Shown in pieces: positions 1 through 64,000 of a DNA stretch of 64,000 bases. The stretch is from the sequence record NC_019526.1. One strand, 5' to 3'. Both the position numbers and the translations under genes were made by a program. Every line of letters begins with the position of its first letter. Within the stretch, counting starts at the first letter, position 1. The notes beneath the pieces are model-generated. The model had not been told where the DNA came from. It ran no database searches and was given only the letters and a program-made list of their open reading frames with translations.

Positions 1-32
1 CCTAATAATTAGAAAAGTATCAGGTGTGATTT

Positions 33-617
33 ATGTTAAGTACTTTTAAGCGAGTTTATTTAAGAAACAACAAAATGCAAGTTCGTTTACACAAAGACGA
101 AGCTGATTCGTTTATGGCTAAAGCTATTGTTAAATCTGAATTGTACAAACGCCTTTCACCAAAAGAAAGCTCGCCATATGGATTTAATCACCCACACAGC
201 CATTATGTTGGATTGGTGTGTGAACACGCTGCTTATGTGTTGTTCACGGAACTGGAAGAAATGACTGGCATCAAATACGATATCGATCCAGCATTCCAGA
301 ATAGTAAAAGAGATGGTGAATGTGATTTAATTGTTAACAATCTACGTATAGAAGTGAAGGGTATTAAGTACAAATCATGGACTAATTATGGTCCGTGTAT
401 CAGTACAAGACAATTGAAGAATATTGAGAAAAAAGCAGATATCATTCTGTGGGTTTTGTATAATGAAAAACGTCATGAATTTTCGTTTGAAGGTTTTAAT
501 TATGTAAAAGATGTACATACTGTACCAGTTAAAATTACTGGTGCTAAAGGTAAACCACAAATTAAAAATCATCCAGTTATTGATATTATTAAACCATTAC
601 AGGAATTACCAATATGA
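33..617 (+). CDS. PD-(D/E)xK restriction-endonuclease-fold protein
   Basis: Motif GLVCEHAAY...DGECDLIVNNLRIEVKG; start may be ATG 75. Confidence 0.6.
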   Translation: MLSTFKRVYLRNNKMQVRLHKDEADSFMAKAIVKSELYKRLSPKESSPYGFNHPHSHYVGLVCEHAAYVLFTELEEMTGIKYDIDPAFQNSKRDGECDLIVNNLRIEVKGIKYKSWTNYGPCISTRQLKNIEKKADIILWVLYNEKRHEFSFEGFNYVKDVHTVPVKITGAKGKPQIKNHPVIDIIKPLQELPI

Positions 618-871
618 TCAAATGTAATATCGTAGTGTATAATTATGAGATTAATTCACGCGATGGAAGTGAAGAATTAGTGAATTCATATTTAGAATAT
701 GTAGTTAATTTTCCAGTACTGCCGGCGATTGGTTCTGAATTGAAAATTTATACATACAATGAAAAAGTATATGTAGTACTGGATATCGAATACAGAACAC
801 GTATTATGGACTGTCATAATGTTGACAATCCAAGTACCATGGAAATTAATATCATTGTTAAGGAAGTATAA
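614..871 (+). CDS. hypothetical protein, paralog of 871..1113
   Basis: Shares LP-x-x-G-(S)E-L-I ... (Y/F)-x-V-x-x-IE core with next ORF. Confidence 0.75.
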   Translation: MIKCNIVVYNYEINSRDGSEELVNSYLEYVVNFPVLPAIGSELKIYTYNEKVYVVLDIEYRTRIMDCHNVDNPSTMEINIIVKEV

Positions 872-1113
872 TGAACCAACAATACATGATTAAAGTGGTT
901 TTGTACAAAAATGATAGTCAGAGAACTAAAATCTGTTCTTCTTATGTTCAGTCATTACCAAGAACCGGAGAACTTATTACAGTACTTAATGATAAATTCA
1001 TTGTTGAACAGATTGAACACACACTGTATCCAATTAGTACAACCGATACTGTTTCGTGGAATATGAATCAACATTCTGAATCTGGTATTGCTATTATTTG
1101 TACAAAAACATAA
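871..1113 (+). CDS. hypothetical protein, paralog of 614..871
   Basis: Overlapping stop/start; shared core. Confidence 0.75.
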   Translation: MNQQYMIKVVLYKNDSQRTKICSSYVQSLPRTGELITVLNDKFIVEQIEHTLYPISTTDTVSWNMNQHSESGIAIICTKT

Positions 1114-1123
1114 GGTACCACAT

Positions 1124-1570
1124 ATGATGTATTTTATATTTCTGTACTTAATATGTCACCTTGTTATTGTTACTATTATGGACAGACATTCACACTTTGG
1201 ATATAGTTATAAAGTTGCTAAGATTTATGGTTTTAAATCTTATTTTGTTGCACTATTTTATAGTTATATACTCGATCCAAAGTATATGATATTGTCTCTT
1301 ATACTACAAAAAGAAGCAAACATTGATACTATTTCTAAAATAGAATTCGTATGTAGGCGATTTCTTAATTCAGATGATAAATGTTCAGTTAAATTTCATT
1401 CGGATAAAGTTATTTTTGTATATAACAATGTATTCACTTGTGGTATTGAATTAAATCAGGTATTAGGTATAGTTGATATTTCATGGAATCATAACGTCAT
1501 TATGCATCCAAGAACTATCAAGCTAATAGAAGCATGTAAAATAAAAGTTGACAGCGACACAAAGAGATGA
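1124..1570 (+). CDS. hypothetical membrane protein
   Basis: Hydrophobic N-terminal segments; ATG 1124 after AAGG. Confidence 0.7.
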   Translation: MMYFIFLYLICHLVIVTIMDRHSHFGYSYKVAKIYGFKSYFVALFYSYILDPKYMILSLILQKEANIDTISKIEFVCRRFLNSDDKCSVKFHSDKVIFVYNNVFTCGIELNQVLGIVDISWNHNVIMHPRTIKLIEACKIKVDSDTKR

Positions 1571-1598
1571 TATTATATAGAATAAACATATTAAAGAG

Positions 1599-2072
1599 GT
1601 GTATATGGATGCTTTAGCTACTCTATTCAAACTGAATACTTCAGAAAAAGAAGGTTATTTGAGTATCAGTGATCTTGAAAATACAAGTGAATATATTTTC
1701 AAAAATACAATCAAAATTAAAGCGAATAAGGATAAAAGCAATACACATTTCACAAAATGGATTGCTTATTGGGAGGGTGTTAATTTCGCAGTTGAAATGA
1801 CAGTTCTACCAAAAGTATTAAGTACCGGATTTGTTAAAGTTGTTATTATTGATAAAAATCTTCGACCAATTTCAGAAATTGGTGAATACCCAGTTAAGGG
1901 TACTAAAGTTTTTGGTACCATGATCAATAATAAGTTCATGATCGAAAAAACAAAAACTCAATACATCAATCAGGTTATTTCTGAATTCGAGAACAAACCT
2001 AAACCAAAAACTAAAACTGAAACCAATGAAGAATATGTTAATAAAATTAAAGAAGCATGGGGATTGAAATAA
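1599..2072 (+). CDS. hypothetical protein
   Basis: GAGG SD, GTG start (or ATG 1605). Confidence 0.75.
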   Translation: MYMDALATLFKLNTSEKEGYLSISDLENTSEYIFKNTIKIKANKDKSNTHFTKWIAYWEGVNFAVEMTVLPKVLSTGFVKVVIIDKNLRPISEIGEYPVKGTKVFGTMINNKFMIEKTKTQYINQVISEFENKPKPKTKTETNEEYVNKIKEAWGLK

Positions 2073-2521
2073 TGTTAACTTTAAAAAATCTAAAGTACTT
2101 AATTATGATTAGTATTATCCTATTCATCTCCAATGTACCTATGGATATTTTTAAATTTGGTGACACACGATTGGGTGCATTCATTGGTGTATATAGTTTA
2201 ATATTCTGCATCATAACATTTGTGGTTGCGTTTGTTATGTTCATTGAAGATATGTATGATGATAAAGACTTTTATTTCGAATTTCTCGGAAAAGATAGTT
2301 ATTCATTTATCTGGACATTCTCTATTTTACCAGCATTAATTTATGCATTCTTTATCGCAGAGGGTGGTATCGCCTATGGAGTTATGGGTATCTTCTTATT
2401 TCTTTTCTGGGAAAGAATCAGAACTATTCAAAACCGATATGCTCAAGAATATCGTGATGAAGAACTAAAAAATGAAGCAATGCGTAAGAATTATCCACCA
2501 GAAGAGGTAGAAATTAAATGA
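2072..2521 (+). CDS. hypothetical multi-pass membrane protein
   Basis: About 4 hydrophobic segments; coupled start. Confidence 0.75.
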   Translation: MLTLKNLKYLIMISIILFISNVPMDIFKFGDTRLGAFIGVYSLIFCIITFVVAFVMFIEDMYDDKDFYFEFLGKDSYSFIWTFSILPALIYAFFIAEGGIAYGVMGIFLFLFWERIRTIQNRYAQEYRDEELKNEAMRKNYPPEEVEIK

Positions 2522-2946
2522 GTACTTATTTGAAAATAACACTATTTGCTTTTATTGTATTTCTTATTCAGTTATATGGTATTCTTGTACATAACTACAA
2601 TTTACCTTCATTTCTGAATGAATCTTGGTATATTGGTTCTTTTTGGGTTACTGGAGCATTGGGTGTACTTGGGGTAATTCTGTCAATTGCAATAATCATT
2701 ATTACAGCCGACGATGCAGACAAAGAAACTACTATTAAAATGTTCGGATTTGATGAACTTAGTCCGTGGATTTATAGTAGACCATTCCTTTTATTGGCTA
2801 TTGTATTTGTACAACTAGGTTCTCTATGGGTTGCTGCTTTCTGTTTTAGTGTGTGGTCTTACCAAACTCTTCAGATTAGTGAACACCGTGACTATTTGAT
2901 TGAAAAGCTAACAAAAGAGGCAGAAAAAGGCACCAAAAATCATTAA
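2518..2946 (+). CDS. hypothetical multi-pass membrane protein
   Basis: Hydrophobic segments, layout like previous ORF. Confidence 0.75.
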   Translation: MSTYLKITLFAFIVFLIQLYGILVHNYNLPSFLNESWYIGSFWVTGALGVLGVILSIAIIIITADDADKETTIKMFGFDELSPWIYSRPFLLLAIVFVQLGSLWVAAFCFSVWSYQTLQISEHRDYLIEKLTKEAEKGTKNH

Positions 2947-3016
2947 TCATTGACAAATGTTCTTCACATGAGGTAATATCATTACCTCATTTTAATTCAA
3001 AAGAAGGAATGCAACC

Positions 3017-3319
3017 ATGAAAGATATTCTCATTGCAGTTGATGGTAGTGCTAAAACAATATCAAAAGGTATGCGTCTCTCCGTAGCCAAAACCCTTAGT
3101 AATGTATGCCCTGATTCTAAAATTTTATTTTGTCAAATTACAGACAAAAATATTATAGAATTAGATATTGATTTATTCTTTAAGTATGATCATCTTTTGT
3201 GTGGCACAAAAGCAAATATTGATCTGATATATTTAATTGATGATTTTGATCATAAATTCCTTATCACAGATAACAGTAATATTGAAAGTTCTGAAAACTT
3301 CAATGTAGTACTTTACTAA
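3017..3319 (+). CDS. hypothetical protein with Usp/VWA-like N-terminus
   Basis: MKDILIAVDGS start resembles Usp-type beta-strand/DGS motif; rest not recognised. Confidence 0.4.
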   Translation: MKDILIAVDGSAKTISKGMRLSVAKTLSNVCPDSKILFCQITDKNIIELDIDLFFKYDHLLCGTKANIDLIYLIDDFDHKFLITDNSNIESSENFNVVLY

Positions 3320-3339
3320 CCAACTGGAGATGTATTATA

Positions 3340-3795
3340 ATGCAAAAACTCAATGCATGGGTAGAGAATACCAGAATTTATCCACCTTCTGAAATGTTTT
3401 ATCAGGCTGACTCAAAACAAGCAAAGGCCGAGAAACGCATTGTAAGCATCTGTGAAGAGCTTTATGTTTTTACCTGTACTACCCTAAGCGATATGAGAGC
3501 GGCCTACACAGAGCTTTCTATGGCGGTTAGAATGGGTATTTCGGATATGCGTCAGGTTTATGTAGAAGAAATTTGTGGAAAGACTGCATTTCATATTGAT
3601 AATGCAGTAAAAGCATTAGACACTATGCATAAGCGAGATCCACTTCTACAGGCTTATTATAAAGAATGGTCATGTAAATCAAAGGATTTAAAAGATGAAA
3701 TTAAATCTACACTGATCAATGCTTTTCCGGGTGTTGATAAATCCGTACTTTTATCAAACCTACAGTACTGGTACGATAAAGAGAGTGAAAAATGA
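3340..3795 (+). CDS. hypothetical protein
   Basis: GGAG SD; no family recognised. Confidence 0.75.
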   Translation: MQKLNAWVENTRIYPPSEMFYQADSKQAKAEKRIVSICEELYVFTCTTLSDMRAAYTELSMAVRMGISDMRQVYVEEICGKTAFHIDNAVKALDTMHKRDPLLQAYYKEWSCKSKDLKDEIKSTLINAFPGVDKSVLLSNLQYWYDKESEK

Positions 3796-4304
3796 CAACT
3801 GTTTACATCGATAAACGTTGTGGATTAGCAATGACAGATTCAAGAGTTACATCTACAATAGAACGTGCTTTTCTTGGTGTTTTTCCATTGCAATCAAAAA
3901 ATCAATACAGTAAAGTACTACAAAAATCAATGTACATACACGATCGATTATTTTTAAGTTGTGGTACAGTATCTGAGATTAACAAGGTACTAAGGTATTT
4001 GGTTGAACAAAAACCAATAGTACCAAGTAGAAAAGATGGATGCCACTGTCTTTTACTTGATAAAGAGTATTGTATTAATTTTGTAATTCACAATGGTGTA
4101 CTGAAAAAGTTTGTACAATTCATTGATAAAAATTATGTATTCAGTATGGGTAGTGGTTCTTCTCATATGAGAAATACCTTTAATGATATCGGTTCATTAA
4201 AATTAAATAATATGTCATTATCGGAATACGTTATTGATGAATTCAGTAAAGTATCAGAAAAAGATATATATACTGATAATAATATTAATTTATACAAAAT
4301 TTGA
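3792..4304 (+). CDS. Ntn-hydrolase / HslV-proteasome beta-like protein
   Basis: N-terminal MTT, AMTDSRVT and FSMGSG motifs. Confidence 0.6.
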   Translation: MTTVYIDKRCGLAMTDSRVTSTIERAFLGVFPLQSKNQYSKVLQKSMYIHDRLFLSCGTVSEINKVLRYLVEQKPIVPSRKDGCHCLLLDKEYCINFVIHNGVLKKFVQFIDKNYVFSMGSGSSHMRNTFNDIGSLKLNNMSLSEYVIDEFSKVSEKDIYTDNNINLYKI

Positions 4305-4311
4305 TTAATTT

Positions 4312-4339
4312 AAAGACCAAATTGAATTTGGTCTTTTTT
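4312..4339 (+). terminator. intrinsic terminator
   Basis: AAAGACCAAAT-tga-ATTTGGTCTTT followed by T run. Confidence 0.7.
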
Positions 4340-4367
4340 GTTTTATTACATATAAAAAGGATGAATA

Positions 4368-5264
4368 ATGAAAGAAGTTGATCTAAATGAACTAAGTGCT
4401 GAAATCATGGAAACATTATTTGATGAATCTGATATTGAGCAATCAAAAAATATTAAGAGTACAAAAGATAATATCAGTCTCAAACATCCAACTGGTGTTA
4501 CAAATGAAATGCTGTTAAATGAAATACATAATGGTATTAATGTAAAACAAAATCGTGAATTACTTATCCGTTATAATTATCCACTAGCAGTCAGTATTGC
4601 TAAACGTTGTAAATGTTATATTCCAGAAGAAGATAAAATTTCTTATGCAGTAGAGGGTCTTTTGAATTCAATTCATAATTTTGACCTTACAAAAGGTGTA
4701 TTATTCAGTACTTATGCCAGTGCTTCCATTTACATGACAGTGATGAACATGAGTAATGAACATAATAATTTAGTTTATATCCCCCGCCATGTAAGTGTAC
4801 ATAATGTTAATATTCGTAAATTTGCAAATGACTACGAAAAGAAACACGGCAAAAAATGCAAACCTGAACTTATTTCAAAAGAACTCGGAATTAATGTTGA
4901 TACTGTTGAGTTGTGTTTGTCTTTCCAGGAAACCACATCTCTTGATACTCCAACTTCTGACGATAGTACTGCACTAATTGATACCATTGCCAGTGATTGT
5001 AATGTAGAACAAAATGACGTTGATAGTATTGTTCTGGAATTGATGAATGAACTAGAACCAAAAGAAAAGGAAATCCTTTCCAGAATTTATGGTTTGAATG
5101 GATATGCACCAGAAACCTATGATAGCTTGATTAGTACTGGATTTTATGATAAAAAGGGTAAACGTATCACTGTTCGCGGAACTTTACATTACAAATTCAG
5201 TACTGCACTTGAGAAACTAAAGCGTTTGGTTCGTCTAAAAGGATTAACTGCCAAAGATGTTTAA
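4368..5264 (+). CDS. RNA polymerase sigma-70 family factor
   Basis: Region 2 (NRELLIRYNYPLAVSIAK; EGLLNSIHNFDLTKGVLFSTYA), region 3 (VYIPRH...SLDTP), region 4.1 (LEPKEKEILSRIYGL). Confidence 0.9.
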   Translation: MKEVDLNELSAEIMETLFDESDIEQSKNIKSTKDNISLKHPTGVTNEMLLNEIHNGINVKQNRELLIRYNYPLAVSIAKRCKCYIPEEDKISYAVEGLLNSIHNFDLTKGVLFSTYASASIYMTVMNMSNEHNNLVYIPRHVSVHNVNIRKFANDYEKKHGKKCKPELISKELGINVDTVELCLSFQETTSLDTPTSDDSTALIDTIASDCNVEQNDVDSIVLELMNELEPKEKEILSRIYGLNGYAPETYDSLISTGFYDKKGKRITVRGTLHYKFSTALEKLKRLVRLKGLTAKDV

Positions 5265-5290
5265 ATTGATATTTTTTCTTTATTAAATAC

Positions 5291-5319
5291 TTGAACAAAA
5301 TTTTTTACAGTGATATAAT
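5291..5319 (+). promoter_or_regulatory. sigma70 promoter feeding an ORF-less region
   Basis: TTGAAC-17-TATAAT with extended -10 TG. Confidence 0.75.
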
Positions 5320-5325
5320 GTTTGT

Positions 5326-5940
5326 AATACATGGATGTTGGACATTCTTTTTGAAAAGAACGTATGGATAAAAACCCGATTAGCCGAAAATGTAACGCTA
5401 CGGATGAGTATAACCAACATATACGAGATGCAGAGGATACCCGAAAGGCGAGACGGCATCTAAAAGGATAGGAAATAGCACTGCCTATCCCAAGCTTACA
5501 TTAGGCTTGATAGATCGCAAATCTGGTTGAGTCCAGACAAATAAAGAGTGTAAGGGAGATTATTTTCTTTTAGATATTTTGGAAATAATCACAGTATTGA
5601 ATTGCTTGAATAGTTCGGTACTGAAGTGCAAGTATGTTTAAACTTGTGACCGTTGCATGTGACTGCGATAGGACGAAACAGGGCAACCCGCGTTCGTGTA
5701 CCAAAAGGTATAATTCGCAATTCAAGGAATTTCGACAGCTACGAGCTTCAAGGCTTAGCTTTTTATTTCTCTTCCCCTCCCTGTGGGGGGATGAAAATAT
5801 CTCGTGCAAACGCCTTCAAGTATTGAAATTCACGAAGTGAATTGAAATTACTTGTTCTGTAGTCGAACGACAGTGAGACGTGAGAACAAGTAATTTCTGC
5901 ATGTATCAACGAAGTGACAACGAGTTGATACATAGCACTT
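5326..5940 (+). ncRNA. candidate large structured ncRNA / structured DNA element
   Basis: About 600 nt, no credible ORF, raised GC, many hairpins and long-range pairings (5598-5606/5717-5725; 5845-5859/5883-5897). Confidence 0.5.
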
Positions 5941-6008
5941 TAAAACATTATTGAATTCAATAATTAATATTATTATGGTTATTGAAGAAATCAAATCGGA
6001 GTACTGAA

Positions 6009-6209
6009 ATGAACACTATTATTTTTTTGATTATACTGAGTACTGGAACAACTACTACAGTAATTAAAGAAATGCCTTCTTTAGTACAATGCAAAGTAAT
6101 TATGAATTCTGTTTATAAACAACAAAAAGAAAAACAAAAAGAAACAAGTAAAACAGATTACTATTGTTTGAATTCAACAACTAACACTGAGTACTACCCA
6201 GATGAATGA
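6009..6209 (+). CDS. small secreted/membrane protein
   Basis: GGAG SD, hydrophobic N-terminus, two Cys. Confidence 0.7.
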   Translation: MNTIIFLIILSTGTTTTVIKEMPSLVQCKVIMNSVYKQQKEKQKETSKTDYYCLNSTTNTEYYPDE

Positions 6210-6384
6210 ATTCACATTTCTTTGTACTTATTATTATTATACTTCTGCTAATTCAAAGAAGTATGTAAAGGAAGAAATAAACGTATATACCAGTTCAGTA
6301 CAAAAAGCTATTTGTGAGGTACATTTGTACTTAGTTTGTTGTGAAGTAATTGATATAGAATATATACATACTATACAGGAATAA
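6202..6384 (+). CDS. hypothetical protein
   Basis: Packed + strand ORF. Confidence 0.65.
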   Translation: MNEFTFLCTYYYYTSANSKKYVKEEINVYTSSVQKAICEVHLYLVCCEVIDIEYIHTIQE

Positions 6385-6389
6385 ATCCA

Positions 6390-7280
6390 ATGACTTTAAG
6401 ACTTATTACTGAAGTAGATAAATCAGTAAGTGAATTAACAAATGAAGAATTGAATAAATTGGACTGGAGTTCAGTACCAAAATCACAACTTCCTTCTATT
6501 TCAGATGATCGTTTAATGAAATGTCCCATCGACATTTTAACTCAAAGTTTTTCTTGTGATAACTATAGCAATGATTTGTGTTTATATATACTCACTTCTA
6601 AAATAAAGAAGTGTAAAGATTTTCGAAATGGTTATGCATTATATCATTTATTAAGTAATTTTTTTAATCCAGATTTTATCAAGAATAATAAAAAAGAAAT
6701 TCTTGAAATGTTAAAACGACATGAAGAGATTCATAGTACTGTTACGTTTCCATCAGTTATTCAATACCTGATGAAACATGGAATCATTTCATTTTTTGAT
6801 TTAAATATGACATTTGAAACAATCAATGACACATGGGACGCACTGGAATCAAATATTCCACAAGAAGATTGGATTAAATTAATCACACGTACAAATTACC
6901 TGTATTCAACACTCACTGAACACCATTCAATACAGAATAATGTAATACCATTAAGCACTGAAAACTTATGGAAATGTGGGATTAAAATTAATCCAGTTGT
7001 TGATCTGTCGTGGGTTAAAAATGGCACAGATGAATGTGATGATGATTATGTAGAAATTTTACTGGAAGATTTAATAGAACAATTAAATTGTACTTCAATC
7101 ACATGGGATGAAGTACTAGAAAAGTTCAACACATATAAACTTGATAGGGATAACAATCCCCCTTATGGTGTTAATTTTATCAGTACTGTATGGGAACATC
7201 ACATAATTGACACAAAGTTTGAATTGAACAGAGATGATTTTTTCAAGAAAAATTTACATCTTTACAAAACTATTGGATAA
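6390..7280 (+). CDS. hypothetical protein
   Basis: 296 aa ORF; no family recognised. Confidence 0.85.
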   Translation: MTLRLITEVDKSVSELTNEELNKLDWSSVPKSQLPSISDDRLMKCPIDILTQSFSCDNYSNDLCLYILTSKIKKCKDFRNGYALYHLLSNFFNPDFIKNNKKEILEMLKRHEEIHSTVTFPSVIQYLMKHGIISFFDLNMTFETINDTWDALESNIPQEDWIKLITRTNYLYSTLTEHHSIQNNVIPLSTENLWKCGIKINPVVDLSWVKNGTDECDDDYVEILLEDLIEQLNCTSITWDEVLEKFNTYKLDRDNNPPYGVNFISTVWEHHIIDTKFELNRDDFFKKNLHLYKTIG

Positions 7281-7345
7281 AAGTCTTGACATGGAGTACT
7301 ATTTGAGTAATAATACTCCTATCTTAATTTAATGAGGAAACACTG

Positions 7346-7510
7346 ATGAAAACTCTATTACTTATTGTAGTCGTGGCTTTTGGTGCATGGTGGTTTTCTG
7401 AAAATTTTAGTATAACTTCAAAAAATGAACCACAACCTGTTCCACAAGAAGTACATACAGATTCTATTGGAACTAAGGTTGATAAAATAATTAAAGTAAT
7501 TACGGAATAA
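7346..7510 (+). CDS. small membrane-anchored protein (54 aa)
   Basis: Own TTGACA/TAATAC promoter, GAGG SD; below ORF-track cutoff. Confidence 0.65.
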   Translation: MKTLLLIVVVAFGAWWFSENFSITSKNEPQPVPQEVHTDSIGTKVDKIIKVITE

Positions 7511-7515
7511 ATGTT

Positions 7516-7908
7516 ATGGGATTAGATGTAACTGAAGCTCAAACACTATTAGAAAACCTTAGAGAAATTAATTCAAAATTTGAACGTAATAATCTCTGTA
7601 CTGAATGGGATAAAAAACTACCCAATAGATTTAGTGAAATCACCAATGAAATTTTATTCAGTACTGGTTTAGTTTGGATTGAACATACTTCTCTGTATAA
7701 TGTTACATATCGCCATGAAGGTTATGTTGTTGAATACAATGAATATCTAGATCAGGGCATGAAAGTACTCAAAATGTGGAGTACTGTTTATAACGAGCTA
7801 GTAATTATCTGGATTAATGACAGTAATGGTGTTGACTTTGGTGATTTAGAAGAAAGCACTACTAAGGTAGCACCAATTTTTATTGGTTTGTCTGATAATA
7901 CTATGTAA
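7516..7908 (+). CDS. hypothetical protein
   Basis: Packed + strand ORF. Confidence 0.75.
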   Translation: MGLDVTEAQTLLENLREINSKFERNNLCTEWDKKLPNRFSEITNEILFSTGLVWIEHTSLYNVTYRHEGYVVEYNEYLDQGMKVLKMWSTVYNELVIIWINDSNGVDFGDLEESTTKVAPIFIGLSDNTM

Positions 7909-7929
7909 GTATCAAAGAAAGGTTTTGTT

Positions 7930-8136
7930 ATGAATGAAAAATTGGCTTTAATTTGGAAAAGTGGTTATGACTTTAAAGTAACACCAAAGGAACTTAGAGT
8001 ATTTCGTACTGAATACTGTGAGTATCTTGATTTAGACCAGTATAATACCATTGTTCGTATTGAACACGATGGCGATGTTGAAGGTCATATCAGTGAAGTA
8101 CTTGATAAAGCTATTTCAATTATTGAGGCAAAATGA
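7930..8136 (+). CDS. hypothetical protein
   Basis: AAGG SD. Confidence 0.7.
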   Translation: MNEKLALIWKSGYDFKVTPKELRVFRTEYCEYLDLDQYNTIVRIEHDGDVEGHISEVLDKAISIIEAK

Positions 8137-8333
8137 TGATTAGTTTTTATTTGGCAGTGATACTTATTAATGGTAATATCGAAAGAACACTAGGAAATGG
8201 GTTTTATAAAACCCCCGAAGAATGCTATACGACGACAAATTGGCCTCGTGATAGTGAAACTCGTGAAGAATTCAAATGCATCAAGGCTACTGGTGATTTT
8301 GTAAATTTCAAAGTTATTGAGGTACAAAAATGA
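8133..8333 (+). CDS. small secreted/membrane protein
   Basis: Hydrophobic N-terminus, two Cys. Confidence 0.7.
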   Translation: MMISFYLAVILINGNIERTLGNGFYKTPEECYTTTNWPRDSETREEFKCIKATGDFVNFKVIEVQK

Positions 8334-8611
8334 TTCTTTCAAAAGAAGAACGTGATATTGTATTACACGCTTTATATTTTCTTGAGAATGAAAGTATGCA
8401 TACGGATGCTTCTATGGCGTTGATTGAACGTCTTCAGAAAGAAGAAATGCCAAAGATTTATCGTATCCGTTATCTTGATGGGGCTGGTGGTGATCGTATT
8501 GCCATTGCTGAATCAAGAGAAGAAGCAGAACAAATCTTCACTGATAATTATTTGAATCCTTTTTTGATGGAAGAAGTTTGTGAAGTGAAAAATGGCACTT
8601 TTATTGGTTGA
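8330..8611 (+). CDS. hypothetical protein
   Basis: MILSKEE N-terminus shared with 9245..9490. Confidence 0.75.
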   Translation: MILSKEERDIVLHALYFLENESMHTDASMALIERLQKEEMPKIYRIRYLDGAGGDRIAIAESREEAEQIFTDNYLNPFLMEEVCEVKNGTFIG

Positions 8612-8641
8612 CAGATAATAAAAATACAGTATAATGTTTAT

Positions 8642-8742
8642 ATCAAGACAAGTAGTAGCTTAATATGTTCAAGAGCAGCGAGCAAACACAGCATAATGGT
8701 ACTCGTCTGTACAGGTTGCATTCCTGTTTACTTGTCTTTGAT
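8642..8742 (+). ncRNA. tRNA-like RNA with extended acceptor stem and 19-nt anticodon loop
   Basis: D arm GCTT/GAGC, anticodon stem GCGAG/CTCGT, T arm ACAGG-TTGCATT-CCTGT; no CCA; directly after TTGACA-16-TATAAT (8608-8635). Confidence 0.6.
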
Positions 8743-8768
8743 TTCTTTTAATTCAACGAGGTTATAAT

Positions 8769-8972
8769 ATGTTTACACCAAACACATCAAATGTAGGTAA
8801 GCGTGTAGTACTGTTAGAAGATGTATCAACACTTCGTGGCACTTTCAGTAAAGGCCATGAAATGACTATCATCGGTGAAACATCTCGCGGTTGGGATCTC
8901 GAAGATGATGATGGTAATCGCATTTTAGAAGCTGGGATGTTTGGTCATAAAGAATTTAAACTTCTTGACTAA
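8769..8972 (+). CDS. hypothetical protein
   Basis: GAGG SD. Confidence 0.75.
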   Translation: MFTPNTSNVGKRVVLLEDVSTLRGTFSKGHEMTIIGETSRGWDLEDDDGNRILEAGMFGHKEFKLLD

Positions 8973-8999
8973 ATGATTACGTGCTGCTAATATAAGAAC

Positions 9000-9067
9000 A
9001 AGACGGGGTGATAAATTAACATTAACCTTAATCGATCAACAGGTGGCTGCGGTTATCATCCCGTCTT
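9000..9067 (+). ncRNA. leader hairpin / small RNA
   Basis: 15-bp stem 9000-9014/9053-9067 directly after a TTGACT-17-TAATAT promoter. Confidence 0.4.
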
Positions 9068-9091
9068 TCCTTTTTAACAATGAGGTTTATC

Positions 9092-9232
9092 ATGAGTAAA
9101 GATGTTCACGTTCCAGTACAAAATGGTATGTCAGCATGTGGTAAACGAGTGGATTTAACTGGTTGGGTACGTTCAATGATCACTTGTAAAAAATGCAAAA
9201 AAACCAAAGAGTATTTTGATTTGGAAAAATAA
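9092..9232 (+). CDS. small putative Zn-binding protein (46 aa)
   Basis: GAGG SD; H...C...CKKC. Confidence 0.6.
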   Translation: MSKDVHVPVQNGMSACGKRVDLTGWVRSMITCKKCKKTKEYFDLEK

Positions 9233-9244
9233 CAAGGATTTATT

Positions 9245-9490
9245 ATGATACTATCTAAAGAAGAACAACAAATTGTTGCACAAGCAATGAGTCTTTTGCA
9301 CTTAACCACTGACAAAGAAAAAGATTTATTCAATCGTCTTAAAACTGGGGTTGATACAGTTCAACGTATAAAAGAGAGTAATGAACGTAAAATGAAATTC
9401 CATGCATCACTCATAGCTATGTATGGTCCAAATGCACATTTACATTATAATGATTATTATCAATACTGTGAAAAAAATGGTTTTTGGTGA
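9245..9490 (+). CDS. hypothetical protein
   Basis: MILSKEE N-terminus shared with 8330..8611. Confidence 0.75.
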   Translation: MILSKEEQQIVAQAMSLLHLTTDKEKDLFNRLKTGVDTVQRIKESNERKMKFHASLIAMYGPNAHLHYNDYYQYCEKNGFW

Positions 9491-9534
9491 AATAAAAGAT
9501 TGACAAATAACATTAGTACTGTATAATGTTTACA

Positions 9535-9621
9535 ATCAAGACAAGATTAGTTCAGTAGGTAGGAACCGTTCTATGTGTATCTAAGAATAAGTTGTGGTTC
9601 GATTCCCTATCTTGTCTTGAT
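9535..9621 (+). ncRNA. tRNA-like RNA with 12-bp acceptor stem and 11-nt anticodon loop
   Basis: ATCAAGACAAGA/TCTTGTCTTGAT stem, D arm GTTC-AGTAGGTAG-GAAC, T loop GG-TTCGATT-CC; directly after TTGACA-16-TATAAT (9500-9527). Confidence 0.65.
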
Positions 9622-9625
9622 TTCA

Positions 9626-9815
9626 GTGGTGAGCTTTAGTGATACATCTATTGACGATGCGGGTGTGAGGGTGGCTACCTCAGCAGTGGCGAATTATGTA
9701 GCAACTGTGCTGAAAGATGCTAAGACAGTTCGATTCTGTCCACCCGCCGCACTAAAGGTAGGGTACTAAGTACCAGAAACTAACACGAGGCAGTCGGAAT
9801 ATACGCCTACACCAC
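9626..9815 (+). ncRNA. about 190-nt RNA with an embedded tRNA-like domain (9659-9747)
   Basis: Acceptor GCGGGTG/CACCCGC, perfect T arm GACAG-TTCGATT-CTGTC, enclosed by CTTTAGTG/CACTAAAG and GTGGTG/CACCAC stems. Confidence 0.6.
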
Positions 9816-9846
9816 AATTACTTTTAATTTAATTGAGGAACAAAAC

Positions 9847-10194
9847 ATGTCAGAATCACTTGTAAATAAAAACTCTCAAGGATTTGTAATTGCAAATAAA
9901 AACCCTCAAGGGTTTGTAATTATTGATCTGAATCTTAGCAGCGGGAGAATGTTCCAAAGTACTGATGCATGTATGCAATTTGACTTCCTCGGTTATGAAA
10001 TTAGTGTTAGTACAGGTGGTTCAGTACTACAAGGTGGTTTTCTTCAGGAAATTTTAGTTACTGATCCAGAAGAACGTCCTCACTTCATTCAGGGGTCGGT
10101 GCAAGATGCTATTATGTTTGTTATTCAGCGTGAACAAAATAGAAACTTTAATGAATTTACTAATGCAATGAGTAATAAGATTGAAGAAGTTTAA
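9847..10194 (+). CDS. hypothetical protein
   Basis: GAGG SD; 10-aa tandem duplication at N-terminus. Confidence 0.75.
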   Translation: MSESLVNKNSQGFVIANKNPQGFVIIDLNLSSGRMFQSTDACMQFDFLGYEISVSTGGSVLQGGFLQEILVTDPEERPHFIQGSVQDAIMFVIQREQNRNFNEFTNAMSNKIEEV

Positions 10195-10438
10195 AGTTAA
10201 TGTTAAGTACTTCACATTCTATAGTTTAGATCCAAATGATTGTCATCCAGGATTTTTTGAATGCACCCTAATCAGGGAGAATGAATGTGAAGTACTATAC
10301 TTTATATATAAAATGTATAACAAAATAGTTGTTTATGATTATAGAAAAAGAAATCCATATCCAGGAGAAACCTTATATTTCAATCAAACAATTATTGACT
10401 CATACAGTATAATTTGTACTGGTGAATATGATGAATAA
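10181..10438 (+). CDS. hypothetical protein
   Basis: Packed + strand ORF. Confidence 0.7.
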   Translation: MKKFKVNVKYFTFYSLDPNDCHPGFFECTLIRENECEVLYFIYKMYNKIVVYDYRKRNPYPGETLYFNQTIIDSYSIICTGEYDE

Positions 10439-10622
10439 TAAGTATTATAATTTTGAATTGAAATATATACTTCGCATATCAGACGATGATACAGAATGTG
10501 TCGCACATATACAAACTTTGGCATGTAATCCGACAGACGCAGTAATTAAAATAATAGAAGCTAATATTTTACCATGTAAAAAATCAAATTTTATATTAAT
10601 AACATCAATTAGATTAACTTAA
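10428..10622 (+). CDS. small protein, paralog of 10836..11018
   Basis: Shared YxFxLKYI...NPxxAxxKII...FxLITSI pattern. Confidence 0.75.
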   Translation: MMNNKYYNFELKYILRISDDDTECVAHIQTLACNPTDAVIKIIEANILPCKKSNFILITSIRLT

Positions 10623-10626
10623 AAAA

Positions 10627-10833
10627 ATGTCAGATTGTAAAAAATATAGTATATCTGGAACATATTCAATAAATTTCAAAGGTCTAAAAGAACAACAACA
10701 AAGAACATTCAAAGTCGTATTTTGTTCAACTAATCCTATTCAAGCATTGAATCAATTAATTACGCAATACTATCTATACAGTACTCCATTTTATATATAT
10801 ATTATTGAATCTTATAAAATTGTGGAAATATAA
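10627..10833 (+). CDS. small protein, probable member of same tandem family
   Basis: STNPIQALNQLI resembles NP-x-x-A motif. Confidence 0.7.
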   Translation: MSDCKKYSISGTYSINFKGLKEQQQRTFKVVFCSTNPIQALNQLITQYYLYSTPFYIYIIESYKIVEI

Positions 10834-10835
10834 AA

Positions 10836-11018
10836 ATGAATTATTATACTTTTGCATTGAAATATATTTCAGCATATTCACCTAATGTGGAAGGTAAATG
10901 TGTTATAAAAGCACAAGGAAATAATCCAATTGAAGCCATTATGAAAATAATATCTACTAATTCATTCCCTGATAAAAATTCAACGTTTGTACTAATTACT
11001 TCAATTGTCATTCAATGA
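10836..11018 (+). CDS. small protein, paralog of 10428..10622
   Basis: Shared pattern. Confidence 0.75.
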   Translation: MNYYTFALKYISAYSPNVEGKCVIKAQGNNPIEAIMKIISTNSFPDKNSTFVLITSIVIQ

Positions 11019-11033
11019 TAATTTGGATATAGT

Positions 11034-11297
11034 ATGAATATATATACAGTAACTGGAATTCATATGGCTCAATTTACAGGAACATTTCCAATGATTGGTG
11101 GTGTTCCTGTAAATACAATTCCTAAAAAATTTAAATTCCGAATTTCAGCAGATAATGAAGTACATGCGTATTATAAAGTTATAGAAAAATATAATGTTTA
11201 TAATACCTGCAATTATTTTTATATAATTTATGATGTTAAAGTTGACATTCATTATACCCCATATAGTAAGAATAACCTCATTAATATCTTAATCTAA
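11034..11297 (+). CDS. hypothetical protein
   Basis: Packed + strand ORF. Confidence 0.7.
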   Translation: MNIYTVTGIHMAQFTGTFPMIGGVPVNTIPKKFKFRISADNEVHAYYKVIEKYNVYNTCNYFYIIYDVKVDIHYTPYSKNNLINILI

Positions 11298-11310
11298 CAG
11301 AGAAAATAAA

Positions 11311-11979
11311 ATGCTTGCTAATCTGAAATACATGATCAGTACTGAAGCACGTGATGAAAAAGGTTGCTACATTAAATCCGAAACCAAAACATTTGATGAT
11401 CTTGGTATGAGTGGTGTTTTTCATGAATGTCATTTCGATCCATATCACCCATTTTGGTCTAAACATCAGGAACCAGAGAAAGTACAAAATACTCGAATTT
11501 TTTGTGCATTACAAACAAATACACCTGGCATCATCGCGGCGTATAATGCGGATGATGTAATCGACCACATGACGAATTATGAAGTAATCGATGAGCACCC
11601 AATGATTAGTCCAAGGGGTGAAGTTTATACACATCAAGATTTCCATTCAATGTTTAATGAAATGGAGAGGATCATTCTTCCCAGTGGTAAACAACGACCT
11701 GAATATATGAACTTGGTTGGTTCTTATGGTGTAGCAGATAACATTGAACAAATTCTTCGTAAGTATAAATCATTGTTAAATAGTCCAGATGAAGTTGTAT
11801 TAACTATCCATCCTGTACTGAAAAAGGATCAACCAGAAAGTGGTGGTTGGCGTTGGCATAAATGGGGGTCATATATCGGCAATCACAAGATTAAGTGTGA
11901 ATATTTGTATGATGAAGTTGGTATTGATAAAGTTTTGTGTTATAATTGGATCTACGTAAAACCCAAAAAAGGAATCTAA
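11311..11979 (+). CDS. phage protein of the GWRWHKWGxYIG family
   Basis: C-terminal domain YGVADNIEQ...GGWRWHKWGSYIG; paralog at 23646..24233. Confidence 0.8.
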   Translation: MLANLKYMISTEARDEKGCYIKSETKTFDDLGMSGVFHECHFDPYHPFWSKHQEPEKVQNTRIFCALQTNTPGIIAAYNADDVIDHMTNYEVIDEHPMISPRGEVYTHQDFHSMFNEMERIILPSGKQRPEYMNLVGSYGVADNIEQILRKYKSLLNSPDEVVLTIHPVLKKDQPESGGWRWHKWGSYIGNHKIKCEYLYDEVGIDKVLCYNWIYVKPKKGI

Positions 11980-11981
11980 AA

Positions 11982-12251
11982 ATGATTAATGTATTAGCAT
12001 TGGTACTTATTTTGCTCTTTATTATGTTACCAACACTTATTTCTGTTACACGCAATACAGTAGAAACTTCACTACGTGTATTTTTACTTAACTTTATGTT
12101 ATTGGTTATTTCAATCATCGTTCCTTACAGTGAATCACTTATTGATGGTATCAGTAACATTTTACTTGTTTGGTCTTATTTGATTATGTTATCTTATATT
12201 CCAGACGAATCAGATCCAAAAGATTTAAGAAATGTTGTAAGATACGTGTGA
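11982..12251 (+). CDS. hypothetical membrane protein
   Basis: Three hydrophobic segments. Confidence 0.7.
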   Translation: MINVLALVLILLFIMLPTLISVTRNTVETSLRVFLLNFMLLVISIIVPYSESLIDGISNILLVWSYLIMLSYIPDESDPKDLRNVVRYV

Positions 12252-12264
12252 TTAAGGATTAATT

Positions 12265-12525
12265 GTGGCAAGTGGGTTTGTTGATGATGATTGTGTAAAC
12301 AATACCATAGAAAGCACAGTACTTAATGCTATTGATTTTGCAAGAAGTAATCTATATTCAGGTGAATCATTTAAGTACTGTACTGACTGCGGTGATGAAA
12401 TACCAGAAAAACGTCGGGCAGTTCTTAGTGGTGTAAAACGTTGTGTGAAATGTCAATCTAAGGTAGACAATTCATATAAAGAGTATTATAATAGACGTGG
12501 ATCAAAAGATTCACAATTACGTTAA
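12265..12525 (+). CDS. ybiI: DksA/TraR C4 zinc-finger protein, YbiI-like
   Basis: MASGFVDDD start, CTDC/CVKC finger, terminal YNRRGSKDSQLR matching enterobacterial YbiI as recalled. Confidence 0.9.
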   Translation: MASGFVDDDCVNNTIESTVLNAIDFARSNLYSGESFKYCTDCGDEIPEKRRAVLSGVKRCVKCQSKVDNSYKEYYNRRGSKDSQLR

Positions 12526-12536
12526 AAGGAAACAAA

Positions 12537-12860
12537 ATGATTGGATTAATTTCGGTTGTACTTACTATCCCATATATTATTATTGTGTGGGCGATGGTTT
12601 GCAGTTTGTTACAGGAAAATGGTTCACTGAAGGGTAGTAGATTTAATTATAAAGAAGATTTTCTATTAAATTCTAATACAGTGTCCTTACTATACAAAAT
12701 CGTTTGGATTTGGTTAGCAGCTACAGTACTGAACTTCTTTTTCCCTGTATTTGGAATTGTACTATATATTGTTAATATTGTTATTATTCTGGTATCATTG
12801 TATTGGTTGTACGAATGTTACAAATCTGGAAAATTCAAAGTTTGGTTTAATAAAAAATAA
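12537..12860 (+). CDS. hypothetical membrane protein
   Basis: Three hydrophobic segments. Confidence 0.75.
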   Translation: MIGLISVVLTIPYIIIVWAMVCSLLQENGSLKGSRFNYKEDFLLNSNTVSLLYKIVWIWLAATVLNFFFPVFGIVLYIVNIVIILVSLYWLYECYKSGKFKVWFNKK

Positions 12861-12926
12861 AAATTATAAATTATAAATACCTTTGTATACTACCTACAAA
12901 GGTATTTTCTTTTTAGAGGATTTATT

Positions 12927-13262
12927 ATGCATATATTACTAAGTTTAGTACTTAGTACTATTTTGCTATCCTTTCTACCTGCCAGTGTATCAGCTAACAA
13001 TGGTTCATTGTGCTTGTCTAATGATGGTGAATGGTACGAAGTACGTTCCGATCCTGATAATCCAAATAACCTCACTATTGATGGTGAAGTCTTTTACATC
13101 CTACAGCAACAAACCCACCTTAATAAAAAAGTCTTGACATTTAAAAGTACCAGTGGTACACTGGCATTGTTAGTTTTGGTTGGTAATCCAGAAACTAAAA
13201 AGGTTTCAATTGACATGTTCCTCACATCTGAGATAAAATCAGTTAAAATTCAATGTAAATAG
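12927..13262 (+). CDS. secreted/periplasmic protein
   Basis: Signal peptide ending VSA; C-x-SNDGE motif shared with 13639..14001. Confidence 0.75.
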   Translation: MHILLSLVLSTILLSFLPASVSANNGSLCLSNDGEWYEVRSDPDNPNNLTIDGEVFYILQQQTHLNKKVLTFKSTSGTLALLVLVGNPETKKVSIDMFLTSEIKSVKIQCK

Positions 13263-13271
13263 GGTATAACA

Positions 13272-13628
13272 ATGCTAGACAAAATTTTTGATATTTTGTT
13301 TTTAATTCCAGTTGTATCAACTGCTATTGTAGTTTTTACAATGCTTAGTTCAGTACTGATTGGTATCCTTTGTCTGGTAATGGGTAGTGATTCTGTATTG
13401 AGATTCAGTTCTAAATATTTTGTTTGGGGAGACGTGCCAGCATTTAATGCTACATTCGTCTCCTTTTTTCTTTTTATTTGTTCTCTCATGTTACATGAAT
13501 TTGAATTGCTGAGTTCGATTTATATCGTAAGCTTCTATTCAATTTTTAGTATGTGTTGTCTGTGGTACATGATCTACAGTATTGATGTTTGGTATACAAA
13601 TTATGTTGAATATAAACACAAAAAATGA
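13272..13628 (+). CDS. hypothetical membrane protein
   Basis: Hydrophobic segments. Confidence 0.75.
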   Translation: MLDKIFDILFLIPVVSTAIVVFTMLSSVLIGILCLVMGSDSVLRFSSKYFVWGDVPAFNATFVSFFLFICSLMLHEFELLSSIYIVSFYSIFSMCCLWYMIYSIDVWYTNYVEYKHKK

Positions 13629-13638
13629 GAATAAAAAT

Positions 13639-14001
13639 ATGAAAACTATTATCTTCTTTGTATTAATGATGATTTGTAGTATCAGTGCACGTGCAGAACT
13701 TATTGTTGATATGGTATGTGTTAGTAATGATGGGGAATCTCATACTTATAAGGTAGACAGAGATAACTTATTAACAATATTAATTGATAACATTCCATAT
13801 GATTATGAAAAAAATACAACTATTGGTGATACTGATATTTCGAAATACGCAAATACAAATAATAAATCCGAATTGGCTTATATTTCAGTTGATGTATATG
13901 AAGATATGCGTACTAAACAACAATTTCCAGAAATTAAATTAGTACTAATGGAAAATGGTGCTAAAGTTGCTAAATTCGGAGGATTATGTCATGATAATTA
14001 A
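13639..14001 (+). CDS. secreted/periplasmic protein
   Basis: Signal peptide ending ARA; C-x-SNDGE motif. Confidence 0.75.
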   Translation: MKTIIFFVLMMICSISARAELIVDMVCVSNDGESHTYKVDRDNLLTILIDNIPYDYEKNTTIGDTDISKYANTNNKSELAYISVDVYEDMRTKQQFPEIKLVLMENGAKVAKFGGLCHDN

Positions 14002-14266
14002 TTTATCAATTAATTATGATTCTTTTTGTTTAAGAGATAATACTGAGAGTATTTTTTATTCTGGTGCCACTCATTTATTTTTTGAAGATTATAAAATACC
14101 ATATGAATTGATTGAAATTAATAATATTGATTATATTCAATATCATGAAAATGATAATATTGTTTGTGTTGAAATTGATAAATTGGAAGAATTAATTAAA
14201 TTTATGAAAAAATATAATTGTAATATTGAATTAAAATCTGATTATGGTATAATTCATTTCAAGTGA
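13991..14266 (+). CDS. hypothetical protein
   Basis: Packed + strand ORF. Confidence 0.7.
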   Translation: MIINLSINYDSFCLRDNTESIFYSGATHLFFEDYKIPYELIEINNIDYIQYHENDNIVCVEIDKLEELIKFMKKYNCNIELKSDYGIIHFK

Positions 14267-14805
14267 GATCCAAAATGAAGCACTGGTCATATAAAAAAAG
14301 ATTAAAGAGAAATAAATGGTATCCAAGATATTATTACATACCATGGATATCGAGTTTTGCAAGATTATCTGCTTTATCTAAAAAATGTACTATTAATAAA
14401 TTTCAAGTAAGTGATATAAGCACTAAAGGTGTATATAAAGTAAAAGTTAACCCAAATGATGAAATTGGTATTTGTTTATTGAATTATAATGAATTTAGTA
14501 TTAACTATATATCTTCTGCTGTGAAATATTTAAATATACTAAGTACTAATTATGAATTTTCAGATTTTTTTACTGGAGACCGCCGACGTATAATTTGCAC
14601 TAAATCTTACGAAAAGATTTCTAATGATATAGATTTTTCAAATTTAACTGAAGAGGAATATTTTCAGTACAGTACGTTATATGATAATCTTGATGATTTA
14701 GTTAAACTTAATACATTGTTTAAATGTATTGAAGAAAAAACCAAAGACAAATTTACATTAATGAATTTTCTACGTGGAATTCAGAAATTTGAGGCTGAAC
14801 AATGA
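14263..14805 (+). CDS. hypothetical protein with EEExFQxST motif
   Basis: LTEEEYFQYSTL. Confidence 0.75.
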   Translation: MRSKMKHWSYKKRLKRNKWYPRYYYIPWISSFARLSALSKKCTINKFQVSDISTKGVYKVKVNPNDEIGICLLNYNEFSINYISSAVKYLNILSTNYEFSDFFTGDRRRIICTKSYEKISNDIDFSNLTEEEYFQYSTLYDNLDDLVKLNTLFKCIEEKTKDKFTLMNFLRGIQKFEAEQ

Positions 14806-15209
14806 AAACGGTACTCGTTTATCGAGTTGAACTGTGTTTTACTGCTATCAGTATTAGTGGTATGAATTATGCTCAACAAGGACCATATACTACATATGAT
14901 GCATGGATGAGCAAAGACAATGGATATAAACCGTGTTTAGTTTCATACGATCCAATTAATCAGCCTGAACCTGAAAATGATGGATTAGAACATACATTTG
15001 CAGTAATTTATGGATTTCGTGATAAAAACCAAATGTTTGATTGGTTTTGTTGTGATATCGTCTCTTTACATTATGCTGGATTTGTGTTAAGCGTATATGA
15101 AGTACCAATTGAAGATGTAAATTATGGTAGAAAACAGTTGAATTTTTATCCAAATGAGAGTAGACTTATCTCTGTAGAATCGTTGTTGGACATTGCAGAG
15201 GATTATTAA
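14802..15209 (+). CDS. hypothetical phage protein
   Basis: Packed + strand ORF. Confidence 0.75.
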   Translation: MKTVLVYRVELCFTAISISGMNYAQQGPYTTYDAWMSKDNGYKPCLVSYDPINQPEPENDGLEHTFAVIYGFRDKNQMFDWFCCDIVSLHYAGFVLSVYEVPIEDVNYGRKQLNFYPNESRLISVESLLDIAEDY

Positions 15210-15493
15210 TGAAAACTGTGACAATCAAAGAAATCCAAAATAATTGGCAAGATTTAATTGAATTTAAATATAATTTTGAAGAATACAAGAAAGATACAGC
15301 GGCAAGAAATGCTTTAAATTCTGCATTTGGCTGTAAGTTAAAAGCAGCATTCTGTACTGTATATCCTGCTGTGACAGTTGATAAAACAGGCATCGATTTT
15401 GGTGCAGCACGTATTATTTTCATTACAGAGAAAGGTGATGTAAGAATGATCTCTTCTTCTGAATGGGGTGGTATCAGTACTAAATTAAATTAA
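15209..15493 (+). CDS. hypothetical protein
   Basis: Coupled start. Confidence 0.75.
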   Translation: MKTVTIKEIQNNWQDLIEFKYNFEEYKKDTAARNALNSAFGCKLKAAFCTVYPAVTVDKTGIDFGAARIIFITEKGDVRMISSSEWGGISTKLN

Positions 15494-15505
15494 AGGTATA
15501 TTTCC

Positions 15506-15994
15506 ATGAAACCAAATAATGTTATTGTTAATGTTCCTGAATTCCATAATGTCGTTGTGCAAGGAAAGGATTATATGACATTGGGATGTTGTGGATATGA
15601 ATTGTTTACAGTACTAAAATACCATAAACAAGATGATCGTCATCATGTTATTGTACAAAATACTGGATATCTTTGTACTATTGATAATAGTCCAAATATG
15701 CTCGCAGAGAATCCAACAACAATTCAAAAATACTTAATTGAAAATCACGGTAATGACGCTGGTTTATTCTCTTTCAGTGACATGACAGAAGAGGAAGCAA
15801 ATAGTTTTATTCCCATTGATCAAAATAAAAATGCACCTGTAGTATTTTTATACGAAGATGATGCATTCATTTATCGTGACAAACTTTGTATTCTCATCAA
15901 TGGAGAAGAAAAGTCTTTTCATGAAATCAGTGCGGATAAGAAATATATTTTTACTGTAGTACTCAATCGCATTACTGAAGTACTGATGGATTGA
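15506..15994 (+). CDS. hypothetical protein
   Basis: AAGG SD. Confidence 0.75.
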   Translation: MKPNNVIVNVPEFHNVVVQGKDYMTLGCCGYELFTVLKYHKQDDRHHVIVQNTGYLCTIDNSPNMLAENPTTIQKYLIENHGNDAGLFSFSDMTEEEANSFIPIDQNKNAPVVFLYEDDAFIYRDKLCILINGEEKSFHEISADKKYIFTVVLNRITEVLMD

Positions 15995-15999
15995 TATTA

Positions 16000-16036
16000 A
16001 AAATGGTTGACTTTATGTCAACCATTTTGTTATTAT
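16000..16036 (+). promoter_or_regulatory. fused terminator-promoter stem-loop (first of about 17 copies)
   Basis: AAAATGGTTGAC-ttat-GTCAACCATTTT hairpin containing -35 TTGACT; -10 TATTAT 17 bp later. Confidence 0.8.
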
Positions 16037-16069
16037 ACGCATATATTAAGTCAATAAGGATTTATTTTA

Positions 16070-16372
16070 ATGAAAAATAAATTAGTGCTTACTATCATTT
16101 TTTTAATTCCATCAATCCCTTCATATGCAGGTAAATTGAGTGAGCCAGTTTGTGAAGTACGAGTATGTAATAAAATTTCTCGTTTTTCTTTAGATATTAT
16201 GTCACATATTAAAGATAAAATGGGTGAGAAATGTGATACTGTATTATTACCCAAATCAGAATCATATGTTGGTAATGTATTATCATCAGAAAGTCGTTGG
16301 TATCAAGGTAGTTCTATCAATCCAACAAAGAAATCAGTGACGAAAGTTGTAGAAGTACTTGAATGTCAATGA
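16070..16372 (+). CDS. secreted Cys-containing protein
   Basis: Signal peptide ending SYA; four Cys. Confidence 0.75.
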   Translation: MKNKLVLTIIFLIPSIPSYAGKLSEPVCEVRVCNKISRFSLDIMSHIKDKMGEKCDTVLLPKSESYVGNVLSSESRWYQGSSINPTKKSVTKVVEVLECQ

Positions 16373-16464
16373 TTAATAATTTAAAGCCAACAAAAGGTTG
16401 ACTTCGGTCAGCCTTTTTTCTATTGGTAAATATTCATGATAACAAAGAATCAAGGATGATTTTT

Positions 16465-17652
16465 ATGGCAAGCGGAATAAGATTAACCCAAGAAGAAGCA
16501 GAAATATTAGTTCAAGAACAATGTATTAAAAATAATTATACGTATAAACCATTTACATATATTAATGCAAAAACTATTTTAATATTGAAGTGTGATGATG
16601 CCGAACATGAAGAATGGAAATGTAAATTTGGTAAATTCATTTATAATGGAACTGGCTGCCCTGAATGTAAAGGAAGAAATTCGTTAAAAGAAAAAACTGC
16701 AAGAAAAAGAGTACATGATATATGTACTTCCAAAGGATATACTTATGATCCGTCATTTACATTCAATGGTTCTATTAAAACCATAATTACGGTTTATTGT
16801 AATGTTAATGGACATAAACCATATAAAATAACCTATAATGCATTAGTAAATCAGAAATATGGATGTATTGAATGTGGTGGTAGATTGAAACTATCACAGC
16901 AAAAAGCTGAATCAAATGTGATTAAACGATGTTCTGAAGTTGGCTATACTTATAGACCATTTGAATATAAAAATAATAATACTAAGATTTTATTAAATTG
17001 TTCAATTACAGAACATGAAGAATTTTATATAAGTTATTATAATTTTATTAGTAACAAAAATGGTTGTCCTGTCTGTAGTAAGTTACGTGTTTCAGAAAAG
17101 CTTAGACTTTCACAAGAGGAAGCAGAATTTCGATTGAATGAAATATGTTTATTGAATGGATATTCATATGAACCATTTGTGTATATTAATTCATCAACTG
17201 TTATAGATATGAAATGTTCAGTTCCTGAACATCCTTCTTGGAAATCTAGTTTTCAAAATACTGTACAAAAAAGACGAGGGTGTCCGTGTTGTTTTATTGG
17301 TGGTTATGATCCAAACAAACCAGGTTATTTGTATATACACAGAATACATGGAGATGATAAAACATATTATAAGTTTGGTATAACAAATAATTATGAAGAT
17401 AGATTCAAACAATATAATAATAATGCATTCAAAACTGAAAAATTTAAAACATATTATAGTACTGATGGTTTATTAATAAAGGATATAGAATATTATATTA
17501 AATATAAATCTAATATTGAACGATGTGTTTTATCGAAAGAAAATTACAAGGATGGATATACTGAAACCATAAATGAATCGTCATATGAGCAGTTAATACA
17601 TATAATAGAACAATATAACGTAGAATCTATTGACGTAAATGCAATTAAGTAG
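16465..17652 (+). CDS. free-standing homing endonuclease (Zn-ribbon repeats + GIY-YIG/T5orf172-like domain)
   Basis: Four C...H...GCPxC repeats and C-terminal GYLYI...YYKFGITNN...RF. Confidence 0.75.
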   Translation: MASGIRLTQEEAEILVQEQCIKNNYTYKPFTYINAKTILILKCDDAEHEEWKCKFGKFIYNGTGCPECKGRNSLKEKTARKRVHDICTSKGYTYDPSFTFNGSIKTIITVYCNVNGHKPYKITYNALVNQKYGCIECGGRLKLSQQKAESNVIKRCSEVGYTYRPFEYKNNNTKILLNCSITEHEEFYISYYNFISNKNGCPVCSKLRVSEKLRLSQEEAEFRLNEICLLNGYSYEPFVYINSSTVIDMKCSVPEHPSWKSSFQNTVQKRRGCPCCFIGGYDPNKPGYLYIHRIHGDDKTYYKFGITNNYEDRFKQYNNNAFKTEKFKTYYSTDGLLIKDIEYYIKYKSNIERCVLSKENYKDGYTETINESSYEQLIHIIEQYNVESIDVNAIK

Positions 17653-17695
17653 TAAAATAAATAATAGTATATTTTAAGTTAAAGGAGGGCATACA

Positions 17696-19393
17696 ATGCC
17701 TGGTGATTATAATAATGGCGACATGAAGCACAGAAATGGTGCAATTGTACAACATTCAAAACGCAAGTCGGAGTACCGCCCTGCTGGTAACTATGTTGGT
17801 GGTAGTAAAATGAGCAGGAATCAGTCCACTGGAAAACAAGGTGCTGAGAACGCAAAACCCGGTGAAGTTACTGACACTTCCAAAATGAATCAAGAAGAAA
17901 AGTTGCGTTATTTTAATAAACTTGGACTTCTTAATCCAACACAAAAACAGCAACTTGCTGATATTGATGCTAAAAAATCACAATCCAGTACTGCAAATGT
18001 TGAACCAGTACAGAAACCTAGTACTGAACAACCTAAACCAGATGTTAATCCAGTAAAAGAATTATCTGATAAATTAGGTAAAATTTTCGCTAATAAACCA
18101 CAATTAATTCAAGGTATCGTGAAAGCATTACAATCTGTGCCAAAAGAACAATTAAAAGATAAAGCACAAGCTGTACTGAAAGCTATGAATAACAACACCA
18201 GTACTGAACCAACTGAAGTATTCAGTACTGTAATGCAAGCAATTGAAGGTTCTCCTGAAAAGGATGAAGATGATATTGATTTCGATGAAAAAGAACCAGT
18301 TAAATCTGAACCAGAAGAAGGTTCTATTGACTGGATTCGTAAAATACATAAGTTTGTTTTTGATAAGTATTTTAATCAAGATTTTGATAGTTATAAATCT
18401 TATAGGGATTTACTTAAAAATAAACACGATGCTAATATTTTTCAGGATTATCTTGAAAAAATGGAAAAAAATCCAAAAATCAAACCATTGTATGATCTAG
18501 CTATGCATAAATTAAATGACTTCGATCCAGAAGAAGGTGAAGATTCTAAATTCATTAACATTGGTGACGCAGTATTCAGTATCATCAAAGATGGTGAAAA
18601 TGTACAACAAAGTTCTGGTGCTGAAGAAAGTGATAAGTACGCTCAAGATTATGAAAGAGAAGAAGAAAAAAGTCGTGATCTAGAACGTCAGTACAGTACT
18701 ATGTCAGAGAATGATTTTAGAAAAGATTTTCATTTCTTAGATAGTAAAGATGTAGAAGCATTAATTAAACAAGCTAAGCAATTCAAAAATTATCAATCAG
18801 CACTATCAGCTATTGCTTCGGGTGTTGATAATAGCACAGATGGTGATAACAATGAAATTCTTTCTTCCATGTATGCTATCGCTGATGATTTAGGTAGTAT
18901 GGGATTTGAATTGAAAGATAACGATAACAGTACTTCAGATAATAATGAATATGGTTTTGTTATGTCTCCAGAAGAATTATCATCTACTGGAAAACATAGT
19001 TATAATAATGATCCAGAAGTATATCAACAGCCAACATTGGATGATGCCTTAGTACTTGCACGTAAACATGCAGCGGCTGCACGTAAAGAAGATTTTGATA
19101 AATTCTTGAAATATGTAGCTGATGGTATGAAAGAACAGGGTACTAAACCAGCAATTATTAACAGAACTCTTAGTCATTATATGCATGAACTAAAAAATAA
19201 TGGTTTTAAATTTCAATCTGCACTAAATTCTATGGTAGATAATGCCGAGGCTTATGATCCAGATGATGATTATGGTACTGAATTTGACCACAACATAGCT
19301 TCATTTGAAAGTGGGATGGAAAACTACGATAAAGATCAATCAAAATATGAAGATCAAATAATTCACGTTTACAATCAATTACACGGAAAATAA
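17696..19393 (+). CDS. large acidic hypothetical protein, possibly late/virion-internal
   Basis: 565 aa, D/E-rich; TAAATA at 17658-17663 upstream, strong GGAGG SD. Confidence 0.85.
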   Translation: MPGDYNNGDMKHRNGAIVQHSKRKSEYRPAGNYVGGSKMSRNQSTGKQGAENAKPGEVTDTSKMNQEEKLRYFNKLGLLNPTQKQQLADIDAKKSQSSTANVEPVQKPSTEQPKPDVNPVKELSDKLGKIFANKPQLIQGIVKALQSVPKEQLKDKAQAVLKAMNNNTSTEPTEVFSTVMQAIEGSPEKDEDDIDFDEKEPVKSEPEEGSIDWIRKIHKFVFDKYFNQDFDSYKSYRDLLKNKHDANIFQDYLEKMEKNPKIKPLYDLAMHKLNDFDPEEGEDSKFINIGDAVFSIIKDGENVQQSSGAEESDKYAQDYEREEEKSRDLERQYSTMSENDFRKDFHFLDSKDVEALIKQAKQFKNYQSALSAIASGVDNSTDGDNNEILSSMYAIADDLGSMGFELKDNDNSTSDNNEYGFVMSPEELSSTGKHSYNNDPEVYQQPTLDDALVLARKHAAAARKEDFDKFLKYVADGMKEQGTKPAIINRTLSHYMHELKNNGFKFQSALNSMVDNAEAYDPDDDYGTEFDHNIASFESGMENYDKDQSKYEDQIIHVYNQLHGK

Positions 19394-19395
19394 TA

Positions 19396-19432
19396 AAAAG
19401 GGTTGACTTCGGTCAGCCCTTTTGTTATTATA
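19396..19432 (+). promoter_or_regulatory. fused terminator-promoter stem-loop
   Basis: AAAAGGGTTGAC-ttcg-GTCAGCCCTTTT, then TATTAT. Confidence 0.8.
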
Positions 19433-19462
19433 TATACATCCAAACAAAATAGGAATACTACA

Positions 19463-19855
19463 ATGCCTTTAATTAAATTGGAAACTCATATCGCTGCTAT
19501 CGAATCCATGATGAAACAACTGGATGTTCTTGAACTGACAACTGATAGTCCAGTACTGAATCATTGTCTCAGTCTTGAAGATATGGGTGAATTGGGTAAT
19601 GGTATTGAAGCAATTCGCCGTAATCTGAATAATGCTAAAGCATGGGCTGTTGAGCAATATAATACACAAGTGTTGCAATTATCGTACACTACCAACAAAG
19701 GTGATTTTGCTCGTTTTCATGGTACTAAAGATGAACTTCGTAAATTCTGGAATTCATCAAAAGATAATATGAAGTACGTTGAAATCTATTACAATTATTC
19801 TCGTGCTCCAATATGTGGTGATAAAGCTGTTGGAATATTTTTATCCACAAATTAA
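19463..19855 (+). CDS. hypothetical protein
   Basis: AGGA SD; the track start lies inside the promoter. Confidence 0.75.
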   Translation: MPLIKLETHIAAIESMMKQLDVLELTTDSPVLNHCLSLEDMGELGNGIEAIRRNLNNAKAWAVEQYNTQVLQLSYTTNKGDFARFHGTKDELRKFWNSSKDNMKYVEIYYNYSRAPICGDKAVGIFLSTN

Positions 19856-19939
19856 TTAAAAAGGGTTGATTTCGGTCAGCCCTTTTGTTATCATATCAGT
19901 ACTTAATATATAATTTTAATTTAAAAGGATATCTTACTC

Positions 19940-20176
19940 ATGATGGTATCAGTACAACCGTATGTAAATGGTACTTTTGTCCTTAAAATCGAAAGTGGTT
20001 ACAGGACTGGTTTATTCGTTAGTAAACCAAAGCTCAATGATACTGATATAGAATTTCCAGAAACATTCAGTACTGAAACAGATGCATTAAATTGGGCAAT
20101 TGAAAATGGATATCAAAAAATTAAAATAAACAGCACGATTGAATTAAATTATGGAGTTCGTATAAATGCAAAATGA
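19940..20176 (+). CDS. hypothetical protein
   Basis: AAGGA SD. Confidence 0.7.
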   Translation: MMVSVQPYVNGTFVLKIESGYRTGLFVSKPKLNDTDIEFPETFSTETDALNWAIENGYQKIKINSTIELNYGVRINAK

Positions 20177-20528
20177 ACAAGAGAATCAAGAAAAGAAAAA
20201 ACTAGATACTAATGATTATAAAATCTTACATATCGCCTTACAAAAAATCATGGAAGGCGAACGTAATGAAGATTATGGCATTTGTTATAATCTACAATCT
20301 AAAGTACTAAACTATATTGAAAAACGATTCATTTATCAATTCCTTCAGGAATCACTAAAAAGTATTCTTGGTGGTAAATGTGGTCAATATCCAATTGAAG
20401 GGTCGTATGAAGATTTCAAACGAAACAATGAAAAATGGAATACATTTACTGAATTCGGATTTAAGCGTTTAAATCTACTCAAATCAATGATTGAACGTAC
20501 TGAAAAACTTTCTTTGGGAGAAAAATAA
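20166..20528 (+). CDS. hypothetical protein, paralog of 24717..25148
   Basis: Shared GICxNL...YPIEGS...KW...RLNLLxSMI. Confidence 0.8.
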   Translation: MQNEQENQEKKKLDTNDYKILHIALQKIMEGERNEDYGICYNLQSKVLNYIEKRFIYQFLQESLKSILGGKCGQYPIEGSYEDFKRNNEKWNTFTEFGFKRLNLLKSMIERTEKLSLGEK

Positions 20529-20950
20529 TGTCCAACTGCCCACATTGCAATAAAGAATTAAAAATTGACTCCTGTGTATATAATAATGTTGAGACTTATG
20601 GTAAATCCGCATTAGCAACATCTAAATGTTGTGGGCGTGCTGTGGTGGTTTCTCGTGTAGTCAACTTTGGTATCAGTGCTTATAATGGTGAACGAACTGA
20701 AGATGATTGGGGTAACAGTATTCTACCAAAATCTAATGTACCACAAAGCAATATCAATGATGAACTTGCTATCAATGTTGTTGAACTTCTAAAATCAGAT
20801 AGACGATATGAAGCACTTGAAGTTATTCGCAGCATCAAAAATCCACTGACTGCTGGTTGGCTTGTACAAGAAGTATTAAATGAATTAAATGTTCCGAGTC
20901 GTACACAAACAAAAAACTGGCTAATTAATGCTCTTTATAATGGTAAATGA
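20528..20950 (+). CDS. Zn-ribbon-containing hypothetical protein
   Basis: CPHC ... CCG. Confidence 0.7.
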   Translation: MSNCPHCNKELKIDSCVYNNVETYGKSALATSKCCGRAVVVSRVVNFGISAYNGERTEDDWGNSILPKSNVPQSNINDELAINVVELLKSDRRYEALEVIRSIKNPLTAGWLVQEVLNELNVPSRTQTKNWLINALYNGK

Positions 20951-21270
20951 TTATGTTTGAATTATACAGATTCGCTGGAATTGCTATTGTTTTATTGGGA
21001 TTTATGTATATTTTAATTTGCCTTTTGTTGAAATTTTTCAAATACAATACATTATTGAATAAAATTTTTCCAAAAGGAATTGATGACATAGACAGAGACT
21101 GTTGTTTAATTGCTTTTTCTATATTTGGATTATGTTCGTTGTTTTTTGATATATCGGTACCAACGGCGTGCGTAAGTGCATTTCTTTCTTCTATAATTTT
21201 GTTTGTATTAATTGTATGTTTAGCAATTAATGTGCTAATTTCATTTCATAAAAAATTACCAGAAAGGTAA
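20947..21270 (+). CDS. 3-TM membrane protein related to the 32.6-35.4 kb array
   Basis: Same layout, ends FHKKLPER. Confidence 0.7.
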   Translation: MIMFELYRFAGIAIVLLGFMYILICLLLKFFKYNTLLNKIFPKGIDDIDRDCCLIAFSIFGLCSLFFDISVPTACVSAFLSSIILFVLIVCLAINVLISFHKKLPER

Positions 21271-21298
21271 TATTGTAGTACTAAAAAAAATAAAAACC

Positions 21299-21329
21299 AA
21301 AAGACCATTTTAATATAAGTGGTCTTTTC
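21299..21329 (+). terminator. intrinsic terminator
   Basis: AAAGACCA...TGGTCTTT then T run. Confidence 0.55.
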
Positions 21330-21347
21330 ATATTATAAGGGATAATT

Positions 21348-21722
21348 ATGTTGATCAAAGAAACTGGTAGTAAAATTAATTTTATTGATGTAAACGATGT
21401 ATACGTAGGATATGATATTAGCCAGTCCTGTTGTGAACACGCTGGTTGGTTTATTCATCCAATGCAATGTGAATCACCATATATTGAGGAATATGGTGAT
21501 TCATACAGTGGTATTGTTAATAAAGAATTTGATTTAAATGGATTTGTATTTGATACTAAGTTTGTTGAATACTCAACCAAAGATACAGATTCTGGTGCAA
21601 TGGTTATTTTCCGCATGGTTAAAGGTAATAATCAATTGTTTTTGCATCTATTCAATGTCCATAACGGATACTATGGTCATGGTTTTGATACCAATCTTCC
21701 ATGTGGGAATGGTTGTTTGTAA
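21348..21722 (+). CDS. hypothetical phage protein
   Basis: SQSCCE...HNGYYGHG motifs. Confidence 0.75.
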   Translation: MLIKETGSKINFIDVNDVYVGYDISQSCCEHAGWFIHPMQCESPYIEEYGDSYSGIVNKEFDLNGFVFDTKFVEYSTKDTDSGAMVIFRMVKGNNQLFLHLFNVHNGYYGHGFDTNLPCGNGCL

Positions 21723-21799
21723 GAAATTAATATTAAGGTTGACTTCGGTCAACCTTTTTGCTATTATGTAATTACAATTGTATACCGAGGATATTTAAT

Positions 21800-22054
21800 A
21801 TGTTCGCATTGCAAAATAAAAATACTAAACAGATAATGAAAGTATCTTATTATTTCACGAATAGTGATGCAGGGGTAGAATTTGATTCACAGGGTGATTA
21901 TTTTTATTTAGAAAATGATCGTGAAGAACTGGAAAAACTACTTGAATTCTATCGTGAAGAAGGTAAAATAACACAGTTTGATGATTATCCAGAATGTGGG
22001 GTAGGAGAGTTGGATGGTTACGAAATAGTTGAAATTGAATTGGTAGTTAAATGA
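21800..22054 (+). CDS. acidic hypothetical protein
   Basis: GAGG SD after stem-loop promoter. Confidence 0.75.
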   Translation: MFALQNKNTKQIMKVSYYFTNSDAGVEFDSQGDYFYLENDREELEKLLEFYREEGKITQFDDYPECGVGELDGYEIVEIELVVK

Positions 22055-22075
22055 AAACACATTAGGAATTATATC

Positions 22076-22258
22076 ATGAAAAACATCATCAAAAAAGATT
22101 CAGGCGGTTATTCTGTAGTACTGAACGGTATTATTATCGGTGACGCAACAACTATGAAAGAAGCACGCAATATGATTGCTCAATACAAACGTAAACTTAA
22201 ATACTCAAATTTAGTTCATAAGTATACTAAATTTTCCAACGATTTTAAGTCGAAATAA
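22076..22258 (+). CDS. hypothetical protein
   Basis: AGGA SD. Confidence 0.7.
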   Translation: MKNIIKKDSGGYSVVLNGIIIGDATTMKEARNMIAQYKRKLKYSNLVHKYTKFSNDFKSK

Positions 22259-22262
22259 AAAT

Positions 22263-22646
22263 ATGAAAATTCAATTAAGTACTACACTACAAGACACAGA
22301 AAACAAAGATAATATTGAGGTACAAATTTTAGTTGATGTATCAAAACATGACACAGTACTGATTAATATTGATGGTAAAACTTTTAAGTTAACAGATATT
22401 GAACGTATCATTGATTGTGCTGATAAATTAGTTAATTTAAGTACCGAATTCAAAGAAGAATATAGTGAAGAAGTATCTGATTTAAAATATTTTGATATTG
22501 ATTTCTTTAATCAACAGGGTGAACACAATAAAGTAACGCTTTTAGCAAAAGATCCTGCTCAAGCTGTGGTATCTTTCTATGGTTCTGCTCATGCGGAACT
22601 CCACCCAAACTCTACAATTGTCAGCGTAATGCTGAAAAAATATTGA
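22263..22646 (+). CDS. hypothetical protein
   Basis: Packed + strand ORF. Confidence 0.75.
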   Translation: MKIQLSTTLQDTENKDNIEVQILVDVSKHDTVLINIDGKTFKLTDIERIIDCADKLVNLSTEFKEEYSEEVSDLKYFDIDFFNQQGEHNKVTLLAKDPAQAVVSFYGSAHAELHPNSTIVSVMLKKY

Positions 22647-22703
22647 CAGTATGGTTTTCTTTTGATATTATGTATACATGTTGAGTGTACTGAGGATTTA
22701 ATC

Positions 22704-22976
22704 ATGCATGGTGTATTGACTTCACAAAGTATGAAAGTTGTATTCAAAGGTGAAGATGAAATCAGTTTAGAATCTGAGATTGTTCAAGAATGTCGCAGCT
22801 TTTCTGAGTTTAAAGACTTAGATATTCATACACACGGTGATTATTTTCATCACTATACAATCCAGTACAGTACTAATAGTATTGAACCGAAAAACTTTGC
22901 ACCACAAATTATGAAAGCAGCACTGCTATTGATTTCAATTGCAACAAAACGTGGATTAGTACTAGTTAATTTATAA
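22704..22976 (+). CDS. hypothetical protein
   Basis: GAGGA SD after TTGACA/TATTAT promoter. Confidence 0.7.
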   Translation: MHGVLTSQSMKVVFKGEDEISLESEIVQECRSFSEFKDLDIHTHGDYFHHYTIQYSTNSIEPKNFAPQIMKAALLLISIATKRGLVLVNL

Positions 22977-23056
22977 TAGTGTTTGACAAATCTTAATGAC
23001 TGCGGTACTATATCTATGTACCGCAAAACAACAAATTTTAATCTAAGGATATAAAC

Positions 23057-23644
23057 ATGAACGTTACTTTCCATAAAACTGCTAACCACAAACATGAAAT
23101 TCACATCAATGGTTTTAAAGCTGGTCTTATTCAACTTCTATCACATCATCCTGATCATAAAGTTAATGATGAACAGCGTATGGATTGGCGTGTATTCTTT
23201 TGGGGAAAATATCAACAATTCCAAATGGATTATCGTGCAGTAGGTATCTGGCCTCAGACTCGCGGTTGCAATAGTGATATCTCTCTGAATAAAATGAAAA
23301 AAGATTTGGAATTTCTTTTGCAAAATAATATCGATATTGTTCTTCCTAAAAAGTATTTTGAAGATAAAGGATATGTATTCGCCCATTTCAATGACGGCGA
23401 TATCTATACTATTGATACTGAATATCAAGATAAATGGACAGAATATTTCCATATCGGAGGAAAACATCATCTGTTTGCATCTGAACACGAACTGACTGAA
23501 CGCGTACAAAAACTGTTTGATTATGAAAAACGTAATTACGCTGGTAAACCCCACTTATTGAGTGAAAATAAAATCCTGGATATTGAATATCGTATGGTAA
23601 ATGCAATGTTCGATACTTCTTATTATAATAGCATTAAGGATTAA
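23057..23644 (+). CDS. hypothetical protein
   Basis: Own promoter and AAGGA SD. Confidence 0.8.
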   Translation: MNVTFHKTANHKHEIHINGFKAGLIQLLSHHPDHKVNDEQRMDWRVFFWGKYQQFQMDYRAVGIWPQTRGCNSDISLNKMKKDLEFLLQNNIDIVLPKKYFEDKGYVFAHFNDGDIYTIDTEYQDKWTEYFHIGGKHHLFASEHELTERVQKLFDYEKRNYAGKPHLLSENKILDIEYRMVNAMFDTSYYNSIKD

Positions 23645-23645
23645 C

Positions 23646-24233
23646 ATGTTAGTTAAACTACATTTTGATTTAGAAAAAATGAATGCTGAAGGTGCCAGAA
23701 ATGGCACCTCGTATGAAGTAATCGATCATGATGGAAAGTATGCTCATATTGTGAAAGTAGATTATTCTCATTCATTGTGGAATGGTTTTGGTGCAGAAGG
23801 TGTTCATGATATTGATTTCTTAATTGAACATCAACCTGGTGTATATGAAACTCTAAGTGCAAACTTTCATTTAGAGATCGAAGAAACACAAATGAAAATT
23901 TGTGATAAGGATAACATTACCACAAACGGTGAAGTACTTGGATACGATGAATATGAACCGTATAGTACTGAATTCTTACCAAGTTATGGTGTATGTGATA
24001 ACATCGAACAAGTATTAGAACTCTATAAACCTTGTATTGTCCATAGTACTAATAAATTTGTTATTTCATTGACACCGATATATAAAAATACACAACCAGA
24101 ATTACATGGCTGGCGTTGGCATAAATGGGGTGAGTATATTGGTACTCAAGAAATTACAACCGAATACATTGCTGATGAACCACTAATTGAAATGGTATAT
24201 TGCTTCCATATCTATTGTGTAGAAGAAAAATAA
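23646..24233 (+). CDS. phage protein of the GWRWHKWGxYIG family
   Basis: YGVCDNIEQ...HGWRWHKWGEYIG; paralog of 11311..11979. Confidence 0.8.
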   Translation: MLVKLHFDLEKMNAEGARNGTSYEVIDHDGKYAHIVKVDYSHSLWNGFGAEGVHDIDFLIEHQPGVYETLSANFHLEIEETQMKICDKDNITTNGEVLGYDEYEPYSTEFLPSYGVCDNIEQVLELYKPCIVHSTNKFVISLTPIYKNTQPELHGWRWHKWGEYIGTQEITTEYIADEPLIEMVYCFHIYCVEEK

Positions 24234-24304
24234 TAAAAAGGGTTGACATAAGTCAACCCTTTTTGCTATAATAAAATCACATTAATTAAAAGTGATAATC
24301 AATT

Positions 24305-24703
24305 ATGTCAAAATATCGTTCAGTACTTAAAGTAAAGAAAGAAGAAATTAAACCAGAAATGTTTGAAAATAAGAAAAGTTATGAATACTTTATGACTTTG
24401 TATTATGAATTTCGTTGGTTGGAATTATTACGTAAACAAGGTGCAATCATCTTTATGGATGGTGAACCTATGGATAAAAAAGAATTTTTCTCTTTCGGTA
24501 TTGATGATGATGGAACTATGCCACGTCTTGGAACCAGTACTACTAATAATAGTATGACTGTGTATTGTGGTTTTACTTATGGTAACAAACCAAATACAGT
24601 ATTCGTTTATAAGAAAGAGATCAATGAAGCATTGAAAAATATCACTTACGTAGAAAAGAAAGATATTAAAAAATTCACTACTCAAAAATATTCATTTCAA
24701 TAA
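24305..24703 (+). CDS. hypothetical protein
   Basis: Follows stem-loop promoter. Confidence 0.75.
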   Translation: MSKYRSVLKVKKEEIKPEMFENKKSYEYFMTLYYEFRWLELLRKQGAIIFMDGEPMDKKEFFSFGIDDDGTMPRLGTSTTNNSMTVYCGFTYGNKPNTVFVYKKEINEALKNITYVEKKDIKKFTTQKYSFQ

Positions 24704-24716
24704 AGGAATATAAAAT

Positions 24717-25148
24717 ATGTTCCAAAAAGAAACAGTACTTAAAAAAATAGATGAATGTATTGATACTCTTCAATATCATATTTCTGAATCGAACAGTAGT
24801 ACTGAAATTTTAGATCATACTTCAATACTTAATAAAAAAAAGAAAAAGAATTATAAATTGATTCTTTCTGCTCTTGAAGAAATTAAAAGTGGGAACAGAA
24901 ATGAACTTCATGGTATTTGTAACAACTTGTACTTCAAAATGGACAATACCGATATGGTAGAGGAATTTATTAAGTATTCTTTTGATAGAATTTATGGAAG
25001 TAATCATGATTATCCAATTGAGGGTTCTAGATTTCACTATCAAATGAATAAAAACAAATGGGACGAATCAACAATACACGGTAAAAATCGATTAAATCTT
25101 TTGGACTCGATGATTCAGTACTGTAAATGTCGATTGCTTTCTATTTAA
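24717..25148 (+). CDS. hypothetical protein, paralog of 20166..20528
   Basis: Shared motifs. Confidence 0.8.
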   Translation: MFQKETVLKKIDECIDTLQYHISESNSSTEILDHTSILNKKKKKNYKLILSALEEIKSGNRNELHGICNNLYFKMDNTDMVEEFIKYSFDRIYGSNHDYPIEGSRFHYQMNKNKWDESTIHGKNRLNLLDSMIQYCKCRLLSI

Positions 25149-25162
25149 AAATATTAAAATAT

Positions 25163-25206
25163 ATGTATCCTCTTTAAATTCTAAATATATTAAAAAGGGG
25201 ATACAT
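25163..25206 (+). promoter_or_regulatory. RBS-sequestering hairpin with late-type promoter in the loop
   Basis: 13-bp stem 25163-25175/25194-25206 covering SD GGGGA; TAAATA at 25182-25187. Confidence 0.6.
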
Positions 25207-25209
25207 TAA

Positions 25210-25890
25210 ATGGTTAAATTATTAAAAACATTAGTTCTTATTACAATATTTTATATTCCATTTGCATTTGGTGATAATAATTGTAATGATAAGTTTCTTA
25301 ATTCAACTCTACCTGATGTTAAATACAATCAACAAATTTGTTATACTAAATTTGTAGTACTATACAATTACAATTATAAAATCCCAATGGTAAGTGCTGA
25401 ATACTTAACGCCAGATGATATCAACGCATCAAGTAAATTGAATAGAAAAGATGCATTCCATTCAGATAAATCCATTCCACCAGAATTTAATCAAACCGTA
25501 GCTATGTATAAAGGCACTGGATATGATAAAGGACATATGACACCAGCAGGTGATATGGATAATGCATTTGATCAATCAGAAAGTTTTAGTTTAGCAAATA
25601 TGACTCCCCAGACTAAAAAGTTAAATGAAATAGTATGGAGAGGAATCGAAGAAAAAGTACGAAATTCTATATTATCTGATGGTGCTGCCTATGTTATTAC
25701 TGGTAGTATAGTTCAGAATGGTTCAAATAGACTTAATACTATTGTCATACCAGATTATATCTATAAAGCAGTATACTTTGTTAATACAAAAAAATCCATT
25801 GTATATGTAGCAAAAAATGATAATTCAGGTGGAGAAGAGGAATTATCAGAAAAAGATTTTGAAGTGAAATATAAAATTAAACTTTTTTAA
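25210..25890 (+). CDS. DNA/RNA non-specific endonuclease (NucA/Serratia family) with signal peptide
   Basis: YDKGHMTPAGD, ESFSLANMTPQ, LNEIVWRGIE motifs; signal peptide ending FAFG. Confidence 0.9.
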   Translation: MVKLLKTLVLITIFYIPFAFGDNNCNDKFLNSTLPDVKYNQQICYTKFVVLYNYNYKIPMVSAEYLTPDDINASSKLNRKDAFHSDKSIPPEFNQTVAMYKGTGYDKGHMTPAGDMDNAFDQSESFSLANMTPQTKKLNEIVWRGIEEKVRNSILSDGAAYVITGSIVQNGSNRLNTIVIPDYIYKAVYFVNTKKSIVYVAKNDNSGGEEELSEKDFEVKYKIKLF

Positions 25891-25956
25891 TAAAAGGGGT
25901 TGACTTAGGTCATCCCTTTTTGCTATAATCAATGAATCAATTAAAGGAGATACACA

Positions 25957-26400
25957 ATGACTCGTATTAATTTAGTACATGTTAAAGAACTTGCAGATCA
26001 ACATTTGATGGCTGAATACAGAGAGCTTCCACGTGTGTTTGGGGCAGTTCGTAAACATGTACAAGATGGTAAGCGAGTTTCTGATTTCAAAATCAACCGT
26101 ACTTACATCTTAGGTACAGGACATGTGACATTCTTCTATAACAAATTATTGTACTTGCAGAAGCGTCACATTGATATTGTAAATGAATGTTTACGCCGTG
26201 GAATGAAGATTCAAAACACCGACATAAACGACCTCAGTGGTATTCCTACAGCTTTCTGTAATGATTATAACCCATTACCTCATGAGATCGATGTATCTCG
26301 TTCCAGATTGATTGAGAAGATTCAGATGAAGCCTACCTGGTATAAGTTTACCAATGTGGAGTTTCCATCTTATTATATTACTATGTTGGATAAGTACTAA
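25957..26400 (+). CDS. denV: pyrimidine-dimer DNA glycosylase / endonuclease V
   Basis: MTRINL...[17 protein letters not shown]...[13 protein letters not shown], as in T4 DenV. Confidence 0.95.
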
Positions 26401-26440
26401 TATAGTGTTTGAATAAAATAAATTAGGTGGTTTTTATACT

Positions 26441-26674
26441 ATGAAATTTAAAAAATTTAATGGTACTGTCTATTCGTGTGACGATATATACTGTAATCCG
26501 TCTTATCATGATGGATTTTTCATCAAAACAAAAGATCATGAAGTACTGAAAGTTTCCTTACAGTGGGAAGAGGGTAGAACAAATAACTATAGATTTGTTC
26601 GAGGTGATAAATTTTCATACACTCCAAAAGATATAATTTGGCCGGATAGTGTAGTTGAAATAGAAATTAAATAA
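26441..26674 (+). CDS. hypothetical protein
   Basis: Packed + strand ORF. Confidence 0.7.
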   Translation: MKFKKFNGTVYSCDDIYCNPSYHDGFFIKTKDHEVLKVSLQWEEGRTNNYRFVRGDKFSYTPKDIIWPDSVVEIEIK

Positions 26675-26675
26675 G

Positions 26676-26957
26676 GTGGAAATTATTATGCCATTTCTCT
26701 TTATGATACTGTACTATTTGATTATTTTTCCATCTTATACTATTGGTGATTTAGTAGAATCAAAATTTGGTAATAAAGTTGGTACCGAGATTAAATGGAT
26801 AGTTGTGCATCTTATTGTTCATTTAATAATCTTTGCGTTATTCATCGCATTACCATTATGGTTGTTTGGTGTAAAAATATTAATAATTGCAATTATTTTT
26901 TTAGTTCTGGAAGTAATATGTTTCTATCTTATTCATAAACATAATTCGAAAAAATGA
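26676..26957 (+). CDS. hypothetical membrane protein
   Basis: Three hydrophobic segments. Confidence 0.7.
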   Translation: MEIIMPFLFMILYYLIIFPSYTIGDLVESKFGNKVGTEIKWIVVHLIVHLIIFALFIALPLWLFGVKILIIAIIFLVLEVICFYLIHKHNSKK

Positions 26958-27028
26958 AAAAAAGGGTTGACTTCGGTCAGCCCTTTTGTTATTATATATA
27001 CATCCAAACGAAACAGGAATTTAATTTA

Positions 27029-27475
27029 ATGAAACTTCAATTCGACGCAATCAGTGCTGGTTCTAAAACAATCACAATCAACTGTGGTTCTATGACTCGT
27101 GAGTTTCTTGAAGAACATAATATCCCATATAAGATGCATTATGACGATATCAAACTTGATATCAATGCAGAAGCAGACGTAGATATCCGTTCCTTTGAAG
27201 ATATCAAGCACTTCTGTAAAAAGTATTGTGCAAACATTACATTCGGTAATGGTACACCTGAAATTGAATTCTACAGCCTCCATGAAGAAGATTTACCATT
27301 ACATTGTTCATGGGATTACAAAGATATACCAGTACAACAATTGCGTGCAATGTATGCATCTTTTATCCAAGAATGTAGTGAAATCAACGGTAGTACCGAA
27401 ATGAATGAAGATGAAAAAGAACAAATGAAACTCTTCGAGGAAACCATCGAATGGGTAAAAGGCCGAAATAAATGA
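27029..27475 (+). CDS. hypothetical protein
   Basis: AGGA SD; the track start lies inside the promoter. Confidence 0.75.
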   Translation: MKLQFDAISAGSKTITINCGSMTREFLEEHNIPYKMHYDDIKLDINAEADVDIRSFEDIKHFCKKYCANITFGNGTPEIEFYSLHEEDLPLHCSWDYKDIPVQQLRAMYASFIQECSEINGSTEMNEDEKEQMKLFEETIEWVKGRNK

Positions 27476-27666
27476 AAGATTCAGTACTGAAATGTTCAGA
27501 CGGTGCTGATTGGTTAGTTGACAGGCTACCAAATGAAGCGTATAATGCAATGAAATCTGAGATTGAATTGTGCGTTCATACTATCTTCCAGAAATATGGA
27601 TATGGTAAAGAATTGCAAGATGCATTCAATGAATCTATTCCAGTTAAATTAGAAAGAAGGAAATAA
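27472..27666 (+). CDS. hypothetical protein
   Basis: Coupled start. Confidence 0.7.
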   Translation: MKDSVLKCSDGADWLVDRLPNEAYNAMKSEIELCVHTIFQKYGYGKELQDAFNESIPVKLERRK

Positions 27667-27668
27667 CA

Positions 27669-27848
27669 ATGAATAAGGCACAAGAACTGAAACTCTGTAT
27701 TCAACAACTTTGTACACTTCGTTGTGAAAACCTTCGTGCTATCTATGAAGGGGATGTAATTGAAGTGCAGCGTTGTGAAACTGCAATCGAAGCAAAAGAA
27801 TTTGAAGTCAACCGCTTAATTGATGAACTTTGTGGAGAAAAGAAATGA
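27669..27848 (+). CDS. hypothetical protein (59 aa)
   Basis: AAGGA SD; fills gap; below track cutoff. Confidence 0.65.
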   Translation: MNKAQELKLCIQQLCTLRCENLRAIYEGDVIEVQRCETAIEAKEFEVNRLIDELCGEKK

Positions 27849-28138
27849 ACGTATTTAAGTTAAAATTCTATGCAAACGATACCCGCCCATTCGGAAAGAA
27901 ATTAGATTATGATCTGTACTTTAATAGTACTGAACTGGCATTAGAGTACCTCAATACTAAAATGCCAGGACATAAAGAAATCACAGAAGAAGTTGTTAAG
28001 CCGTGGTTCACTAATTACAATACTCGCACTTTTACATGGGAAGGTAAACGTTATGATGAAAATGGTGAATGGGATTATCCTGTGGAGTTCACGGTTGAAC
28101 TCGACCAAATTGAAGTAATTCAATCACTAGAGAAATAA
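27845..28138 (+). CDS. hypothetical protein
   Basis: GGAG SD, ATGA overlap. Confidence 0.75.
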   Translation: MNVFKLKFYANDTRPFGKKLDYDLYFNSTELALEYLNTKMPGHKEITEEVVKPWFTNYNTRTFTWEGKRYDENGEWDYPVEFTVELDQIEVIQSLEK

Positions 28139-28141
28139 TAT

Positions 28142-28387
28142 ATGCCATTACTACTTTGTCCAGTACTTTTAATATTACTAACAGTTTATTATTTCAATCC
28201 ATTACTAGCTGGTACATTATTTTTATTTTTATTCTGTGCAACAATATATAATATGTTGTTGGTACTATTGTGGTTGATTGGTACTTATATTGTACCACAA
28301 AAATACGAAAACCATTTTGCTGTGGTGATGATTGTTTTATTTGTAGTACTGAATGGTGCATGGATCTGGGCTATCTGGTTTCAATAA
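28142..28387 (+). CDS. hypothetical membrane protein
   Basis: Highly hydrophobic. Confidence 0.7.
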   Translation: MPLLLCPVLLILLTVYYFNPLLAGTLFLFLFCATIYNMLLVLLWLIGTYIVPQKYENHFAVVMIVLFVVLNGAWIWAIWFQ

Positions 28388-28485
28388 AAAAGTTCAGTTA
28401 AGAAATTACTTATCAAAGATAAGAAGAATATTTCTATCCAGATGTGTAAATTTTTTTTACTATATGACATAGGATAATATATAAA

Positions 28486-28680
28486 ATGTATGTTACTGTT
28501 CAAACTAATGATAGAACTCAAGTGTATACTAAAGAGTTTTTAAATAAAGTGGGAATTGTTGAACTAACTCGTCTAGCTTTTGAGCATTATAATGCACAAG
28601 AACAATATGATAATGTTCCACAAAATTATAAGAAAAAAAACAATCTCTTTACTGGTCTTGTAGTAGGTGAAATAGTATGA
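28486..28680 (+). CDS. hypothetical protein
   Basis: Packed + strand ORF. Confidence 0.6.
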   Translation: MYVTVQTNDRTQVYTKEFLNKVGIVELTRLAFEHYNAQEQYDNVPQNYKKKNNLFTGLVVGEIV

Positions 28681-28892
28681 AAGGAATCAAAGCTAAAAAT
28701 AGTGTCTTATTTTCTTTGATTGATGGAAAATATACATATGAAGTAATGTATGGAACTACTAGATCTGTAGTATTATATATTGATGATGTATTATCATTAT
28801 CAATGAATAAAACTACTATGAATTGTATGACAAATCGTGCTGTTCCATTTTCAGTACTGGAACGTATGCAATCATTTGTCAATAACGTATAG
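28677..28892 (+). CDS. hypothetical protein
   Basis: ATGA overlap. Confidence 0.65.
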   Translation: MKGIKAKNSVLFSLIDGKYTYEVMYGTTRSVVLYIDDVLSLSMNKTTMNCMTNRAVPFSVLERMQSFVNNV

Positions 28893-29038
28893 TCTATTCT
28901 ATTACATTAATATTTCTATTATGGAATTATAAATGTGGTGGTTACACCAGAAAAAGAACTGAAAAAAGGGTTGACGAAAGTCAGCCTTTTTGTTAATATA
29001 ATAATCATCTGAAAAACCATTTTAATTTGAGGTATATT

Positions 29039-29197
29039 ATGTCACGTAAAGTTCTTATCAATCGTTTAGCTGAAGCCCTGAATTGCAAACCGCATGAGAT
29101 TCCCCATGTTAATGAACTGACCAGTAATCAAATATACTGGATGATTCAACATGAACGTATGCATAAACGCTATGGTGATTTATATCGTTCAAAATGA
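29039..29197 (+). CDS. hypothetical protein (52 aa)
   Basis: Stem-loop promoter + GAGG SD. Confidence 0.65.
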   Translation: MSRKVLINRLAEALNCKPHEIPHVNELTSNQIYWMIQHERMHKRYGDLYRSK

Positions 29198-29373
29198 TCA
29201 TATAAAAGATATAATAATTAATCCAGTACTGACTATTGTGTTATCATATTTGTAGTATTCGAATTGATATATTTTGTGATAAACTCCGTTAAAAAAATAA
29301 ATTATATAAAAGGGTTGACTTATGTCAGCCCTTTTGTTATTATAGTTGTACAACAAATTATTTGGATACTGTT

Positions 29374-29961
29374 ATGAAAGTTATTAAATTAAAGAAACGA
29401 AAATTCATTAAACAATATAAACGTGATTCGGTTGTATTTCATGTATACTTGTCTGATGGTGTTCCTGGTAGTTTATTGACAAAACAGTATTTTACCGCAG
29501 TACACAATGCTGATGTACGTTATATGGATATAGACAAAAATATTCTCAAATTAAGAGATGATATCAACAACAGTACTGATAAAAAAGTACAAAGAATTGA
29601 AGTAACGATTAATAATAATTTAGGTTACTTCCGTTTGTATCATTTGATTGGGGATAAATTTATTCCTCACCGAGAACTAATGATTCACTGGAATTCGAAA
29701 GGTTTCAATTGTAGATCTCATATGATACAGTACAGGGATAATTGTATTCATCCTATATCTGGAAAACCATATTGTGTATTGTGGTATAAAGATATTATTG
29801 CATATGATTATTATCGTATTTCTGAATCAAGGAGAACCATCGATAATAGTATCCATAAATTTGAATTATTATTGAATGACATTGAATCAGGTAAGTTTAA
29901 TAAACCAACAAAGAACATTAGTTATACTGCACATTGTTTAGATGTTTTTCTTAAAGATTAA
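29374..29961 (+). CDS. hypothetical protein
   Basis: Follows stem-loop promoter. Confidence 0.75.
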   Translation: MKVIKLKKRKFIKQYKRDSVVFHVYLSDGVPGSLLTKQYFTAVHNADVRYMDIDKNILKLRDDINNSTDKKVQRIEVTINNNLGYFRLYHLIGDKFIPHRELMIHWNSKGFNCRSHMIQYRDNCIHPISGKPYCVLWYKDIIAYDYYRISESRRTIDNSIHKFELLLNDIESGKFNKPTKNISYTAHCLDVFLKD

Positions 29962-30034
29962 CAAAGAAAGGGGTTGACTTTGGTCAGCCCTTTTGTTATT
30001 ATATTTGTATATTAAGTCAATGAGGCGTTGTATT

Positions 30035-30307
30035 ATGATTCGTTATGCTCTGCGTCATAGAATTTCCAAACAGTACGTTGGATTTCGTACTGTGCAATGG
30101 GAATTCGGTACTGATATTCATTTGGATTTCGATGATGATTATATTTGGTTGAAAGAAGATCGCACATTAATGGATACACTTATTGAAAATAGAAAGTCAA
30201 GTGATGCATCGTTACAATTGAGTGATTCAGTACTGAAGGCGTTAAAAGATTATAAATTAGAAGTGATGGAAATTAATTTCCCAGATACTGATTGGTGGGA
30301 TGATTAA
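30035..30307 (+). CDS. hypothetical protein
   Basis: GAGG SD after stem-loop promoter. Confidence 0.75.
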   Translation: MIRYALRHRISKQYVGFRTVQWEFGTDIHLDFDDDYIWLKEDRTLMDTLIENRKSSDASLQLSDSVLKALKDYKLEVMEINFPDTDWWDD

Positions 30308-30362
30308 TGATTGTGAAAATACAATTTTAATTTCATAAACTAAATTATCTAAAGGTGAAATA

Positions 30363-30509
30363 ATGCAATACTCTATCTATGCTCGTATGGGAGTTGATTA
30401 TGAATGGAACAGACTTCGTACAGTGTACAATGAAGAGAAAGCAATTGAACTGAAAGAGTATTACGAACAAACATGGCGTATCGTTGAAATTCGTAATGAA
30501 AGCAAATAA
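30363..30509 (+). CDS. hypothetical protein (48 aa)
   Basis: AAGGT SD. Confidence 0.6.
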   Translation: MQYSIYARMGVDYEWNRLRTVYNEEKAIELKEYYEQTWRIVEIRNESK

Positions 30510-30574
30510 GCGTTGACAACATACATCAGTACTGTATAATATATACAATCTTAATCGAAAAGGTAAAAACATAA

Positions 30575-30916
30575 ATGAAAGTTACTCTGACTGGTAGTAC
30601 AATCAATGTAGCAACAATCAAATCAGTACTGGAAAACAATAGCCGAGTATATATTTCACTTCCAATTAATGATGTTTGTGAAATTTTAGTAACTCGTTTG
30701 GAATCGCATTTTAACGGGTATATTAAACAAGATAGTATTGAAGTTAAATACGCCGAACGAGATTGTGGTGAAATCCAGTGTATGGCAACAGAATACTTCA
30801 ACATCAATATGATGGAAAAAGCCGCAATGTCTGCCGTTGAGCGATATAATTCAGAAGATCCATGTGAATTTTCTAATTATTCAGTGGCATTTGAAAATAC
30901 ATTTATTAAAGAATAA
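30575..30916 (+). CDS. hypothetical protein
   Basis: Own TTGACA/TATAAT promoter. Confidence 0.75.
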   Translation: MKVTLTGSTINVATIKSVLENNSRVYISLPINDVCEILVTRLESHFNGYIKQDSIEVKYAERDCGEIQCMATEYFNINMMEKAAMSAVERYNSEDPCEFSNYSVAFENTFIKE

Positions 30917-30973
30917 CAAAATGAAGTCATACCTTTTCCTATAATATAGTATTACTAAAATAGAGAATATTGT

Positions 30974-31324
30974 ATGAAACTTGATTATGCATTAATAAGC
31001 AAAACGTTTAAATTAATATATTTTATTTTTGGTTATAGTAAAAATTCTAATTTTTTTCCAATATTATTTGACCTTGATGAAAATGATATTCACCAAGAAT
31101 ACAATAAAATATTGAATAGAGAGTTACATTTATCAATTAAAGAATTAGTAATTAATAAGTATATTCATTATAAAAATAAAAATTTTGATGGATATTTGCG
31201 AATTATTGGATATGATTTTGATACATCGAACTTAATAGTAAATGCACCTAATAATACAGGAATTTTCCAAATAACTTGGGTGAATTTAAAAATTTTTGAC
31301 AGTATACCATCAAAAAAGGGTTGA
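30974..31324 (+). CDS. hypothetical protein
   Basis: Packed + strand ORF. Confidence 0.65.
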   Translation: MKLDYALISKTFKLIYFIFGYSKNSNFFPILFDLDENDIHQEYNKILNRELHLSIKELVINKYIHYKNKNFDGYLRIIGYDFDTSNLIVNAPNNTGIFQITWVNLKIFDSIPSKKG

Positions 31325-31377
31325 CGAAAGTCAGCCTTTTTTGTTATAATGTGTTTATTAAGAAAGGAGAAATAAAA

Positions 31378-32148
31378 ATGCATCCTCGTTTAGTTAGAAG
31401 TCAGAAAATCCAGAAAAACTTCGATTCAATGCTCGCAGTACTGGAAAGTATGCTTAAACCAAATAGCCCTATTAATAGCATGATTGTAAGTGGTGCTCCG
31501 GGTATTGGTAAAACATACTCACTCTCTAACCGACTCAATAAAGCACATTCTAATGCTGAATGTAATGTAACTACCGTTAGCGGTAAAATGACTACCCTAG
31601 CACTCTTCGAAGTACTGTACAAAAACCGGTTCAGTACTAATATCATTGTACTTGATGATATGGACAGTATTTTTGATTCAGAAGATGGTATGAATCTGCT
31701 CAAAGCAGTACTTGATACTTCAAAACGTACAGTATCATATATGTCATCTTCTAAGTACTTAAAAGATAATGGTATCCCAAGTACTTTTGATTTTTTTGGT
31801 AAAATTGTATTCATTACAAATAAAGATTTAACACGTATTGCTGCATCTAAAAGCAAACAAGCACCACATTGTCAAGCATTGATTTCTCGTTCAGTGTATA
31901 TTGATCTTGAAATTCAAAGCAAAGAAGATATCATGATTCATATCGAAAATGTTATGCTCAGTACTAACATTCTAGAAAAATACAATGTGAATCAAAATGG
32001 TAGTAACATGATTCTTAATTGGATGCTGAAACACCAGGAACGTCTACAGTCTCCATCATTACGTACACCTGTACTTATTAGTGCTCTGTATAATTCCAAT
32101 CCATATGATTGGGAAGAAATTTGCGAAAATGTTTATCTGGAGAAATAA
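31378..32148 (+). CDS. AAA-family P-loop ATPase
   Basis: Walker A GAPGIGKT, Walker B IIVLDD; AGGAG SD. Confidence 0.85.
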   Translation: MHPRLVRSQKIQKNFDSMLAVLESMLKPNSPINSMIVSGAPGIGKTYSLSNRLNKAHSNAECNVTTVSGKMTTLALFEVLYKNRFSTNIIVLDDMDSIFDSEDGMNLLKAVLDTSKRTVSYMSSSKYLKDNGIPSTFDFFGKIVFITNKDLTRIAASKSKQAPHCQALISRSVYIDLEIQSKEDIMIHIENVMLSTNILEKYNVNQNGSNMILNWMLKHQERLQSPSLRTPVLISALYNSNPYDWEEICENVYLEK

Positions 32149-32462
32149 TGAAATACAAATGTACGGTGTATAAAGAAGGAATTGTATTCATTGAAGTCTA
32201 TGTAGATGATGATATTTGGTTTGAAGTTGATGAATGTTTTGATACAAATGTATACGTATCAAAAAATGGATATATCTATGAATATAATTTAAATAACGAT
32301 TTTGGTTCAATGCAAGATGATGAATTATTTCAATTGAGTACTGTAAGTCCGATTCCTTTTGACTTAAAAATCATTAGAGAAGCCCATAAACAATTCAGTA
32401 CTATTATAAAAGAAAATTCATCATTATTGTATCATTATATATTAGTAACAGAGGACGAATAA
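32148..32462 (+). CDS. hypothetical protein with FQLST motif
   Basis: MQDDELFQLSTV. Confidence 0.75.
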   Translation: MKYKCTVYKEGIVFIEVYVDDDIWFEVDECFDTNVYVSKNGYIYEYNLNNDFGSMQDDELFQLSTVSPIPFDLKIIREAHKQFSTIIKENSSLLYHYILVTEDE

Positions 32463-32590
32463 TGAAACCAGAACAATGGATCATCGATGATATGCGTGCT
32501 ATGCGTAAGATTGAAAATAAATCATACGAAGAACAAGCATACTTAGATCTTCTTCAATGGTATGTTAAAGTAATCCAATCAAAGGAATAA
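32462..32590 (+). CDS. hypothetical protein (42 aa)
   Basis: GAGGA SD; fills gap. Confidence 0.55.
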   Translation: MKPEQWIIDDMRAMRKIENKSYEEQAYLDLLQWYVKVIQSKE

Positions 32591-32592
32591 TT

Positions 32593-32940
32593 ATGTTAGA
32601 CTTTATGCTAAAAAGTGAACTATCTCATACTATTGGATATAGTATTGCAGTACTGATCGTATTCAGCTTTCTGTTTGAAAAAATCAATTGGCTATTCAAA
32701 ACCAATATCTATAAAAAGTATTATAAAGTTAAAAGTTTTGACAGACAATTCTTTTTGGGTGTAATGTATACATTAACATTATATTGTAGTGTATTTGAAA
32801 TTGGATTTGTACTGGCTGATTCACCATTAACATTATATCTTTCATTGTATACACTTTTTGTTATACCATTTTCTTTGTATATTTTTTGTACTAAAGTGTT
32901 CGATAAAATTATTGAATTCCGAAATAAACTACCAGACTGA
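32593..32940 (+). CDS. 3-TM membrane protein, tandem array member 1
   Basis: Ends EFRNKLPD; clear paralog of next ORF. Confidence 0.8.
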   Translation: MLDFMLKSELSHTIGYSIAVLIVFSFLFEKINWLFKTNIYKKYYKVKSFDRQFFLGVMYTLTLYCSVFEIGFVLADSPLTLYLSLYTLFVIPFSLYIFCTKVFDKIIEFRNKLPD

Positions 32941-32955
32941 TATGGAGTAATATAA

Positions 32956-33303
32956 ATGATTGAGTTTATATTCAAAAGTGATTTCGCATATAGCGTTGGG
33001 TATTGTATCTTTATTGCTATTATTTTTAATTACTTATTTGAGAAAATTAACCATTATTTTAAGACAAATATTTACAAAAAGTATTATACAAACAAGAGCA
33101 GTAAAAGAAAAAACATTGAATTCACTCTGTATATTAGTACTATATACCTGGTAACAATTGAACTTCCTTCAGTACTAACTGATAAAAATGTAACAATGCT
33201 ATTTTGTGTATATAGTGCAGTGATTATCTTCTTTTGGGTATATTATTCAATCCAGGCATTGAATCGAAAATTAACTGAATTCCATAATAAACTACCGGAT
33301 TAA
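32956..33303 (+). CDS. 3-TM membrane protein, array member 2
   Basis: FEKINxxFKTNIYKKYY shared; ends EFHNKLPD. Confidence 0.8.
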   Translation: MIEFIFKSDFAYSVGYCIFIAIIFNYLFEKINHYFKTNIYKKYYTNKSSKRKNIEFTLYISTIYLVTIELPSVLTDKNVTMLFCVYSAVIIFFWVYYSIQALNRKLTEFHNKLPD

Positions 33304-33309
33304 TTAAAA

Positions 33310-33654
33310 ATGAATGAATTTCTACGAAGTGAACTATTGTGTTCAGTACTACAATGCTTTTTGTTGTTATTCATTGTGTACCATTTGTATATTTTAGTAC
33401 TATGGTACTTTAAACGTAAATCGTATTTGACATTATGGCAAAACAATAAGTTAGCAGTTCCATTTCTTACTACTACAACAATAGCTTATGCTCTTTCCGG
33501 GATTTTCCTGTTTCCGGTAGATGATCCTGTAATGCAAGAAAGTGGGATAGCAATTGCAAATCTTATTAGATCATTGTTCATTAGTGCATGGTTTTTCTTT
33601 GTATTAATCAGGTACTTAGTGCGTTTACGTACTAAAATCGAAGGGGCATTCTAA
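33310..33654 (+). CDS. 3-TM membrane protein, array member 3
   Basis: Same size/layout; LWYFKRK. Confidence 0.75.
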   Translation: MNEFLRSELLCSVLQCFLLLFIVYHLYILVLWYFKRKSYLTLWQNNKLAVPFLTTTTIAYALSGIFLFPVDDPVMQESGIAIANLIRSLFISAWFFFVLIRYLVRLRTKIEGAF

Positions 33655-33655
33655 A

Positions 33656-33991
33656 ATGATGGAGTACATTAATCTGTTTGATACATCATTTGTTATAGTT
33701 AGTACTTATTATATTTGTAGTACTATATTCTACTTTCTGATGTGGTTCTTTAAACGTAAACTGGATAACTTCATTAAGCAATATTCGTTACAACTGGTAT
33801 TACAATTGTATTACTGGATTGGATTTGGTTTAATGTATTTGCATTACTATTTTGTATTATATAATATCCGTGAAAATAATACATTTATGCTTTATATGCT
33901 ACAAATTATCGGTACTACAATCTATGTAGGTTATCTAATGTCGATTGTACTGTCAAAATTAAGAAACAAAATCCCTGATATGAGGAATTAA
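33656..33991 (+). CDS. 3-TM membrane protein, array member 4
   Basis: MWFFKRK; ends LRNKIPD. Confidence 0.75.
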   Translation: MMEYINLFDTSFVIVSTYYICSTIFYFLMWFFKRKLDNFIKQYSLQLVLQLYYWIGFGLMYLHYYFVLYNIRENNTFMLYMLQIIGTTIYVGYLMSIVLSKLRNKIPDMRN

Positions 33992-33994
33992 AAA

Positions 33995-34300
33995 ATGACA
34001 TATATTTTTATTGCATTAGCAATGTATTACTGGATTTCGTGGACTGGATATCTCTTTGCATTAAAATCTTTTGATTATTTCAGTGCTTCATGTAAAGAAA
34101 TTGGGGGATGGCATGTAATGGCAACTTCGTCAGTAACATACTGTGCTTATGAAAGTATTACTGATAAAACATTCAATGATTTGGTATTGAGTACAGTACT
34201 GATGTATTTGTGGGGTTTTGCATTCATTGTTCATATTTCACCTTTAATTAGAGATAAAATTGTAAAATTTCATAATAAACAAAAGGAAAAGCGTACATGA
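33995..34300 (+). CDS. 3-TM membrane protein, array member 5
   Basis: Ends IVKFHNKQ. Confidence 0.75.
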   Translation: MTYIFIALAMYYWISWTGYLFALKSFDYFSASCKEIGGWHVMATSSVTYCAYESITDKTFNDLVLSTVLMYLWGFAFIVHISPLIRDKIVKFHNKQKEKRT

Positions 34301-34650
34301 TCATTACATTAAATTTACTGACATTTTTTAGTGTATTAACGTGTTTAATCTTTATTGGAAAATTCTTTTGTGTTAAAATAGCAGAAAAGATTTATGATTC
34401 ATGGGAAAACGAAATGTCTTTATGGGTTCCTATATTCTGGACTGTTAGTAATGTATTTTTAATTCCAGCCTGGATTGGTGCAACAAAGGAAATCTTCCCA
34501 CTTTTTTTATTCAGTGCAATGTTCAGTGCTGGTTTTTGTTTTATGTATATGGCATTTGAATTGATTGTTGTACTAAATGCTGTATTAGTACCTGCATTAA
34601 AGAATGTGCATGTAAAAATTAAACTCAAGAAATCACAGGGCAAATTATGA
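34297..34650 (+). CDS. 3-TM membrane protein, array member 6
   Basis: Same size/layout. Confidence 0.75.
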   Translation: MIITLNLLTFFSVLTCLIFIGKFFCVKIAEKIYDSWENEMSLWVPIFWTVSNVFLIPAWIGATKEIFPLFLFSAMFSAGFCFMYMAFELIVVLNAVLVPALKNVHVKIKLKKSQGKL

Positions 34651-35036
34651 CTTACAGAGATTATTTTTGTATATTCGAAGTACTGGTTTTCACTTCAGGT
34701 AGTTTAGTATTGTTATTGCATTATTTTTGTGTTGAGCCTTTTTACAAATTATTAAAACCAAAAACCGAAATGGGTGTATTTTGTTTATTTCAGTTTTTGT
34801 ATTACTATTTTCTGTCTATTCTTTCTGTTGTTGTAGAAGTAATTTTCGGAGGATTTGTTAATGCAGACAAAATGCCGTCATACGAGTTGTTTACAATCTT
34901 CAATGTACTTATGATTGCTTTAATTGTGTTCGTATCAATCCTTGCTGGAATTTACAAATTTTTTGTATTCCTTGGCAACAAACACAATGATATAGTACTA
35001 AAACGAAAAGGAACACTGACAGATGAACGTAATTGA
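34647..35036 (+). CDS. 3-TM membrane protein, array member 7
   Basis: Same size/layout. Confidence 0.75.
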   Translation: MTYRDYFCIFEVLVFTSGSLVLLLHYFCVEPFYKLLKPKTEMGVFCLFQFLYYYFLSILSVVVEVIFGGFVNADKMPSYELFTIFNVLMIALIVFVSILAGIYKFFVFLGNKHNDIVLKRKGTLTDERN

Positions 35037-35367
35037 AATAATTGTAGTTGCATACCATATTTTAGCAGTACTTCTTATTTTATCTGTTCTCGTGGATTAT
35101 GCATTAGGATTTGATAAACTTAAATTTATCTATCAGTACTTTGATGATAATTTCGACAGTGATAATCCAGTACACGTATTTCTTGGATTAGAATTTATGT
35201 GCTTAATTCTTGTACTGTTTATTCCCATTATCGGTACTGGAACATCTCTTTTCTTCATTACTGCAATTACATTATTGTACTTCGTAGTAATAGTTCTTAT
35301 TTTAGTACTATATTCTGTTGCATATGGAATAGAAAAAATTAGAAATAAACGCCTAACAAAAAAATAA
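35023..35367 (+). CDS. 3-TM membrane protein, array member 8
   Basis: Ends IEKIRNKRL. Confidence 0.75.
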   Translation: MNVIEIIVVAYHILAVLLILSVLVDYALGFDKLKFIYQYFDDNFDSDNPVHVFLGLEFMCLILVLFIPIIGTGTSLFFITAITLLYFVVIVLILVLYSVAYGIEKIRNKRLTKK

Positions 35368-35439
35368 AAAATAGTTCCTGAACTTGACAATGCTGGATTT
35401 TTTATATATAATAACATAATAAAATAATAGAGGCACAAA

Positions 35440-36036
35440 ATGAAACGCATAACTCGCATAACTCGCAGCAAAAATGTGATCAGGGATAGATTTCGCAAGG
35501 TAAACATTATTAAGTACAGTACTATTGCATTAGCATTAAGTACTACATTTGTACTCACTGCATGTGATGAACCAACAAATGTAGACGTATACAAATCATT
35601 AGAACAATGTAAAACTTCTGGAAAAAATCCAGCACAATGCGAAGAAGATTACAAAAATGCACTAAAGCAAAGTGTCAGTACTGCACCGCATTACAAATCA
35701 CAAAGCGAATGCTACGCAGACTTTGATACAGTATGCCAGGAAGGTCATTACAGTACTGGTGGTATGTTCTTCTATCCTATGATGACAGGATTCCATAGTT
35801 CAGGACAAGGATATCATTCACAACCTTTATATAGTCATAAAGGTAATTACGTTGATGCTGGTGGAAATAATTACGGATCAACTTACAGTACCACTACTAA
35901 CAGAACTGTACCAAGATCCGGTCTGACACAAAAAGCACCAACCAGTACTATAACCAGAAGTGGATTTGGTAGTACTGTTTCAAGTCGTAGCTTTTCAAGT
36001 TCTCATAGTTCATCAAGCCATTCATTTGGTGGTTAA
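35440..36036 (+). CDS. DUF1190 (YgiB/YjfM-like) lipoprotein
   Basis: Lipobox LTAC; Y...QC...C..DY..A...AP.Y.SQ.EC.A.F; C-terminal TITRSGFG. Confidence 0.85.
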   Translation: MKRITRITRSKNVIRDRFRKVNIIKYSTIALALSTTFVLTACDEPTNVDVYKSLEQCKTSGKNPAQCEEDYKNALKQSVSTAPHYKSQSECYADFDTVCQEGHYSTGGMFFYPMMTGFHSSGQGYHSQPLYSHKGNYVDAGGNNYGSTYSTTTNRTVPRSGLTQKAPTSTITRSGFGSTVSSRSFSSSHSSSSHSFGG

Positions 36037-36053
36037 ACAACAAAGGAAAATAA

Positions 36054-36686
36054 ATGAAATATTCTAGCCTGAATCTTTATAATAATCCAGCAGTCGCTAC
36101 TCATGCAATCACTGGTACTATCAATGATTCTTCTTATAAAGAATTCCGTGAGTTCATCAAGGCAGTACTGGAAAATAATCAGAAAATCTCCGACGAAGAA
36201 CGTATTCATAAAGAAAAGGAAGAATTTAATAAAATTCATAACCCAGAAGCTAAACCAGAATTCTTTAGCCCTAAAACTAAAGTACAACGTATTAATCTTA
36301 TCGTAGATTCATATGGTGGTCAATGTTCTTCTATGACCAGTATTGTTGCACTAATGAATAGTTCTCCTATTCCTATTGATACATATTGCTTCGGTGCTGC
36401 TATGTCAGCAGGATTTATGATTTTTATTCATGGAAAAAATCGTTATGTAGGTAATGCAGCAGACCTTATGATGCATAGTTTAAGTACTGGTGTATATGAT
36501 CACGCACCTGGTATTAAATCAAAAGCCGAACACCTTCTGAAAATTAATACAGTCTATCAACAAATGGTAGCAAATAAAACTGGTCTTACAATGGAATGGC
36601 TTAAAGAGCACGAAGAAAAGGATATGCACTTCCTTGCAGATGATTGTATTGAATACAAAATTGCAGATGCAATCATTGAGGAATAA
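36054..36686 (+). CDS. clpP: ClpP-family (S14) protease
   Basis: LIVDSYGG, GAAMSAG (catalytic Ser), LMMH (His). Confidence 0.8.
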   Translation: MKYSSLNLYNNPAVATHAITGTINDSSYKEFREFIKAVLENNQKISDEERIHKEKEEFNKIHNPEAKPEFFSPKTKVQRINLIVDSYGGQCSSMTSIVALMNSSPIPIDTYCFGAAMSAGFMIFIHGKNRYVGNAADLMMHSLSTGVYDHAPGIKSKAEHLLKINTVYQQMVANKTGLTMEWLKEHEEKDMHFLADDCIEYKIADAIIEE

Positions 36687-36689
36687 TAT

Positions 36690-36896
36690 ATGACAATATT
36701 ATTCAGTACTAAAGATCCGGTAGGCGATTCTAGTAATGTAGTTAGTAACTTCTACAATCATGTTCGTCGTAAGACACATCATGGTTCATGGGGTGCTGAT
36801 AAACATGCACGTAAGCTATTCCCGAGGGGAAAGGCGTATGATCGTCTGTTTGAATTACAATTGGATTGTTGGAAAAACCGCTACGATTATTTCTAA
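36690..36896 (+). CDS. hypothetical protein
   Basis: GAGGA SD. Confidence 0.7.
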   Translation: MTILFSTKDPVGDSSNVVSNFYNHVRRKTHHGSWGADKHARKLFPRGKAYDRLFELQLDCWKNRYDYF

Positions 36897-36905
36897 GAGA
36901 ATACT

Positions 36906-37349
36906 ATGACTCCAGACCAATCACGTGAGGTGGAAGAAGCCAGTACATTGTTTAGTCAATCCAGTAGTGATATCACATCACCATATACTGGCCTCGCCAA
37001 ACATTATATGCGAGGTTTAGAATCTATTCATCGCATTTATAATGAGCGGGACTGGTTTGATTCTGCTTCAATTGATGATGTTGAATACATTAAAAACATG
37101 TGCAAGTACTATGAAGATAACAAAGAGTTTTATGATAATATTGGTTATCACGACCACGATTATAATACAGTATTTGAGATTGTCGATATTCATAACTTAG
37201 CACATAAAAACGCAATTAAAAGTATGATGAACGTTTACAAAATGGCATACAATGAGTTTCATCGCACACACTATCCAAACGAACCCGATGTGATATACGC
37301 CGGAACCGTTCTCAAGAAAATGGAAGAAATATTTCCAGAACTATTCTAA
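36906..37349 (+). CDS. hypothetical protein
   Basis: Packed + strand ORF. Confidence 0.75.
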   Translation: MTPDQSREVEEASTLFSQSSSDITSPYTGLAKHYMRGLESIHRIYNERDWFDSASIDDVEYIKNMCKYYEDNKEFYDNIGYHDHDYNTVFEIVDIHNLAHKNAIKSMMNVYKMAYNEFHRTHYPNEPDVIYAGTVLKKMEEIFPELF

Positions 37350-37417
37350 AATAAAGGGTTGACTTCGGTCAACCTTTTTGCTATTATAACAGTACTATAT
37401 CAAAGAGGTAATTAATA

Positions 37418-38020
37418 ATGAAAAAAGTCAAAAAATTATACAAAGATTGGTACAACAAAATTAAACAACAACATTTAACAGAAAAACGTAACCCACAATA
37501 TACCTATGTGTTTAACTGGACTTTCAAATCTTCTGATAGTATGAAAAAGATTAAACCAGGTGATACATTCAAAACTGCTAAAGTACTAAAAGTATTTCTC
37601 AGAGCCAATAATATCTATCTCAATGAAGTAGGATGGAATAATAGAGGAAAAATTACCTGTACTAATAAAATTAAATCAGCTACCTTTGATGTATATATTA
37701 AAGATATTCCGTGCTCAATTATGATTAGTAAATTTTTTGGGGTATCTATAATCACCAATTATCATAAACATAAAAAAAATAATACATTAGAAAATTGCAT
37801 TGCATATAATGCACTGAATGATATCTTTGTACAGGATCGTCAAAAACATAAAGAATTAAACATCGATTACAATAACTTAACAGAAGAAGAAATATTTCAA
37901 CTAAGTACAGTACTTGATATCGATTTCTATAAAACCATCAAAAATATAGGAACAGAACTGTACAACACACAAAACCTAAACTGCAATAAACTCGTAGCAG
38001 TACTAAACAAATACAAATAA
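37418..38020 (+). CDS. hypothetical protein with EEExFQxST motif
   Basis: LTEEEIFQLSTV. Confidence 0.8.
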   Translation: MKKVKKLYKDWYNKIKQQHLTEKRNPQYTYVFNWTFKSSDSMKKIKPGDTFKTAKVLKVFLRANNIYLNEVGWNNRGKITCTNKIKSATFDVYIKDIPCSIMISKFFGVSIITNYHKHKKNNTLENCIAYNALNDIFVQDRQKHKELNIDYNNLTEEEIFQLSTVLDIDFYKTIKNIGTELYNTQNLNCNKLVAVLNKYK

Positions 38021-38042
38021 AACCAATGAAGGATTTAAGTAA

Positions 38043-38600
38043 ATGATCATCCAAATCAATAGTTATAAAACAAAAGAAGAACTGACCACCCTTATCATTA
38101 AAGCTATTCAAAAAGGGGAAAGTTATATCAAAATTCCATTAGATAAAACAAGCAATCGTAATATTGTTATTTCTCAAATTGATAAAGATTTTGATATCAA
38201 TATATGCTATATGGAAGAAACCAGTACTGATATCATTTACTCAGGTACTGAATCATTTAAACCAGACCAAATCATTACAGCAGTGTATAATTGCGTCCAA
38301 CGTTATTTCAGTACTGAACCAAATAAAACAATCAGAGAACAACAAAAATACAATACACGAAATATGCAAGAAGTAGAAAAACATAGTAAAAACTTCCCCT
38401 GTGGTATGACCGTCAAAGAATTAAAAGAATTAATTAAAGATTGGCCTGAAACCAATCAGTACGGAGAAGATACTTTAGTCTATATCAGTACTGAATCAGA
38501 TACGGATTGTACTGTACATTCTTCGTGGTGTTCATCAGTAAGAACTAATGATAATGGTACACTTGTATATGACTTAACTCTTGATACAGAACAAAGATAA
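38043..38600 (+). CDS. hypothetical protein
   Basis: AAGGA SD. Confidence 0.75.
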   Translation: MIIQINSYKTKEELTTLIIKAIQKGESYIKIPLDKTSNRNIVISQIDKDFDINICYMEETSTDIIYSGTESFKPDQIITAVYNCVQRYFSTEPNKTIREQQKYNTRNMQEVEKHSKNFPCGMTVKELKELIKDWPETNQYGEDTLVYISTESDTDCTVHSSWCSSVRTNDNGTLVYDLTLDTEQR

Positions 38601-38608
38601 TTAAAAAG

Positions 38609-38648
38609 ACTCCCCGTAAAACTCGATCAAACGGATTCTACGGGGAGT
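38609..38648. terminator. GC-rich hairpin bounding the gene run
   Basis: ACTCCCCGTA/TACGGGGAGT stem; A tract on left. Confidence 0.5.
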
Positions 38649-39074
38649 ATACTATATTGGACGATATGGTCATTATAGTAGACAATTTAATGGATATGGG
38701 TGATTCAGTACTGATAATAATGAATAGGAATTGATAAGAATAGTATAGTACTATTCAGTACTATTCAGAGTGAATCAGTACTATTAAGAATGATTAAGTA
38801 CTGATATGCCACTAAGTCCGTTTATAAAGTCGCACCCAGTGGGCTACATTTGTAACTATTCAGTACTTAATAATTCAACTCATCAATTATTACAAACCTA
38901 ACTATTTCAAATCTAATTACCCCATTAACTAAATCCCCAAATTATATATTAGCAAAAATCCCAGTACTAAATCAAGAAAAATCTGGATTGTCGATGAGAA
39001 AAAATCTGGATTTTAAAAATTTTGAAATGTCGTTCATAGTTCAGGAAAAAAATGAAATCATAACAAGAAAAGTG

Positions 39075-39103
39075 TTGACACGGACATACTGCCATTATAT
39101 AAT
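39075..39103 (+). promoter_or_regulatory. perfect consensus sigma70 promoter
   Basis: TTGACA-17-TATAAT. Confidence 0.85.
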
Positions 39104-39109
39104 GTAATC

Positions 39110-39590
39110 CTCAAGACGAGAGAATGTTCTCTCACAGAAAATGCGAAGAAGCCGAGTTTATCTGTCCCTGCGTTAGTGGGCTAACATTTGAATAGGACAA
39201 TACGTAGATGAGTGAAAAAGGTTCAAAGGGAAATATTTGATTCCCTGTAGTATAGTTAATGAGTTAGTACTGATTTAGATATAATCATTGAGTAGTACTA
39301 CTGTCGCAAAGGGAAACCTTTGGCTTCCATGGGGAGTGATGACAGAAGGGCATTATCCTCCATATAGAGTTACTGCGAATAACTCCGTAAGTTGGGTTGT
39401 GGCAAACCTCCTAAAATAGTGAATCTACAGTACTACTGATTGGTAGTACTGCTTTTAATTTAAAGTGTTTCTTTCCATAGAGAAAAGGTGCATGTAACTT
39501 GAACATGTGAACTACGGGAACAGTACTGAACAATTCCAGTACTGATTCCTCTCCAAATTTTGGATACAATAATGCTAGGCTTCAGTTAGT
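39110..39590 (+). ncRNA. candidate long structured ncRNA
   Basis: No ORF; many hairpins (CAAAGG-gaaa-CCTTTG, GAGTTA/TAACTC, CAGTACTAC/GTAGTACTG). Confidence 0.5.
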
Positions 39591-39596
39591 ACTGAG

Positions 39597-39715
39597 TGAG
39601 AATGATAATGATTCTCATTTGAATTGGATGAGAACGATTCTCATTTACTATTGCAAATGATAATAGATTGCATTTACGAATGGTTCTCATTCGCAGATGA
39701 TAATGATTCTTATTC
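39597..39715. promoter_or_regulatory. cluster of Fur-box-like sites
   Basis: GAGAATGATAATGATTCTC (16/19 to GATAATGATAATCATTATC) at 39598; 7-1-7 sites at 39629 and 39698; two weaker sites between. Confidence 0.75.
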
Positions 39716-39847
39716 AAAATTGATTTTTCCGATTTTTTCCATTAGTCACCCTTCAGCGTAGGGTTAATTTTTCCCCTGCCGAATCGGTTTTATATTTTCA
39801 AAATCTGGATTAATCATATCAGTACTAACCCAGATAAACAATACCCT

Positions 39848-39862
39848 TTTACAAATCTTTAC
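39848..39862. promoter_or_regulatory. CpxR-consensus direct repeat
   Basis: TTTAC-AAATC-TTTAC (GTAAA-N5-GTAAA on - strand); identical at 40220, 40833, 41067, 48856. Confidence 0.5.
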
Positions 39863-39889
39863 AAAAAGATTCTAAATGCGAATACAAAT

Positions 39890-39908
39890 GATAATGATTC
39901 TCATTTAC
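39890..39908. promoter_or_regulatory. Fur-box-like site
   Basis: GATAATGATTCTCATTTAC, 15/19. Confidence 0.7.
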
Positions 39909-40115
39909 AGTACTGAATACTTTTCCCCACGCCCTGGCGTCTCCGGTTCCTCCCGTCTATATAAACATTATACAGTACTGAAATATTAAGTCAATACTAT
40001 TTTTTCAAAAAGATTAAAATAAAATACTTGCAATCCTGATATTATTATATTATAATGTTTACAGTACTGAGAAAGTGCTTTTGCCAGCTAGGGTGCGGGG
40101 GAGTATGCGTTAAAT

Positions 40116-40134
40116 GAGAATGATAATCATTTAC
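40116..40134. promoter_or_regulatory. Fur-box-like site between convergent promoters
   Basis: GAGAATGATAATCATTTAC, 16/19. Confidence 0.75.
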
Positions 40135-40328
40135 AGTACTGGACGGATTTTCCCACCCTCGGGGGTCTCTTTTTGTCTATGTAGTAATTATACAGTACTG
40201 AGATACTATATCAAGTCTCTTTACAAATCTTTACAAATCACCCGGGGAGATTTTTCTTTACAATAAAAGTACTTGCATAATTCTTTCAGTACTGCTATTA
40301 TATATTCATACCAAACAGGAGAACTACC

Positions 40329-40499
40329 ATGAAATACGCATACTCTTATTTTATTGTGAACGGTGAACGTTTGACCATCGGCCAGGCAGCGGTAAAGCAT
40401 GAAATCATTTGCGATGATCTGGCGAAGATGCTACCAGGTGAAACGCAAGAGTTTTACAAAGGCTTTCAGAAAGTCACTGTGACCCGCTGCGAAGATTGA
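40329..40499 (+). CDS. hypothetical protein (56 aa)
   Basis: Own promoter, AGGAG SD. Confidence 0.7.
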   Translation: MKYAYSYFIVNGERLTIGQAAVKHEIICDDLAKMLPGETQEFYKGFQKVTVTRCED

Positions 40500-40562
40500 T
40501 CCAGTACTGGGGCAGCAATGCCCCTAAAACGTCCTGTAACGCATTGTAAGAGGTTTTAGAAT

Positions 40563-40790
40563 ATGGCTAGAGAAGTTAACGCAGGTGATATAAAGGCGGC
40601 TGTACTGCGTACACTGAAAGCATACGGCAGAAAGTTGAATGATCGCAACGTTCCCTATTATTTCCTTGCTGCTACTCATAAAATGGCAATCGCTGAGGCT
40701 CGCGGGTGGCTGAATGATCGCAGTACTGTAAAGAGTACCAGAACAAGAAACGCAATTGAGCGATGGATAAAAGAATTAAATCATTTCTAA
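40563..40790 (+). CDS. hypothetical basic protein
   Basis: GAGG SD. Confidence 0.65.
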   Translation: MAREVNAGDIKAAVLRTLKAYGRKLNDRNVPYYFLAATHKMAIAEARGWLNDRSTVKSTRTRNAIERWIKELNHF

Positions 40791-40949
40791 TAGTTCAGTA
40801 CTGAAATTATAAGGGGAGTTAATTAATTCCCCTTTACAAATCTTTACAAAAGAATTGTTGACATAGTATCCCAGTACTGGTATTATGTATTCATAGACAG
40901 AACAAGTCTTTGGCCCACCGGGTGCGGGGGAGTATCTATTAGATTGAAT

Positions 40950-40974
40950 GAGAATGATAATGATTCTCATTTAC
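40950..40974. promoter_or_regulatory. overlapping Fur-box-like sites between convergent promoters
   Basis: GAGAATGATAATGATTCTCATTTAC (16/19 and 15/19 registers). Confidence 0.75.
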
Positions 40975-41178
40975 TGTACTGAATATATTTCCGCACCCTT
41001 TTGGGCTTTTCGATTACTTTCTACTTGTTAATAAGTATACCATAATCAGTACTGAATGCAATGGTCTTTACAAATCTTTACAAAAGAAAATAATTATAAA
41101 AAGTACTGAAAAAGTACTTGACGTAATAATGTAGTACTGGCATAATACATCCATACCAAACAGAACGGAGTAACTATA

Positions 41179-41466
41179 ATGTTTAATGAAAATGATCATA
41201 TTGTTAAAGAGTTTTCTTTCAGTAAGCCTATCCATTTAGAAAACGGTGAAACGCTGGACAATAAATTTTATGGTAGTATTATTAAGCGTTATACATCGCG
41301 GAGTAGTACTGGAATTTTGTGGGAAGTGAATAAACAGTACAATGGTAATTCGCTGGTTGTCAATGAGTGGGAAAGTTATGCAGTAGCTGAAATGGATTTT
41401 TCTAACTTTATTACTGAATCTTTGAACGATGATATTTTTTACAAGTTCACGGCGGAAAGGGTTTAA
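41179..41466 (+). CDS. hypothetical protein
   Basis: Own promoter, GGAG SD. Confidence 0.75.
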   Translation: MFNENDHIVKEFSFSKPIHLENGETLDNKFYGSIIKRYTSRSSTGILWEVNKQYNGNSLVVNEWESYAVAEMDFSNFITESLNDDIFYKFTAERV

Positions 41467-41582
41467 AAAGTTTTAAAGAGTACTTGACAACATAAACCAG
41501 TACTGTATAATGTATTGCATAGAAAGGAGATTCCAGAATAATGGAATCTCCGATAAAACAAACTAATCAGGAGTTAATTACC

Positions 41583-42191
41583 ATGAACGTTATCGATACC
41601 ATCTATTCTAAATCTTTTATCGAACTGAATGAAGAGCAGAAAGAAAAAGCAATTGATATTATGCGGGAAATTGAAAATCAGGACACTACCCCTTATTGGT
41701 CAATTGATCTTGTTAACCAGATGAAAGAAAAATTAGTACAATATGGAATTGATGATTCTGAAATTTTGTGGTCTGGATTTTGTTCACAGGGAGACGGTGC
41801 AAGTATCAGCACTGAATCAATTAATGCTGAGATGTTTTTACGTAAGGTAAAAGCGTGGTCTAAATTTAAAGGCTTGCGTAAATTCATCTCCGAAGAAACT
41901 ATTTCTTTGAGTGTTCGCCGGGTGAGCCATCATTACTATCATGAATATTGTGTTAGTGGTAATGTTGAAATTGCTTATTGTGAAGATGTTACCGCCAAAC
42001 AAGAACAATTAGTGGACGATTTGCAAACTTTGATCACAAGTACTATTCGTGATTTGTCTCGTGAATTGTATAAAGATTTAGGGAATGAAAACGATTATCA
42101 AAATAGTGATGAAGCATTGATTGAATTGATTAATGCAAATGATTATAATTTCAAAGTTAATAGTACTGGTAACGTATTGGGGTTAGCGTAA
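41583..42191 (+). CDS. conserved acidic protein of the SGFxSQGDGA family
   Basis: F-x-EL...KEKAI, WSGFCSQGDGAS, HYYHEY, LYKDL..E.DY..SDEA; function unproven; track ATG 41541 lies in a 5' hairpin. Confidence 0.7.
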   Translation: MNVIDTIYSKSFIELNEEQKEKAIDIMREIENQDTTPYWSIDLVNQMKEKLVQYGIDDSEILWSGFCSQGDGASISTESINAEMFLRKVKAWSKFKGLRKFISEETISLSVRRVSHHYYHEYCVSGNVEIAYCEDVTAKQEQLVDDLQTLITSTIRDLSRELYKDLGNENDYQNSDEALIELINANDYNFKVNSTGNVLGLA

Positions 42192-42476
42192 TGACTAAAT
42201 TATATATTCGTTTCTGTTTTGCCTGGTACTTGTATAATCTGCAAAATGGTTATACAGTGAAATAATGCACTGATATACTGTAAAACGTCCTGTAAACGAT
42301 TATGGGACGTTTTAAGGAATATTAGTACAATGTTAGTACTGAATGATTTAAACGCCTTACAGTGGCTTACCGAGCGTTTAAAAAGTAATTGACGTAATAA
42401 TGTAGTACTGGCATAATTCATCTATACCAAACAACAAAGGGAATCAGTACTGATTCCCCTGTAAGGAGTAACCAAA

Positions 42477-42791
42477 ATGAGTACTAAAGAACTGAATGTA
42501 ACTACCAACACTTATAAGACGTTATGCGGTCGGTTGTTACGTGATTATTACACTGTAGAGATTGAAGAACGCGAATTACCCGAAGATAAACACTATTGGG
42601 AAAGTGGTGTTAGTCCTCTGCTACGGGTAACAACGTCTAAGCATGTTTTCTTTACTTCCCGCATTCATGTTAATAAGCGTGTTGAATTGACTTTCTCTTT
42701 CAGTGGTAGTTATAAAGATCATGAGATCTTGAATGATCGTATCGTTATTAATAAATTTATTCAAATGTATGGTGCGGATTCTTTACTTTAA
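42477..42791 (+). CDS. hypothetical protein
   Basis: Promoter-hairpin-AGGAG cassette. Confidence 0.75.
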   Translation: MSTKELNVTTNTYKTLCGRLLRDYYTVEIEERELPEDKHYWESGVSPLLRVTTSKHVFFTSRIHVNKRVELTFSFSGSYKDHEILNDRIVINKFIQMYGADSLL

Positions 42792-42877
42792 GTACTTGAC
42801 AATTCGATCCAGTACTGTATAATGTATTACATCAAAGGGGATACATAGTGTATCCCTGATATAAAGGAGTAGCGACT

Positions 42878-43237
42878 ATGCGAGCTTTTAACGTTTATAA
42901 GAATGACAAGAAAATTGATGTTGTTTATTATTCCGAAGTAATGACGGCAAAAGAAGTAACCGATTTGCTGAATAGCCGTGGTGAATACAACGGCGAAGTA
43001 AAAGCATTTCGGTCATTGAATAGTGCGAATATTCGCACAGTACTGAAAAATGCTAAAACTGTTTTATTCAATGATGACGAATATTTTAATAAAGATGTTA
43101 CGGGTATTAAAAACCTGGAAGATCTGAAAAGCCTTATTGGTATTAAAGGCAACGTATACAAAGTGGGGGAAGTCGGATCCCGCCATGAATATAAATTAGC
43201 CAATAGTGATTATAAATTTTCAATCCTGGTAATGTAA
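42878..43237 (+). CDS. hypothetical protein
   Basis: Promoter-hairpin-AGGAG cassette. Confidence 0.75.
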   Translation: MRAFNVYKNDKKIDVVYYSEVMTAKEVTDLLNSRGEYNGEVKAFRSLNSANIRTVLKNAKTVLFNDDEYFNKDVTGIKNLEDLKSLIGIKGNVYKVGEVGSRHEYKLANSDYKFSILVM

Positions 43238-43238
43238 T

Positions 43239-43442
43239 ATGAAAGTTTATATTTTGGAAGTGGAAGAATGTAATTCATATTCTTACAGTGGTACACTATC
43301 ACGCGTGGAGGCGGTATTTGCCAGCGAGAAAGAAGCCCACGCCGCTGGGGTTCAAAAAGTAAAAGAAGGCTATGAAGGTTATAGCGTCGATGCTTATGAT
43401 ATTCAGGGCGATCTTTCAGCACTTTTAAAGGAATTAAAATAA
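43239..43442 (+). CDS. hypothetical protein
   Basis: Packed + strand ORF. Confidence 0.7.
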   Translation: MKVYILEVEECNSYSYSGTLSRVEAVFASEKEAHAAGVQKVKEGYEGYSVDAYDIQGDLSALLKELK

Positions 43443-43657
43443 TGGAATATGAATTAATATATCACACTCGGTTATATGTTATTTTCTTTGAAATAACGTT
43501 ATGGGGAGTAAAGGCAACGATTTATAATAAAGACGTTGTCGACGATCAAGAATGGATCGTTGTTGCAGAAGATAAAACGCCTCATGATTCGTTAAGTACT
43601 GATTTTAAATTATGCCGTGAATTATTAAAGAGAATAAGAAAAGAGAATAATATATAA
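43442..43657 (+). CDS. hypothetical protein
   Basis: AAGGA SD, coupled. Confidence 0.7.
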   Translation: MEYELIYHTRLYVIFFEITLWGVKATIYNKDVVDDQEWIVVAEDKTPHDSLSTDFKLCRELLKRIRKENNI

Positions 43658-43690
43658 AACAAAGGGGATCGATTGATCCCCTTTGTTGTT
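43658..43690. terminator. bidirectional intrinsic terminator
   Basis: AACAAAGGGGATC-gatt-GATCCCCTTTGTT. Confidence 0.75.
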
Positions 43691-43849
43691 TCAGTACTGA
43701 ATTAATAATAGATACACTACGGCACCCTATGGGTTAGTGCCTTGTGTCCGGCTTATGTGGTTATTATGCCAGTACTGCGAACATAAGTCAATAGTTGATT
43801 TGTAAAGAAGTGTAAATGCACAGGAAGCATTGTAAGGCGTTAATCTGTT

Positions 43850-43857
43850 GCTGGTGG
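43850..43857 (+). other. Chi site (first of seven co-oriented)
   Basis: GCTGGTGG; also 45898, 50843, 52476, 54780, 56040, 57570. Confidence 0.85.
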
Positions 43858-44164
43858 CTGATAGTATAGAGTAGTGTTTTAGATTGATTGTAGGCCGTTG
43901 TAGGCGTTTATAGATAGTAAAGTACTGATAATGTTTAATGATCCTGGTATGTGCAAATTATTTTAATTTTTTTCGTATTGGGTATTGACGGATTATGTCA
44001 GTACTGGCATAATGTATCACATGAAGCGGCGAGATAGAAAATCATCTCAGTAGCTGGCCAGTAAAGCATACGAAGTCCTGGTGTCGCCTCAAACGGTTTT
44101 AGGTATCAAATAACACGTAACATCTAAACGTTGATGATACTGAAAACTAAAAAGAAAAAAGTAG

Positions 44165-44202
44165 TTGACAAGTACTAACGAGAATGAGATAATCTCTCTC
44201 GT
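44165..44202 (+). promoter_or_regulatory. promoter with operator-like palindrome over -10
   Basis: TTGACA-17-GATAAT; AACGAGA...TCTCGTT inverted repeat. Confidence 0.65.
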
Positions 44203-44246
44203 TGAAACAAACAAACAATCTTAATCAAAACTTAAAGGTGAATAAA

Positions 44247-44747
44247 ATGGCTAAACTGAATTCTGTGATCGTTGCTCTGCTGGCTGGTGATGTTGCTGCT
44301 CTGAATACTTCTTTCGCGTCGGTATCGATGGAAGATATGAAAACTGTTCGTAATAACTTTAACGAGTTTTACTCCAAGTTTAAAGCTGCTAATGAAGCTG
44401 CTGAAGCGGCGGCGAAAGAGCGTAAAGTACAGATCGAAACCGAAACGAAAGAACTGGTAGACGCCCTGGTAACTGCTGGCCTGGATCTGGAAATGGCCGC
44501 CGAAGTCGCCAGCCAGAAAATGGCGGTGAAATATCCCGAACTGGCTCCGAAGTCTGCAACTGGTAAAACCTGGTCGTTTGAAACCGTATTCGTTAACGTT
44601 GACGGTGAAAAACTGGAAATTGGCACCAAAGGCAACAAAGGCAGTATGAAAGCACTGGCGGCGGCACGCGAAGCAATTGCCGCAGGCAAATACAAAGATC
44701 GTGCTGAATGGATCGCCGCTCACGCCTGGACTGAAACCGAAGCGTAA
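44247..44747 (+). CDS. H-NS/StpA-like nucleoid-associated protein (divergent)
   Basis: SMEDM...EAAEAAAKERK...LVTAGLD matches the H-NS oligomerisation-domain pattern; strongly host-optimal, GC-rich codons. Confidence 0.55.
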   Translation: MAKLNSVIVALLAGDVAALNTSFASVSMEDMKTVRNNFNEFYSKFKAANEAAEAAAKERKVQIETETKELVDALVTAGLDLEMAAEVASQKMAVKYPELAPKSATGKTWSFETVFVNVDGEKLEIGTKGNKGSMKALAAAREAIAAGKYKDRAEWIAAHAWTETEA

Positions 44748-44768
44748 TAATTCAGTACTGTAATAATT

Positions 44769-44795
44769 AGCCTCCTGTAATTAGGAGGCTTTTTA
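44769..44795 (+). terminator. intrinsic terminator
   Basis: AGCCTCCT-gtaatt-AGGAGGCT then T run. Confidence 0.8.
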
Positions 44796-44826
44796 TTTTG
44801 TTCAAAAAAATATTTTAATTTATTTT

Positions 44827-45001
44827 TTGAACGGACTTCAAAAATCGGATATAATAATAAAGGGTGTTAATTACAGAGACCCCCATAGTGTTCGCTACGC
44901 TCACATAATGATCTTACTCGTTGCACTCGTAAGATCATTATCCAATCGGCCTTCGGCGATTTCTTTTTGATTTCCTACGGAAACCAAACGAAACCACCAG
45001 C
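44827..45001. other. promoter plus cluster of GNA-triloop hairpins (origin/pas-like)
   Basis: TTGAAC-17-TATAAT; - strand GC[GTA]GC, GT[GCA]AC, CC[GAA]GG, TTTCC[GTA]GGAAA; reverse Chi at 44994. Confidence 0.4.
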
Positions 45002-45397
45002 AAAGGCAGATCCCATTATTTGATTTAGTTAGTACTGCGATTAATTAGTAATTCATTGCACTACATAGCAATCAATTCCTTTTGTAATAGCTCACAGGAC
45101 GCAATAAGACGCGTTTAAATGACTTCCCTATGTAATGCCATTCCTTTTTAATAAGTCCTCTTAAAACGCGTTACAGTGCGTTATATGGCGTTTTTATAAT
45201 ACTCATCATTTCTTTTTCAAAAAGTACTTGCATTAATGATCCAGTACTGCAATAATGTACTCACTGAAACGCAGTAAGCGAAGTAAGTAAATGCAAATAA
45301 GTACTTGACAAAGTGTTGTAGTACTGGCATAATGAATACATCAAAACGAAATAGCAAAGGGATTCAGTACTGAATCCCTGTTAAGGAGAAAAACCAA

Positions 45398-45871
45398 ATG
45401 TTAAAACTTCATAAAGTACTTGATAACGCAGTTGTAACCGACTTTTTCCTGTCTCTTAACAACGAACCGAAAACAGCGAAGGAAATTGTTTTGAGTGGTT
45501 ACATCGCCAGCAAGTCAGAGATCGCACATTTGGAAAGTGCTTTCAAGTCCGGTGATGCATTATACAAAAAAATGCAAAATACCATCGAAGATTTGCAATA
45601 TATCAATTTACGTGATATTGTAGACAATAAATTGGATATTTCAGAAGAAGCACGCGAGAAGCTGGTAAGTAAATTATGTTACCGCTGCCGAACTGCAAAA
45701 TGGAATCGCATTCGTAGTATTATTACTTACGATTTAAGTAATATCGATTCCAAATCAATTCTTGAACGTATGTTATTAAATTTACAAAGCAATGAGTGGT
45801 TTTATACCGCCGCTCAATCTCATAGCGAAGAAATTGCATATATTCGTGATTATGTAATTTACAGCAAGTAA
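45398..45871 (+). CDS. hypothetical protein
   Basis: Promoter-hairpin-AGGAG cassette. Confidence 0.8.
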   Translation: MLKLHKVLDNAVVTDFFLSLNNEPKTAKEIVLSGYIASKSEIAHLESAFKSGDALYKKMQNTIEDLQYINLRDIVDNKLDISEEAREKLVSKLCYRCRTAKWNRIRSIITYDLSNIDSKSILERMLLNLQSNEWFYTAAQSHSEEIAYIRDYVIYSK

Positions 45872-45944
45872 TTAATAATTGATTAGCCATCATTAAAGCT
45901 GGTGGCTAATAGAATATTAATAACCTGTTAGGAGAATAATCTTT

Positions 45945-46214
45945 ATGAAAGGTATTAGTACTTTAATTGATAAAAACACTCATGTAAGACGTTCAATGAT
46001 TGCCGTATCACTGGCTAAAGTTGTTGCAAGTGGTTATCTGGTTTTTGTTGTAGATGGTAAATTGCAAGAGCGTTCAATTGCATTTAGTACTAAAGAAAAT
46101 TGCCGTTATATTGTATACAAGAAAGAAGCATACAAGATAGATTTACCAGCGAAACCGATCTCCGGTGGTTACAATGTTGAAAGTCTATATGAAAGGCCAC
46201 CGTATACTGCGTAG
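45945..46214 (+). CDS. hypothetical protein
   Basis: AGGAG SD. Confidence 0.75.
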   Translation: MKGISTLIDKNTHVRRSMIAVSLAKVVASGYLVFVVDGKLQERSIAFSTKENCRYIVYKKEAYKIDLPAKPISGGYNVESLYERPPYTA

Positions 46215-46291
46215 AATCGATTTTGAGCGGCTTTAATGAAATATAGGGTATCAGTACTGATACCCGTTTAAAACAGTGTAGGAGTGATTCT

Positions 46292-46462
46292 GTGAAGCGT
46301 GAACAAGCTTTATTGACGCCTGAAGAGGCAAGACGCTATGAAATGTTTTCAAACCAGGAAACGATCAAAGCGGCACAATATAACCCGGTTGCTTGTACAG
46401 TACAAAGAAAGAATTTTGTACTAAATGAAGTAGAAAGTATTATCAAATCAAATAAGGAGTAA
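46292..46462 (+). CDS. hypothetical protein (56 aa)
   Basis: AGGAG SD, GTG start. Confidence 0.5.
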   Translation: MKREQALLTPEEARRYEMFSNQETIKAAQYNPVACTVQRKNFVLNEVESIIKSNKE

Positions 46463-46468
46463 CAAGCT

Positions 46469-46741
46469 ATGCAAAATAACCGTCCAATGATCCGCAACAT
46501 GCTTTTCGTATTCCAGAAAAAAGTTAATGTAACTTCGGTAAATGGTGAACGTAAATTAAATGCAGCATTCGCCAAATATACCCAAAGCAAAAACATCCAT
46601 TACTTTTATCTTACTCTGAATGAGTTTAATGATCTGGTAAAAGAAATGTTTGTCAGTACTGAAATTGTTGCACCTGTAAGTACTGACACCATTTTGAAAG
46701 AGTGGGAAAGTTTTTACAAAAGTTCTGTTGTAATCGCTTGA
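46469..46741 (+). CDS. hypothetical protein
   Basis: AGGAG SD. Confidence 0.75.
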   Translation: MQNNRPMIRNMLFVFQKKVNVTSVNGERKLNAAFAKYTQSKNIHYFYLTLNEFNDLVKEMFVSTEIVAPVSTDTILKEWESFYKSSVVIA

Positions 46742-46795
46742 CAACATAATCCAGTACTGGCATAATAACTACATAGACCACAAAGGAGAAACATA

Positions 46796-46975
46796 ATGGA
46801 AACTGTAATTGCTACTACCAAAATCAATGGACTGGATAATGAAGTTTCATTGATCCATGACGGTAACGAATATGTTGTGTCATATGGTATCTATAAAACC
46901 TATCATGACGCTATCAATGAAGCTTTTGAGGATTATATGAAAGCAATTGAAATTGCTTATGATGATTATCGTTGA
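46796..46975 (+). CDS. small acidic protein (59 aa)
   Basis: Own promoter, AGGAG SD. Confidence 0.7.
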   Translation: METVIATTKINGLDNEVSLIHDGNEYVVSYGIYKTYHDAINEAFEDYMKAIEIAYDDYR

Positions 46976-47058
46976 AAGTACTTGCTTTAATCATTCAGTA
47001 CTGTATAATGTATTACATCAAAGGGAATGAATGATTCATTCCCACATAACCAGGAGTA

Positions 47059-47418
47059 ATGACTATGTTTGATAAAGTTTTATTTTCTGATAACACCTCT
47101 GAAACCGAGATCCCGGAAGCGGTAAAAGCTTTTGCTCAATTAGTTGCCCAGCGTCAAACTGATAATTACGACGGGCCTTATTCTTTTCTTACTGAGATTA
47201 GTAAAGGCAAAAAGTTTATTAAACTTATTCGCCGCGAGAAGTGGAAAGATAACGGACAATTAACAGGCGGATCGGTATTTGCCTTTATTGATCCCGATGG
47301 TAACATTTACAAATCAGCGACAGCTAAAGCACCAGCTAAAGGCATTCGCGGAAATGTTAACATCAACGGCGGCGGTGATGCAATCGGGCGTGATGGTTAT
47401 ATTCGTTACTTTCGTTAA
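47059..47418 (+). CDS. hypothetical phage protein
   Basis: GKKFIKL...SVFAFID...GNIYK.A..KAPAKG motif. Confidence 0.8.
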   Translation: MTMFDKVLFSDNTSETEIPEAVKAFAQLVAQRQTDNYDGPYSFLTEISKGKKFIKLIRREKWKDNGQLTGGSVFAFIDPDGNIYKSATAKAPAKGIRGNVNINGGGDAIGRDGYIRYFR

Positions 47419-47507
47419 TTGACAAATCTTTACAAATCCAGGGGTTGACTTCGGTCGCCCCTTTTGTTATTATATATTCATACCACAGAGCAAGTGGTTT
47501 AGCCCAC

Positions 47508-47625
47508 AGGGTGCCGAGATGTATCTATAGTTTAATGATTTTAAGTACTGAAAAATAATTATAAAAAGTACTTGCTAGACGTGAATTCTTTTAAGAATTC
47601 ACTTGTATTTGTGATTCAGTACTGC
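47508..47625 (+). repeat. 118-bp direct repeat, copy 1
   Basis: Identical to 57395-57513 except a 1-nt indel. Confidence 0.9.
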
Positions 47626-47661
47626 TATTATATATTCATACCAATTAAGGAGATTATCCAA

Positions 47662-47820
47662 ATGAATACACAATATGTGCCGGTGATGAATATCACTATA
47701 GGAAATGGAAAAGGTATGCATCGATTCAGTACTACAAAGAGTTATACTCAGCGTACATTAGAATCATGTGCAATTACTAAATGGCAAATCAAACATTACT
47801 TCACTACGGACAAGAAATAA
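47662..47820 (+). CDS. hypothetical protein (52 aa)
   Basis: AGGAG SD; the track start lies in the promoter. Confidence 0.65.
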   Translation: MNTQYVPVMNITIGNGKGMHRFSTTKSYTQRTLESCAITKWQIKHYFTTDKK

Positions 47821-47932
47821 TGATTGTAAAAGTATTGACAACGATAATTCAGTACTGTATTATAACTGGTGTAGCGTTCGTGTTAGCAGTTGCTATAGTG
47901 TTTAGTACTGTAATTGTATTGGGGAACATATC

Positions 47933-48238
47933 ATGATTAAAAATATTGAAGCATTCGATAAAGCATATCTTTACACCAGTACTTTTCGGAATAGCGATGG
48001 CGATCCGGTTGAATTTAAAAATGTAGTACTGATCCGGCCTGGTTTTGATATTATTCATATCTGGAATTCATGGAATCAAGCGGCGGGCAATCGCTATACT
48101 ATTGATAAAGAAATTTCAATAGAAGAAGCGTTAAAACTTCCATCATTGCCGGATCGTTTATCCCTGGCTAGTCGTGTGGAACTGGTGGGTGATACCGCAC
48201 AATATATCACGCATGAGTATGAATTTAAGTACTTATAA
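47933..48238 (+). CDS. hypothetical protein
   Basis: GGGG SD. Confidence 0.7.
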   Translation: MIKNIEAFDKAYLYTSTFRNSDGDPVEFKNVVLIRPGFDIIHIWNSWNQAAGNRYTIDKEISIEEALKLPSLPDRLSLASRVELVGDTAQYITHEYEFKYL

Positions 48239-48324
48239 GTGTTGACAACATAATTCAGTACTGTATAATGTATTACATCAAAGGGGATACATAGTGTATC
48301 CCTGAATTAACAGGAGTAACCCAT

Positions 48325-48573
48325 ATGTCTAGTATCGTTATCAATGAAACCTTATTATCTGTTACTTATGACAATGACAGTGTTTTTCCGGGTAAAGATT
48401 ATGGGGACGAAATTCCCGTAAAAGTTGAACTCGATCAAAGTGTCGGTAATGCCGACGATATTAAACGCACTATGGTGGTTAAAATTGGCGATATCACTTT
48501 ATTGCCCATTGATATTGATTATATCAAGTTTATGATTGATCGTGCAAATACCATTGCCGAAACCTTCAAATAA
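48325..48573 (+). CDS. hypothetical acidic protein
   Basis: Promoter-hairpin-AGGAG cassette. Confidence 0.75.
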   Translation: MSSIVINETLLSVTYDNDSVFPGKDYGDEIPVKVELDQSVGNADDIKRTMVVKIGDITLLPIDIDYIKFMIDRANTIAETFK

Positions 48574-48656
48574 GTACTTGACAACTGGTTTCAGTACTGT
48601 ATAATGTTTATCAAAGGGGATACATAGTGTATCCCTGATTTAAAGGAGATTCTAAA

Positions 48657-48845
48657 ATGGCAGTAGTATACGGTTATATCAGCAACTATGATTTGACTTT
48701 CCGGGAAGTCGGTACTGAATTAGGTGCAAAGAATGCAGCAACGCGAAACGGCTCGACCCGCGTAGGATATCGCAGTAGTATTAATAATATGTATATTGAA
48801 ACGCATATCCGCAACGATAAAAAGGGTAAATGGGAAAAAGTGTAA
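48657..48845 (+). CDS. hypothetical protein
   Basis: Promoter-hairpin-AGGAG cassette. Confidence 0.75.
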   Translation: MAVVYGYISNYDLTFREVGTELGAKNAATRNGSTRVGYRSSINNMYIETHIRNDKKGKWEKV

Positions 48846-49235
48846 TCTAATTCCATTTACAAATCTTTACAAAACCAGTACTTGATTTAATTATTGAGTA
48901 CTGGTATTATATATTCATTGGCAGATAAGCCGCAGCCCACAGGGTGCCGAGGTGTATCTATAGTTTATTGAATTGAAGTACAGAAAAATATTTCTTGCAT
49001 AATTCATTTCTTATGTTATAATAGTAATCACATAAATTAATTGGAGTGAACAAAAATGTTATTAGATTGGCTCAATACTTTATCCCCTGCTGCTGGCCGA
49101 CGCTGGGCTATCGGTTCGTCGGTTGCCATCGTTGTAGGCGTCATTGTACTTTTAGTGATGATTTTCTAAAAAGTACTTGCTTTAATGATCCAGTACTGTA
49201 TAATGTACTTATACCAAATAACAGGAGTAAAACCG

Positions 49236-49553
49236 ATGAAAGATGTAACTTTACCAGTAGTTCAAACTAACTTTGAAAACCAATTCCTGGCCGAAGTATT
49301 CAAGATTGATAATGGCGTTGTATCAATCAATTACGGTTTCAATAGCGGCGGTTATGAAAAATTCATTTATTTCGTTACTGCCGATGGTGGATGCCTGGCA
49401 ATTGATACGGTACTGAATGAATTCAGTAAAGTAGATTTTAATGATGATAATGATCCTCAGTGGTATATTGTCGGCTATGACGTGAACTATGAAGATGAAG
49501 ATCTTTATGATGATCATACTAATCAAAAAATTGAATCCGCTTATGGGGAATAA
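49236..49553 (+). CDS. acidic hypothetical phage protein
   Basis: AGGAG SD; DPQW...VNYED...IESAYG motif. Confidence 0.75.
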   Translation: MKDVTLPVVQTNFENQFLAEVFKIDNGVVSINYGFNSGGYEKFIYFVTADGGCLAIDTVLNEFSKVDFNDDNDPQWYIVGYDVNYEDEDLYDDHTNQKIESAYGE

Positions 49554-49853
49554 AAATGATCATCGTACTATCAGAGAAAGAAAAGAAATTAATTCTTTCA
49601 GTACTGAAAGAATATCCCAGAAATATGCGGGAGCCGTTTGAAACAAATGGTGAATTCGAAGAGCATTTAAACGATATCGATTTATTGATATCCAAGATTG
49701 AATCACAATAGTGATGTACTGTAAAACGTCCTGTAATCGATTATGGGACGTTTTAAGGAATAGCACTATGATTTATTCAGTACTGTAAAAAAACGCTTGA
49801 AAATTGATTCCAGTACTGTATAGCTGCATTACTGTTTAATGTGGGGTATTAAA

Positions 49854-50069
49854 ATGAAATATGTTATGGTAGATGAAATTACTAGCACGAAACCCAGTGA
49901 TGATTATAACAAATGGCTTGCCCGTAGCAATAAATGTATTATTCCGCACGATGACCGCGTATATCATTGTTATGAATGCGGGGAGATTATACCAAATGTA
50001 CTGGATCATTCAATCTTTACATATGATGATCTTAATTACGCTCATTCAAGATGCCTTGATAAAAAATAG
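49854..50069 (+). CDS. small Cys/His protein
   Basis: CYEC...HSRC. Confidence 0.65.
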   Translation: MKYVMVDEITSTKPSDDYNKWLARSNKCIIPHDDRVYHCYECGEIIPNVLDHSIFTYDDLNYAHSRCLDKK

Positions 50070-50144
50070 TTGACAGTATCATATCAGTACTGTATAATGC
50101 TTTACATAGGAAAATTATTCTCCCCATTATCAGGAGTAAAGAAT

Positions 50145-50372
50145 ATGTTTTACATCGGTACTGTTAAAAAAAATTCAAATGTAATTGAAGCATCATTGAT
50201 TTGTACTAACAATGAAGTGGCTGGCTATGATTATGCTCAAGAACGATTCATGAAACACTATACCGGTGATGATTCAGTGTCATTCGATTTTGAACGTATC
50301 GGTGATGGTGTTACAATTATGAAATTTGAAGATCTCCCTGAAATCGATTTTGATTTTGTCGTTACACTGTAA
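50145..50372 (+). CDS. small acidic protein
   Basis: AGGAG SD. Confidence 0.7.
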   Translation: MFYIGTVKKNSNVIEASLICTNNEVAGYDYAQERFMKHYTGDDSVSFDFERIGDGVTIMKFEDLPEIDFDFVVTL

Positions 50373-50471
50373 AAAAAGTACTTGCATAATTCTTTCAGTA
50401 CTGTATACTGTACTTATACCAAACAAAAGCAAATGGAATCAGTACTGATTCCCTGTAAAGGAGATAGACCA

Positions 50472-50723
50472 ATGTCAGATCGTATCACTCGCAAAATGGT
50501 AGCAGATAAAGTTGCTGGGCTGAATCTTGCTATTGACCGTCGTGGATTGCCTGAAAAATATCAGGTAGTACTGGAAGATGGCAAATTCAATATTGAATTA
50601 CAGCCGTCTCATGTTTATACTAAACCAACGACAGTACAAGGGAATTTAAGTACACGTGAAGCATATCTTTACCTCAAAGGTATGTTTGAGATCCTTCTCA
50701 ATAATGTACCATATAAAGATTAA
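50472..50723 (+). CDS. hypothetical protein
   Basis: Promoter-hairpin-AGGAG cassette. Confidence 0.75.
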   Translation: MSDRITRKMVADKVAGLNLAIDRRGLPEKYQVVLEDGKFNIELQPSHVYTKPTTVQGNLSTREAYLYLKGMFEILLNNVPYKD

Positions 50724-50726
50724 AGA

Positions 50727-50757
50727 AAAAGGGGAGACAATGAGTCTCCCTTTTTTG
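50727..50757. terminator. bidirectional intrinsic terminator
   Basis: GGGAGAC-aatga-GTCTCCC flanked by A and T runs. Confidence 0.75.
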
Positions 50758-50949
50758 TATTCAGTACTAAATTATATAGATACATTTATGCACCCTGTGG
50801 GTTAGTAGCTTGTTCTGCTTTATGTAGTAATTATATGATAAAGCTGGTGGCTTGTCAACACTTATTTTAAAATAAAAAGTACTGAATAGTACTTGCAAAA
50901 AGTATTCAGTACTGTATAATGTTTGTATTGAGATTAAGGAGTTCTTACT

Positions 50950-51507
50950 ATGTTAATCAAAATGTATCACGGTTCTAATAATTTTGATCATCGCTGGGGA
51001 TATCTGGGTGGAAAACCTGGCAATTTTCATATGGGTTTTGGACTATATCTAACTAACTCTTATCGCTGGGCTGATAATTATGGGCGACGTCATTATGAGT
51101 TAGATTTAGATATTTGTAGTACTGGTGCCGCACATAATGTATGGATTCCTACTAAACACTTTATGGAATTCATAAGAGTATATTGTACTAAAAAGTTTTA
51201 TACAATGTGCTGTAAAGAATTTAAAGACCGTGAATCTTTGAATGTAGAACGCGTTGAATTGCTTATTATCAATATGGAAAGGCACGTTACGAAAATCGCT
51301 AAACCATTTGCTGAATTCGTCGCTGCCTGGGGTTGTACGCATAGCATTGAAATATCCGGTAACTATGGTGGTGTTTGCGTGCGGCTTTATGATTTCAGTA
51401 TTATAAAGAATTGTATCATAAGCCAGGAAACGCAGGATTTTTATTATCCAGATGAATTGACAAGATATCCTCAAAAAACTTGTATTAATGATTCAGTACT
51501 GATATAA
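50950..51507 (+). CDS. ADP-ribosyltransferase-fold protein (H-Y type)
   Basis: MYHGS ... MGFGLYLT ... WADNYG. Confidence 0.55.
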   Translation: MLIKMYHGSNNFDHRWGYLGGKPGNFHMGFGLYLTNSYRWADNYGRRHYELDLDICSTGAAHNVWIPTKHFMEFIRVYCTKKFYTMCCKEFKDRESLNVERVELLIINMERHVTKIAKPFAEFVAAWGCTHSIEISGNYGGVCVRLYDFSIIKNCIISQETQDFYYPDELTRYPQKTCINDSVLI

Positions 51508-51752
51508 TGAATTAAATTAATCAGGAGGAATTATCTTAAATGAATAACCGTCAATTGATGATCGATGCATCTCGTTTTCGTTCAAAAGAAGAAAAGAGAA
51601 GTTGCATTAAATGGGTTTTGTCAACTTTCATTATTGGATTACTTATTGTTGCTTTTGTTTATAGTTAGTACTTGACAATATAATCCAGTACTGTATAATG
51701 TTTATCAAAGGGAATGAATTATTCATTCCCGATTAATCAAAGGAGTTTTGCC

Positions 51753-51977
51753 ATGATCTATATTATCAAAGTATCCCCGACCGTAGGTAAATCAGAAGTT
51801 GTAGCTGTTATCACTTCCCTGGAAGCGAAAGATCTTCATACCCCGTTTAATGTATGGGTGGAGGATAATTTCGGACAATTCAGTACTGCTGAATATATCG
51901 AACAATTCGCTGTCCCGGACACTGGTAAAATCAAAGTGGATCGTGTCCTGGATTTTGATAACAGTAATTACTTTTAA
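51753..51977 (+). CDS. hypothetical protein
   Basis: Promoter-hairpin-AGGAG cassette. Confidence 0.7.
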   Translation: MIYIIKVSPTVGKSEVVAVITSLEAKDLHTPFNVWVEDNFGQFSTAEYIEQFAVPDTGKIKVDRVLDFDNSNYF

Positions 51978-52063
51978 AAACGTTTGACAACTGATTTCAG
52001 TACTGTATAATGTTTATCAAAGGGAATGAATTATTCATTCCCGATTAATCAAAGGGGTTTATC

Positions 52064-52210
52064 ATGAAAGAGTATATCTTTGAAGTAACTTTCACATTTG
52101 GCCCGCACCAACTGATCCGGTCTTCTGGCTACAACCGCGAACAAGCATTCAGCAACCTTCGCCGTATGTACCCCAATGTCGTGACCTGGGTCAAGTGTGA
52201 AGAAGCTTAA
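52064..52210 (+). CDS. hypothetical protein (48 aa)
   Basis: Duplicate cassette, AGGGG SD. Confidence 0.65.
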   Translation: MKEYIFEVTFTFGPHQLIRSSGYNREQAFSNLRRMYPNVVTWVKCEEA

Positions 52211-52290
52211 AATAATTAGTCAGTACTATTGACAACGGGTGATAGTACTGCTATAATTATTTTAACTTATACGGAATGGAGTTAAAACAA

Positions 52291-52527
52291 ATGTTCAGTG
52301 TCAGCAAACAAGGCGACAAATTTCTGGTTCAATACCATCATTTTGATCTGGTATACACTCAGCCAGATTGTGTATTCAGTACTCAGGAAGGTGCCGAAAA
52401 GCACAAAAAAGCCTTGATCGAAAATAGCAACAGTGGTACATTAGATTTCATCCAACAGTACTGGAATGAATCTAAGCTGGTGGACGGTTATTCCAACACA
52501 GTTTATTATGTAGGTATCACTGATTAA
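52291..52527 (+). CDS. hypothetical protein
   Basis: GGAG SD. Confidence 0.7.
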   Translation: MFSVSKQGDKFLVQYHHFDLVYTQPDCVFSTQEGAEKHKKALIENSNSGTLDFIQQYWNESKLVDGYSNTVYYVGITD

Positions 52528-52629
52528 TCGGGAGTACTGTTAATGTATATGCCAATTATCATACCGTTAGCAGTACTGTTAATCGCCGCCGTTATCTGCG
52601 AACAATATCATTTGTTAGGAATGTAAACT

Positions 52630-52800
52630 ATGATTCAATGTGAATTGTCAGTACTGATCACGCTGTTCTATATGTTGGGGCAAAAGAAACAAGATATTTC
52701 TGGTGATAATGCATTATTGTATCAATCATTAGACCAATGGCAACGATCTGAATTAAGCAATGCATGGGCGAAAGGTTACAACGATAGTACTGCAAAATAA
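52630..52800 (+). CDS. hypothetical protein (56 aa)
   Basis: AGGA SD. Confidence 0.55.
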   Translation: MIQCELSVLITLFYMLGQKKQDISGDNALLYQSLDQWQRSELSNAWAKGYNDSTAK

Positions 52801-52987
52801 TTTAAAAAAGGGGTTGACTTACGCCAGCCCTTTTGTTATCATTAGTACATAGCAAGAACAATGCTCAAGCCCACAGGGTGCGGAGGTGTATCTATAGTTT
52901 ATGTTGGTCTGAATCATTAATTTTCTTGACAATTGGTTTAGTACTGGATATAATAGCCGCCATTGAATACAGGAGGATTTTAAAAAA

Positions 52988-53254
52988 ATGGCCTATCATA
53001 CACCACATAGACATTTCATTGATAAACGCGGTATGGCTTTTAAAGCAATGAGTGACAATCGTAACACACAAATGTACTTTAAAGATATGACGTTAGAAGA
53101 AGCTATTGAAGCTGTAAGGAATGATCGTAAGCTTTCCAAGAAAGTTGCATCAGTACTTAATGCTTTTTGGTTTGAACGTACTACCAACAAAGAATACAAA
53201 GAAAAGATGATTGCACTTGGTAAAGTAGTAAGAGAAGAAAAATTATATCTTTAA
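52988..53254 (+). CDS. hypothetical basic protein
   Basis: AGGAGG SD. Confidence 0.75.
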   Translation: MAYHTPHRHFIDKRGMAFKAMSDNRNTQMYFKDMTLEEAIEAVRNDRKLSKKVASVLNAFWFERTTNKEYKEKMIALGKVVREEKLYL

Positions 53255-53505
53255 GTACTTGACTATGTGATTCAGTACTGCTATTATATATTCATACCAA
53301 TTAAGGAGATAGACCAAATGAAACAAGCTAAATTTAATTCAGAAATTAAAGCAGCAAAAGCACACAAAGTACAGTTAGTAGTACTGGTTATTGTATCAAT
53401 CTTTTTGCTGTGCAACATCGGCTAAAATAATTATTACAGTACTATTGACAACCAACGATAGTACTGGTATAATTACTTTACCAAATAAAAAAGGAGTAAC
53501 CAAAA

Positions 53506-53781
53506 ATGCGGATTAAACTTACCAGTGATGAGATTCATTCAGTACTGACTACCAATATGCAGGACTGGAAAAAGTACGCTGATATCGAAGAAGTCCAGGA
53601 ACTCAATGATGATTTGAGTGTAGATGAAATTATCACTATTTGCTCATCTCAATTCTTTGATGATATCAATGATGAAGAGCAAGATGTATTTGATATCATG
53701 GAAAAACATTTTATTGCGTATGATGTTTTCCCGTATACTCGCCAGGCTTATATTCTTATTCACAACATTTATAACAAATAA
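53506..53781 (+). CDS. highly acidic small protein
   Basis: About 20 D/E vs 7 K/R in 91 aa; AGGAG SD. Confidence 0.75.
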   Translation: MRIKLTSDEIHSVLTTNMQDWKKYADIEEVQELNDDLSVDEIITICSSQFFDDINDEEQDVFDIMEKHFIAYDVFPYTRQAYILIHNIYNK

Positions 53782-53793
53782 GGAATAATAATC

Positions 53794-54159
53794 ATGGAAA
53801 AAGAATTTAAAATCAAATACAATATCAGTACCGATGGCGGTTTTGAAGTACCAGAAGAAGATCAAGAACGTCTTAATGATGTTATTATGATTGACATTTC
53901 AAATAAAATCATTCAAGGCTACCGCGAAGGTGAATTGTGTGAATCGTTGATGGATCAATTCGATGAAGTGGAAACGTTTTATCGTGGCTGGTGGAGTATC
54001 GAAGAAGTTCACAAAGTACACGAATACCGTGTATTCTGGATTAATGGCGTTAATGATATCGAAGATATCATTGTAAAAGAAAGTAGTGAATCCGCCGCCA
54101 TTCAGTACTTTAAAGATCACTACCCCAACAAACGTTATCACCATTTAGAAAAAATTTAA
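53794..54159 (+). CDS. acidic hypothetical protein
   Basis: AAGGA SD. Confidence 0.75.
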   Translation: MEKEFKIKYNISTDGGFEVPEEDQERLNDVIMIDISNKIIQGYREGELCESLMDQFDEVETFYRGWWSIEEVHKVHEYRVFWINGVNDIEDIIVKESSESAAIQYFKDHYPNKRYHHLEKI

Positions 54160-54246
54160 AAAGTAATTGACAACATAATCCAGTACTGATATATTAATAC
54201 GCATAGGGGCAAACAACTTGCCCCACTAAACAAAAGGAACTACCAA

Positions 54247-54603
54247 ATGATTACTAAATTCTACGCTACTCGTGAACAGGCTCGGATCGTCGCTCGTGAA
54301 GAAGGCGAAACCTTCAAAGATATGGGTAAAGATTCCCCTGCTGGTCAACGCTGGGCAGTACTGTTCCGCGAGGTCAAAGACCTGGTAGAAAACGCTAAAG
54401 CCGTTGAAATGAACGTTCCCACCAAAGAAGATAAAGAACTGACTGATGCCCTCGCTGCTGCATTCTCCGCGATGGATAAAGCCGCAGCGGTAGTACTGAA
54501 AGTACCGGAATTTGTTACCAGAAAAGTGCATTCAGTACTACAAAATAAATTCAACGGTAAACAGGTTCAAGTGTTTACTAAACGTAAAATTCCGGTCATG
54601 TAA
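54247..54603 (+). CDS. hypothetical phage protein with host-optimal codons
   Basis: FYATREQAR...KDMG...GQRWAV. Confidence 0.8.
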   Translation: MITKFYATREQARIVAREEGETFKDMGKDSPAGQRWAVLFREVKDLVENAKAVEMNVPTKEDKELTDALAAAFSAMDKAAAVVLKVPEFVTRKVHSVLQNKFNGKQVQVFTKRKIPVM

Positions 54604-54707
54604 AATCTGACTATTACAGTACTAACAAAGGGGCTTCAATGCCCCTTTAAACGTCCTGTAAGCCATTCTAAGAGGTTTTACATGAAAAGGTACAACTACA
54701 CAAAGGA

Positions 54708-54929
54708 GTGATGAAAGTTCATTATAATGCCCCGCAACGCATTATAGATAGAGCCATTGAACTAGCCAATCAATACCTAGCTGGTGGATTAACTCCCAGG
54801 AAGTTAAGCAACGGGAAGTTATATGTAATCAACGTTGATACTAATAATCGTATAGTAATCAAAGGTGAAAGCATATCACTGTATGAACATCAGCAGTATA
54901 ACAAGAAAGTAAAAAATATTAGTAGATAA
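54708..54929 (+). CDS. hypothetical protein (possible ParE/RelE-like small fold, unverified)
   Basis: AGGAG SD. Confidence 0.6.
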   Translation: MMKVHYNAPQRIIDRAIELANQYLAGGLTPRKLSNGKLYVINVDTNNRIVIKGESISLYEHQQYNKKVKNISR

Positions 54930-55008
54930 GTGTTGACAACTGATTTCAGTACTGCCATAATGTATACATACAAGGCAATACCGCCTAATAACATAGGAGT
55001 AACTGAAA

Positions 55009-55431
55009 ATGAAAAAATCCACTAAAATTATCTTAGGTGTATTTGTTGTTCCGGCAGTAGCCTTTTTTACTTGTGCTATGATTTTTGGTGATGCTTCTCG
55101 GGTTGCCGCAAAAATCGAAAAAGAAAAACAAGTCCAGGTGGAAGTCAAGAAAGAAGAAAAGAAAAATTATAACACTGTATGGGAAGCAATTTGCCATACC
55201 AGTAATGGTAAAAGGATCTCCATCCTTACAGCGATGAATAATGGAAAATCAATCGTCGGAAACGAATATATGGAAGTTACTTCCAGTACTGGTAAAGAAT
55301 TTGTAATGACGAACTATAATAACAATAACGTTGCAATTGTTACACAAGATTTTAAAGGTAATGCAGTACTTGAATATCATACGGAATATGAAGTAATATT
55401 TGCAAAATGCACATTTGAATGGGGTGCATAA
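55009..55431 (+). CDS. membrane-anchored/secreted protein
   Basis: N-terminal hydrophobic helix; two Cys in the C-terminal domain. Confidence 0.75.
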   Translation: MKKSTKIILGVFVVPAVAFFTCAMIFGDASRVAAKIEKEKQVQVEVKKEEKKNYNTVWEAICHTSNGKRISILTAMNNGKSIVGNEYMEVTSSTGKEFVMTNYNNNNVAIVTQDFKGNAVLEYHTEYEVIFAKCTFEWGA

Positions 55432-55614
55432 AAATAAACATAATAAACAAAAAAGGGGGTTGACACAGGTCAGCCCTTTTGCTATTATTAATATCAAGAA
55501 AACAAGCTAACCCACAGGGTGCATAAATGTATCTATAATTTATTAAAGAATTTTAGTACTTGACAACGTAGTACAGCAGTACTAAAATATCTACATACAA
55601 AGGAGATTACCAAA

Positions 55615-56199
55615 ATGAACAAACATCTTAAAGTACTGAATAAATGTAAATCCAATACCGAAATGTTACTGTACTGTTACAAAAATTTAATTAAACTCGG
55701 GAGAGGTTCATCCAGAACAGTATTTTTGTTAACAAAAAACAAAGTACTGAAAGTTGCTCATAACCATATTGGCAACCAACAGAATACAGCAGAAATCACT
55801 GCATGGTTGTATATTGATTATGACCGCTATTATAATAAACGCTTTTTCGCTAAAGTGTTCCCTGATATGTCGCATTTTAAAGATGTATACATAGTACAGG
55901 AGTACTGCGACAATATCAGTACTAAAGAAGCGAAGCCATACATTGAACATTACTTGACACCTAGCACTATTGAAAATGAGCGTGCTAAACGCTTCCACAC
56001 GGCGTTAAGAGATGTAGACAATACCCTTAACTATAAAACGCTGGTGGACTTAAACGTGGGCAATATAGGCCGTTCTGTAAGGGGTGCAATAAAACTCCGT
56101 GATTATGGATTATCTGAACATATTGCTAAACAGTATAGAGAAGCCCGCGACCAGTACCACCAACTCAAAAGTATTAGTAACATAAGTATTGATTTATAA
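55615..56199 (+). CDS. minimal protein kinase
   Basis: LGRGSSRTVF, VLKVA, QNTAE, IVQEYC, DLNVGNIG, IKLRDYGL. Confidence 0.8.
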   Translation: MNKHLKVLNKCKSNTEMLLYCYKNLIKLGRGSSRTVFLLTKNKVLKVAHNHIGNQQNTAEITAWLYIDYDRYYNKRFFAKVFPDMSHFKDVYIVQEYCDNISTKEAKPYIEHYLTPSTIENERAKRFHTALRDVDNTLNYKTLVDLNVGNIGRSVRGAIKLRDYGLSEHIAKQYREARDQYHQLKSISNISIDL

Positions 56200-56264
56200 T
56201 TTCAGTACTGCTATAGTACTTTCACAGGGGAGATAATCTCCCCAATCACAAAGGAGATTTTACC

Positions 56265-56627
56265 ATGAGTACTAAACCATTTGTAACCACTCGTTCTAAT
56301 CTGACTGAGATCTATGTACATGGTGGATATGAGGAAACGTATGTCACTGGTATTATGGTAGAATTCAATCAGGGTTATCGGTTTATGTTGGTAGATTCAG
56401 AAATCTATCATACACAACAAGATAAACATGGTTATGTCAATAAGTACTCCACCGATGAAGTACTGAAACGCCTGGATAACAAAATTAAACAAATTCAAAA
56501 ACATCTTGACAACGGCGGAAAACTTAATCATTTACTTTGGGATAGCTTAGATCCCTGCTACGGTTCCGATGCATATGGTAAAAGCCGTGACACTGCAATG
56601 AAAGTACTTAAAGATTATTTCTTTTAA
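56265..56627 (+). CDS. hypothetical protein
   Basis: Promoter-hairpin-AGGAG cassette. Confidence 0.75.
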   Translation: MSTKPFVTTRSNLTEIYVHGGYEETYVTGIMVEFNQGYRFMLVDSEIYHTQQDKHGYVNKYSTDEVLKRLDNKIKQIQKHLDNGGKLNHLLWDSLDPCYGSDAYGKSRDTAMKVLKDYFF

Positions 56628-56707
56628 GTATTGACAAGTAATTCCAGTACTGGCATAATGTATTTCAAGGAGGTAATAACACCTCCTACCTTCAAGGAGT
56701 AGTGACT

Positions 56708-56944
56708 ATGAATACTAAAGAAATGCTTTGTGAGTTCGCCAGTAACAATCTTGGCAACGCCGCGTTCATTGATGGTTTTAATTATGTAGCAACTCGTGAT
56801 CAAGAAGGTAAAGTATTCGTTAAAGATCGTATGGGCTTTTCTATCCAGGTTCAATCCGGTACTGCAAGCCATATCGACGGCATGAATGTATGGGCTGCTA
56901 CTATCCCCGGTGATGGAACATATCATTTCCGTATCGTAAAATAA
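56708..56944 (+). CDS. hypothetical protein
   Basis: Promoter-hairpin-AGGAG cassette. Confidence 0.75.
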   Translation: MNTKEMLCEFASNNLGNAAFIDGFNYVATRDQEGKVFVKDRMGFSIQVQSGTASHIDGMNVWAATIPGDGTYHFRIVK

Positions 56945-57033
56945 TTTAAAAAGTACTGGACAATACAATCCAGTACTGTATAATGTTTTGCATAGGGAGA
57001 GATAATCTCTCCCACTAAAGGAGAATACCGAAA

Positions 57034-57315
57034 ATGATTACTGGTCACATTACTAACTATGCAAAACGCCGCGATGTAGAAATAGAAGTACTGAAAGCAG
57101 GCGAAGTTGACGATGACGCTCAGGTATGGTTCTACACCGCAGACAATGATTGTGAACCAGTACTGATGTACCTGATTAATAATGATGGTTCTCTTACTTA
57201 TCGTAGCAAACTGATGAAGTCCCTGGAAGATATGCCAGCACATATCAATAATAAAGAAGTACTGAAACGCGTAATCTGCTACATCTCAGACCAGCACAAA
57301 GCGGATATGATGTAA
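57034..57315 (+). CDS. hypothetical protein
   Basis: Promoter-hairpin-AGGAG cassette. Confidence 0.75.
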   Translation: MITGHITNYAKRRDVEIEVLKAGEVDDDAQVWFYTADNDCEPVLMYLINNDGSLTYRSKLMKSLEDMPAHINNKEVLKRVICYISDQHKADMM

Positions 57316-57394
57316 TCTTTACAAATATGGGGGTTGACTAATGTCAGCCCTTTTGGTATTATATATTCAATCCAGCGAAATGGTCTAACCCTCA

Positions 57395-57513
57395 AGGGTG
57401 CCGAGATGTATCTATAGTTTAATGATTTTGAAGTACTGAAAAATAATTATAAAAAGTACTTGCTAGACGTGAATTCTTTTAAGAATTCACTTGTATTTGT
57501 GATTCAGTACTGC
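57395..57513 (+). repeat. 118-bp direct repeat, copy 2
   Basis: Matches 47508-47625. Confidence 0.9.
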
Positions 57514-57597
57514 CATAATATATCCATACAAGGGAAACATAGTGTTTCCCGATAATCCACAGCAATAGTGCTGGTGGATGAACCAGGAGTAATAACC

Positions 57598-57894
57598 ATG
57601 CAAGACAAATCAATTCATGTTCAAGTAGTTTCAAGCCGTGGCTATGACGATGTAGTACTGGATATCATGGTTAAAGATCTGCGGGACTATGCAATCATTG
57701 CACGTCATATCATGGTTAACTCCATTTGTATCAGTACTGGTGCTGATATGGAAGAAAACCGCTTACATATAGAAGAACATCTATACAAAGCACGCATGAA
57801 TGACAGCAGTGTATTCATCATTGAAGGTGCCGAGGGTAAAGAGTATACTGTATACCTTCGCCAGTACCAGGAAGTAGAAAAAGAAGAAGATTAA
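57598..57894 (+). CDS. acidic hypothetical protein
   Basis: AGGAG SD; the track start lies in a Chi-containing 5' hairpin. Confidence 0.75.
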   Translation: MQDKSIHVQVVSSRGYDDVVLDIMVKDLRDYAIIARHIMVNSICISTGADMEENRLHIEEHLYKARMNDSSVFIIEGAEGKEYTVYLRQYQEVEKEED

Positions 57895-57985
57895 TTTATA
57901 AAAAGTACTTGCTTTAATAGTTCAGTACTGTATACTGTTTATCAAGGGGAAGCAATAGTGCCTCCCCACTCATAGGAGATACACC

Positions 57986-58384
57986 ATGTTTACTATCACT
58001 TCTCGACAGGATGTTCTGTACGTTGCTAAAACTTTTGGTCTGGAAGCACTCGATCATATCATTCGCAACAGTACAATGAATGCTGATGCAAATGGGATTA
58101 TCATTGATACTCGGGCATGGGCCGCCAATGAAGTCATTGCCATCGAGCATGTTAACGATGGTAACAATGTCTATGAAGTGGATGCATGTTTCAATGCTGT
58201 TAATGTAGCAGGTATGTATATCACTGGTATTGATGATATCACTATCATCCGCTCCGGTATGGGTAACTTCTCCATGCCTTTACGTTCAGCAATGGAAAGA
58301 AAAGAGATCAGTACAGAACAATGTGCAAATATAATCAATGAGATTACCGCACGTAATGAAGCTGCTGCTATCCTTTACCCGTAG
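57986..58384 (+). CDS. hypothetical protein
   Basis: Promoter-hairpin-AGGAG cassette. Confidence 0.75.
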   Translation: MFTITSRQDVLYVAKTFGLEALDHIIRNSTMNADANGIIIDTRAWAANEVIAIEHVNDGNNVYEVDACFNAVNVAGMYITGIDDITIIRSGMGNFSMPLRSAMERKEISTEQCANIINEITARNEAAAILYP

Positions 58385-58404
58385 TAGTTCAGTACAGTAC
58401 TGTA

Positions 58405-58437
58405 AGCCCATAGGATAAACCCTGTGGGCTTTTTCTT
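58405..58437 (+). terminator. intrinsic terminator closing the early module
   Basis: AGCCCATAGG-ataaac-CCTGTGGGCT then T run. Confidence 0.75.
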
Positions 58438-58686
58438 TATGGGTAATATGATTGGGTAGGTTATGGTGTAAGTACTGTCAGAATTGATTACAGGAGGATA
58501 GCGTAAAAATTGATTAATTGATTTCAGTACTGAACTGTTATTGAGAAAAAATATTAGTCAAAAAATAATTGACTTAGAAAATATTTAAACCAATACCTTA
58601 TACTGTATGAAATAGTTTCGGACTGTGATTATATATTTGACTAAGTAAAGTGGTATTAGGCTTAGCACTTTTATATAGTATTACAG

Positions 58687-58787
58687 TACTGAACAATTTA
58701 TATCATTCTGTGCACTATTCTGTACTGGAACAATTTATATCATTCTGTGCACTATTCTGTACTGAACAATTTATACTATTCTGTACT
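58687..58787 (+). repeat. about 2.5 tandem copies of a 36-37 bp unit
   Basis: TACTG(G)AACAATTTATATCATTCTGTGCACTATTCTG. Confidence 0.85.
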
Positions 58788-59168
58788 ACACTAATTGAAA
58801 TTAATGGTTATAAAACCCTTGCCTCTTCAATAAAAGTGTGCTATGATGTAATTAATATGTGTGTTTCTATTATGTGAAATTATAGGTACAAAATGAAAAC
58901 CAGACCGTATCACACTGAAATAAAAGAAGCTTTTTATAATGGTAATCCATTAAGAAGTATTGAATTAGTTTTGCTTCGTAATTTAGGTACACCATCGCAA
59001 GAAGAGTGTGTTCAAGAATATATAAATCGTTTGATATAATGTAAAGTACAAAGCAAAAGGCATTTTTATCATTACTTAAATCGTAATACATAAAGAATTA
59101 GATGATATTTAATGCTGTACTAATATCTTGACTCTTTTTTTCTACAATTGTATATAACAGGAATAGTA

Positions 59169-59534
59169 ATGCAACCTAAATTAATAAATTTTAAAAAATT
59201 TGATTCAAGAGTTAGTAAATCATGTCAAGAGTATACAAAAAGATATTCAATTCAACCCAATACTGTTAGGGTAAAAGAAATCTATCTACTTCATGCACTG
59301 GATACTAATGTACAATACGGGTACTCATTGCAGTACATTGATGCATTAATGCAAGAAATAAAAAGAAAGTGTATATGCGTGTACATTACTGGTGTTAATT
59401 ACGAGAAGTTCAGATTTGCAGTAAAAGACTGGAACGATCCTGCTGTGGTACTGAAAGAATGTGAAACGATGGAAGAAGCCATGGCGTTTATCAAGACCAA
59501 CAATTATCTTTGTGTAGAAAATTTATCAATTTGA
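59169..59534 (+). CDS. hypothetical protein, distant paralog of 62813..63160
   Basis: Shared C-terminal F-x-V...C-E-(S/T)-x-E-x-A...K-x-NNY. Confidence 0.7.
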   Translation: MQPKLINFKKFDSRVSKSCQEYTKRYSIQPNTVRVKEIYLLHALDTNVQYGYSLQYIDALMQEIKRKCICVYITGVNYEKFRFAVKDWNDPAVVLKECETMEEAMAFIKTNNYLCVENLSI

Positions 59535-59632
59535 CTAACCTTTGTTTGCATTAAAAGTAGACAAAGGTTTTTCTTTTTGCTATGATATCAGTACTACATA
59601 ATTGTATCAACTCATTGGTGAGGAATCAAAAA

Positions 59633-60031
59633 ATGGCAAAGAAAAAGAAAAAGATTGACAGAACATTACGGCATCCTAAGTACAGAGTTCAATATCATGA
59701 TAGTGAACAGATAGAAGTAGATTTGGGCGGTGGAAGTAGGTTAAAATATGCTAACAATGCATATGTGAATAATAAATTTGTATTAACATTGTATAAAAAT
59801 TTCAAGTATCATTCAAGTAATGATCTTCTTGATTATACATTTATTAGTACTGAAGAAGAATTATTTCAGCATTCTTTGTTGTGTGCAGTTGATATTGATT
59901 TTTCGGTACTGGTACAGTTACAGAAAGCTTTAAAGCATCAAATGTATCAATATATTTTTCCAAATAAACTGGAAATGATTAATATGAAGAATAGATATGT
60001 TTTGGATATTACTGGTACTGAAATTGTTTAA
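59633..60031 (+). CDS. hypothetical protein with EEExFQxS motif
   Basis: STEEELFQHSL. Confidence 0.75.
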   Translation: MAKKKKKIDRTLRHPKYRVQYHDSEQIEVDLGGGSRLKYANNAYVNNKFVLTLYKNFKYHSSNDLLDYTFISTEEELFQHSLLCAVDIDFSVLVQLQKALKHQMYQYIFPNKLEMINMKNRYVLDITGTEIV

Positions 60032-60055
60032 TAACAATATAACTAATGAGCCAAA

Positions 60056-60583
60056 ATGAAAATTAATATCAAAGATGATAGTGAATTAAGTACATTAGTA
60101 CAAGATATATGTACTGTATACAATAAGATGAAATCTGTAACTAAAGATAAAGGAAGGATAGATGTATTACGCGGTGAATACAGATTTAATCATATATTGA
60201 GTAAAAATTCATCTGTACTGCAAACTTGCATTAGTAATGTTCAATACAATATCATTGAATACGGTTCTTTCTTTTCTGATTACTGCTATGATAATATGAT
60301 AAAGATTGATAGTACTGGTAATATTTTGGATGTTTATTTAGCACCGAGGGGTGCAGTATTAGAAATTATTAAAATTGGTGATATTAATAACACATTGGAA
60401 CACATTGAATTGCCTCCAAGGTCTACTGAGATGACAGAGGAATATGTATTTCAATTAAGTACAGTACATGAATATTTTTCTGCTATTATAATGATCACAG
60501 AGTTAAAGAAAAGAATTAATCGCAAGATGCGTGTTCATGTACCTGATTTCAGTACTGAATTGATCAAGTACATTGAGATATAA
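60056..60583 (+). CDS. hypothetical protein with FQLST motif
   Basis: MTEEYVFQLSTV. Confidence 0.8.
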   Translation: MKINIKDDSELSTLVQDICTVYNKMKSVTKDKGRIDVLRGEYRFNHILSKNSSVLQTCISNVQYNIIEYGSFFSDYCYDNMIKIDSTGNILDVYLAPRGAVLEIIKIGDINNTLEHIELPPRSTEMTEEYVFQLSTVHEYFSAIIMITELKKRINRKMRVHVPDFSTELIKYIEI

Positions 60584-60662
60584 AATGTCTTGACATTGGC
60601 TTTTCTTTTTGCTATTATAATTATAAACCCTTATTATACTTTACAAAGAGTAAGAAAATAAA

Positions 60663-61307
60663 ATGACTACAAGTGAATTATCTGAACTGTTTGGGATTTT
60701 ATCAGTACTGATGCCTAAGATTGAAAGTAATCCACATCATTTATTGAGTCCAAAAGCACAATCTATTTTTAGTATTGAAAAGCGAGTGGATCTGGAATAC
60801 CATGAATACCATGCTTATTTCAAAGCTATTGAAAATGGTGAGATCATACCAAAAGTATATCATGTTAGTATTAATGAATTGAGTTCTTACACTCGCTGCG
60901 AAGTTACTCGTCGTGGAAATTATTATAATACTACTTATACTTGTGAACGAGTATTAACAGTGAAAGAAAATTCACATGATTTTAATGTAATTAATCTTAC
61001 TGATGATGGTAAAGTGAAAGAAGTTATGTATCATCCTACATCAGAAGAAATTATGATCAACAAAGGTGGTGTTTGGGGAAGTCGACATAAAATTAAAATT
61101 CCTAATTACAAAGACTATGATGATGTTGATGCTTACATGTTTCAGTTAAGTACTGTAAAGGATTTTAGTACTGAAGAAGAAAATATTATGAAGTTCTTTA
61201 TGTTCTTACAGAAGTTTAAAAGTTCACGAAAGCGTTTGCCTAAATTTAGTACAAACATTGAACTGATTTCATTATCTAAACTGCTAGAGTTATATGACCA
61301 AAATTGA
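60663..61307 (+). CDS. hypothetical protein with FQLST motif
   Basis: DVDAYMFQLSTV. Confidence 0.8.
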   Translation: MTTSELSELFGILSVLMPKIESNPHHLLSPKAQSIFSIEKRVDLEYHEYHAYFKAIENGEIIPKVYHVSINELSSYTRCEVTRRGNYYNTTYTCERVLTVKENSHDFNVINLTDDGKVKEVMYHPTSEEIMINKGGVWGSRHKIKIPNYKDYDDVDAYMFQLSTVKDFSTEEENIMKFFMFLQKFKSSRKRLPKFSTNIELISLSKLLELYDQN

Positions 61308-61587
61308 ATACTATTCAGTACTGAATATTCAAGACTTATGTTATGATATGTATAATAATGCGAGTGTTTACAGAAAAGCAATGCGTTCAGTACTGAATAC
61401 CTTAGTCGAAGAATTCAATTCAAAATATAAAGGAACGCAGGTACTGATAAAAATTGATAATGGTGTTTATAAAACTGTAATTAAATATTATACTATATCA
61501 TATATCAATTGTGCATTCAAAACTGATATTGGATGGAGAAGATATTTTGATGAAACTACTATGATAGTCGGGAATAAAAATGACTAA
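61294..61587 (+). CDS. MTK-x-EY-x-SV family paralog 1
   Basis: Clear paralog of the next two ORFs. Confidence 0.8.
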   Translation: MTKIEYYSVLNIQDLCYDMYNNASVYRKAMRSVLNTLVEEFNSKYKGTQVLIKIDNGVYKTVIKYYTISYINCAFKTDIGWRRYFDETTMIVGNKND

Positions 61588-61864
61588 AGATGAATATTTT
61601 TCAGTACTGAATATACAGGAAGTATGTAATGAATTATACTTCACTCCTTATACAGAAGTATTGCGTTCTGTACTACAATCACTACAGAAGGAATTCAATG
61701 CAAAGTACAGAGGAACTCCAGTACGAACAAAAAACAATGAATTTGTCTATGAGACGGTAATTGATCATTATATTATATCGTTCATTGATTGTGTGTTCAA
61801 AACTGATATTGATATTGGATGGAACAGATATTTTGATGAAACCGTTATGATCATTGGGAAATAA
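61580..61864 (+). CDS. MTK-x-EY-x-SV family paralog 2
   Basis: FKTDI..GWxRYFDET shared. Confidence 0.8.
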   Translation: MTKDEYFSVLNIQEVCNELYFTPYTEVLRSVLQSLQKEFNAKYRGTPVRTKNNEFVYETVIDHYIISFIDCVFKTDIDIGWNRYFDETVMIIGK

Positions 61865-61869
61865 AAAAA

Positions 61870-62151
61870 ATGACTAAAGATGAATATAAATCTGTTTCTA
61901 TTATTCAAAAAATATGTGTTTCTATTTACAGAAATACAGAATACGGTACTGCTATGCGTTCAGTACTGAATATGTTATCAAAAGATTTTACTCATAAGTA
62001 TCATGGCCGAAAGATAAAAATTATTAATATTAATGGAGAATATTACACAAAAATTAAAAAGTACAAGATTACATTAGGTGAATGTGTATTTCGTACTAAA
62101 TCAGGAGTTAACGGTTTATTTTTTGGAAATTATACGATGCTATGTGATTAA
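61870..62151 (+). CDS. MTK-x-EY-x-SV family paralog 3
   Basis: AMRSVL shared. Confidence 0.8.
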   Translation: MTKDEYKSVSIIQKICVSIYRNTEYGTAMRSVLNMLSKDFTHKYHGRKIKIININGEYYTKIKKYKITLGECVFRTKSGVNGLFFGNYTMLCD

Positions 62152-62221
62152 AAATGGTTTTTTACTTACCATGTTAGTACATAGATAAAACAACCATGAT
62201 ATTTAATATAAAGGAAACGTT

Positions 62222-62476
62222 ATGAAACAATTTTTTAAAACCATCTGGAATTCACTGTTCAGTAAAAATACCAGTAATGTCGTTGATACTGTTGATAGTA
62301 CTGTTAGTACCAATACACAAAGTACATACATTCCGGTATACAGTGATGAAAATCCATTCTATACAGAAGAAGAGAAGAAACAATGGATTGAAGATGAAGT
62401 ACGTTTACGCAAAGAAGAAGCAGAGCGTATGAAACTTGAAAAAAGTAATAAGAAATGTAACCAATGCAACAAATAA
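62222..62476 (+). CDS. hypothetical protein
   Basis: AAGGA SD. Confidence 0.75.
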   Translation: MKQFFKTIWNSLFSKNTSNVVDTVDSTVSTNTQSTYIPVYSDENPFYTEEEKKQWIEDEVRLRKEEAERMKLEKSNKKCNQCNK

Positions 62477-62633
62477 ATTCTGACTATTATTACAGTACTG
62501 TACAGTACAATATGTATTTAAGTTCTTTTATGAATTTAAAAACGAGTTCAATAGACAAAGACGTGTATGAAAGTATATTGGGTTGTTTGAATCATAGTAT
62601 TCATAAATTATATAAATTAAAAGGTACGTTGGG

Positions 62634-62816
62634 ATGATTGATAATTACCAACAAATAAAAACACTATCTGAGTATTATAAAATTGATACTAATTATATAG
62701 TACGGATGCCTGTAGAGTTAGATGAATCTTTACATAAGTGGAGATATTTTTCAGTATTAAATAATTTGAATTTTGTCATTAATAGTTTATATGAATTACA
62801 AGGTAAATTACCATGA
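62634..62816 (+). CDS. small protein ending QGKLP
   Basis: Shared terminus with 63563..63781. Confidence 0.65.
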   Translation: MIDNYQQIKTLSEYYKIDTNYIVRMPVELDESLHKWRYFSVLNNLNFVINSLYELQGKLP

Positions 62817-63160
62817 AATATAAACGATGTGATGATGGATATCTGGCTGCCAGGTATTACAGTAAATTTGTATCTACAACTAATAAAGATGATCTGCTAT
62901 TACTTATGTTAGTAGGTACAATTAAACAAGAAATGGCGGCTGAAAGATATATCAACACGTTAATACATAAAATGGTACTTAAACACAGGCTGGTTAAAAT
63001 TAGAACTATTGGTGGTTATGAACCTTATAAGTTTGGTGTATTTTATCTTGACAATACTAATTTAGTTGCTTCTGATTCTATTATAATTTGTGAGTCCATT
63101 GAAAAAGCGGTTCAGTACTGTAAAAATAATAATTATAGATTGATTGGTACAGAGGTATGA
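62813..63160 (+). CDS. hypothetical protein
   Basis: ATGA overlap. Confidence 0.75.
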   Translation: MKYKRCDDGYLAARYYSKFVSTTNKDDLLLLMLVGTIKQEMAAERYINTLIHKMVLKHRLVKIRTIGGYEPYKFGVFYLDNTNLVASDSIIICESIEKAVQYCKNNNYRLIGTEV

Positions 63161-63163
63161 ATT

Positions 63164-63415
63164 ATGATGAGTTTAAAATTTTATGACCATTTACCAAAAA
63201 GTATTAAATTCAGTAATATACAATATTATACATTAGAAGATTGGGAAATGCATTATCGAAAGATACTCGGTTTTTCTTTGGGATTTGAAGAAACTGAGTA
63301 CCAGGAAATACATTATAATTATTATATTGAAATATTAAAATGTATGATACATAAAGATTATGAAATTTTAATTTCCAGATATATAGTGACGAGTAAAAAT
63401 GGATCAAGAAACTAA
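63164..63415 (+). CDS. hypothetical protein
   Basis: GAGG SD. Confidence 0.7.
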   Translation: MMSLKFYDHLPKSIKFSNIQYYTLEDWEMHYRKILGFSLGFEETEYQEIHYNYYIEILKCMIHKDYEILISRYIVTSKNGSRN

Positions 63416-63566
63416 GAAGAAGTTAACAGAACTTATTGAAGCATCTATTAATGCTGAGGGTGCTTTCTTTGAGCACTACGATAAGTACGATAAAAAAGGA
63501 CGAGTATTGTGGGAGAAGCGTAATAGTACCAGGAAGGAGTTGGATGAATTTATTTCTAAATTGTGA
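63399..63566 (+). CDS. hypothetical protein (55 aa)
   Basis: Fills gap, coupled to neighbours. Confidence 0.55.
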   Translation: MDQETKKKLTELIEASINAEGAFFEHYDKYDKKGRVLWEKRNSTRKELDEFISKL

Positions 63567-63781
63567 GGAAATTAGTGAATAGTCCAAATGGTCGTGCATC
63601 TATATCACAACTATATTTGTATAATCTTAAATTATCTTATATTATAAAATCAATAAAAACTAAAAATAACTTCATTGGTTTGCCTAATTATGTAAGAGAA
63701 ATGGAGATAGATTCATTTGTTAAGGATATGATAGAAATATATAAAATTCAAGGTAAGTTACCACCGTTTGATGAGTTGTAA
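63563..63781 (+). CDS. small protein with QGKLP motif
   Basis: GTGA overlap. Confidence 0.6.
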   Translation: MRKLVNSPNGRASISQLYLYNLKLSYIIKSIKTKNNFIGLPNYVREMEIDSFVKDMIEIYKIQGKLPPFDEL

Positions 63782-63882
63782 TACTATCCACTTCATACCC
63801 ACCGTGTGTCTTTTTAAACACTTGACTTCCAGTCAAATCTGTGTTATTGTTATTATTGTAATAATCAAAATGGTACAATATA

Positions 63883-64000
63883 ATGACCAAAAGTGAATAC
63901 TATTCTGTACTGAATATTCAGGAAGCGTGTAAAGGTTTATACTTTACTCCTTATATTGAAGTGATGCGTTCTGTATTTAAATTACTACAGAAGGAATTTT
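63883..64000 (+). CDS. MTK-x-EY-x-SV family paralog 4 (runs off window)
   Basis: MTKSEYYSVLNIQEACKGLYFTPYIEVMRSVF. Confidence 0.8.
   Translation, partial: MTKSEYYSVLNIQEACKGLYFTPYIEVMRSVFKLLQKEF

Follow-up and report, generated by a model that had tools for sequence, protein, structure and literature searches.

Several described systems rely on a short word repeated many times in one genome. The 8-bp palindrome HIP1 (GCGATCGC) of cyanobacteria shows an order-of-magnitude or greater genome-wide excess, occurs between genes and within genes in all frames, is lineage-specific with variants, and has a debated function. HIP1 belongs to cellular genomes, is also found in phages of cyanobacteria, and embeds known methyltransferase targets (CGATCG, GATC). 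DNA uptake sequences (DUS/USS) and Chi are likewise genome-wide "self" words that are over-represented and shape peptides; their density is conserved rather than each position, and they could separate own from foreign DNA. These words lack symmetry, and their reading machinery is known, namely the competence receptor and RecBCD. Smaller sets act at promoters: the KorA/KorB operators of RK2 and the TF1 sites of SPO1 comprise about a dozen sites with an identified protein, one palindromic operator being reused in many promoters of a single replicon and overlapping their core elements. The protein of SPO1 is a phage product with a preference for phage DNA, and it binds the early promoters of the terminal repeat. 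Short-word clusters also directly adjoin terminal-repeat junctions or packaging sites, as in the heptamer arrays SRL/SRR of T7 and the hexamer clusters that flank the cutting site of P1 pac. Finally, the SlmA-binding sequence of E. coli is a 12-bp palindrome with the core AGTACT.

The same hexamer is highly iterated in the Klebsiella jumbo phage vB_KleM_RaK2. In contrast to HIP1, its carrier is a lytic jumbo phage with hosts poor in the word, and it occupies fixed promoter positions resembling operators and becomes three times as dense in the terminal repeat. With about one site per 0.4 kb, it shares the over-representation of DUS/USS and Chi but is palindromic and viral. It differs from the operator sets of RK2 and SPO1 by its 937 sites, mostly intragenic, for which no protein was found, and from the arrays of T7 and P1 in that the arrayed word is the one pervading the whole genome. 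Its flanks are incompatible with the specificity of SlmA. This iteration appears to be undescribed in the genome papers of these phages, as far as those on RaK2, CBB, PA5oct and Sharanji and full-text searches show.

Abundance of AGTACT in the genome and within genes

The window analyzed here is a stretch of 64,000 nucleotides corresponding to bases 186001-250000 of RaK2. AGTACT occurs 289 times along it (positions 1-64,000), against 15.3±4.2 expected and a maximum of 26 in 100 dinucleotide-preserving shuffles. The earlier note had counted at least 22 sites in 38701-40295, and exactly 22 are listed there. It had also described the word as usually CAGTACTG; this 8-bp palindrome is indeed the most frequent form (102 of the 289 sites) but does not constitute the majority. 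The claim that the excess is genome-wide, extrapolated from one window, holds in the 345,809-bp genome, where 937 sites were found against about 117 expected at order 0 and 177 under a second-order Markov model, the note having proposed a Markov-model check. The form CAGTACTG alone occurs 247 times against 2.9 expected, well beyond a ten-fold excess over composition.

Short palindromes are expected to be eliminated from phage genomes, and the contrast drawn by the earlier note with this general depletion was confirmed. AGTACT is the sole strongly enriched 6-bp palindrome of the window (13.4 times the order-0 expectation; runner-up 1.9 times), whereas others are strongly avoided, for example CTTAAG (0 vs. 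21.5 expected) and ACTAGT (1 vs. 21.5); CTGCAG, GAGCTC and further palindromes are absent or nearly so. Instead of the depletion that marks restriction-site avoidance, AGTACT shows an 8-13-fold excess. A 50-kb sample of E. coli contained 3 sites (0.06/kb); the phage DNA is estimated to be about 45-fold richer in the word than host DNA.

The sites form three tiers: a random-like background, a hot zone in the terminal repeat, and arrays just beyond both repeat boundaries. The background was followed over positions 1-38,700, with about 3 sites/kb, no preferred spacing, and similar densities in coding (3.2/kb) and non-coding DNA (2.9/kb). Genome-wide it amounts to about 2.3 sites/kb with Poisson-like placement (gap CV 0.98), in all gene classes. 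Homing/HNH endonuclease genes are as site-rich as others (2.5/kb), and tail-spike genes, which are probably recent acquisitions, are poorer (7 AGTACT in 10.8 kb).

Within coding sequences of the window, 174 sites were observed, against 54.1±6.1 (maximum 74; z≈20) when synonymous codons were shuffled within each gene, and 20.6±4.4 when codon order was shuffled. The enrichment therefore withstands the codon-preserving shuffle that the earlier note had called for, and it is larger than codon usage and the encoded proteins would permit. The note had reported the word in ORFs in all frames, as Ser-Thr, Val-Leu and Gln-Tyr. The frame counts agree (AGT-ACT, 80; xxA-GTA-CTx, 79; xAG-TAC-Txx, 15), as do the three most over-represented dipeptides, ST (2.1 times), VL (1.9 times) and QY (1.8 times). 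Thus, the excess acts on the level of DNA, independently of codon usage and protein sequence.

The immediate flanks are not random. Of the 289 sites, 52% have C at -1 and 59% have G at +1; G at -1, the rarest base there (4-7%), and C at +1 are avoided, and T1 and C3 are preferred in the numbering of the 12-mer. The weak extended consensus is TTCAGTACTGAA, with an 11-fold enrichment of the TTC half-flank. These preferences are graded and roughly independent per half-site (0.44 bits at ±1), which, together with the dyad symmetry, is the usual pattern for proteins that bind DNA as dimers. Outer-position variants are also in excess (GGTACT/AGTACC, 3.3 times; TGTACT/AGTACA, 2.4 times) and inner-position variants are not enriched, a pattern that speaks for a degenerate recognition site, DGTACH, and not for decay of AGTACT. 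The one-step precursors AATACT/AGTATT (1.14 times) and ATTACT/AGTAAT (1.02 times) lack the depletion expected of drive of the very-short-patch type, the median hexamer standing at 0.87 times.

The probable terminal repeat, its promoters and its boundaries

A direct terminal repeat of 19,848 bp, probably the early region, is inferred at 38815-58662 (+ strand) from the alignment of the PhageTerm repeat of phage Muenster (1-20030) to RaK2, at 92-95% identity. It contains 146 AGTACT (7.4/kb; 12.0/kb in non-coding DNA), 61 of them of the form CAGTACTG. In PA5oct, a relative, early genes located in the repeat are strongly transcribed (PMC7318152). The limits and the early timing of the RaK2 repeat are carried over from relatives; by these limits, the dense zone coincides with the terminal repeat, the likely early region. 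Host Chi sites, too, are numerous in the RaK2 repeat: 8 were counted, all co-oriented, where about 0.05 would be expected.

A family of promoters of σ70 type lies on the + strand between 40268 and 57940. Eighteen pairs of AGTACT are spaced by exactly 20 bp, a pairing confined to the repeat zone, and 16 of them form promoters of the pattern AGTAC-TTGxxx ... CAGTAC-TG-(n)-TATAAT, in which the upstream site is fused to the -35 element and the second ends in the TG of the extended -10. For example, at 41479-41511 (+ strand), AGTACT fused to TTGACA is followed after 9 nt by CAGTACTG abutting TATAAT, and a second two-site promoter lies at 48573-48605 (+ strand); both match the consensus at 12/12 positions. 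When promoters were searched for independently (at least 11/12 consensus matches), 19 of 22 in the repeat had AGTACT in the spacer, 17 of these 1-2 nt before the -10 hexamer, where about 0.1 would be expected by chance. Among the 47 promoter-like hits found elsewhere, just 4 carried the word. The repeat holds 36 junctions of AGTACTG with a -10-like element. The fixed positions proposed earlier, overlapping the -35 and just before the -10, are thus confirmed in this family, and a dyad-symmetric site overlaps core elements in many promoters. This placement could partly be sequence economy, the TG of CAGTAC-TG serving the extended -10 as well. The word CAGTACTG also occupies the apex of a 5'-leader hairpin at 42437-42460 (+ strand; hairpin family D16), and similar leader hairpins lie at 45358-45379, 46246-46265 and 50435-50452; further hairpins of the same class are devoid of AGTACT.

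Both boundaries are flanked by arrays. On the left, five AGTACT (38707-38802; starts 38707, 38747, 38757, 38777 and 38797) are spaced by 40, 10, 20 and 20 bp, all multiples of 10 bp, and stop 13 bp short of the inferred boundary. On the right, at 58685-58790, an array in a tandem unit of about 37 bp comprises one CAGTACTG, two CTGTACTG and one CTGTACTA, all four with the GTAC core, and begins 23 bp beyond the inferred boundary. In phage fENko-Kae01, a site array was found at the left terminus, and no boundary array at the right one.

Conservation among related jumbo phages

The word is shared well beyond RaK2. Asteriusvirus TH47 has 186 and 128 AGTACT per 50 kb against 17 expected. Phage fENko-Kae01 shares the core, as do nine genomes of IMG/VR that measure 345-371 kb. 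AGTACT is a hallmark of the clade of RaK2-like enterobacterial jumbo phages, spanning genera. The flank preference varies by lineage, AAGTACTT being dominant in some relatives, and more distant relatives have other palindromes, so that, as for HIP1, a lineage-shared word is accompanied by variants in related lineages. Between RaK2 and TH47, only 30% of sites are positionally conserved despite the common core, which indicates that density, and not individual sites, is maintained.

Divergence within AGTACT sites is 1.65% vs. 3.05% outside. At third codon positions, two relatives gave 2.1% inside vs. 4.9% outside (p = 0.025) and 2.7% vs. 5.7% (p = 0.039), and non-coding divergence from one relative was 2.0% vs. 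3.9%. The comparison with K64-1 showed no constraint on non-coding sites (5.6% inside vs. 5.1% outside). The check in relatives suggested by the earlier note thus gave a core common to different genera and sites that diverge at about half the background rate. The reduced divergence supports maintenance at the DNA level; these data do not formally separate the "positive selection" of the note from molecular drive. Pure drive is argued against by the undepleted neighboring words, the fixed operator-like promoter positions and the graded flanks.

Possible readers and functions of the sites

The excess in genes, in early promoters and beside the terminal repeat points to a DNA-level signal, as the earlier note had inferred. 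We tentatively favor, with somewhat less than even confidence, the view that the AGTACT sites are selected recognition sites for a putative two-fold-symmetric DNA-binding factor specified by the phage. The optimum recognition word would most likely be CAGTACTG, weakly extended to TTCAGTACTGAA, with its high density kept by selection on DNA. The near-random background, so much denser than in the host, could mark the phage genome as "self" and draw the factor to it; in the repeat of about 20 kb, with its probable early genes, the density triples. At promoters, a bound dimer would overlap RNA polymerase contacts, since one site abuts the -35, the other spans -20 to -14 with the TG of the extended -10, and the 20 bp between them make two helical turns; occupancy may then shut off or time early transcription. 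The arrays by both repeat junctions could nucleate larger complexes, possibly for genome-end processing. As a counterpoint, hundreds of strong intragenic sites could obstruct transcription and replication.

A bolder proposal, which we regard as rather unlikely, is a viral "self-DNA barcode", comparable to Chi or to DNA uptake sequences but encoded by a virus: a phage protein would read the palindrome and, by the roughly 45-fold difference in density, tell unmodified-looking, AT-rich phage DNA from host DNA. It might protect this DNA against the non-specific nuclease that the phage itself encodes (ORF290) or direct recombination or packaging to it, and might double as the shut-off switch of early promoters. 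The barcode would have been switched in related lineages to AAGTACTT, and possibly to CCAATTGG, GCGGCCGC or GGTACC in more distant ones. As for the reader itself, Pfam or PHROGs scans of 39 repeat-encoded and about 70 other proteins revealed no HTH, RHH or TetR-type domain, and no cognate DNA-binding protein emerged among these approximately 110 proteins. ORF325 and ORF327 were followed as candidates and both rejected. The decoy array imagined in the earlier note received no support.

Alternatively, the sites may be targets of a modification enzyme, a methyltransferase or a Mom-like protein. Their modification state, for example full in injected DNA as opposed to newly replicated DNA, would regulate early promoters and end processing, in the manner of the Dam sites of P1 pac. 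We give this a limited chance. RaK2 does encode a C5 methyltransferase (ORF194), a PF05869 Dam-family enzyme (ORF447) and a Mom-family protein (ORF149), a short, strictly palindromic core is what type II methyltransferases usually recognize, and the hexamer clusters flanking a cutting site resemble P1 pac. However, the Mom consensus of Mu is S-A-S-N-Y, which CAGTA does not match, the graded flanks reach past a typical methyltransferase site, the deamination products AGTATT/AATACT are undepleted, and modification alone leaves the 8- to 85-fold intragenic enrichment unexplained. RaK2 DNA resists most restriction enzymes, in favor of modification, but the reported 5mC lies in a CpG context, and AGTACT contains no CpG (PMC3622015). 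A cis signal for DNA transactions, which could be a nicking or priming site, a terminase element favoring phage DNA, or a Chi-like hotspot for the T4-type recombination-dependent replication of the phage, seems to us slightly less probable again. The density peaks where end-to-end recombination must occur, arrays lie 13-23 bp from both inferred boundaries and at the left terminus of fENko-Kae01, host Chi is likewise concentrated in the terminal repeat, a palindrome functions in either orientation, and the phage possesses gp46/47, UvsX, UvsW, a RecB-like exonuclease and a type II topoisomerase. Nevertheless, the fixed -35/-10 positions would go unexplained and the boundary arrays are not universal. 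AGTACT is its own reverse complement, so it can have no orientation, unlike the asymmetric, strand-biased Chi; no sequence-specific recombination hotspot of this sort is known from T4-like phages.

Functionless molecular drive, in which resident DNA would acquire the word by biased repair or gene conversion, on the model of very-short-patch repair or of proposals made for cyanobacterial HIP1 and DNA uptake sequences, is doubtful. It would account for the Poisson-like placement outside the repeat, the high site turnover between genera, the lower density in tail-spike genes, and the insertion of the word wherever constraints permit (hairpin apices, promoter spacers, ST/VL codon pairs). Yet it sits poorly with undepleted one-mismatch precursors, enriched outer-position variants and homing/HNH endonuclease genes that are not site-poorer, and it gives no reason for the three-fold excess in non-coding DNA of the repeat, the exact 20-bp promoter pairing or the 10-bp-multiple spacing of the left array. 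That the sites act in RNA, as a structure, a ribonuclease site or a binding site in transcripts, appears very unlikely. As the word is palindromic, CAGUACUG is present in every transcript from either strand, independently of gene orientation, and four leader hairpins carry it at the apex; but an RNA signal does not need dyad symmetry, some hairpins of that class do without the word, and sites fused to the -35 or arrayed outside genes lie upstream of transcription starts. Least probable of all is binding by the host nucleoid-occlusion factor SlmA, whereby the phage genome would block host division or titrate SlmA. The SlmA-binding sequence GTGAGTACTCAC shares the 6-bp core as well as T2 and A11 of the 12-mer, but an SlmA half-site needs G1, T2, purine 3, A4, G5 and pyrimidine 6 (PMC3020112), whereas phage sites favor T1 and C3 and have G least often at -1. 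With only 1 of 937 sites fitting GTRAGYRCTYAC and flanks that clash with the published specificity, SlmA was rejected as the reader, and no homologue encoded by the phage was found.

Whatever reads it, one palindrome is kept at an 8- to 85-fold excess, bending the phage's own protein sequences, while most others are purged. In practice, AGTACT provides a simple sequence marker of the clade, and very frequent cutting by ScaI, RsaI and TatI is predicted if the DNA is unmodified. The feature is common to phages of 345-371 kb that infect Klebsiella, E. coli and relatives and are under study for therapy, and Asteriusvirus members grow on E. coli K-12. These phages offer a rare tractable case for the long-standing question of the purpose of highly iterated palindromes, and identifying the putative reader would bring to light a new system of regulation or self-recognition in jumbo phages without a phage nucleus.

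Abundance, flanks and coding context of AGTACT

The window matched, at 100% identity, record positions 186001-250000 of NC_019526.1/JQ513383.1, the genome of the Klebsiella jumbo phage vB_KleM_RaK2 (345,809 bp, Alcyoneusvirus), and carries 141 annotated genes, all on the + strand and in their majority small and without known function. The palindrome AGTACT occurs in it 289 times, versus 15.3 ± 4.2 (maximum 26) in dinucleotide-preserving shuffles, and was the sole outlier among the 64 six-base palindromes (13.4-fold, the next highest reaching 1.9-fold). An earlier note, made by reading the sequence alone, had counted 22 copies at 38701-40295, and this count was exact. Several AT-rich palindromes are almost missing from the window (CTTAAG 0 and ACTAGT 1, versus 21.5 expected). 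Because other palindromes are depleted, RaK2 can be said to purge them generally, and AGTACT thus stands out as the exception. Also, CTTAAG, CTGCAG, GAGCTC, AGCGCT, GCATGC, CGTACG and the non-palindromic GACATC were nearly or wholly absent from the window and the RaK2 genome. Such avoidance suggests heavy past restriction pressure, despite the three DNA-modification enzymes encoded by the phage.

Over the whole genome, 937 copies were found, where an order-0 model predicts about 117 and a second-order Markov model 177, and the 8-mer CAGTACTG was present 247 times instead of 2.9, an 85-fold excess. GTAC was contained in all of the 20 most enriched 8-mers. The earlier note described the word as usually CAGTACTG; this is indeed its commonest form, but with a plurality of only 35%. 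C is favored (47-52%) and G avoided at position -1, G is favored (51-59%) and C avoided at +1, and weak biases toward T at -2/-3 and toward A at +2/+3 extend further out. The optimum site deduced from these graded preferences is therefore TTCAGTACTGAA. Variants at the outer positions were enriched (GGTACT 3.3-fold, TGTACT 2.4-fold), while inner-position variants were not.

Wholly intragenic sites accounted for 174 of the 289. Synonymous-codon shuffling within genes left 54.1 ± 6.1 of them (maximum 74, z≈20) and shuffling of codon order 20.6, so that the enrichment survives the codon-preserving check proposed in the earlier note. These shuffles rule out an artefact of codon usage, protein sequence or repeats, a reading also at odds with an enrichment that is uniform among unique genes over 346 kb. 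In genes, AGTACT is spelled as Ser-Thr (80), x-Val-Leu (79) and Gln-Tyr-x (15), and ST (2.1-fold), VL (1.9-fold) and QY (1.8-fold) lead the list of over-represented dipeptides in the encoded proteins. AGTACT spells 80 of the 137 Ser-Thr pairs; as a DNA word, it has the strength to shape the proteome. The phage tRNAs include tRNA-Ser(GCT), reading AGY, and tRNA-Thr(TGT) (28529-28617 and 32045-32119 of genome stretch L006; record 178.5-182.1 kb), which match both amino acids of in-frame AGT-ACT. ARAGORN additionally predicted an extra tRNA-Met missing from the RefSeq record, and did not find the annotated pseudo-tRNAs at 8649-8735 and 9541-9616.

A hot zone of 6-8 sites/kb lies at record ~220-245 kb. 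Outside it, the density was about 2.3/kb throughout, in replication genes (2.3/kb) as in structural genes (2.1/kb), and on both gene strands; at window 1-38600, coding (3.2/kb) and non-coding DNA (2.9/kb) were similar. Homing-endonuclease genes showed no reduction. Five tail-spike genes (322.7-333.6 kb) presented a density of 0.65/kb and the largest gaps, and were probably acquired recently. Gaps between sites outside the hot zone were exponential (CV 0.98) with no favored spacing. Selection for even spacing was rejected on this ground and on that of the tail-spike gaps, and genome-wide helical phasing was rejected as it is absent outside the repeat described below.

The predicted terminal repeat, its promoters and its junctions

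The direct terminal repeat predicted by PhageTerm in the closely related phage Muenster (1-20030) aligns to window 38815-58662. From this alignment, the hot zone would correspond to a 19.8-kb terminal repeat of RaK2. It holds 146 sites (7.4/kb), at 12.0/kb in non-coding DNA and 4.1/kb in genes. Similar repeat lengths are found in fENko-Kae01 (19.7 kb), Sharanji (20.7 kb) and CBB (22.5 kb), and in PA5oct the terminal repeat bears genes strongly transcribed early (PMC7318152).

An independent consensus scan found 12 perfect TTGACA-N16/17-TATAAT promoters in the ~20-kb repeat. Of 22 promoters on its + strand that matched the consensus at 11 or 12 of the 12 positions, 19 had AGTACT in the spacer. 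In 17 of these 19 the word ended 1-2 nt upstream of the -10 hexamer, so that the following G completes the TG of an extended -10, and in seven the first T of the -35 also directly follows an AGTAC, to which it is fused. Site pairs exactly 20 bp apart numbered 18, and 16 of them were promoters of the form AGTAC-TTGxxx-N9-CAGTAC-TG-(n)-TATAAT. Across the repeat families, TTGAC, CAGTACTG and the -10 were invariant and the remaining spacer variable. Outside the repeat, just 4 of 47 promoter-like matches contained the word. A second class of repeat promoters (families D8 and D13), devoid of AGTACT, occurs at 47425-47485, 52794-52854, 55440-55500 and 57314-57374; a GC-rich hairpin GGGG-TTGAC...CCCC-TTTTG overlaps their -35 and spacer, and they may be combined terminators and promoters. 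Also, a repeated element CTTTACAAATCTTTACAAA located upstream of several repeat promoters (39832-39871, 40817-40856, 48840-48879) could be an UP element or the binding site of another factor.

Both junctions of the repeat are flanked by arrays. On the left, five AGTACT at 38707-38802, spaced by 40, 10, 20 and 20 bp, stop 13 bp short of the boundary; on the right, four GTAC-core sites in a tandem unit of about 37 bp (58685-58790) start 23 bp past it. The left terminus of fENko-Kae01 has two sites 10 bp apart, 28-43 bp inside, and its right boundary has no array; because of this unevenness, the association of arrays with junctions is suggestive only. The right boundaries given by PhageTerm lie in similar short contexts in two genera, GGCT|TAGC (window ~58662) and GCCT|TAGC (fENko-Kae01 19736; position 437 of locus L207), and this may be a conserved cutting site.

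Eight co-oriented host Chi sites (GCTGGTGG) lie on the + strand inside the inferred 19.8-kb repeat (43850, 45898, 50843, 52476, 53987, 54780, 56040, 57570), four genic and four intergenic, versus about 0.05 expected, and one lies on the - strand (44994). Genome-wide, the + strand carries 15 (0.8 expected) and the - strand 3 (0.5 expected). Given the way in which Chi is read by RecBCD, sites so oriented would attenuate an enzyme that comes in at the right end. Five Fur-box matches (at most 3 mismatches to the 19-bp consensus, 0.13 expected) at 39598-40974, all within the initial 2.2 kb of the repeat and often directly followed by TTTACAGTACTGAA, may be sites of binding or titration of host Fur. 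The repeat-encoded ORF332 (44247-44747, 166 aa) gave a weak match, short of the Pfam cutoff (E 1.7e-4), to the N-terminal oligomerisation domain of H-NS, and has a C-terminal stretch similar to the part of H-NS that binds DNA. ORF332 may thus serve this phage, with its genome of 32% GC, as a mimic or antagonist of H-NS. The repeat also encodes a weak protein-kinase-like protein, ORF356 (55615-56199). Elsewhere in the window, a Serratia-type non-specific DNA/RNA endonuclease domain in ORF290 (25210-25890, E 8e-37) raises the question of how RaK2 spares its own DNA.

Constraint and turnover of sites among relatives

Compared with OU509535.1 (96-98% identical), divergence was 1.65% at sites and 3.05% elsewhere, and 94.5% of sites were intact versus 87% of control hexamers. 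Third codon positions diverged less inside sites than outside, both against OU509535.1 (2.1% vs. 4.9%, p = 0.025) and against K64-1 (2.7% vs. 5.7%, p = 0.039). Non-coding sites were constrained in the former comparison (2.0% vs. 3.9%) and showed no constraint in the latter.

The E. coli Asteriusvirus TH47 contains 186 and 128 AGTACT per 50 kb (17 expected) and 49 and 30 CAGTACTG (0.5 expected), with a hot zone of its own. In genes alignable between RaK2 and TH47 (69.5% identity), 18 sites were common, 41 RaK2-specific and 36 TH47-specific, a retention of 30% versus 16% for control hexamers. The conserved quantity is thus site density, not position. In a collection-wide scan for the two-site promoter pattern, multiple matches were confined to genomes of about 350 kb and fragments of these. 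All nine such genomes had 2-7 sites/kb, and in several of them AAGTACTT leads over CAGTACTG.

Reading of the word and competing explanations

The features fit a word maintained by selection as the target of a sequence-specific factor that is symmetric and probably dimeric. This reading draws on the dyad symmetry, the graded half-site flanks, the enrichment of outer variants without inner ones, the exact two-turn pairing across core promoter elements, the 10-bp multiples of the left array and the constraint on synonymous positions. In a 50-kb sample of E. coli DNA the density was 0.06 sites/kb, which would make such a factor about 45-fold more concentrated on the DNA of the phage. The main weakness of this explanation is that Pfam and PHROGs searches of about 110 proteins (repeat-encoded, boundary-adjacent and upstream) returned no DNA-binding domain. 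ORF325 (40563-40790), annotated in Muenster as similar to sigma factors, was rejected as the reader: the motif is found across genera, but ORF325 has no homologues beyond Alcyoneusvirus. Among the repeat-encoded proteins, ORF327 (41541-42191) is the most conserved, and it is present across the clade. It had no Pfam or PDB match, and was rejected since rv5-like contigs (about 137 kb) that show no AGTACT excess (5 vs. 6.2) also have homologues of it. YefM/Phd-type toxin-antitoxin operators contain TGTACA sites, but an operator of this kind was rejected too, as the repeat-encoded ParE-like toxin domain ORF354 (54711-54929, E 1.9e-10) stands alone, with no recognisable antitoxin.

That AGTACT is a target of DNA modification seems doubtful. 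The phage has genes for a C5 methyltransferase, an enzyme of the Dam family and a protein of the Mom family, and RaK2 DNA is resistant to many restriction enzymes (PMC3622015). By itself, however, modification does not account for the enrichment, and it is in a CpG context that 5mC was reported (PMC3622015). A recombination, nicking or packaging signal is attractive in view of the co-oriented Chi sites and the junction arrays, but we consider it unlikely, as it leaves the promoter geometry unexplained. Pure molecular drive, consistent with Poisson placement and site turnover, is decidedly unlikely: it accounts for neither the repeat-specific excess nor the fixed positions, and the precursor words are not depleted, for which reason a very-short-patch-like drive was rejected. 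A role at the RNA level, very improbable in our view, would not account for sites upstream of transcription starts, and no Rfam family matched within the window. Binding by host SlmA is scarcely credible; the core of its site is likewise AGTACT, but SlmA needs G1, a purine at position 3 and further bases (PMC3020112), which occur together at only 1 of 937 phage sites, and these flank requirements rule it out as the reader. RaK2 encodes no SlmA homologue.

For the symmetric factor, we tentatively favor, as quite possible though short of probable, a joint model in which sites genome-wide would serve as a self tag, those of the repeat as operators shutting off or timing early σ70 transcription, and the junction arrays as nucleation points. 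Binding, timing and function are what we infer here from the observed sequence facts. The word goes unmentioned in the RaK2, CBB, PA5oct and Sharanji papers, and nothing relevant emerged from full-text searches that paired AGTACT or CAGTACTG with phage terms, no paper tying either to these phages. Its nearest known counterparts are HIP1 of cyanobacteria, DNA uptake sequences together with Chi, and sets of global operators; the RaK2 case differs in being viral, palindromic and linked to the terminal repeat and its early promoters, and in that no reader was found for it.

Environmental relatives (capsid protein 60-65% identical) had no AGTACT excess. In a few of them, other iterated palindromes (CCAATTGG, GCGGCCGC, GGTACC, CAGCTG) survived multiple-test correction. 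Near the capsid gene, the IMG/VR loci L059, L066, L072, L047 and L081 bear alternative iterated palindromes, including GGTACC/TGGTACCA and CAGCTG; among IMG/VR relatives, CCAATTGG reached 10, 8 and 6 copies (0.2-0.4 expected) and GCGGCCGC 6 (0.06 expected). Palindromes specific to a lineage may be more widespread among these phages.

Follow-up and report, generated by a model that had tools for sequence, protein, structure and literature searches.

We report, in Klebsiella phage vB_KleM_RaK2 (NC_019526), what is close to certainly a gene for a structured RNA, belonging to a family undescribed in Rfam 15 or in the papers searched. The gene lies on the plus strand of the 64,000-nucleotide stretch analysed here (hereafter the window; genome positions 186001-250000), and a conserved promoter, the lack of a conserved open reading frame (ORF), covariation that takes in two pseudoknots, and the absence of an Rfam family bear out the initial annotation of this DNA, which had proposed a novel large non-coding RNA. 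All six phages of this type that were searched whole contain three to five copies of the element, which is best explained as a new family, present in multiple copies and restricted to RaK2-like jumbo phages (Alcyoneusvirus, Asteriusvirus, Mimasvirus, Eneladusvirus, and relatives). As to function, we lean by a small measure towards a stable RNA of a new class that folds compactly and acts in trans, with ROOL and GOLLD as loose parallels.

Few classes of natural RNA are known that exceed ~400 nt and have a complex, conserved fold. The family described here adds a candidate large-RNA class with unusually clean comparative support, and the phages that carry it can be cultured (hosts Klebsiella, E. 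coli, Pectobacterium, Yersinia, and Erwinia). Further, its copy number, syntenic persistence, and near-even spacing raise a testable link between structured RNA and the genome organisation or replication of giant phages.

A unit with its own promoter between two RaK2 genes

The RaK2 copy in the window (copy A; window 5291-5940, plus strand; genome 191291-191940) sits between the stop codon of ORF244 and the start of ORF246 (6009-6209), in a region 100% identical to RaK2 positions 191200-192000. ORF244 (window 4368-5264) encodes a sigma-70-like protein (Pfam domains Sigma70_r3, E = 2e-6, and Sigma70_r2, E = 1.7e-4), and beyond its stop codon at 5262-5264 the element starts from a promoter of its own. 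The TTGAAC and TATAAT boxes, 17-nt spacer, and extended −10 initially described are all present where they had been placed (Table 1), and transcription probably starts near 5326. A single site of this type is not unusual in this AT-rich DNA (13 found vs 17.6 expected); TGnTATAAT and a TGRRAC-like box at about −30 occur upstream of nearly all 27 genomic copies, with the TG missing from the promoter of the second RaK2 copy (copy B). A 'divergent RpoD-like' promoter class has been described for phage CBB (PMC5259590), and the promoter layout of the RNA copies matches it. CBB has 37 sites of this class, all on the plus strand and several directly 5' of tRNA genes.

At its other end, the unit extends beyond 5940 to about 5985, where identity with copy B ends. 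The proposal of a separate unit of about 600 nt stands in view of its own promoter, its stable fold, and the lack of a conserved ORF. No intrinsic terminator was detected after the window copy, and many copies continue into the downstream gene without a recognisable terminator, which counts against a trans-acting reading.

The position downstream of a sigma gene, prominent in the initial annotation, holds for copy A and is incidental: the sigma gene adjoins this copy alone, and all other copies, in RaK2 and in other phages, have unrelated neighbours. Because the ORF upstream of copy B has no Pfam domain and is unrelated to the sigma gene, the sigma-factor link was dropped. No tRNA or tmRNA was called in the window by ARAGORN, which in the whole RaK2 and CBB genomes placed the nearest tRNA 9.5-236 kb from the copies (>90 kb for most).

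Fold stability and searches against known RNA families

G+C content rises to 0.385-0.44 over positions 5300-5899, compared with 0.23-0.35 on the flanks, and the plus strand has a minimum free energy of −187.2 kcal/mol against −143.3 ± 6.4 for dinucleotide shuffles (z = −6.9), values that agree with the first description of a GC-enriched, many-stemmed sequence. That it resembles no recognised RNA class was likewise upheld by comparison with Rfam 15 (4227 models, including 6S, RNase P, tmRNA, group I/II introns, GOLLD, ROOL, OLE, HEARO, raiA, and ribozymes): no match reached the gathering score anywhere in the window, while permissive filters on 5100-6200 returned best scores of 13.7-18.4 bits against thresholds of 40-200 bits (E = 3.3-9.6), i.e., noise. 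No description of the element was found in a literature search.

Several individual candidates were also considered and rejected. A group I or II intron does not fit an element that interrupts no gene, has its own promoter, and matches no intron model. Two resemblances seen by eye, hammerhead-like CAGAUGAG and RNase P-like AGAAACCCG, each have an unfit order of elements and no model match.

Copies in RaK2 and other jumbo phages

A BLAST search against the RaK2 genome located copy B at 279671-280296 (84% identical to copy A); a third copy, C, is far more diverged and lies at about 6.8-7.55 kb. The alignment of A and B is a mosaic, in which the promoter is conserved, the 5' third is diverged with many substitutions, and ~5550-5985 is identical (435 nt) except for one hairpin with a 7-nt indel. 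Distant BLAST matches to the core fall in gene-free gaps of 600-840 nt in 121Q, CBB, XbC2, fHe-Yen9-04, and Hallingskeid. A covariance model of a 109-position core (R1) found three copies in RaK2, four in 121Q, and five each in CBB, XbC2, fHe-Yen9-04, and Hallingskeid, the matches in the latter five phages having E values of 1e-11 to 1e-22 and lying on one strand per genome. A conserved 23-nt pattern revealed more copies in IMG/VR and metagenome contigs, nearly all of them in records of 350-370 kb. In bacterial species-representative genomes, the same pattern gave 23 matches, all of which are attributed to chance because they lack the other motifs and failed the covariance model.

Covariation and secondary structure

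Base pairing was evaluated in a non-redundant set of 47 sequences, with controls in which one strand was slid by 1-3 columns, and in the 27 genomic copies. The initial annotation had named covariation among homologues as a check on the fold; it proved extensive and includes both pseudoknots. Helices P5, P11, and P12 and pseudoknots PK1 and PK2 (Table 1) pair in 100% of the 47 sequences (slid controls 20-69%). Specifically, P5 is paired in 47/47 with 11 distinct strand pairs (slid controls 25-51%), as are P11 and P12 with 11 strand pairs each; PK1 is paired in 47/47 with five (GUUGC/GCAAC, GUUGU/ACAAC, GUUAC/GUAAC, UCUGC/GCAGA, and GUCAU/AUGAC), and PK2 in 266 of 267 cells with 14 (slid controls 20-43%). 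In the core alignment (A4), 92% of cells are paired vs 81.3 ± 0.8% in shuffles, none of 500 shuffles being as high; changes on both sides occur in 14 pairs, and covariation scores 0.358 vs 0.167. Of the pairs predicted by RNAalifold, 45 of 69 show compensatory changes in the 27 genomic copies and 32 of 74 in the first seven sequences.

Similar changes separate the two close RaK2 copies, where from A to B both strands differ in GAUGC/GCAUC (CGUGU/ACACG), GGAUAGG/CCUAUCC (GGGCAA/UUGCCC), CAAGCUU/AGGCUUG (CAAUCUC/GAGAUUG), and UCUGG/CCAGA (UCCAG/CUGGA), and where P6, P6.1, and P7 all carry compensatory changes. Conserved pairing also identifies the plus strand as the functional one: its invariant or nearly invariant G-U and U-G pairs would turn into A-C on the opposite strand.

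Table 1. Promoter, helices, conserved motifs, and annotated ORF of RaK2 copy A in window coordinates (P, body helix; PK, pseudoknot; T, tail helix)
Feature	Coordinates	Strand	Remarks
Promoter	5291-5319	+	TTGAAC 5291-96, 17-nt spacer, TG 5311-12, TATAAT 5314-19
P1	5338-42 (UUGGA) / 5815-19	+	tentative; closes body of about 480 nt
P2 hairpin	5345-50/5355-60	+	copy B sequence differs, still pairs
GAUGAG	within 5345-5424	+	invariant
P3	5376-78/5401-03 and 5381-84/5397-5400	+	conserved CGAAAA-GUA loop; copy B differs, still pairs
P4	5408-12/5420-24	+	2/3 pairs changed on both sides (columns 154-156/168-170)
P5	5427-31 (GAUGC) / 5456-60 (GCAUC)	+	encloses conserved internal loop and P5a tip
P5a tip	5441-48	+	CC-GAAA-GG; shortened form
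P6	5466-72/5484-90	+	GGATAGG/CCTATCC; 6/6 pairs changed on both sides (27 copies, columns 303-309/340-345)
GAUAG	within 5466-5537	+	conserved
P6.1	5491-97/5503-09	+	RaK2 copies A and B only
P7	5522-26/5533-37	+	hairpin
AAGGGAG	5552-58	+	AAGGGA invariant in 27 copies; final G in ~90%
P8 hairpin	5558-67/5581-90	+	varied sequence and length in homologues, e.g., GCCA-GAAA-UGGC
P9 hairpin	5593-5604/5611-22	+	6-nt loop CUUGAA 5605-10 is the PK2 5' strand
PK2	5605-10 / 5721-26 (UUCAAG)	+	P9 loop with strand directly 3' of P11 strand
P10 hairpin	5627-33/5642-48	+	loop holds AUG of annotated ORF245
ORF245	5634-5840	+	hypothetical protein, 68 aa; RefSeq annotation
PK1	5652-56 (GUUGC) / 5683-87 (GCAAC)	+	3' strand in P12 loop, 5' strand upstream
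P11	5664-68 (UGCGA) / 5715-19 (UCGCA)	+	core
P12	5671-75 (GGACG) / 5691-95 (CGUUC)	+	core
P13	5697-5702/5707-12	+	variable hairpin
P14 hairpin	5734-39/5745-49	+	U-rich linker follows
P16 hairpin	5772-81/5786-95	+	CCCC...GGGGGG-AUGAA; 93% paired in 47 sequences
CAAAC	between P16 and P1 3' strand	+	conserved
3' tail	5827-5985	+	variable; identity with copy B stops at ~5985
T1	5827-33/5837-43	+	ACGAAGUGA-type loop
T2	5845-59/5883-97	+	15-bp stem; ACGAAGUGA-type loop
T3	5901-10/5923-32	+	10-bp stem; ACGAAGUGA-type loop
AT-rich palindrome	5949-64	+	3' of T3

The body comprises ~16 helices joined by highly conserved junction sequences. For the tentative closing helix P1, whose long-range equivalent is predicted by RNAalifold, the evidence is a single change of C-G to A-U in RaK2 together with G-U/A-U variation, the UUGAC/GUCAG of other phages being UUGGA/UUCAA or UGAA/UUCA in RaK2; RNAalifold on the 27 copies gives its 5' strand another partner, the UGA of GAUGAG. 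Changes on both sides affect 7 of 8 pairs in P3 (27 copies, columns 119-129/140-149) and 8 of 12 in P9, which also has invariant G-U and U-G pairs. The 3' strand of PK2 lies directly 3' of a P11 strand, so these two helices can stack.

Copies differ in their peripheral parts. Those of RaK2 labelled A and B, with no peripheral module, P5b extension, or P15, belong to the shortest. Other copies have a longer P5a/P5b closed by CCGU/ACGG, with a C-G to G-C change in RaK2 copy C, and in many copies P8 bears an extra conserved module. This module, UUGUACAAUAUAGAUCCGUCCAAAAUUUG, caps P8 in some copies and P13 in others. Such shifting is typical of RNAs whose three-dimensional fold is fixed, and would follow here if the two tips occupy one and the same position in such a fold. 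P15, a terminator-like hairpin with a U run, lies between P14 and P16 in about half of the 27 genomic copies; as an internal hairpin of this type it hints at cis regulation, against a trans-acting reading. The tails of homologues follow the same plan with different sequence, and of nine occurrences of ACGAAGTGA on the RaK2 plus strand, six are in the three RNA tails.

These data also sort the individual pairings that had been proposed for copy A. GATGC/GCATC and GGATAGG/CCTATCC correspond to the covarying P5 and P6, CC-GAAA-GG is the shortened P5a tip, and the 15-bp and 10-bp stems fold as described, both within the variable 3' tail. A supposed GG-GCAA-CC hairpin gives way to PK1, in which GCAAC pairs instead with GUUGC. 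The pairing of 5598-5606 with 5717-5725 was right about long-range contact between the regions near 5600 and 5720 and resolves into two helices, PK2 and P11, while a helix between 5556-5567 and 5793-5803 found no support, 5558-67 pairing locally in P8.

Evolution and spacing of the copies

The copies of CBB, XbC2, and fHe-Yen9-04 cluster by genome position and not by genome, which implies that the five paralogues are older than these genera; the '94 kb' paralogue class also takes in one Hallingskeid copy. In RaK2, copies A, B, and C have their syntenic counterparts in the CBB copies at 336, 32, and 94 kb, respectively, and the RaK2 sites matching the CBB copies at 174 and 258 kb contain neither an RNA nor a remnant of a lost copy. 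The 435 identical nucleotides of A and B, beside a diverged 5' third, point to recent gene conversion.

The five-copy genomes have their copies in a single orientation with gaps of 62-86 kb (coefficient of variation 0.08-0.21), a spacing that differs from random placement at P values of 7e-5 to 4e-3 and that counts as a single observation, because the four genomes share one ancestral layout. For 121Q the corresponding value is P = 0.026, and for RaK2, with three copies and gaps of 184, 88, and 73 kb, P = 0.22. The CBB genome is linear with 22.5-kb terminal repeats (PMC5259590), and its end gaps of 33 and 42 kb are about half of the inner gaps. Near-even spacing in the five-copy genomes would be unexpected for a purely trans-acting RNA. 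No origin-like signal was found at the copies in the cumulative GC skew and strand profile of CBB.

Expression and a proposed mode of action

Public RNA libraries contain low-depth contigs of 161-249 nt inside the stretch common to copies A and B, together with contigs on neighbouring coding DNA; phage DNA explains these contigs equally well, and they are not evidence of transcription. A literature search turned up no transcriptome study for phages of this group. Production of the RNA is suggested by the conserved promoter and by selection on base pairing.

The RNA gene would span ~5326 to 5940 or 5985 on the plus strand, with a body of about 490 nt and a hairpin tail of ~120-160 nt. During infection, its product may act in trans as a folded particle, either alone, as a homo-oligomer, or with protein, and the three RaK2 copies would be partly redundant paralogues kept alike by gene conversion. 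We give this reading a modest preference because the copies are stand-alone units under a promoter class common to tRNA genes, and because a globular pseudoknotted fold with a movable module is found in several partly redundant paralogues.

Alternative explanations

Beyond this, we see a rather small chance that the family represents either a new class of catalytic or self-assembling RNA or regularly spaced pre-primer RNAs marking multiple origins of the 350-kb phage genomes. Were the pre-primer version true, a virus would be using ColE1-like priming with an RNA whose fold is of ribozyme grade.

Somewhat less likely again is the RNA-primed origin that the initial annotation gave as its alternative, in which each unit is an origin whose folded transcript would form a persistent RNA-DNA hybrid and prime the leading strand. 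The uniform orientation and near-even 62-86-kb spacing in five-copy genomes would suit it, as would the CBB end gaps at about half of the inner ones, the synteny of copy positions across genera, the RNA II-like length and promoter-driven layout, and the conserved G6/C4 element (P16) near the 3' end. However, the even spacing reduces to one ancestral layout, and RaK2 departs from it with three uneven copies and empty syntenic sites bare of remnants. Moreover, DNA 3' of the promoter exceeds the genome in G+C and is thus unlike an AT-rich unwinding element, the cumulative GC skew of CBB is featureless at the copies, and the promoter class is generic, serving tRNA genes among its CBB sites. A doubly pseudoknotted body with conserved junctions also far exceeds what a primer needs.

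Slightly weaker still is the case for a giant cis-acting leader that controls read-through, either riboswitch-like at P15 or as a processive antiterminator of the put/EAR kind. The canonical-looking hairpin and U run of P15 directly follow the pseudoknotted core in about half of the copies, several copies have a same-strand gene with a ribosome-binding site beginning within ~20 nt of the last hairpin, and no terminator follows the window copy, all of which would be natural for a leader. Yet some copies stand alone amid genes of the opposite strand and finish with a terminator, such as the CBB copy at 174 kb (opposite-strand genes on both sides, bidirectional terminator at its end) and the 121Q copy at 326.9 kb (opposite-strand flanking genes, terminator-like hairpin 3' of the copy). 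Flanking genes, including the downstream gene, are not conserved between copies or phages, whereas a leader would be constantly associated with its gene. Finally, P15 is missing from RaK2 copies A and B and from many others, and where present it is followed by P16 and the 3' strand of P1, so that the conserved body needs read-through.

A selfish or mobile RNA element, i.e., a degenerate intron or ribozyme-bearing repeat that spread within the genome, would account for multiple copies and for the 435 nt identical between RaK2 A and B, but we regard it as very improbable, given that copies occupy syntenic sites across genera, interrupt no gene, show no target-site repeats, each have their own promoter, and match none of the ribozyme models, those for group I and group II included, and that gene conversion explains the A/B identity since the 5' thirds are diverged.

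Least credible, to the point of near-exclusion, is that the region encodes the 68-aa protein annotated in RefSeq as ORF245, for which a similar MFK...TVA.DCD reading in a few copies might speak. The 7-nt indel breaks its frame in copy B and leaves a 43-aa ORF, its start codon lies in a hairpin loop missing from half of the copies (where P10 is short and lacks the AUG-bearing loop), and substitutions track base pairing and not codons. Across the 27 copies, the longest ORFs range from 23 to 82 aa in differing frames and places, and none is conserved. The unit had been described as ORF-less, a description that accords with these results in spite of the annotated ORF245, and the annotation calls for correction, as neither ORF245 nor the corresponding ORFs elsewhere are likely to be genes.

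Comparison with known systems

6S RNA is a ~185-nt rod with a central bubble that mimics an open promoter. Like it, the RaK2-type RNA is non-coding, could be abundant during host takeover, and has one copy beside a sigma gene, but it is about three times longer, is branched, contains two pseudoknots, and matches no 6S model. The initially suggested decoy binding RNA polymerase or sigma factor finds no support: the sigma gene adjoins one copy only, and the fold is branched and pseudoknotted, not a 6S-like rod. The pRNA of phi29 (~174 nt, single-copy) is part of the packaging motor, with loop-loop contacts between copies. It too is a phage-encoded structured RNA and works as a particle, whereas the RaK2-type RNA is larger and multi-copy, with no similarity in Rfam searches.

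ColE1 RNA II is a promoter-driven, structure-dependent origin primer of ~550 nt, and T4 oriF and oriG are promoter-plus-R-loop origins whose transcript acts in cis. With RNA II, the RaK2-type unit shares a length of ~550 nt, a promoter-driven layout, and a fold that matters, and with the T4 origins a phage promoter placed ahead of the transcribed unit; regular spacing would suit origins. In contrast, no antisense regulator, RNase H site, or unwinding element was identified in RaK2-type units, their fold, globular with pseudoknots, is no simple series of hairpins, and RaK2 has no even spacing.

A possible distant analogue is ncRNA004 of the distantly related jumbo phage PA5oct, a 619-nt 'putative lncRNA' without an ORF that has its own sigma-70-like promoter and was found by RNA-seq to be transcribed (PMC7318152). 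It has the same size and a similar U/C-rich CCC...GGGG hairpin near its 3' end, without detectable homology: in PA5oct the core model gave E = 1.55, elsewhere in the genome, and the family profile E = 0.3, neither significant.

The closest kind is formed by ROOL and GOLLD, which are likewise phage-encoded, measure 500-800 nt, and have many helices and several pseudoknots (PMC12286853), and whose functions, like that of OLE, are still poorly understood (PMC12286853). RNA-only homo-oligomers are a further trait of ROOL and GOLLD. Unlike ROOL and GOLLD, to whose Rfam models it has no sequence or structure match and which usually lie beside tRNA islands, the RaK2-type RNA is away from such islands, has three to five dispersed paralogues per genome, each with its own promoter, and resides in 345-380 kb phages of Gammaproteobacteria. 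As a phage-encoded RNA of >500 nt with covarying helices and pseudoknots, the RaK2 element nevertheless belongs among the ornate phage RNAs, by kind and not by homology.

Paralogous copies in RaK2

Besides the copy in the window (copy A), the RaK2 genome carries two paralogues of the same structured RNA family, copies B and C (Table). Copies A and B are identical over 435 nt (window 5550-5985), while the 5' third of copy B is ~30% diverged from the window copy, a combination that indicates gene conversion between the two copies. Copy C is highly divergent and has a double compensatory change in PK1, one of the two core pseudoknots.

Table. Coordinates of RNA copies and other features
Feature	Location	Compared piece	Remark
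RNA copy B	RaK2 genome 279671-280313	L002 ~1500-2140	Outside the window
RNA copy C	RaK2 genome ~6770-7560	L003 ~900-1690	Outside the window
Perfect 16-nt AT-rich palindrome TTATTGAATTCAATAA	Window 5949-5964		Shortly after the last tail hairpin
Internal terminator-like hairpin (example)	Equivalent window place ~5750-5770	L011 ~1700-1740	CBB 258 kb copy
Pseudo 'tRNA-OTHER'	Window 8649-8735		RefSeq annotation
Pseudo 'tRNA-OTHER'	Window 9541-9616		RefSeq annotation

Motifs of the 3' tail

Loop motifs of the ACGAAGUGA type are repeated in the tail hairpins of the window copy (5827-5932) and in the tails of copies B and C. The three RNA tails hold 6 of the 9 occurrences on the + strand of the RaK2 genome; none was found on its - strand. 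The G-A/A-G flanking these loops could form tandem sheared pairs, and the motif with such pairs might serve in protein binding or in tertiary contacts. The palindrome that follows the last tail hairpin lies within the tract identical in copies A and B, and could either weakly signal where the RNA ends at its 3' side or be bound by a protein.

Terminator-like hairpins among homologues

About half of the copies contain a canonical-looking intrinsic terminator within the RNA, a 6-7-bp hairpin followed by U6-U8, which is located between helices P14 and P16, upstream of the conserved P16 and of the 3' strand of P1, and which may give rise to short and long RNA forms. RaK2 copies A and B are without this hairpin. 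Separately, one paralogue class (XbC2 29 kb, CBB 32 kb, fHe-Yen9-04 24 kb, and 121Q 193 kb; L112, L113, L107, and L114) has a strong hairpin with a U6-U7 run that separates the promoter from the body of the RNA. RaK2 copy B, which is syntenic with this class, has the homologous hairpin upstream of its promoter.

Genomic layout, promoters, and tRNA genes

In the related jumbo phages CBB, XbC2, fHe-Yen9-04, and Hallingskeid (L100-L123), five copies each were found in the same orientation with gaps of 62-86 kb, and the end gaps of the linear CBB genome are about half of its inner gaps. Spacing was more even than expected from random placement (P = 7e-5 to 4e-3 for these five-copy genomes, whose layout is common by descent). 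The promoter class TGRAAY-N14-17-TGnTATAAT has 37 sites in the CBB genome (L126-L144), on the + strand only, including those of all five RNA copies and several located 40-50 nt upstream of tRNA genes. For RaK2, ARAGORN called eight tRNAs (genome 176.5-182.0 kb) and none anywhere in the 64,000-nt window, despite the two RefSeq pseudo features there.

Comparison with PA5oct ncRNA004

The distantly related jumbo phage PA5oct encodes ncRNA004 (L145 1117-1735), a transcribed 619-nt 'putative lncRNA' (PMC7318152). Its promoter is of the TTGACA type, and toward the 3' end it has a CCC...GGGG hairpin, rich in U and C, that is reminiscent of P16 in the RaK2-type RNA family. Its similarity to that family was not significant.

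Follow-up and report, generated by a model that had tools for sequence, protein, structure and literature searches.

Two tRNA-like elements of Klebsiella phage vB_KleM-RaK2 are best explained, with a probability that we put at about 0.6, as paralogous, decaying tRNA-derived relics that take the place of the stem-loop in early promoter-leader cassettes repeated along the phage genome. The window, i.e. the whole stretch of 64,000 nt of NC_019526.1 that was analysed, is 100% identical to RaK2, a jumbo phage classified in Alcyoneusvirus and not T4-like. RefSeq tags both elements as pseudo tRNA-OTHER. They are the same two loci as the two pseudo-tRNA genes, in a cluster of ~1 kb, published for RaK2 (Simoliunas et al. 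2013, PMC3622015), and are thus already known; that paper is silent on promoters and closing helix, on the enlargement of the loops, and on the paralogous units and their variation among relatives. Features are listed in Table 1.

Table 1. Features in and around the two promoter-element units and examples of similar cassettes (positions in the window)
Feature	Position	Strand	Description
ORF253	8330..8611	+	93 aa; starts MILSKEE; first part of repeat unit 1
Promoter P1	8608..8635	+	early sigma-70, TTGACA-16-TATAAT; 12/12 match; 97% identical in relatives
Element 1	8642..8742	+	pseudo-tRNA (F403_gt006 = 8649-8735); 14-pair closing helix, 19-nt central loop
ORF254	8769..8972	+	67 aa; downstream of element 1, on the mRNA it would lead
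Third closed-stem element	8994..9078	+	ahead of ORF255; begins AACAAGACGG; z = -3.9 vs shuffles
ORF256	9245..9490	+	81 aa; starts MILSKEE; first part of repeat unit 2
Promoter P2	9500..9527	+	early sigma-70, TTGACA-16-TATAAT; spacer end AGTACTG; 12/12 match
Element 2	9535..9621	+	pseudo-tRNA (F403_gt007 = 9541-9616); perfect 13-bp closing helix, 11-nt central loop
Element 3	9626..9815	+	conserved ~190-nt structured RNA with tRNA-like core; 4 nt downstream of element 2
Element 3, outer helices	P0 9626-9631/9810-9815; P1 9634-9641/9750-9757	+	
Element 3, tRNA-like core	acceptor 9659-9665/9741-9747; T arm 9724-9740	+	
Element 3, 3' part	hairpin 9762-9774; 9781-9791	+	invariant TAACACGAGGC at 9781-9791
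ORF257	9847..10194	+	115 aa; first ORF downstream of elements 2 and 3
Generic cassette	42796..42860	+	early promoter, then hairpin; start ATCAAAGGGG, end CCCTGAT
Further like cassettes	41484, 48242, 48578, 51672, 51984		promoter + hairpin

A sequence-only reading had described both elements as cloverleaves with D and T arms, each behind a TTGACA-16-TATAAT promoter, with an acceptor stem extended to about 12 bp, an enlarged anticodon loop and no CCA. The promoters were confirmed, each with a full sigma-70 match and a 16-nt spacer; the −10 box ends 7 nt (element 1) and 8 nt (element 2) before the element. The acceptor extension is real and somewhat longer than stated: element 1 is closed by 14 pairs with one bulged U, and the ends of element 2 form a perfect inverted repeat of 13 bp inside the element, or 14 bp if 9534/9622 are included. 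Perfect inverted repeats of at least 12 bp with a spacing of 30-110 nt occur six times in the window, compared with ~1 expected per simulated window. The closing helix has a predicted pair probability of 0.85 in element 1 and 0.92 in element 2, and leader and trailer of both elements are fully paired in the predicted fold. The cloverleaves hold up only in part: they can be drawn by hand for both elements, but are worse than the minimum free energy (MFE) fold by 3.8 kcal/mol (element 1) and 7.1 kcal/mol (element 2). Pair probability of the D and T arms of element 2 is near 0; only the closing helix is robust in both elements.

Likeness to tRNA is limited. ARAGORN called zero tRNAs over the window, hence neither element, and an Rfam search of the whole window at gathering thresholds gave no matches. 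In a search of 1.8 kb, element 2 matched the Rfam tRNA model RF00005 with 30.4 bits (cut-off 29, E 7e-4), while element 1 had no match at E<=10; the copies of the elements in relatives did not match the tRNA model either. The working RaK2 tRNAs, whose cluster lies 12-16 kb from elements 1 and 2, score 52-70 bits with the same model (Thr, 34). The canonical elbow (D-loop GG, T-loop UUCRANY, 5-bp T stem) is found in neither element: element 1 has the T loop UUGCAUU and a D loop without GG; element 2 has a good T loop and GG, yet its T stem is of 4 bp with a mismatch. A canonical tRNA has a 7-nt anticodon loop that carries U33 and an anticodon that can be read; the loops here are enlarged, as claimed, to 19 nt in element 1 and 11 nt in element 2, and to 17 and ~13 nt in relatives. 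A search for targets of both loops across the window found 9-10-mers only, at chance level, and therefore no sign of an antisense seed. CCA is indeed absent from both elements; this absence is uninformative, however, because all five annotated working tRNAs of RaK2 lack an encoded CCA as well. Remnants of D and T arms, disabling defects and relaxed constraint in relatives together characterize the elements as tRNA pseudogenes. Alignment of the elements with RaK2 tRNAs and with the tRNA(CUA) found in synteny in relatives gave near-equal scores and singled out no parent tRNA.

The promoters belong to a larger set. In the window we found 11 TTGACA..TATAATG promoters (0.1 expected), and the extended consensus of P2 is common to nine other promoters. 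A closed helix follows directly in 8 of the 11; among the nine other promoters with the TATAATG consensus, six run directly into hairpins of 9-10 bp, five of which start with ATCAAAG. The leaders of these generic cassettes fold with an MFE of −12 to −17 kcal/mol, where the background averages −6.8. The third closed-stem element, which is 98-100% identical in relatives, has 15 pairs (one of them G-U) around an interior of ~29 nt, followed by a U-rich tract.

The shared ends of the elements can be traced to the same cassettes. In the window ATCAAGACAAG occurs exactly three times, always at ends of elements 1 and 2. In Salmonella phage 7t3 the same promoter and ATCAAGACAAG are present with neither a 3' complement nor a tRNA-like body; in a 366-kb IMG/VR phage the promoter and ATCAAGAC lead straight to an RBS and ATG, again with no tRNA-like body. 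Phages 121Q and Hallingskeid have a plain hairpin behind the promoter, which in 121Q starts with ATCAAGG. As judged from these comparisons, ATCAAGAC(AAG) would be the initial transcribed sequence conserved behind the early promoter in the cassettes of Rak2-like jumbo phages. The elements themselves are also copies of each other. ORF253 and ORF256 share 40% identity over 47 aa (E 2e-5), and the two units, each made of ORF, promoter and element, are by their sequence tandem paralogs; extra copies of the ORF-promoter-element-ORF unit are present in relatives. Pfam and PHROG searches assigned the neighbouring ORFs to families of unknown function only (PHROG: ORF253, ORF254 and ORF257). The argument that shared termini reveal a maintained design mostly falls, with a 5' end generic to the early promoter and units that are tandem paralogs. 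Since the shared end would be the standard start of an early transcript folded back, the elements look like decaying tRNA relics, serving as structured mRNA leaders at most, and not like purpose-built decoys.

Wider searches kept the elements within a narrow group. Scans with the promoter and ATCAAGAC across IMG/VR and metagenomes found the elements in only three copies, on two contigs similar to RaK2 and KP13-7, and a few unrelated cassettes; a −35 box was present in 6 of the 51 matches. An IMG/VR scan for elements with the clamp and the T loop returned RaK2 itself and one chance match in coding DNA. The D-arm pattern common to element 1 and its counterpart in phage K64-1 matched ordinary tRNA genes in IMG/VR, so the D arm is generic; a tighter pattern of ATCAAGAC and D arm gave chance coding matches only. 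No homologs outside Alcyoneusvirus were found in IMG/VR or metagenomes.

Comparison of relatives, which are 96-99% identical to RaK2, showed the bodies of the elements to be unstable, with faster divergence than in their flanks. Identity is 95-99.6% for the flanking ORFs and 99.5-100% for element 3. Searches turned up element 1 in RaK2, OU509535 and a single metagenome contig only; element 2, present in KP13-7, has no copy in the otherwise near-identical K64-1, RCIP0023 and phiKp_21. In the slot-1 copy of relatives the entire D arm is gone, and one T-stem position is A, G or C in three near-identical genomes. The copy of element 2 in phage Muenster (92% identical) has an uncompensated A>C change in the helix, a T-loop G>T change by which purine 57 is lost, and D-arm indels. 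The closing helix is mostly kept: 8 of 9 variants have 11-14 outer pairs, one compensatory change is seen (U-A to A-U at acceptor position 7), and the sole copy with just 5 outer pairs is also without a consensus promoter. Since the placement of deletions by MAFFT was ambiguous for element 2 and its D-arm-less paralog, helices were compared sequence by sequence.

Breakpoints between close relatives coincide with the cassettes. RaK2 homology to five relatives stops exactly after ATCAAGACAAG, and the deletion of element 2 in K64-1 and RCIP0023 lies between the −10 box/initial transcribed sequence and element 3. This pattern resembles promoter-early stem-loop (PeSL) cassettes of T4-like phages (Arbiol 2010, PMC2839356; Comeau 2014, PMC4122927). 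Like PeSLs, the RaK2 cassettes are short repeats composed of a consensus early sigma-70 promoter and a stem-loop, present in many copies between small ORFs without assigned function, in early regions that vary, with indel or replacement breakpoints at the cassettes. Unlike PeSLs, which are described as composite terminator/promoter motifs, they have the stem-loop 3' of the promoter, at the predicted transcript start; the helix is mostly without a U tract, and in two RaK2 copies the loop is a tRNA-derived body. The RaK2 cassette is an analogue of the PeSL motif and not a member of that family; its recombination is suggested by the breakpoints alone.

From the identity, paralogy, cassette context and variation pattern described above we infer a transcript start as well as stabilising and recombination roles. 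Host RNA polymerase would start at the A of ATCAAG or within 1-2 bases of it, and the 3' complement would pair back onto this start. With the 5' start so folded, the early mRNA would open with a long helix and have no free 5' tail. The mRNAs led in this way would be those of small ORFs: ORF254 behind element 1, and element 3 with ORF257 behind element 2. The closing helix would be the part that selection keeps, most likely as a shield of the transcript from 5'-end-dependent decay, by analogy with a known leader. Emory, Bouvet and Belasco reportedly identified, in 1992, a 5'-terminal stem-loop in the E. coli ompA leader as an mRNA stabiliser. As in that leader, the helix of the RaK2 elements would begin at the 5' end, or a base or two from it, and leave no single-stranded tail for RNase E or RppH; it differs in enclosing 60-75 nt and not a small loop. 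The repeat of promoter and ATCAAGAC may double as a recombination point for module shuffling, as in PeSL cassettes. The tRNA body, probably a relic of the nearby tRNA cluster, would be neither decoded nor charged, and is apparently being lost. The proposal that the elements are stabilising tRNA-like leaders for the downstream ORFs agrees with a closing helix kept at the predicted transcript start.

That the elements are plain junk, i.e. neutral tRNA pseudogenes whose clamp and ends were inherited from a recent duplication, behind a promoter serving the ORF alone, is unlikely, though it has a real chance of being right. Tandem paralogy of the units, high variability and loss in relatives, and the published status as pseudo-tRNAs all agree with it. 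It does not account for the number of closing pairs kept in the variants together with the compensatory pair, or for the promoter-then-hairpin layout at six other promoters; the hairpin sequences there are unrelated, which argues that a 5' helix is wanted.

Quite unlikely, in our estimate, are maintained tRNA mimics: discrete non-chargeable RNAs that would soak up or mislead an anticodon nuclease, PARIS/AriB, RelA or RNase P. The strong dedicated promoters would suit such RNAs, and fast turnover is compatible with an arms race. Element 1 and its K64-1-type counterpart differ at ~45% of the sequence, with most stem positions changed, and still all four stems can be drawn in both; the only mismatches, in one acceptor pair and one T-stem pair, fall in the counterpart, whose MFE fold is the cloverleaf. 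Retention of all four stems in this diverged pair could reflect selection on the whole fold and not on the clamp alone. Every family member has an enlarged central loop, which simple decay does not predict, and element 2 and its D-arm-less paralog have the same 15-nt loop stretch, GTTCTATGTGTATCT. Yet the decoy idea of the sequence-only reading gained no support: among near-identical relatives no part of the locus is less conserved than the tRNA body, and tRNA searches mostly missed the elements. The signature of the elbow (D loop/T loop), which tRNA-binding proteins read, is degenerate in both, and the loops are unlike the anticodon loop that would be the target. A fully sealed acceptor end makes a poor copy of a mature tRNA. 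Moreover, the commonest copy in relatives has lost its D arm, element 2 is gone from three near-identical phages, the Muenster changes are uncompensated, the promoter cassette accounts for the shared end, and homologs beyond Alcyoneusvirus were absent from IMG/VR and metagenomes. In a literature search on tRNA-like anti-defence RNAs of phages, none of the titles listed concerned such a decoy. Bacterial Y RNAs (YrlA), tRNA mimics bound by Ro60 (Chen et al. 2014, PMC4201824) and found in bacteria and phages, are likewise non-decoding and have modules resembling D and T arms. Their topology is opposite: the two ends of YrlA come out where a tRNA has its anticodon, with a closed stem-loop as 'acceptor', whereas the ends of the RaK2 elements close the acceptor. 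Rfam models of Y RNA had no match in the region of the elements, and YrlA was rejected as the identity of elements 1 and 2.

As a long shot, elements 1-3 may represent a habit of Rak2-like phages of making 'closed' tRNA-shaped RNAs, with leader and trailer sealed together, for a job independent of tRNA function. Such RNAs might occupy RNase P or other host tRNA-binding factors early in infection, or act as nuclease-proof caps; if so, the swapping of elements 1 and 2 among relatives would be an arms race and not decay.

Attenuators or terminators, in which a long helix with U-rich sequence would stop or throttle early transcription soon after initiation, are very improbable. A run of 5-8 T follows the slot-1 copy of relatives, TTTCTTTT lies downstream of element 1, and the PeSLs of T4-like phages are described as composite promoter-terminator motifs (PMC4122927). 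However, the helix of element 2 is followed by TTT only and the generic hairpins by no U tract at all; the helices, rich in A/U and enclosing 45-75 nt, do not resemble intrinsic terminators, and a terminator scan flagged solely the inner T arm of element 1.

The relic-and-leader interpretation, which we prefer, corrects an over-reading, as nothing out of the ordinary is needed to explain the missing CCA, the sealed acceptor or the shared ends in RaK2. The stakes for elements 1 and 2 themselves are small. Rak2-like jumbo phages would, on this interpretation, use repeated cassettes of promoter and 5' helix as leaders and recombination joints, and a record of the cassettes is useful for annotating and engineering Klebsiella phages that are therapeutic candidates.

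Element 3 may matter more, being a well-supported and widespread RNA of phage tRNA clusters that is absent from Rfam (a search against Rfam gave no match). Compensatory changes support 18 of its 31 predicted pairs, and many phages unrelated to one another have homologs of it within their tRNA clusters. An intact tRNA(CUA) ends 2-9 nt upstream of the element-3 homolog (ARAGORN ends) in Yersinia phage fHe-Yen9-04, Pectobacterium phage CBB and IMG/VR locus L060. Element 2, whose loop contains UCUAA, might, if it were a working tRNA, derive from the amber-suppressor tRNA(CUA) that fills the same slot in related jumbo phages; its alignment score to CUA tRNAs is, however, no better than to other tRNAs (50.5 versus 49.5). 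The notion that elements 1 and 2 are still working tRNAs, with expanded anticodon loops or short introns, trimmed, given CCA by the phage enzyme and used in translation, is close to refuted: RaK2 does encode a CCA-adding enzyme and RNA repair enzymes (PMC3622015), and its working tRNAs likewise have no encoded CCA, but no decoding mode is known for loops of 11 and 19 nt, neither splice signals nor a phage splicing endonuclease are evident, covariance model scores are at or below threshold, the T stem is mismatched, a discriminator buried in a 13-bp helix makes a poor substrate for RNase P and 3' processing, and close relatives have lost the elements.

The closest analogue of element 3, and not of elements 1 and 2, is the stable species 1 RNA (rnaC) of the T4 tRNA cluster. 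Both RNAs lie inside a phage tRNA cluster and have a tRNA-like T arm near the 3' end; rnaC, of ~140 nt, has no detectable common sequence with element 3 and no TAACACGAGGC module. Y RNA and T4 rnaC/rnaD were considered as the identity of element 3 and are analogues at best. Homologs of element 3 are at present unannotated, or mis-annotated as small ORFs or 'tRNA-Undet'.

Between window positions 8000 and 10500 the sequence matches Klebsiella jumbo phage vB_KleM-RaK2 at 100% identity (NC_019526; subtracting 186000 from a record position gives the window position). Elements 1 and 2, the two tRNA-like structures behind early promoters, are known objects, since RefSeq annotates both as pseudo 'tRNA-OTHER' (F403_gt006 and F403_gt007) and they are in print as RaK2 pseudo-tRNAs (PMC3622015); the same work reports that RaK2 encodes a CCA-adding enzyme. 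Their shared ends have an ordinary origin; the sequence-only reading added anatomy and interpretation.

The anatomy is real. Both TTGACA-16-TATAAT promoters are present as claimed, and the long sealed acceptor end is a closing helix of 14 pairs with one bulged U in element 1 and a perfect terminal helix of 13 bp in element 2 (14 bp if 9534/9622 are included). The central loops are enlarged (19 and 11 nt, respectively), and neither element encodes CCA. The last feature is uninformative, because none of the five annotated working RaK2 tRNAs encodes CCA. Within the window, ATCAAGACAAG is found three times, always at ends of elements 1 and 2.

Coordinates of features (window positions unless a fetched locus, L, or the RaK2 record is named) and segment identities in four sequenced relatives
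Feature	Position	Strand	Description	Identity in relatives
ORF253	8330-8611			
Promoter of element 1	8608-8635		12/12 sigma-70 match, 16-nt spacer	
Element 1	8642-8742		F403_gt006 at 8649-8735	present only in RaK2, OU509535 and one metagenome contig
Third closed helix	8994-9078	+	15 pairs including one G-U, ~29-nt interior, z = -3.9	98-100%
ORF256	9245-9490			
Promoter of element 2	9500-9527		12/12 sigma-70 match, 16-nt spacer	
Element 2	9535-9621		F403_gt007 at 9541-9616	92% in Muenster; missing in K64-1, RCIP0023, phiKp_21
Element 3	9626-9815	+	190-nt RNA, four bases past element 2	99.5-100%
Flanking ORFs				95-99.6%
Promoters				97%
Early promoter with immediate hairpin	41484, 42796, 48242, 48578, 51672, 51984	+	each ahead of a small ORF	
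AGTACT motif (examples)	38788-38876, 47544-47623, 53423-53480, 57432-57511, 61312-61399			
Truncated ORF254-like start	L002 1218-1265 (K64-1)		same place in L003-L005	
ORFs across element 3	9575-9769; L002 2369-2512 (K64-1 ACQ27_gp323); L003 2786-2884 (Muenster_505); L004 2744-2938 (KP13-7 DIDNDMLP_00164)			
Additional RaK2 tRNA genes	L010 6488-6572, 6942-7014, 8886-8960 (record 176487-176571, 176941-177013, 178885-178959)		outside the window	

The likeness to tRNA is marginal. A cloverleaf can be drawn by hand for both elements, at a cost of 3.8 (element 1) and 7.1 kcal/mol (element 2) relative to the minimum free energy (MFE) fold. In the predicted folds the closing helices are robust (pair probabilities 0.85 and 0.92), while the D and T arms of element 2 have probabilities near zero. 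ARAGORN called no tRNA in the whole 64 kb, and Rfam gave no match at gathering thresholds. When 1.8 kb was searched with the Rfam tRNA model, element 2, at 30.4 bits, barely exceeded the cut-off of 29; element 1 was absent even at E<=10. Working RaK2 tRNAs, whose genes lie 12-16 kb upstream, score 52-70 bits (Thr, 34). Three more RaK2 tRNA genes, outside the window, lack RefSeq annotation (52-58 bits with Rfam; anticodons UAA, CCA and CAU, read by eye) and would bring the working tRNAs of RaK2 from five to eight.

The shared termini had suggested a maintained design; they have a more ordinary source. The window holds 11 TTGACA-N-TATAATG promoters (0.1 expected), most with a spacer ending in AGTACTG. 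Nine remain apart from the elements' own two, and in six of these a perfect hairpin of 9-10 bp begins only a few bases downstream. Five of the six hairpins start with ATCAAAGGG and end with CCC(T)GAT; two hairpin sequences are reused (GGGGATACA..TGTATCCC three times, GGGAATGAAT..ATTCATTCCC twice). In phage 121Q the same promoter precedes ATCAAGGGGAGAA..TTCTCCCC, a similar hairpin follows it in Erwinia phage Hallingskeid, and in a 366-kb IMG/VR jumbo phage promoter and ATCAAGAC lead directly into a ribosome-binding site and ATG. In Salmonella phage 7t3 the promoter is followed by exactly ATCAAGACAAG, with neither a tRNA-like body nor a 3' complement. Judging from these sequences, the 5' terminus of elements 1 and 2 therefore appears to be the conserved initial transcribed sequence of a Rak2-like early promoter cassette. 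The general design would be a helix beginning at the first transcript bases, and in two cassettes its 'loop' is a tRNA-derived body.

Promoter spacers and many inverted repeats throughout the window contain the AGTACT motif, frequently in the form CAGTACTG; it could serve a phage regulator as a binding site or be a signal related to methylation or restriction.

ORF253 and ORF256 (40% identity, E 2e-5; both starting MILSKEE) are each followed by promoter and element; the two ORF-promoter-element units are paralogous. Extra copies of the unit occur in the same region of K64-1, Muenster, KP13-7 and RCIP0023. Behind the ORF253 promoter (slot 1) the relatives carry an element-2-like copy from which the D arm is completely missing. 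A run of T and a shortened ORF254-like start (ATGTTTACTCCACAT..., ~15 codons by eye) follow it, the latter left over from a duplicated ORF-promoter-element-ORF unit; a further MILS-type ORF comes next. Just upstream of ORF254 lies a strongly diverged counterpart of element 1 preceded by a degenerate promoter. The third closed helix, between ORF254 and ORF255, starts with AACAAGACGG and is followed by TTTCCTTTTT; it could be the ORF254 terminator or a further leader of the same family.

Variation is concentrated in the tRNA-like bodies. In Muenster, element 2 carries indels in the D arm, G>T at the purine of the T loop and an uncompensated A>C in the helix; across three near-identical phages the slot-1 copy has A, G or C at one position of the T stem; homology to element 1 ends precisely after ATCAAGACAAG. 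The outer helix retains 11-14 pairs in eight of nine variants, and at acceptor position 7 U-A is replaced by A-U, a true compensatory swap. The ninth, with just 5 outer pairs, probably lies inside a transcript, because it is also the copy that lacks a consensus promoter. This pattern is consistent with selection on the 5'-terminal helix with relaxed constraint on the tRNA body, and also with cassette-mediated module shuffling, as described for the promoter-early stem-loops of T4-like phages (PMC2839356, PMC4122927).

We propose, with a probability of about 0.6 for the whole, that host sigma-70 polymerase would start at the A of ATCAAG and the first 13-14 transcript bases would base-pair with the sequence flanking the relic on its 3' side; the early mRNA of ORF254, or of element 3 plus ORF257, would then open with a sealed helix. 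By analogy with established E. coli biology, this helix most likely shields the mRNA from 5'-end-dependent decay. The repeated promoter/ATCAAGAC would double as a joint for recombination, and the tRNA body would be a decaying remnant.

The structured-leader half of the earlier inference survives and the decoy half does not. That the elements are tRNA mimics acting as decoys has some points in its favour: all four stems are retained both in element 1 and in its K64-1 counterpart although most stem positions differ between them, with just two mismatched pairs, both on the K64-1 side, and the predicted MFE fold of the counterpart is the cloverleaf (37% ensemble frequency). The central loop is enlarged in every family member (19, 17, 11 and ~13 nt), and element 2 and its paralog share 15 identical loop-region bases. 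With two or three independent sequences per element type, and no homologs beyond Alcyoneusvirus in pattern scans of IMG/VR and metagenomes, descent from two distinct tRNAs cannot be told apart from selection acting on the fold; decoys, though improbable, therefore keep a small probability. A working tRNA, pure junk and an attenuator were the other explanations considered.

Element 3, the structured RNA beside element 2, is probably the more interesting object and merits a separate entry. It comprises an outer helix P0, a helix P1 (CTTTAGTG / CACTAAAG), a small hairpin and a tRNA-like core (7-bp acceptor, D arm, a variable hairpin replacing the anticodon arm, canonical T arm); the 3' module consists of a hairpin, an invariant AG.AA.TAACACGAGGC, a second hairpin and CGCCTAC. 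An alignment of 15 sequences reveals compensatory changes at 18 of the 31 predicted pairs, among them pairs of P0, P1, the T arm and the 3' hairpin. Homologs occur in Yersinia fHe-Yen9-04, Pectobacterium CBB, Serratia, Erwinia (phiEa104/M7 group), Klebsiella and Citrobacter phages and in many IMG/VR phages. In these enterobacterial phages, many of them unrelated, they reside in tRNA clusters, in unannotated gaps or mis-called as 'tRNA-Undet', 'tRNA-Phe' or small ORFs. The homolog of each of three related jumbo phages has an intact tRNA(CUA) 2-9 nt upstream, measured from the ARAGORN ends, in the position held by element 2 in RaK2. Rfam 15 gave no match at E<=10. T4 species 1 RNA (rnaC), which has a T arm, is a positional analogue and not a sequence relative, and YrlA has the opposite topology; PMC10690425 has >10,000 unnamed candidates, of which element 3 may be one. 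Across element 3, small ORFs are annotated as 'hypothetical protein' or can be called; these are probably mis-annotations, since the RNA covaries and resides in tRNA clusters. In Klebsiella phage phi1_175008, the large gene CDS0138, annotated 'RNA-binding protein' (L009 1-187, 1431 nt) and perhaps encoding a Ro60/TROVE-type or other partner, lies ~1.2 kb from the element 3 homolog.
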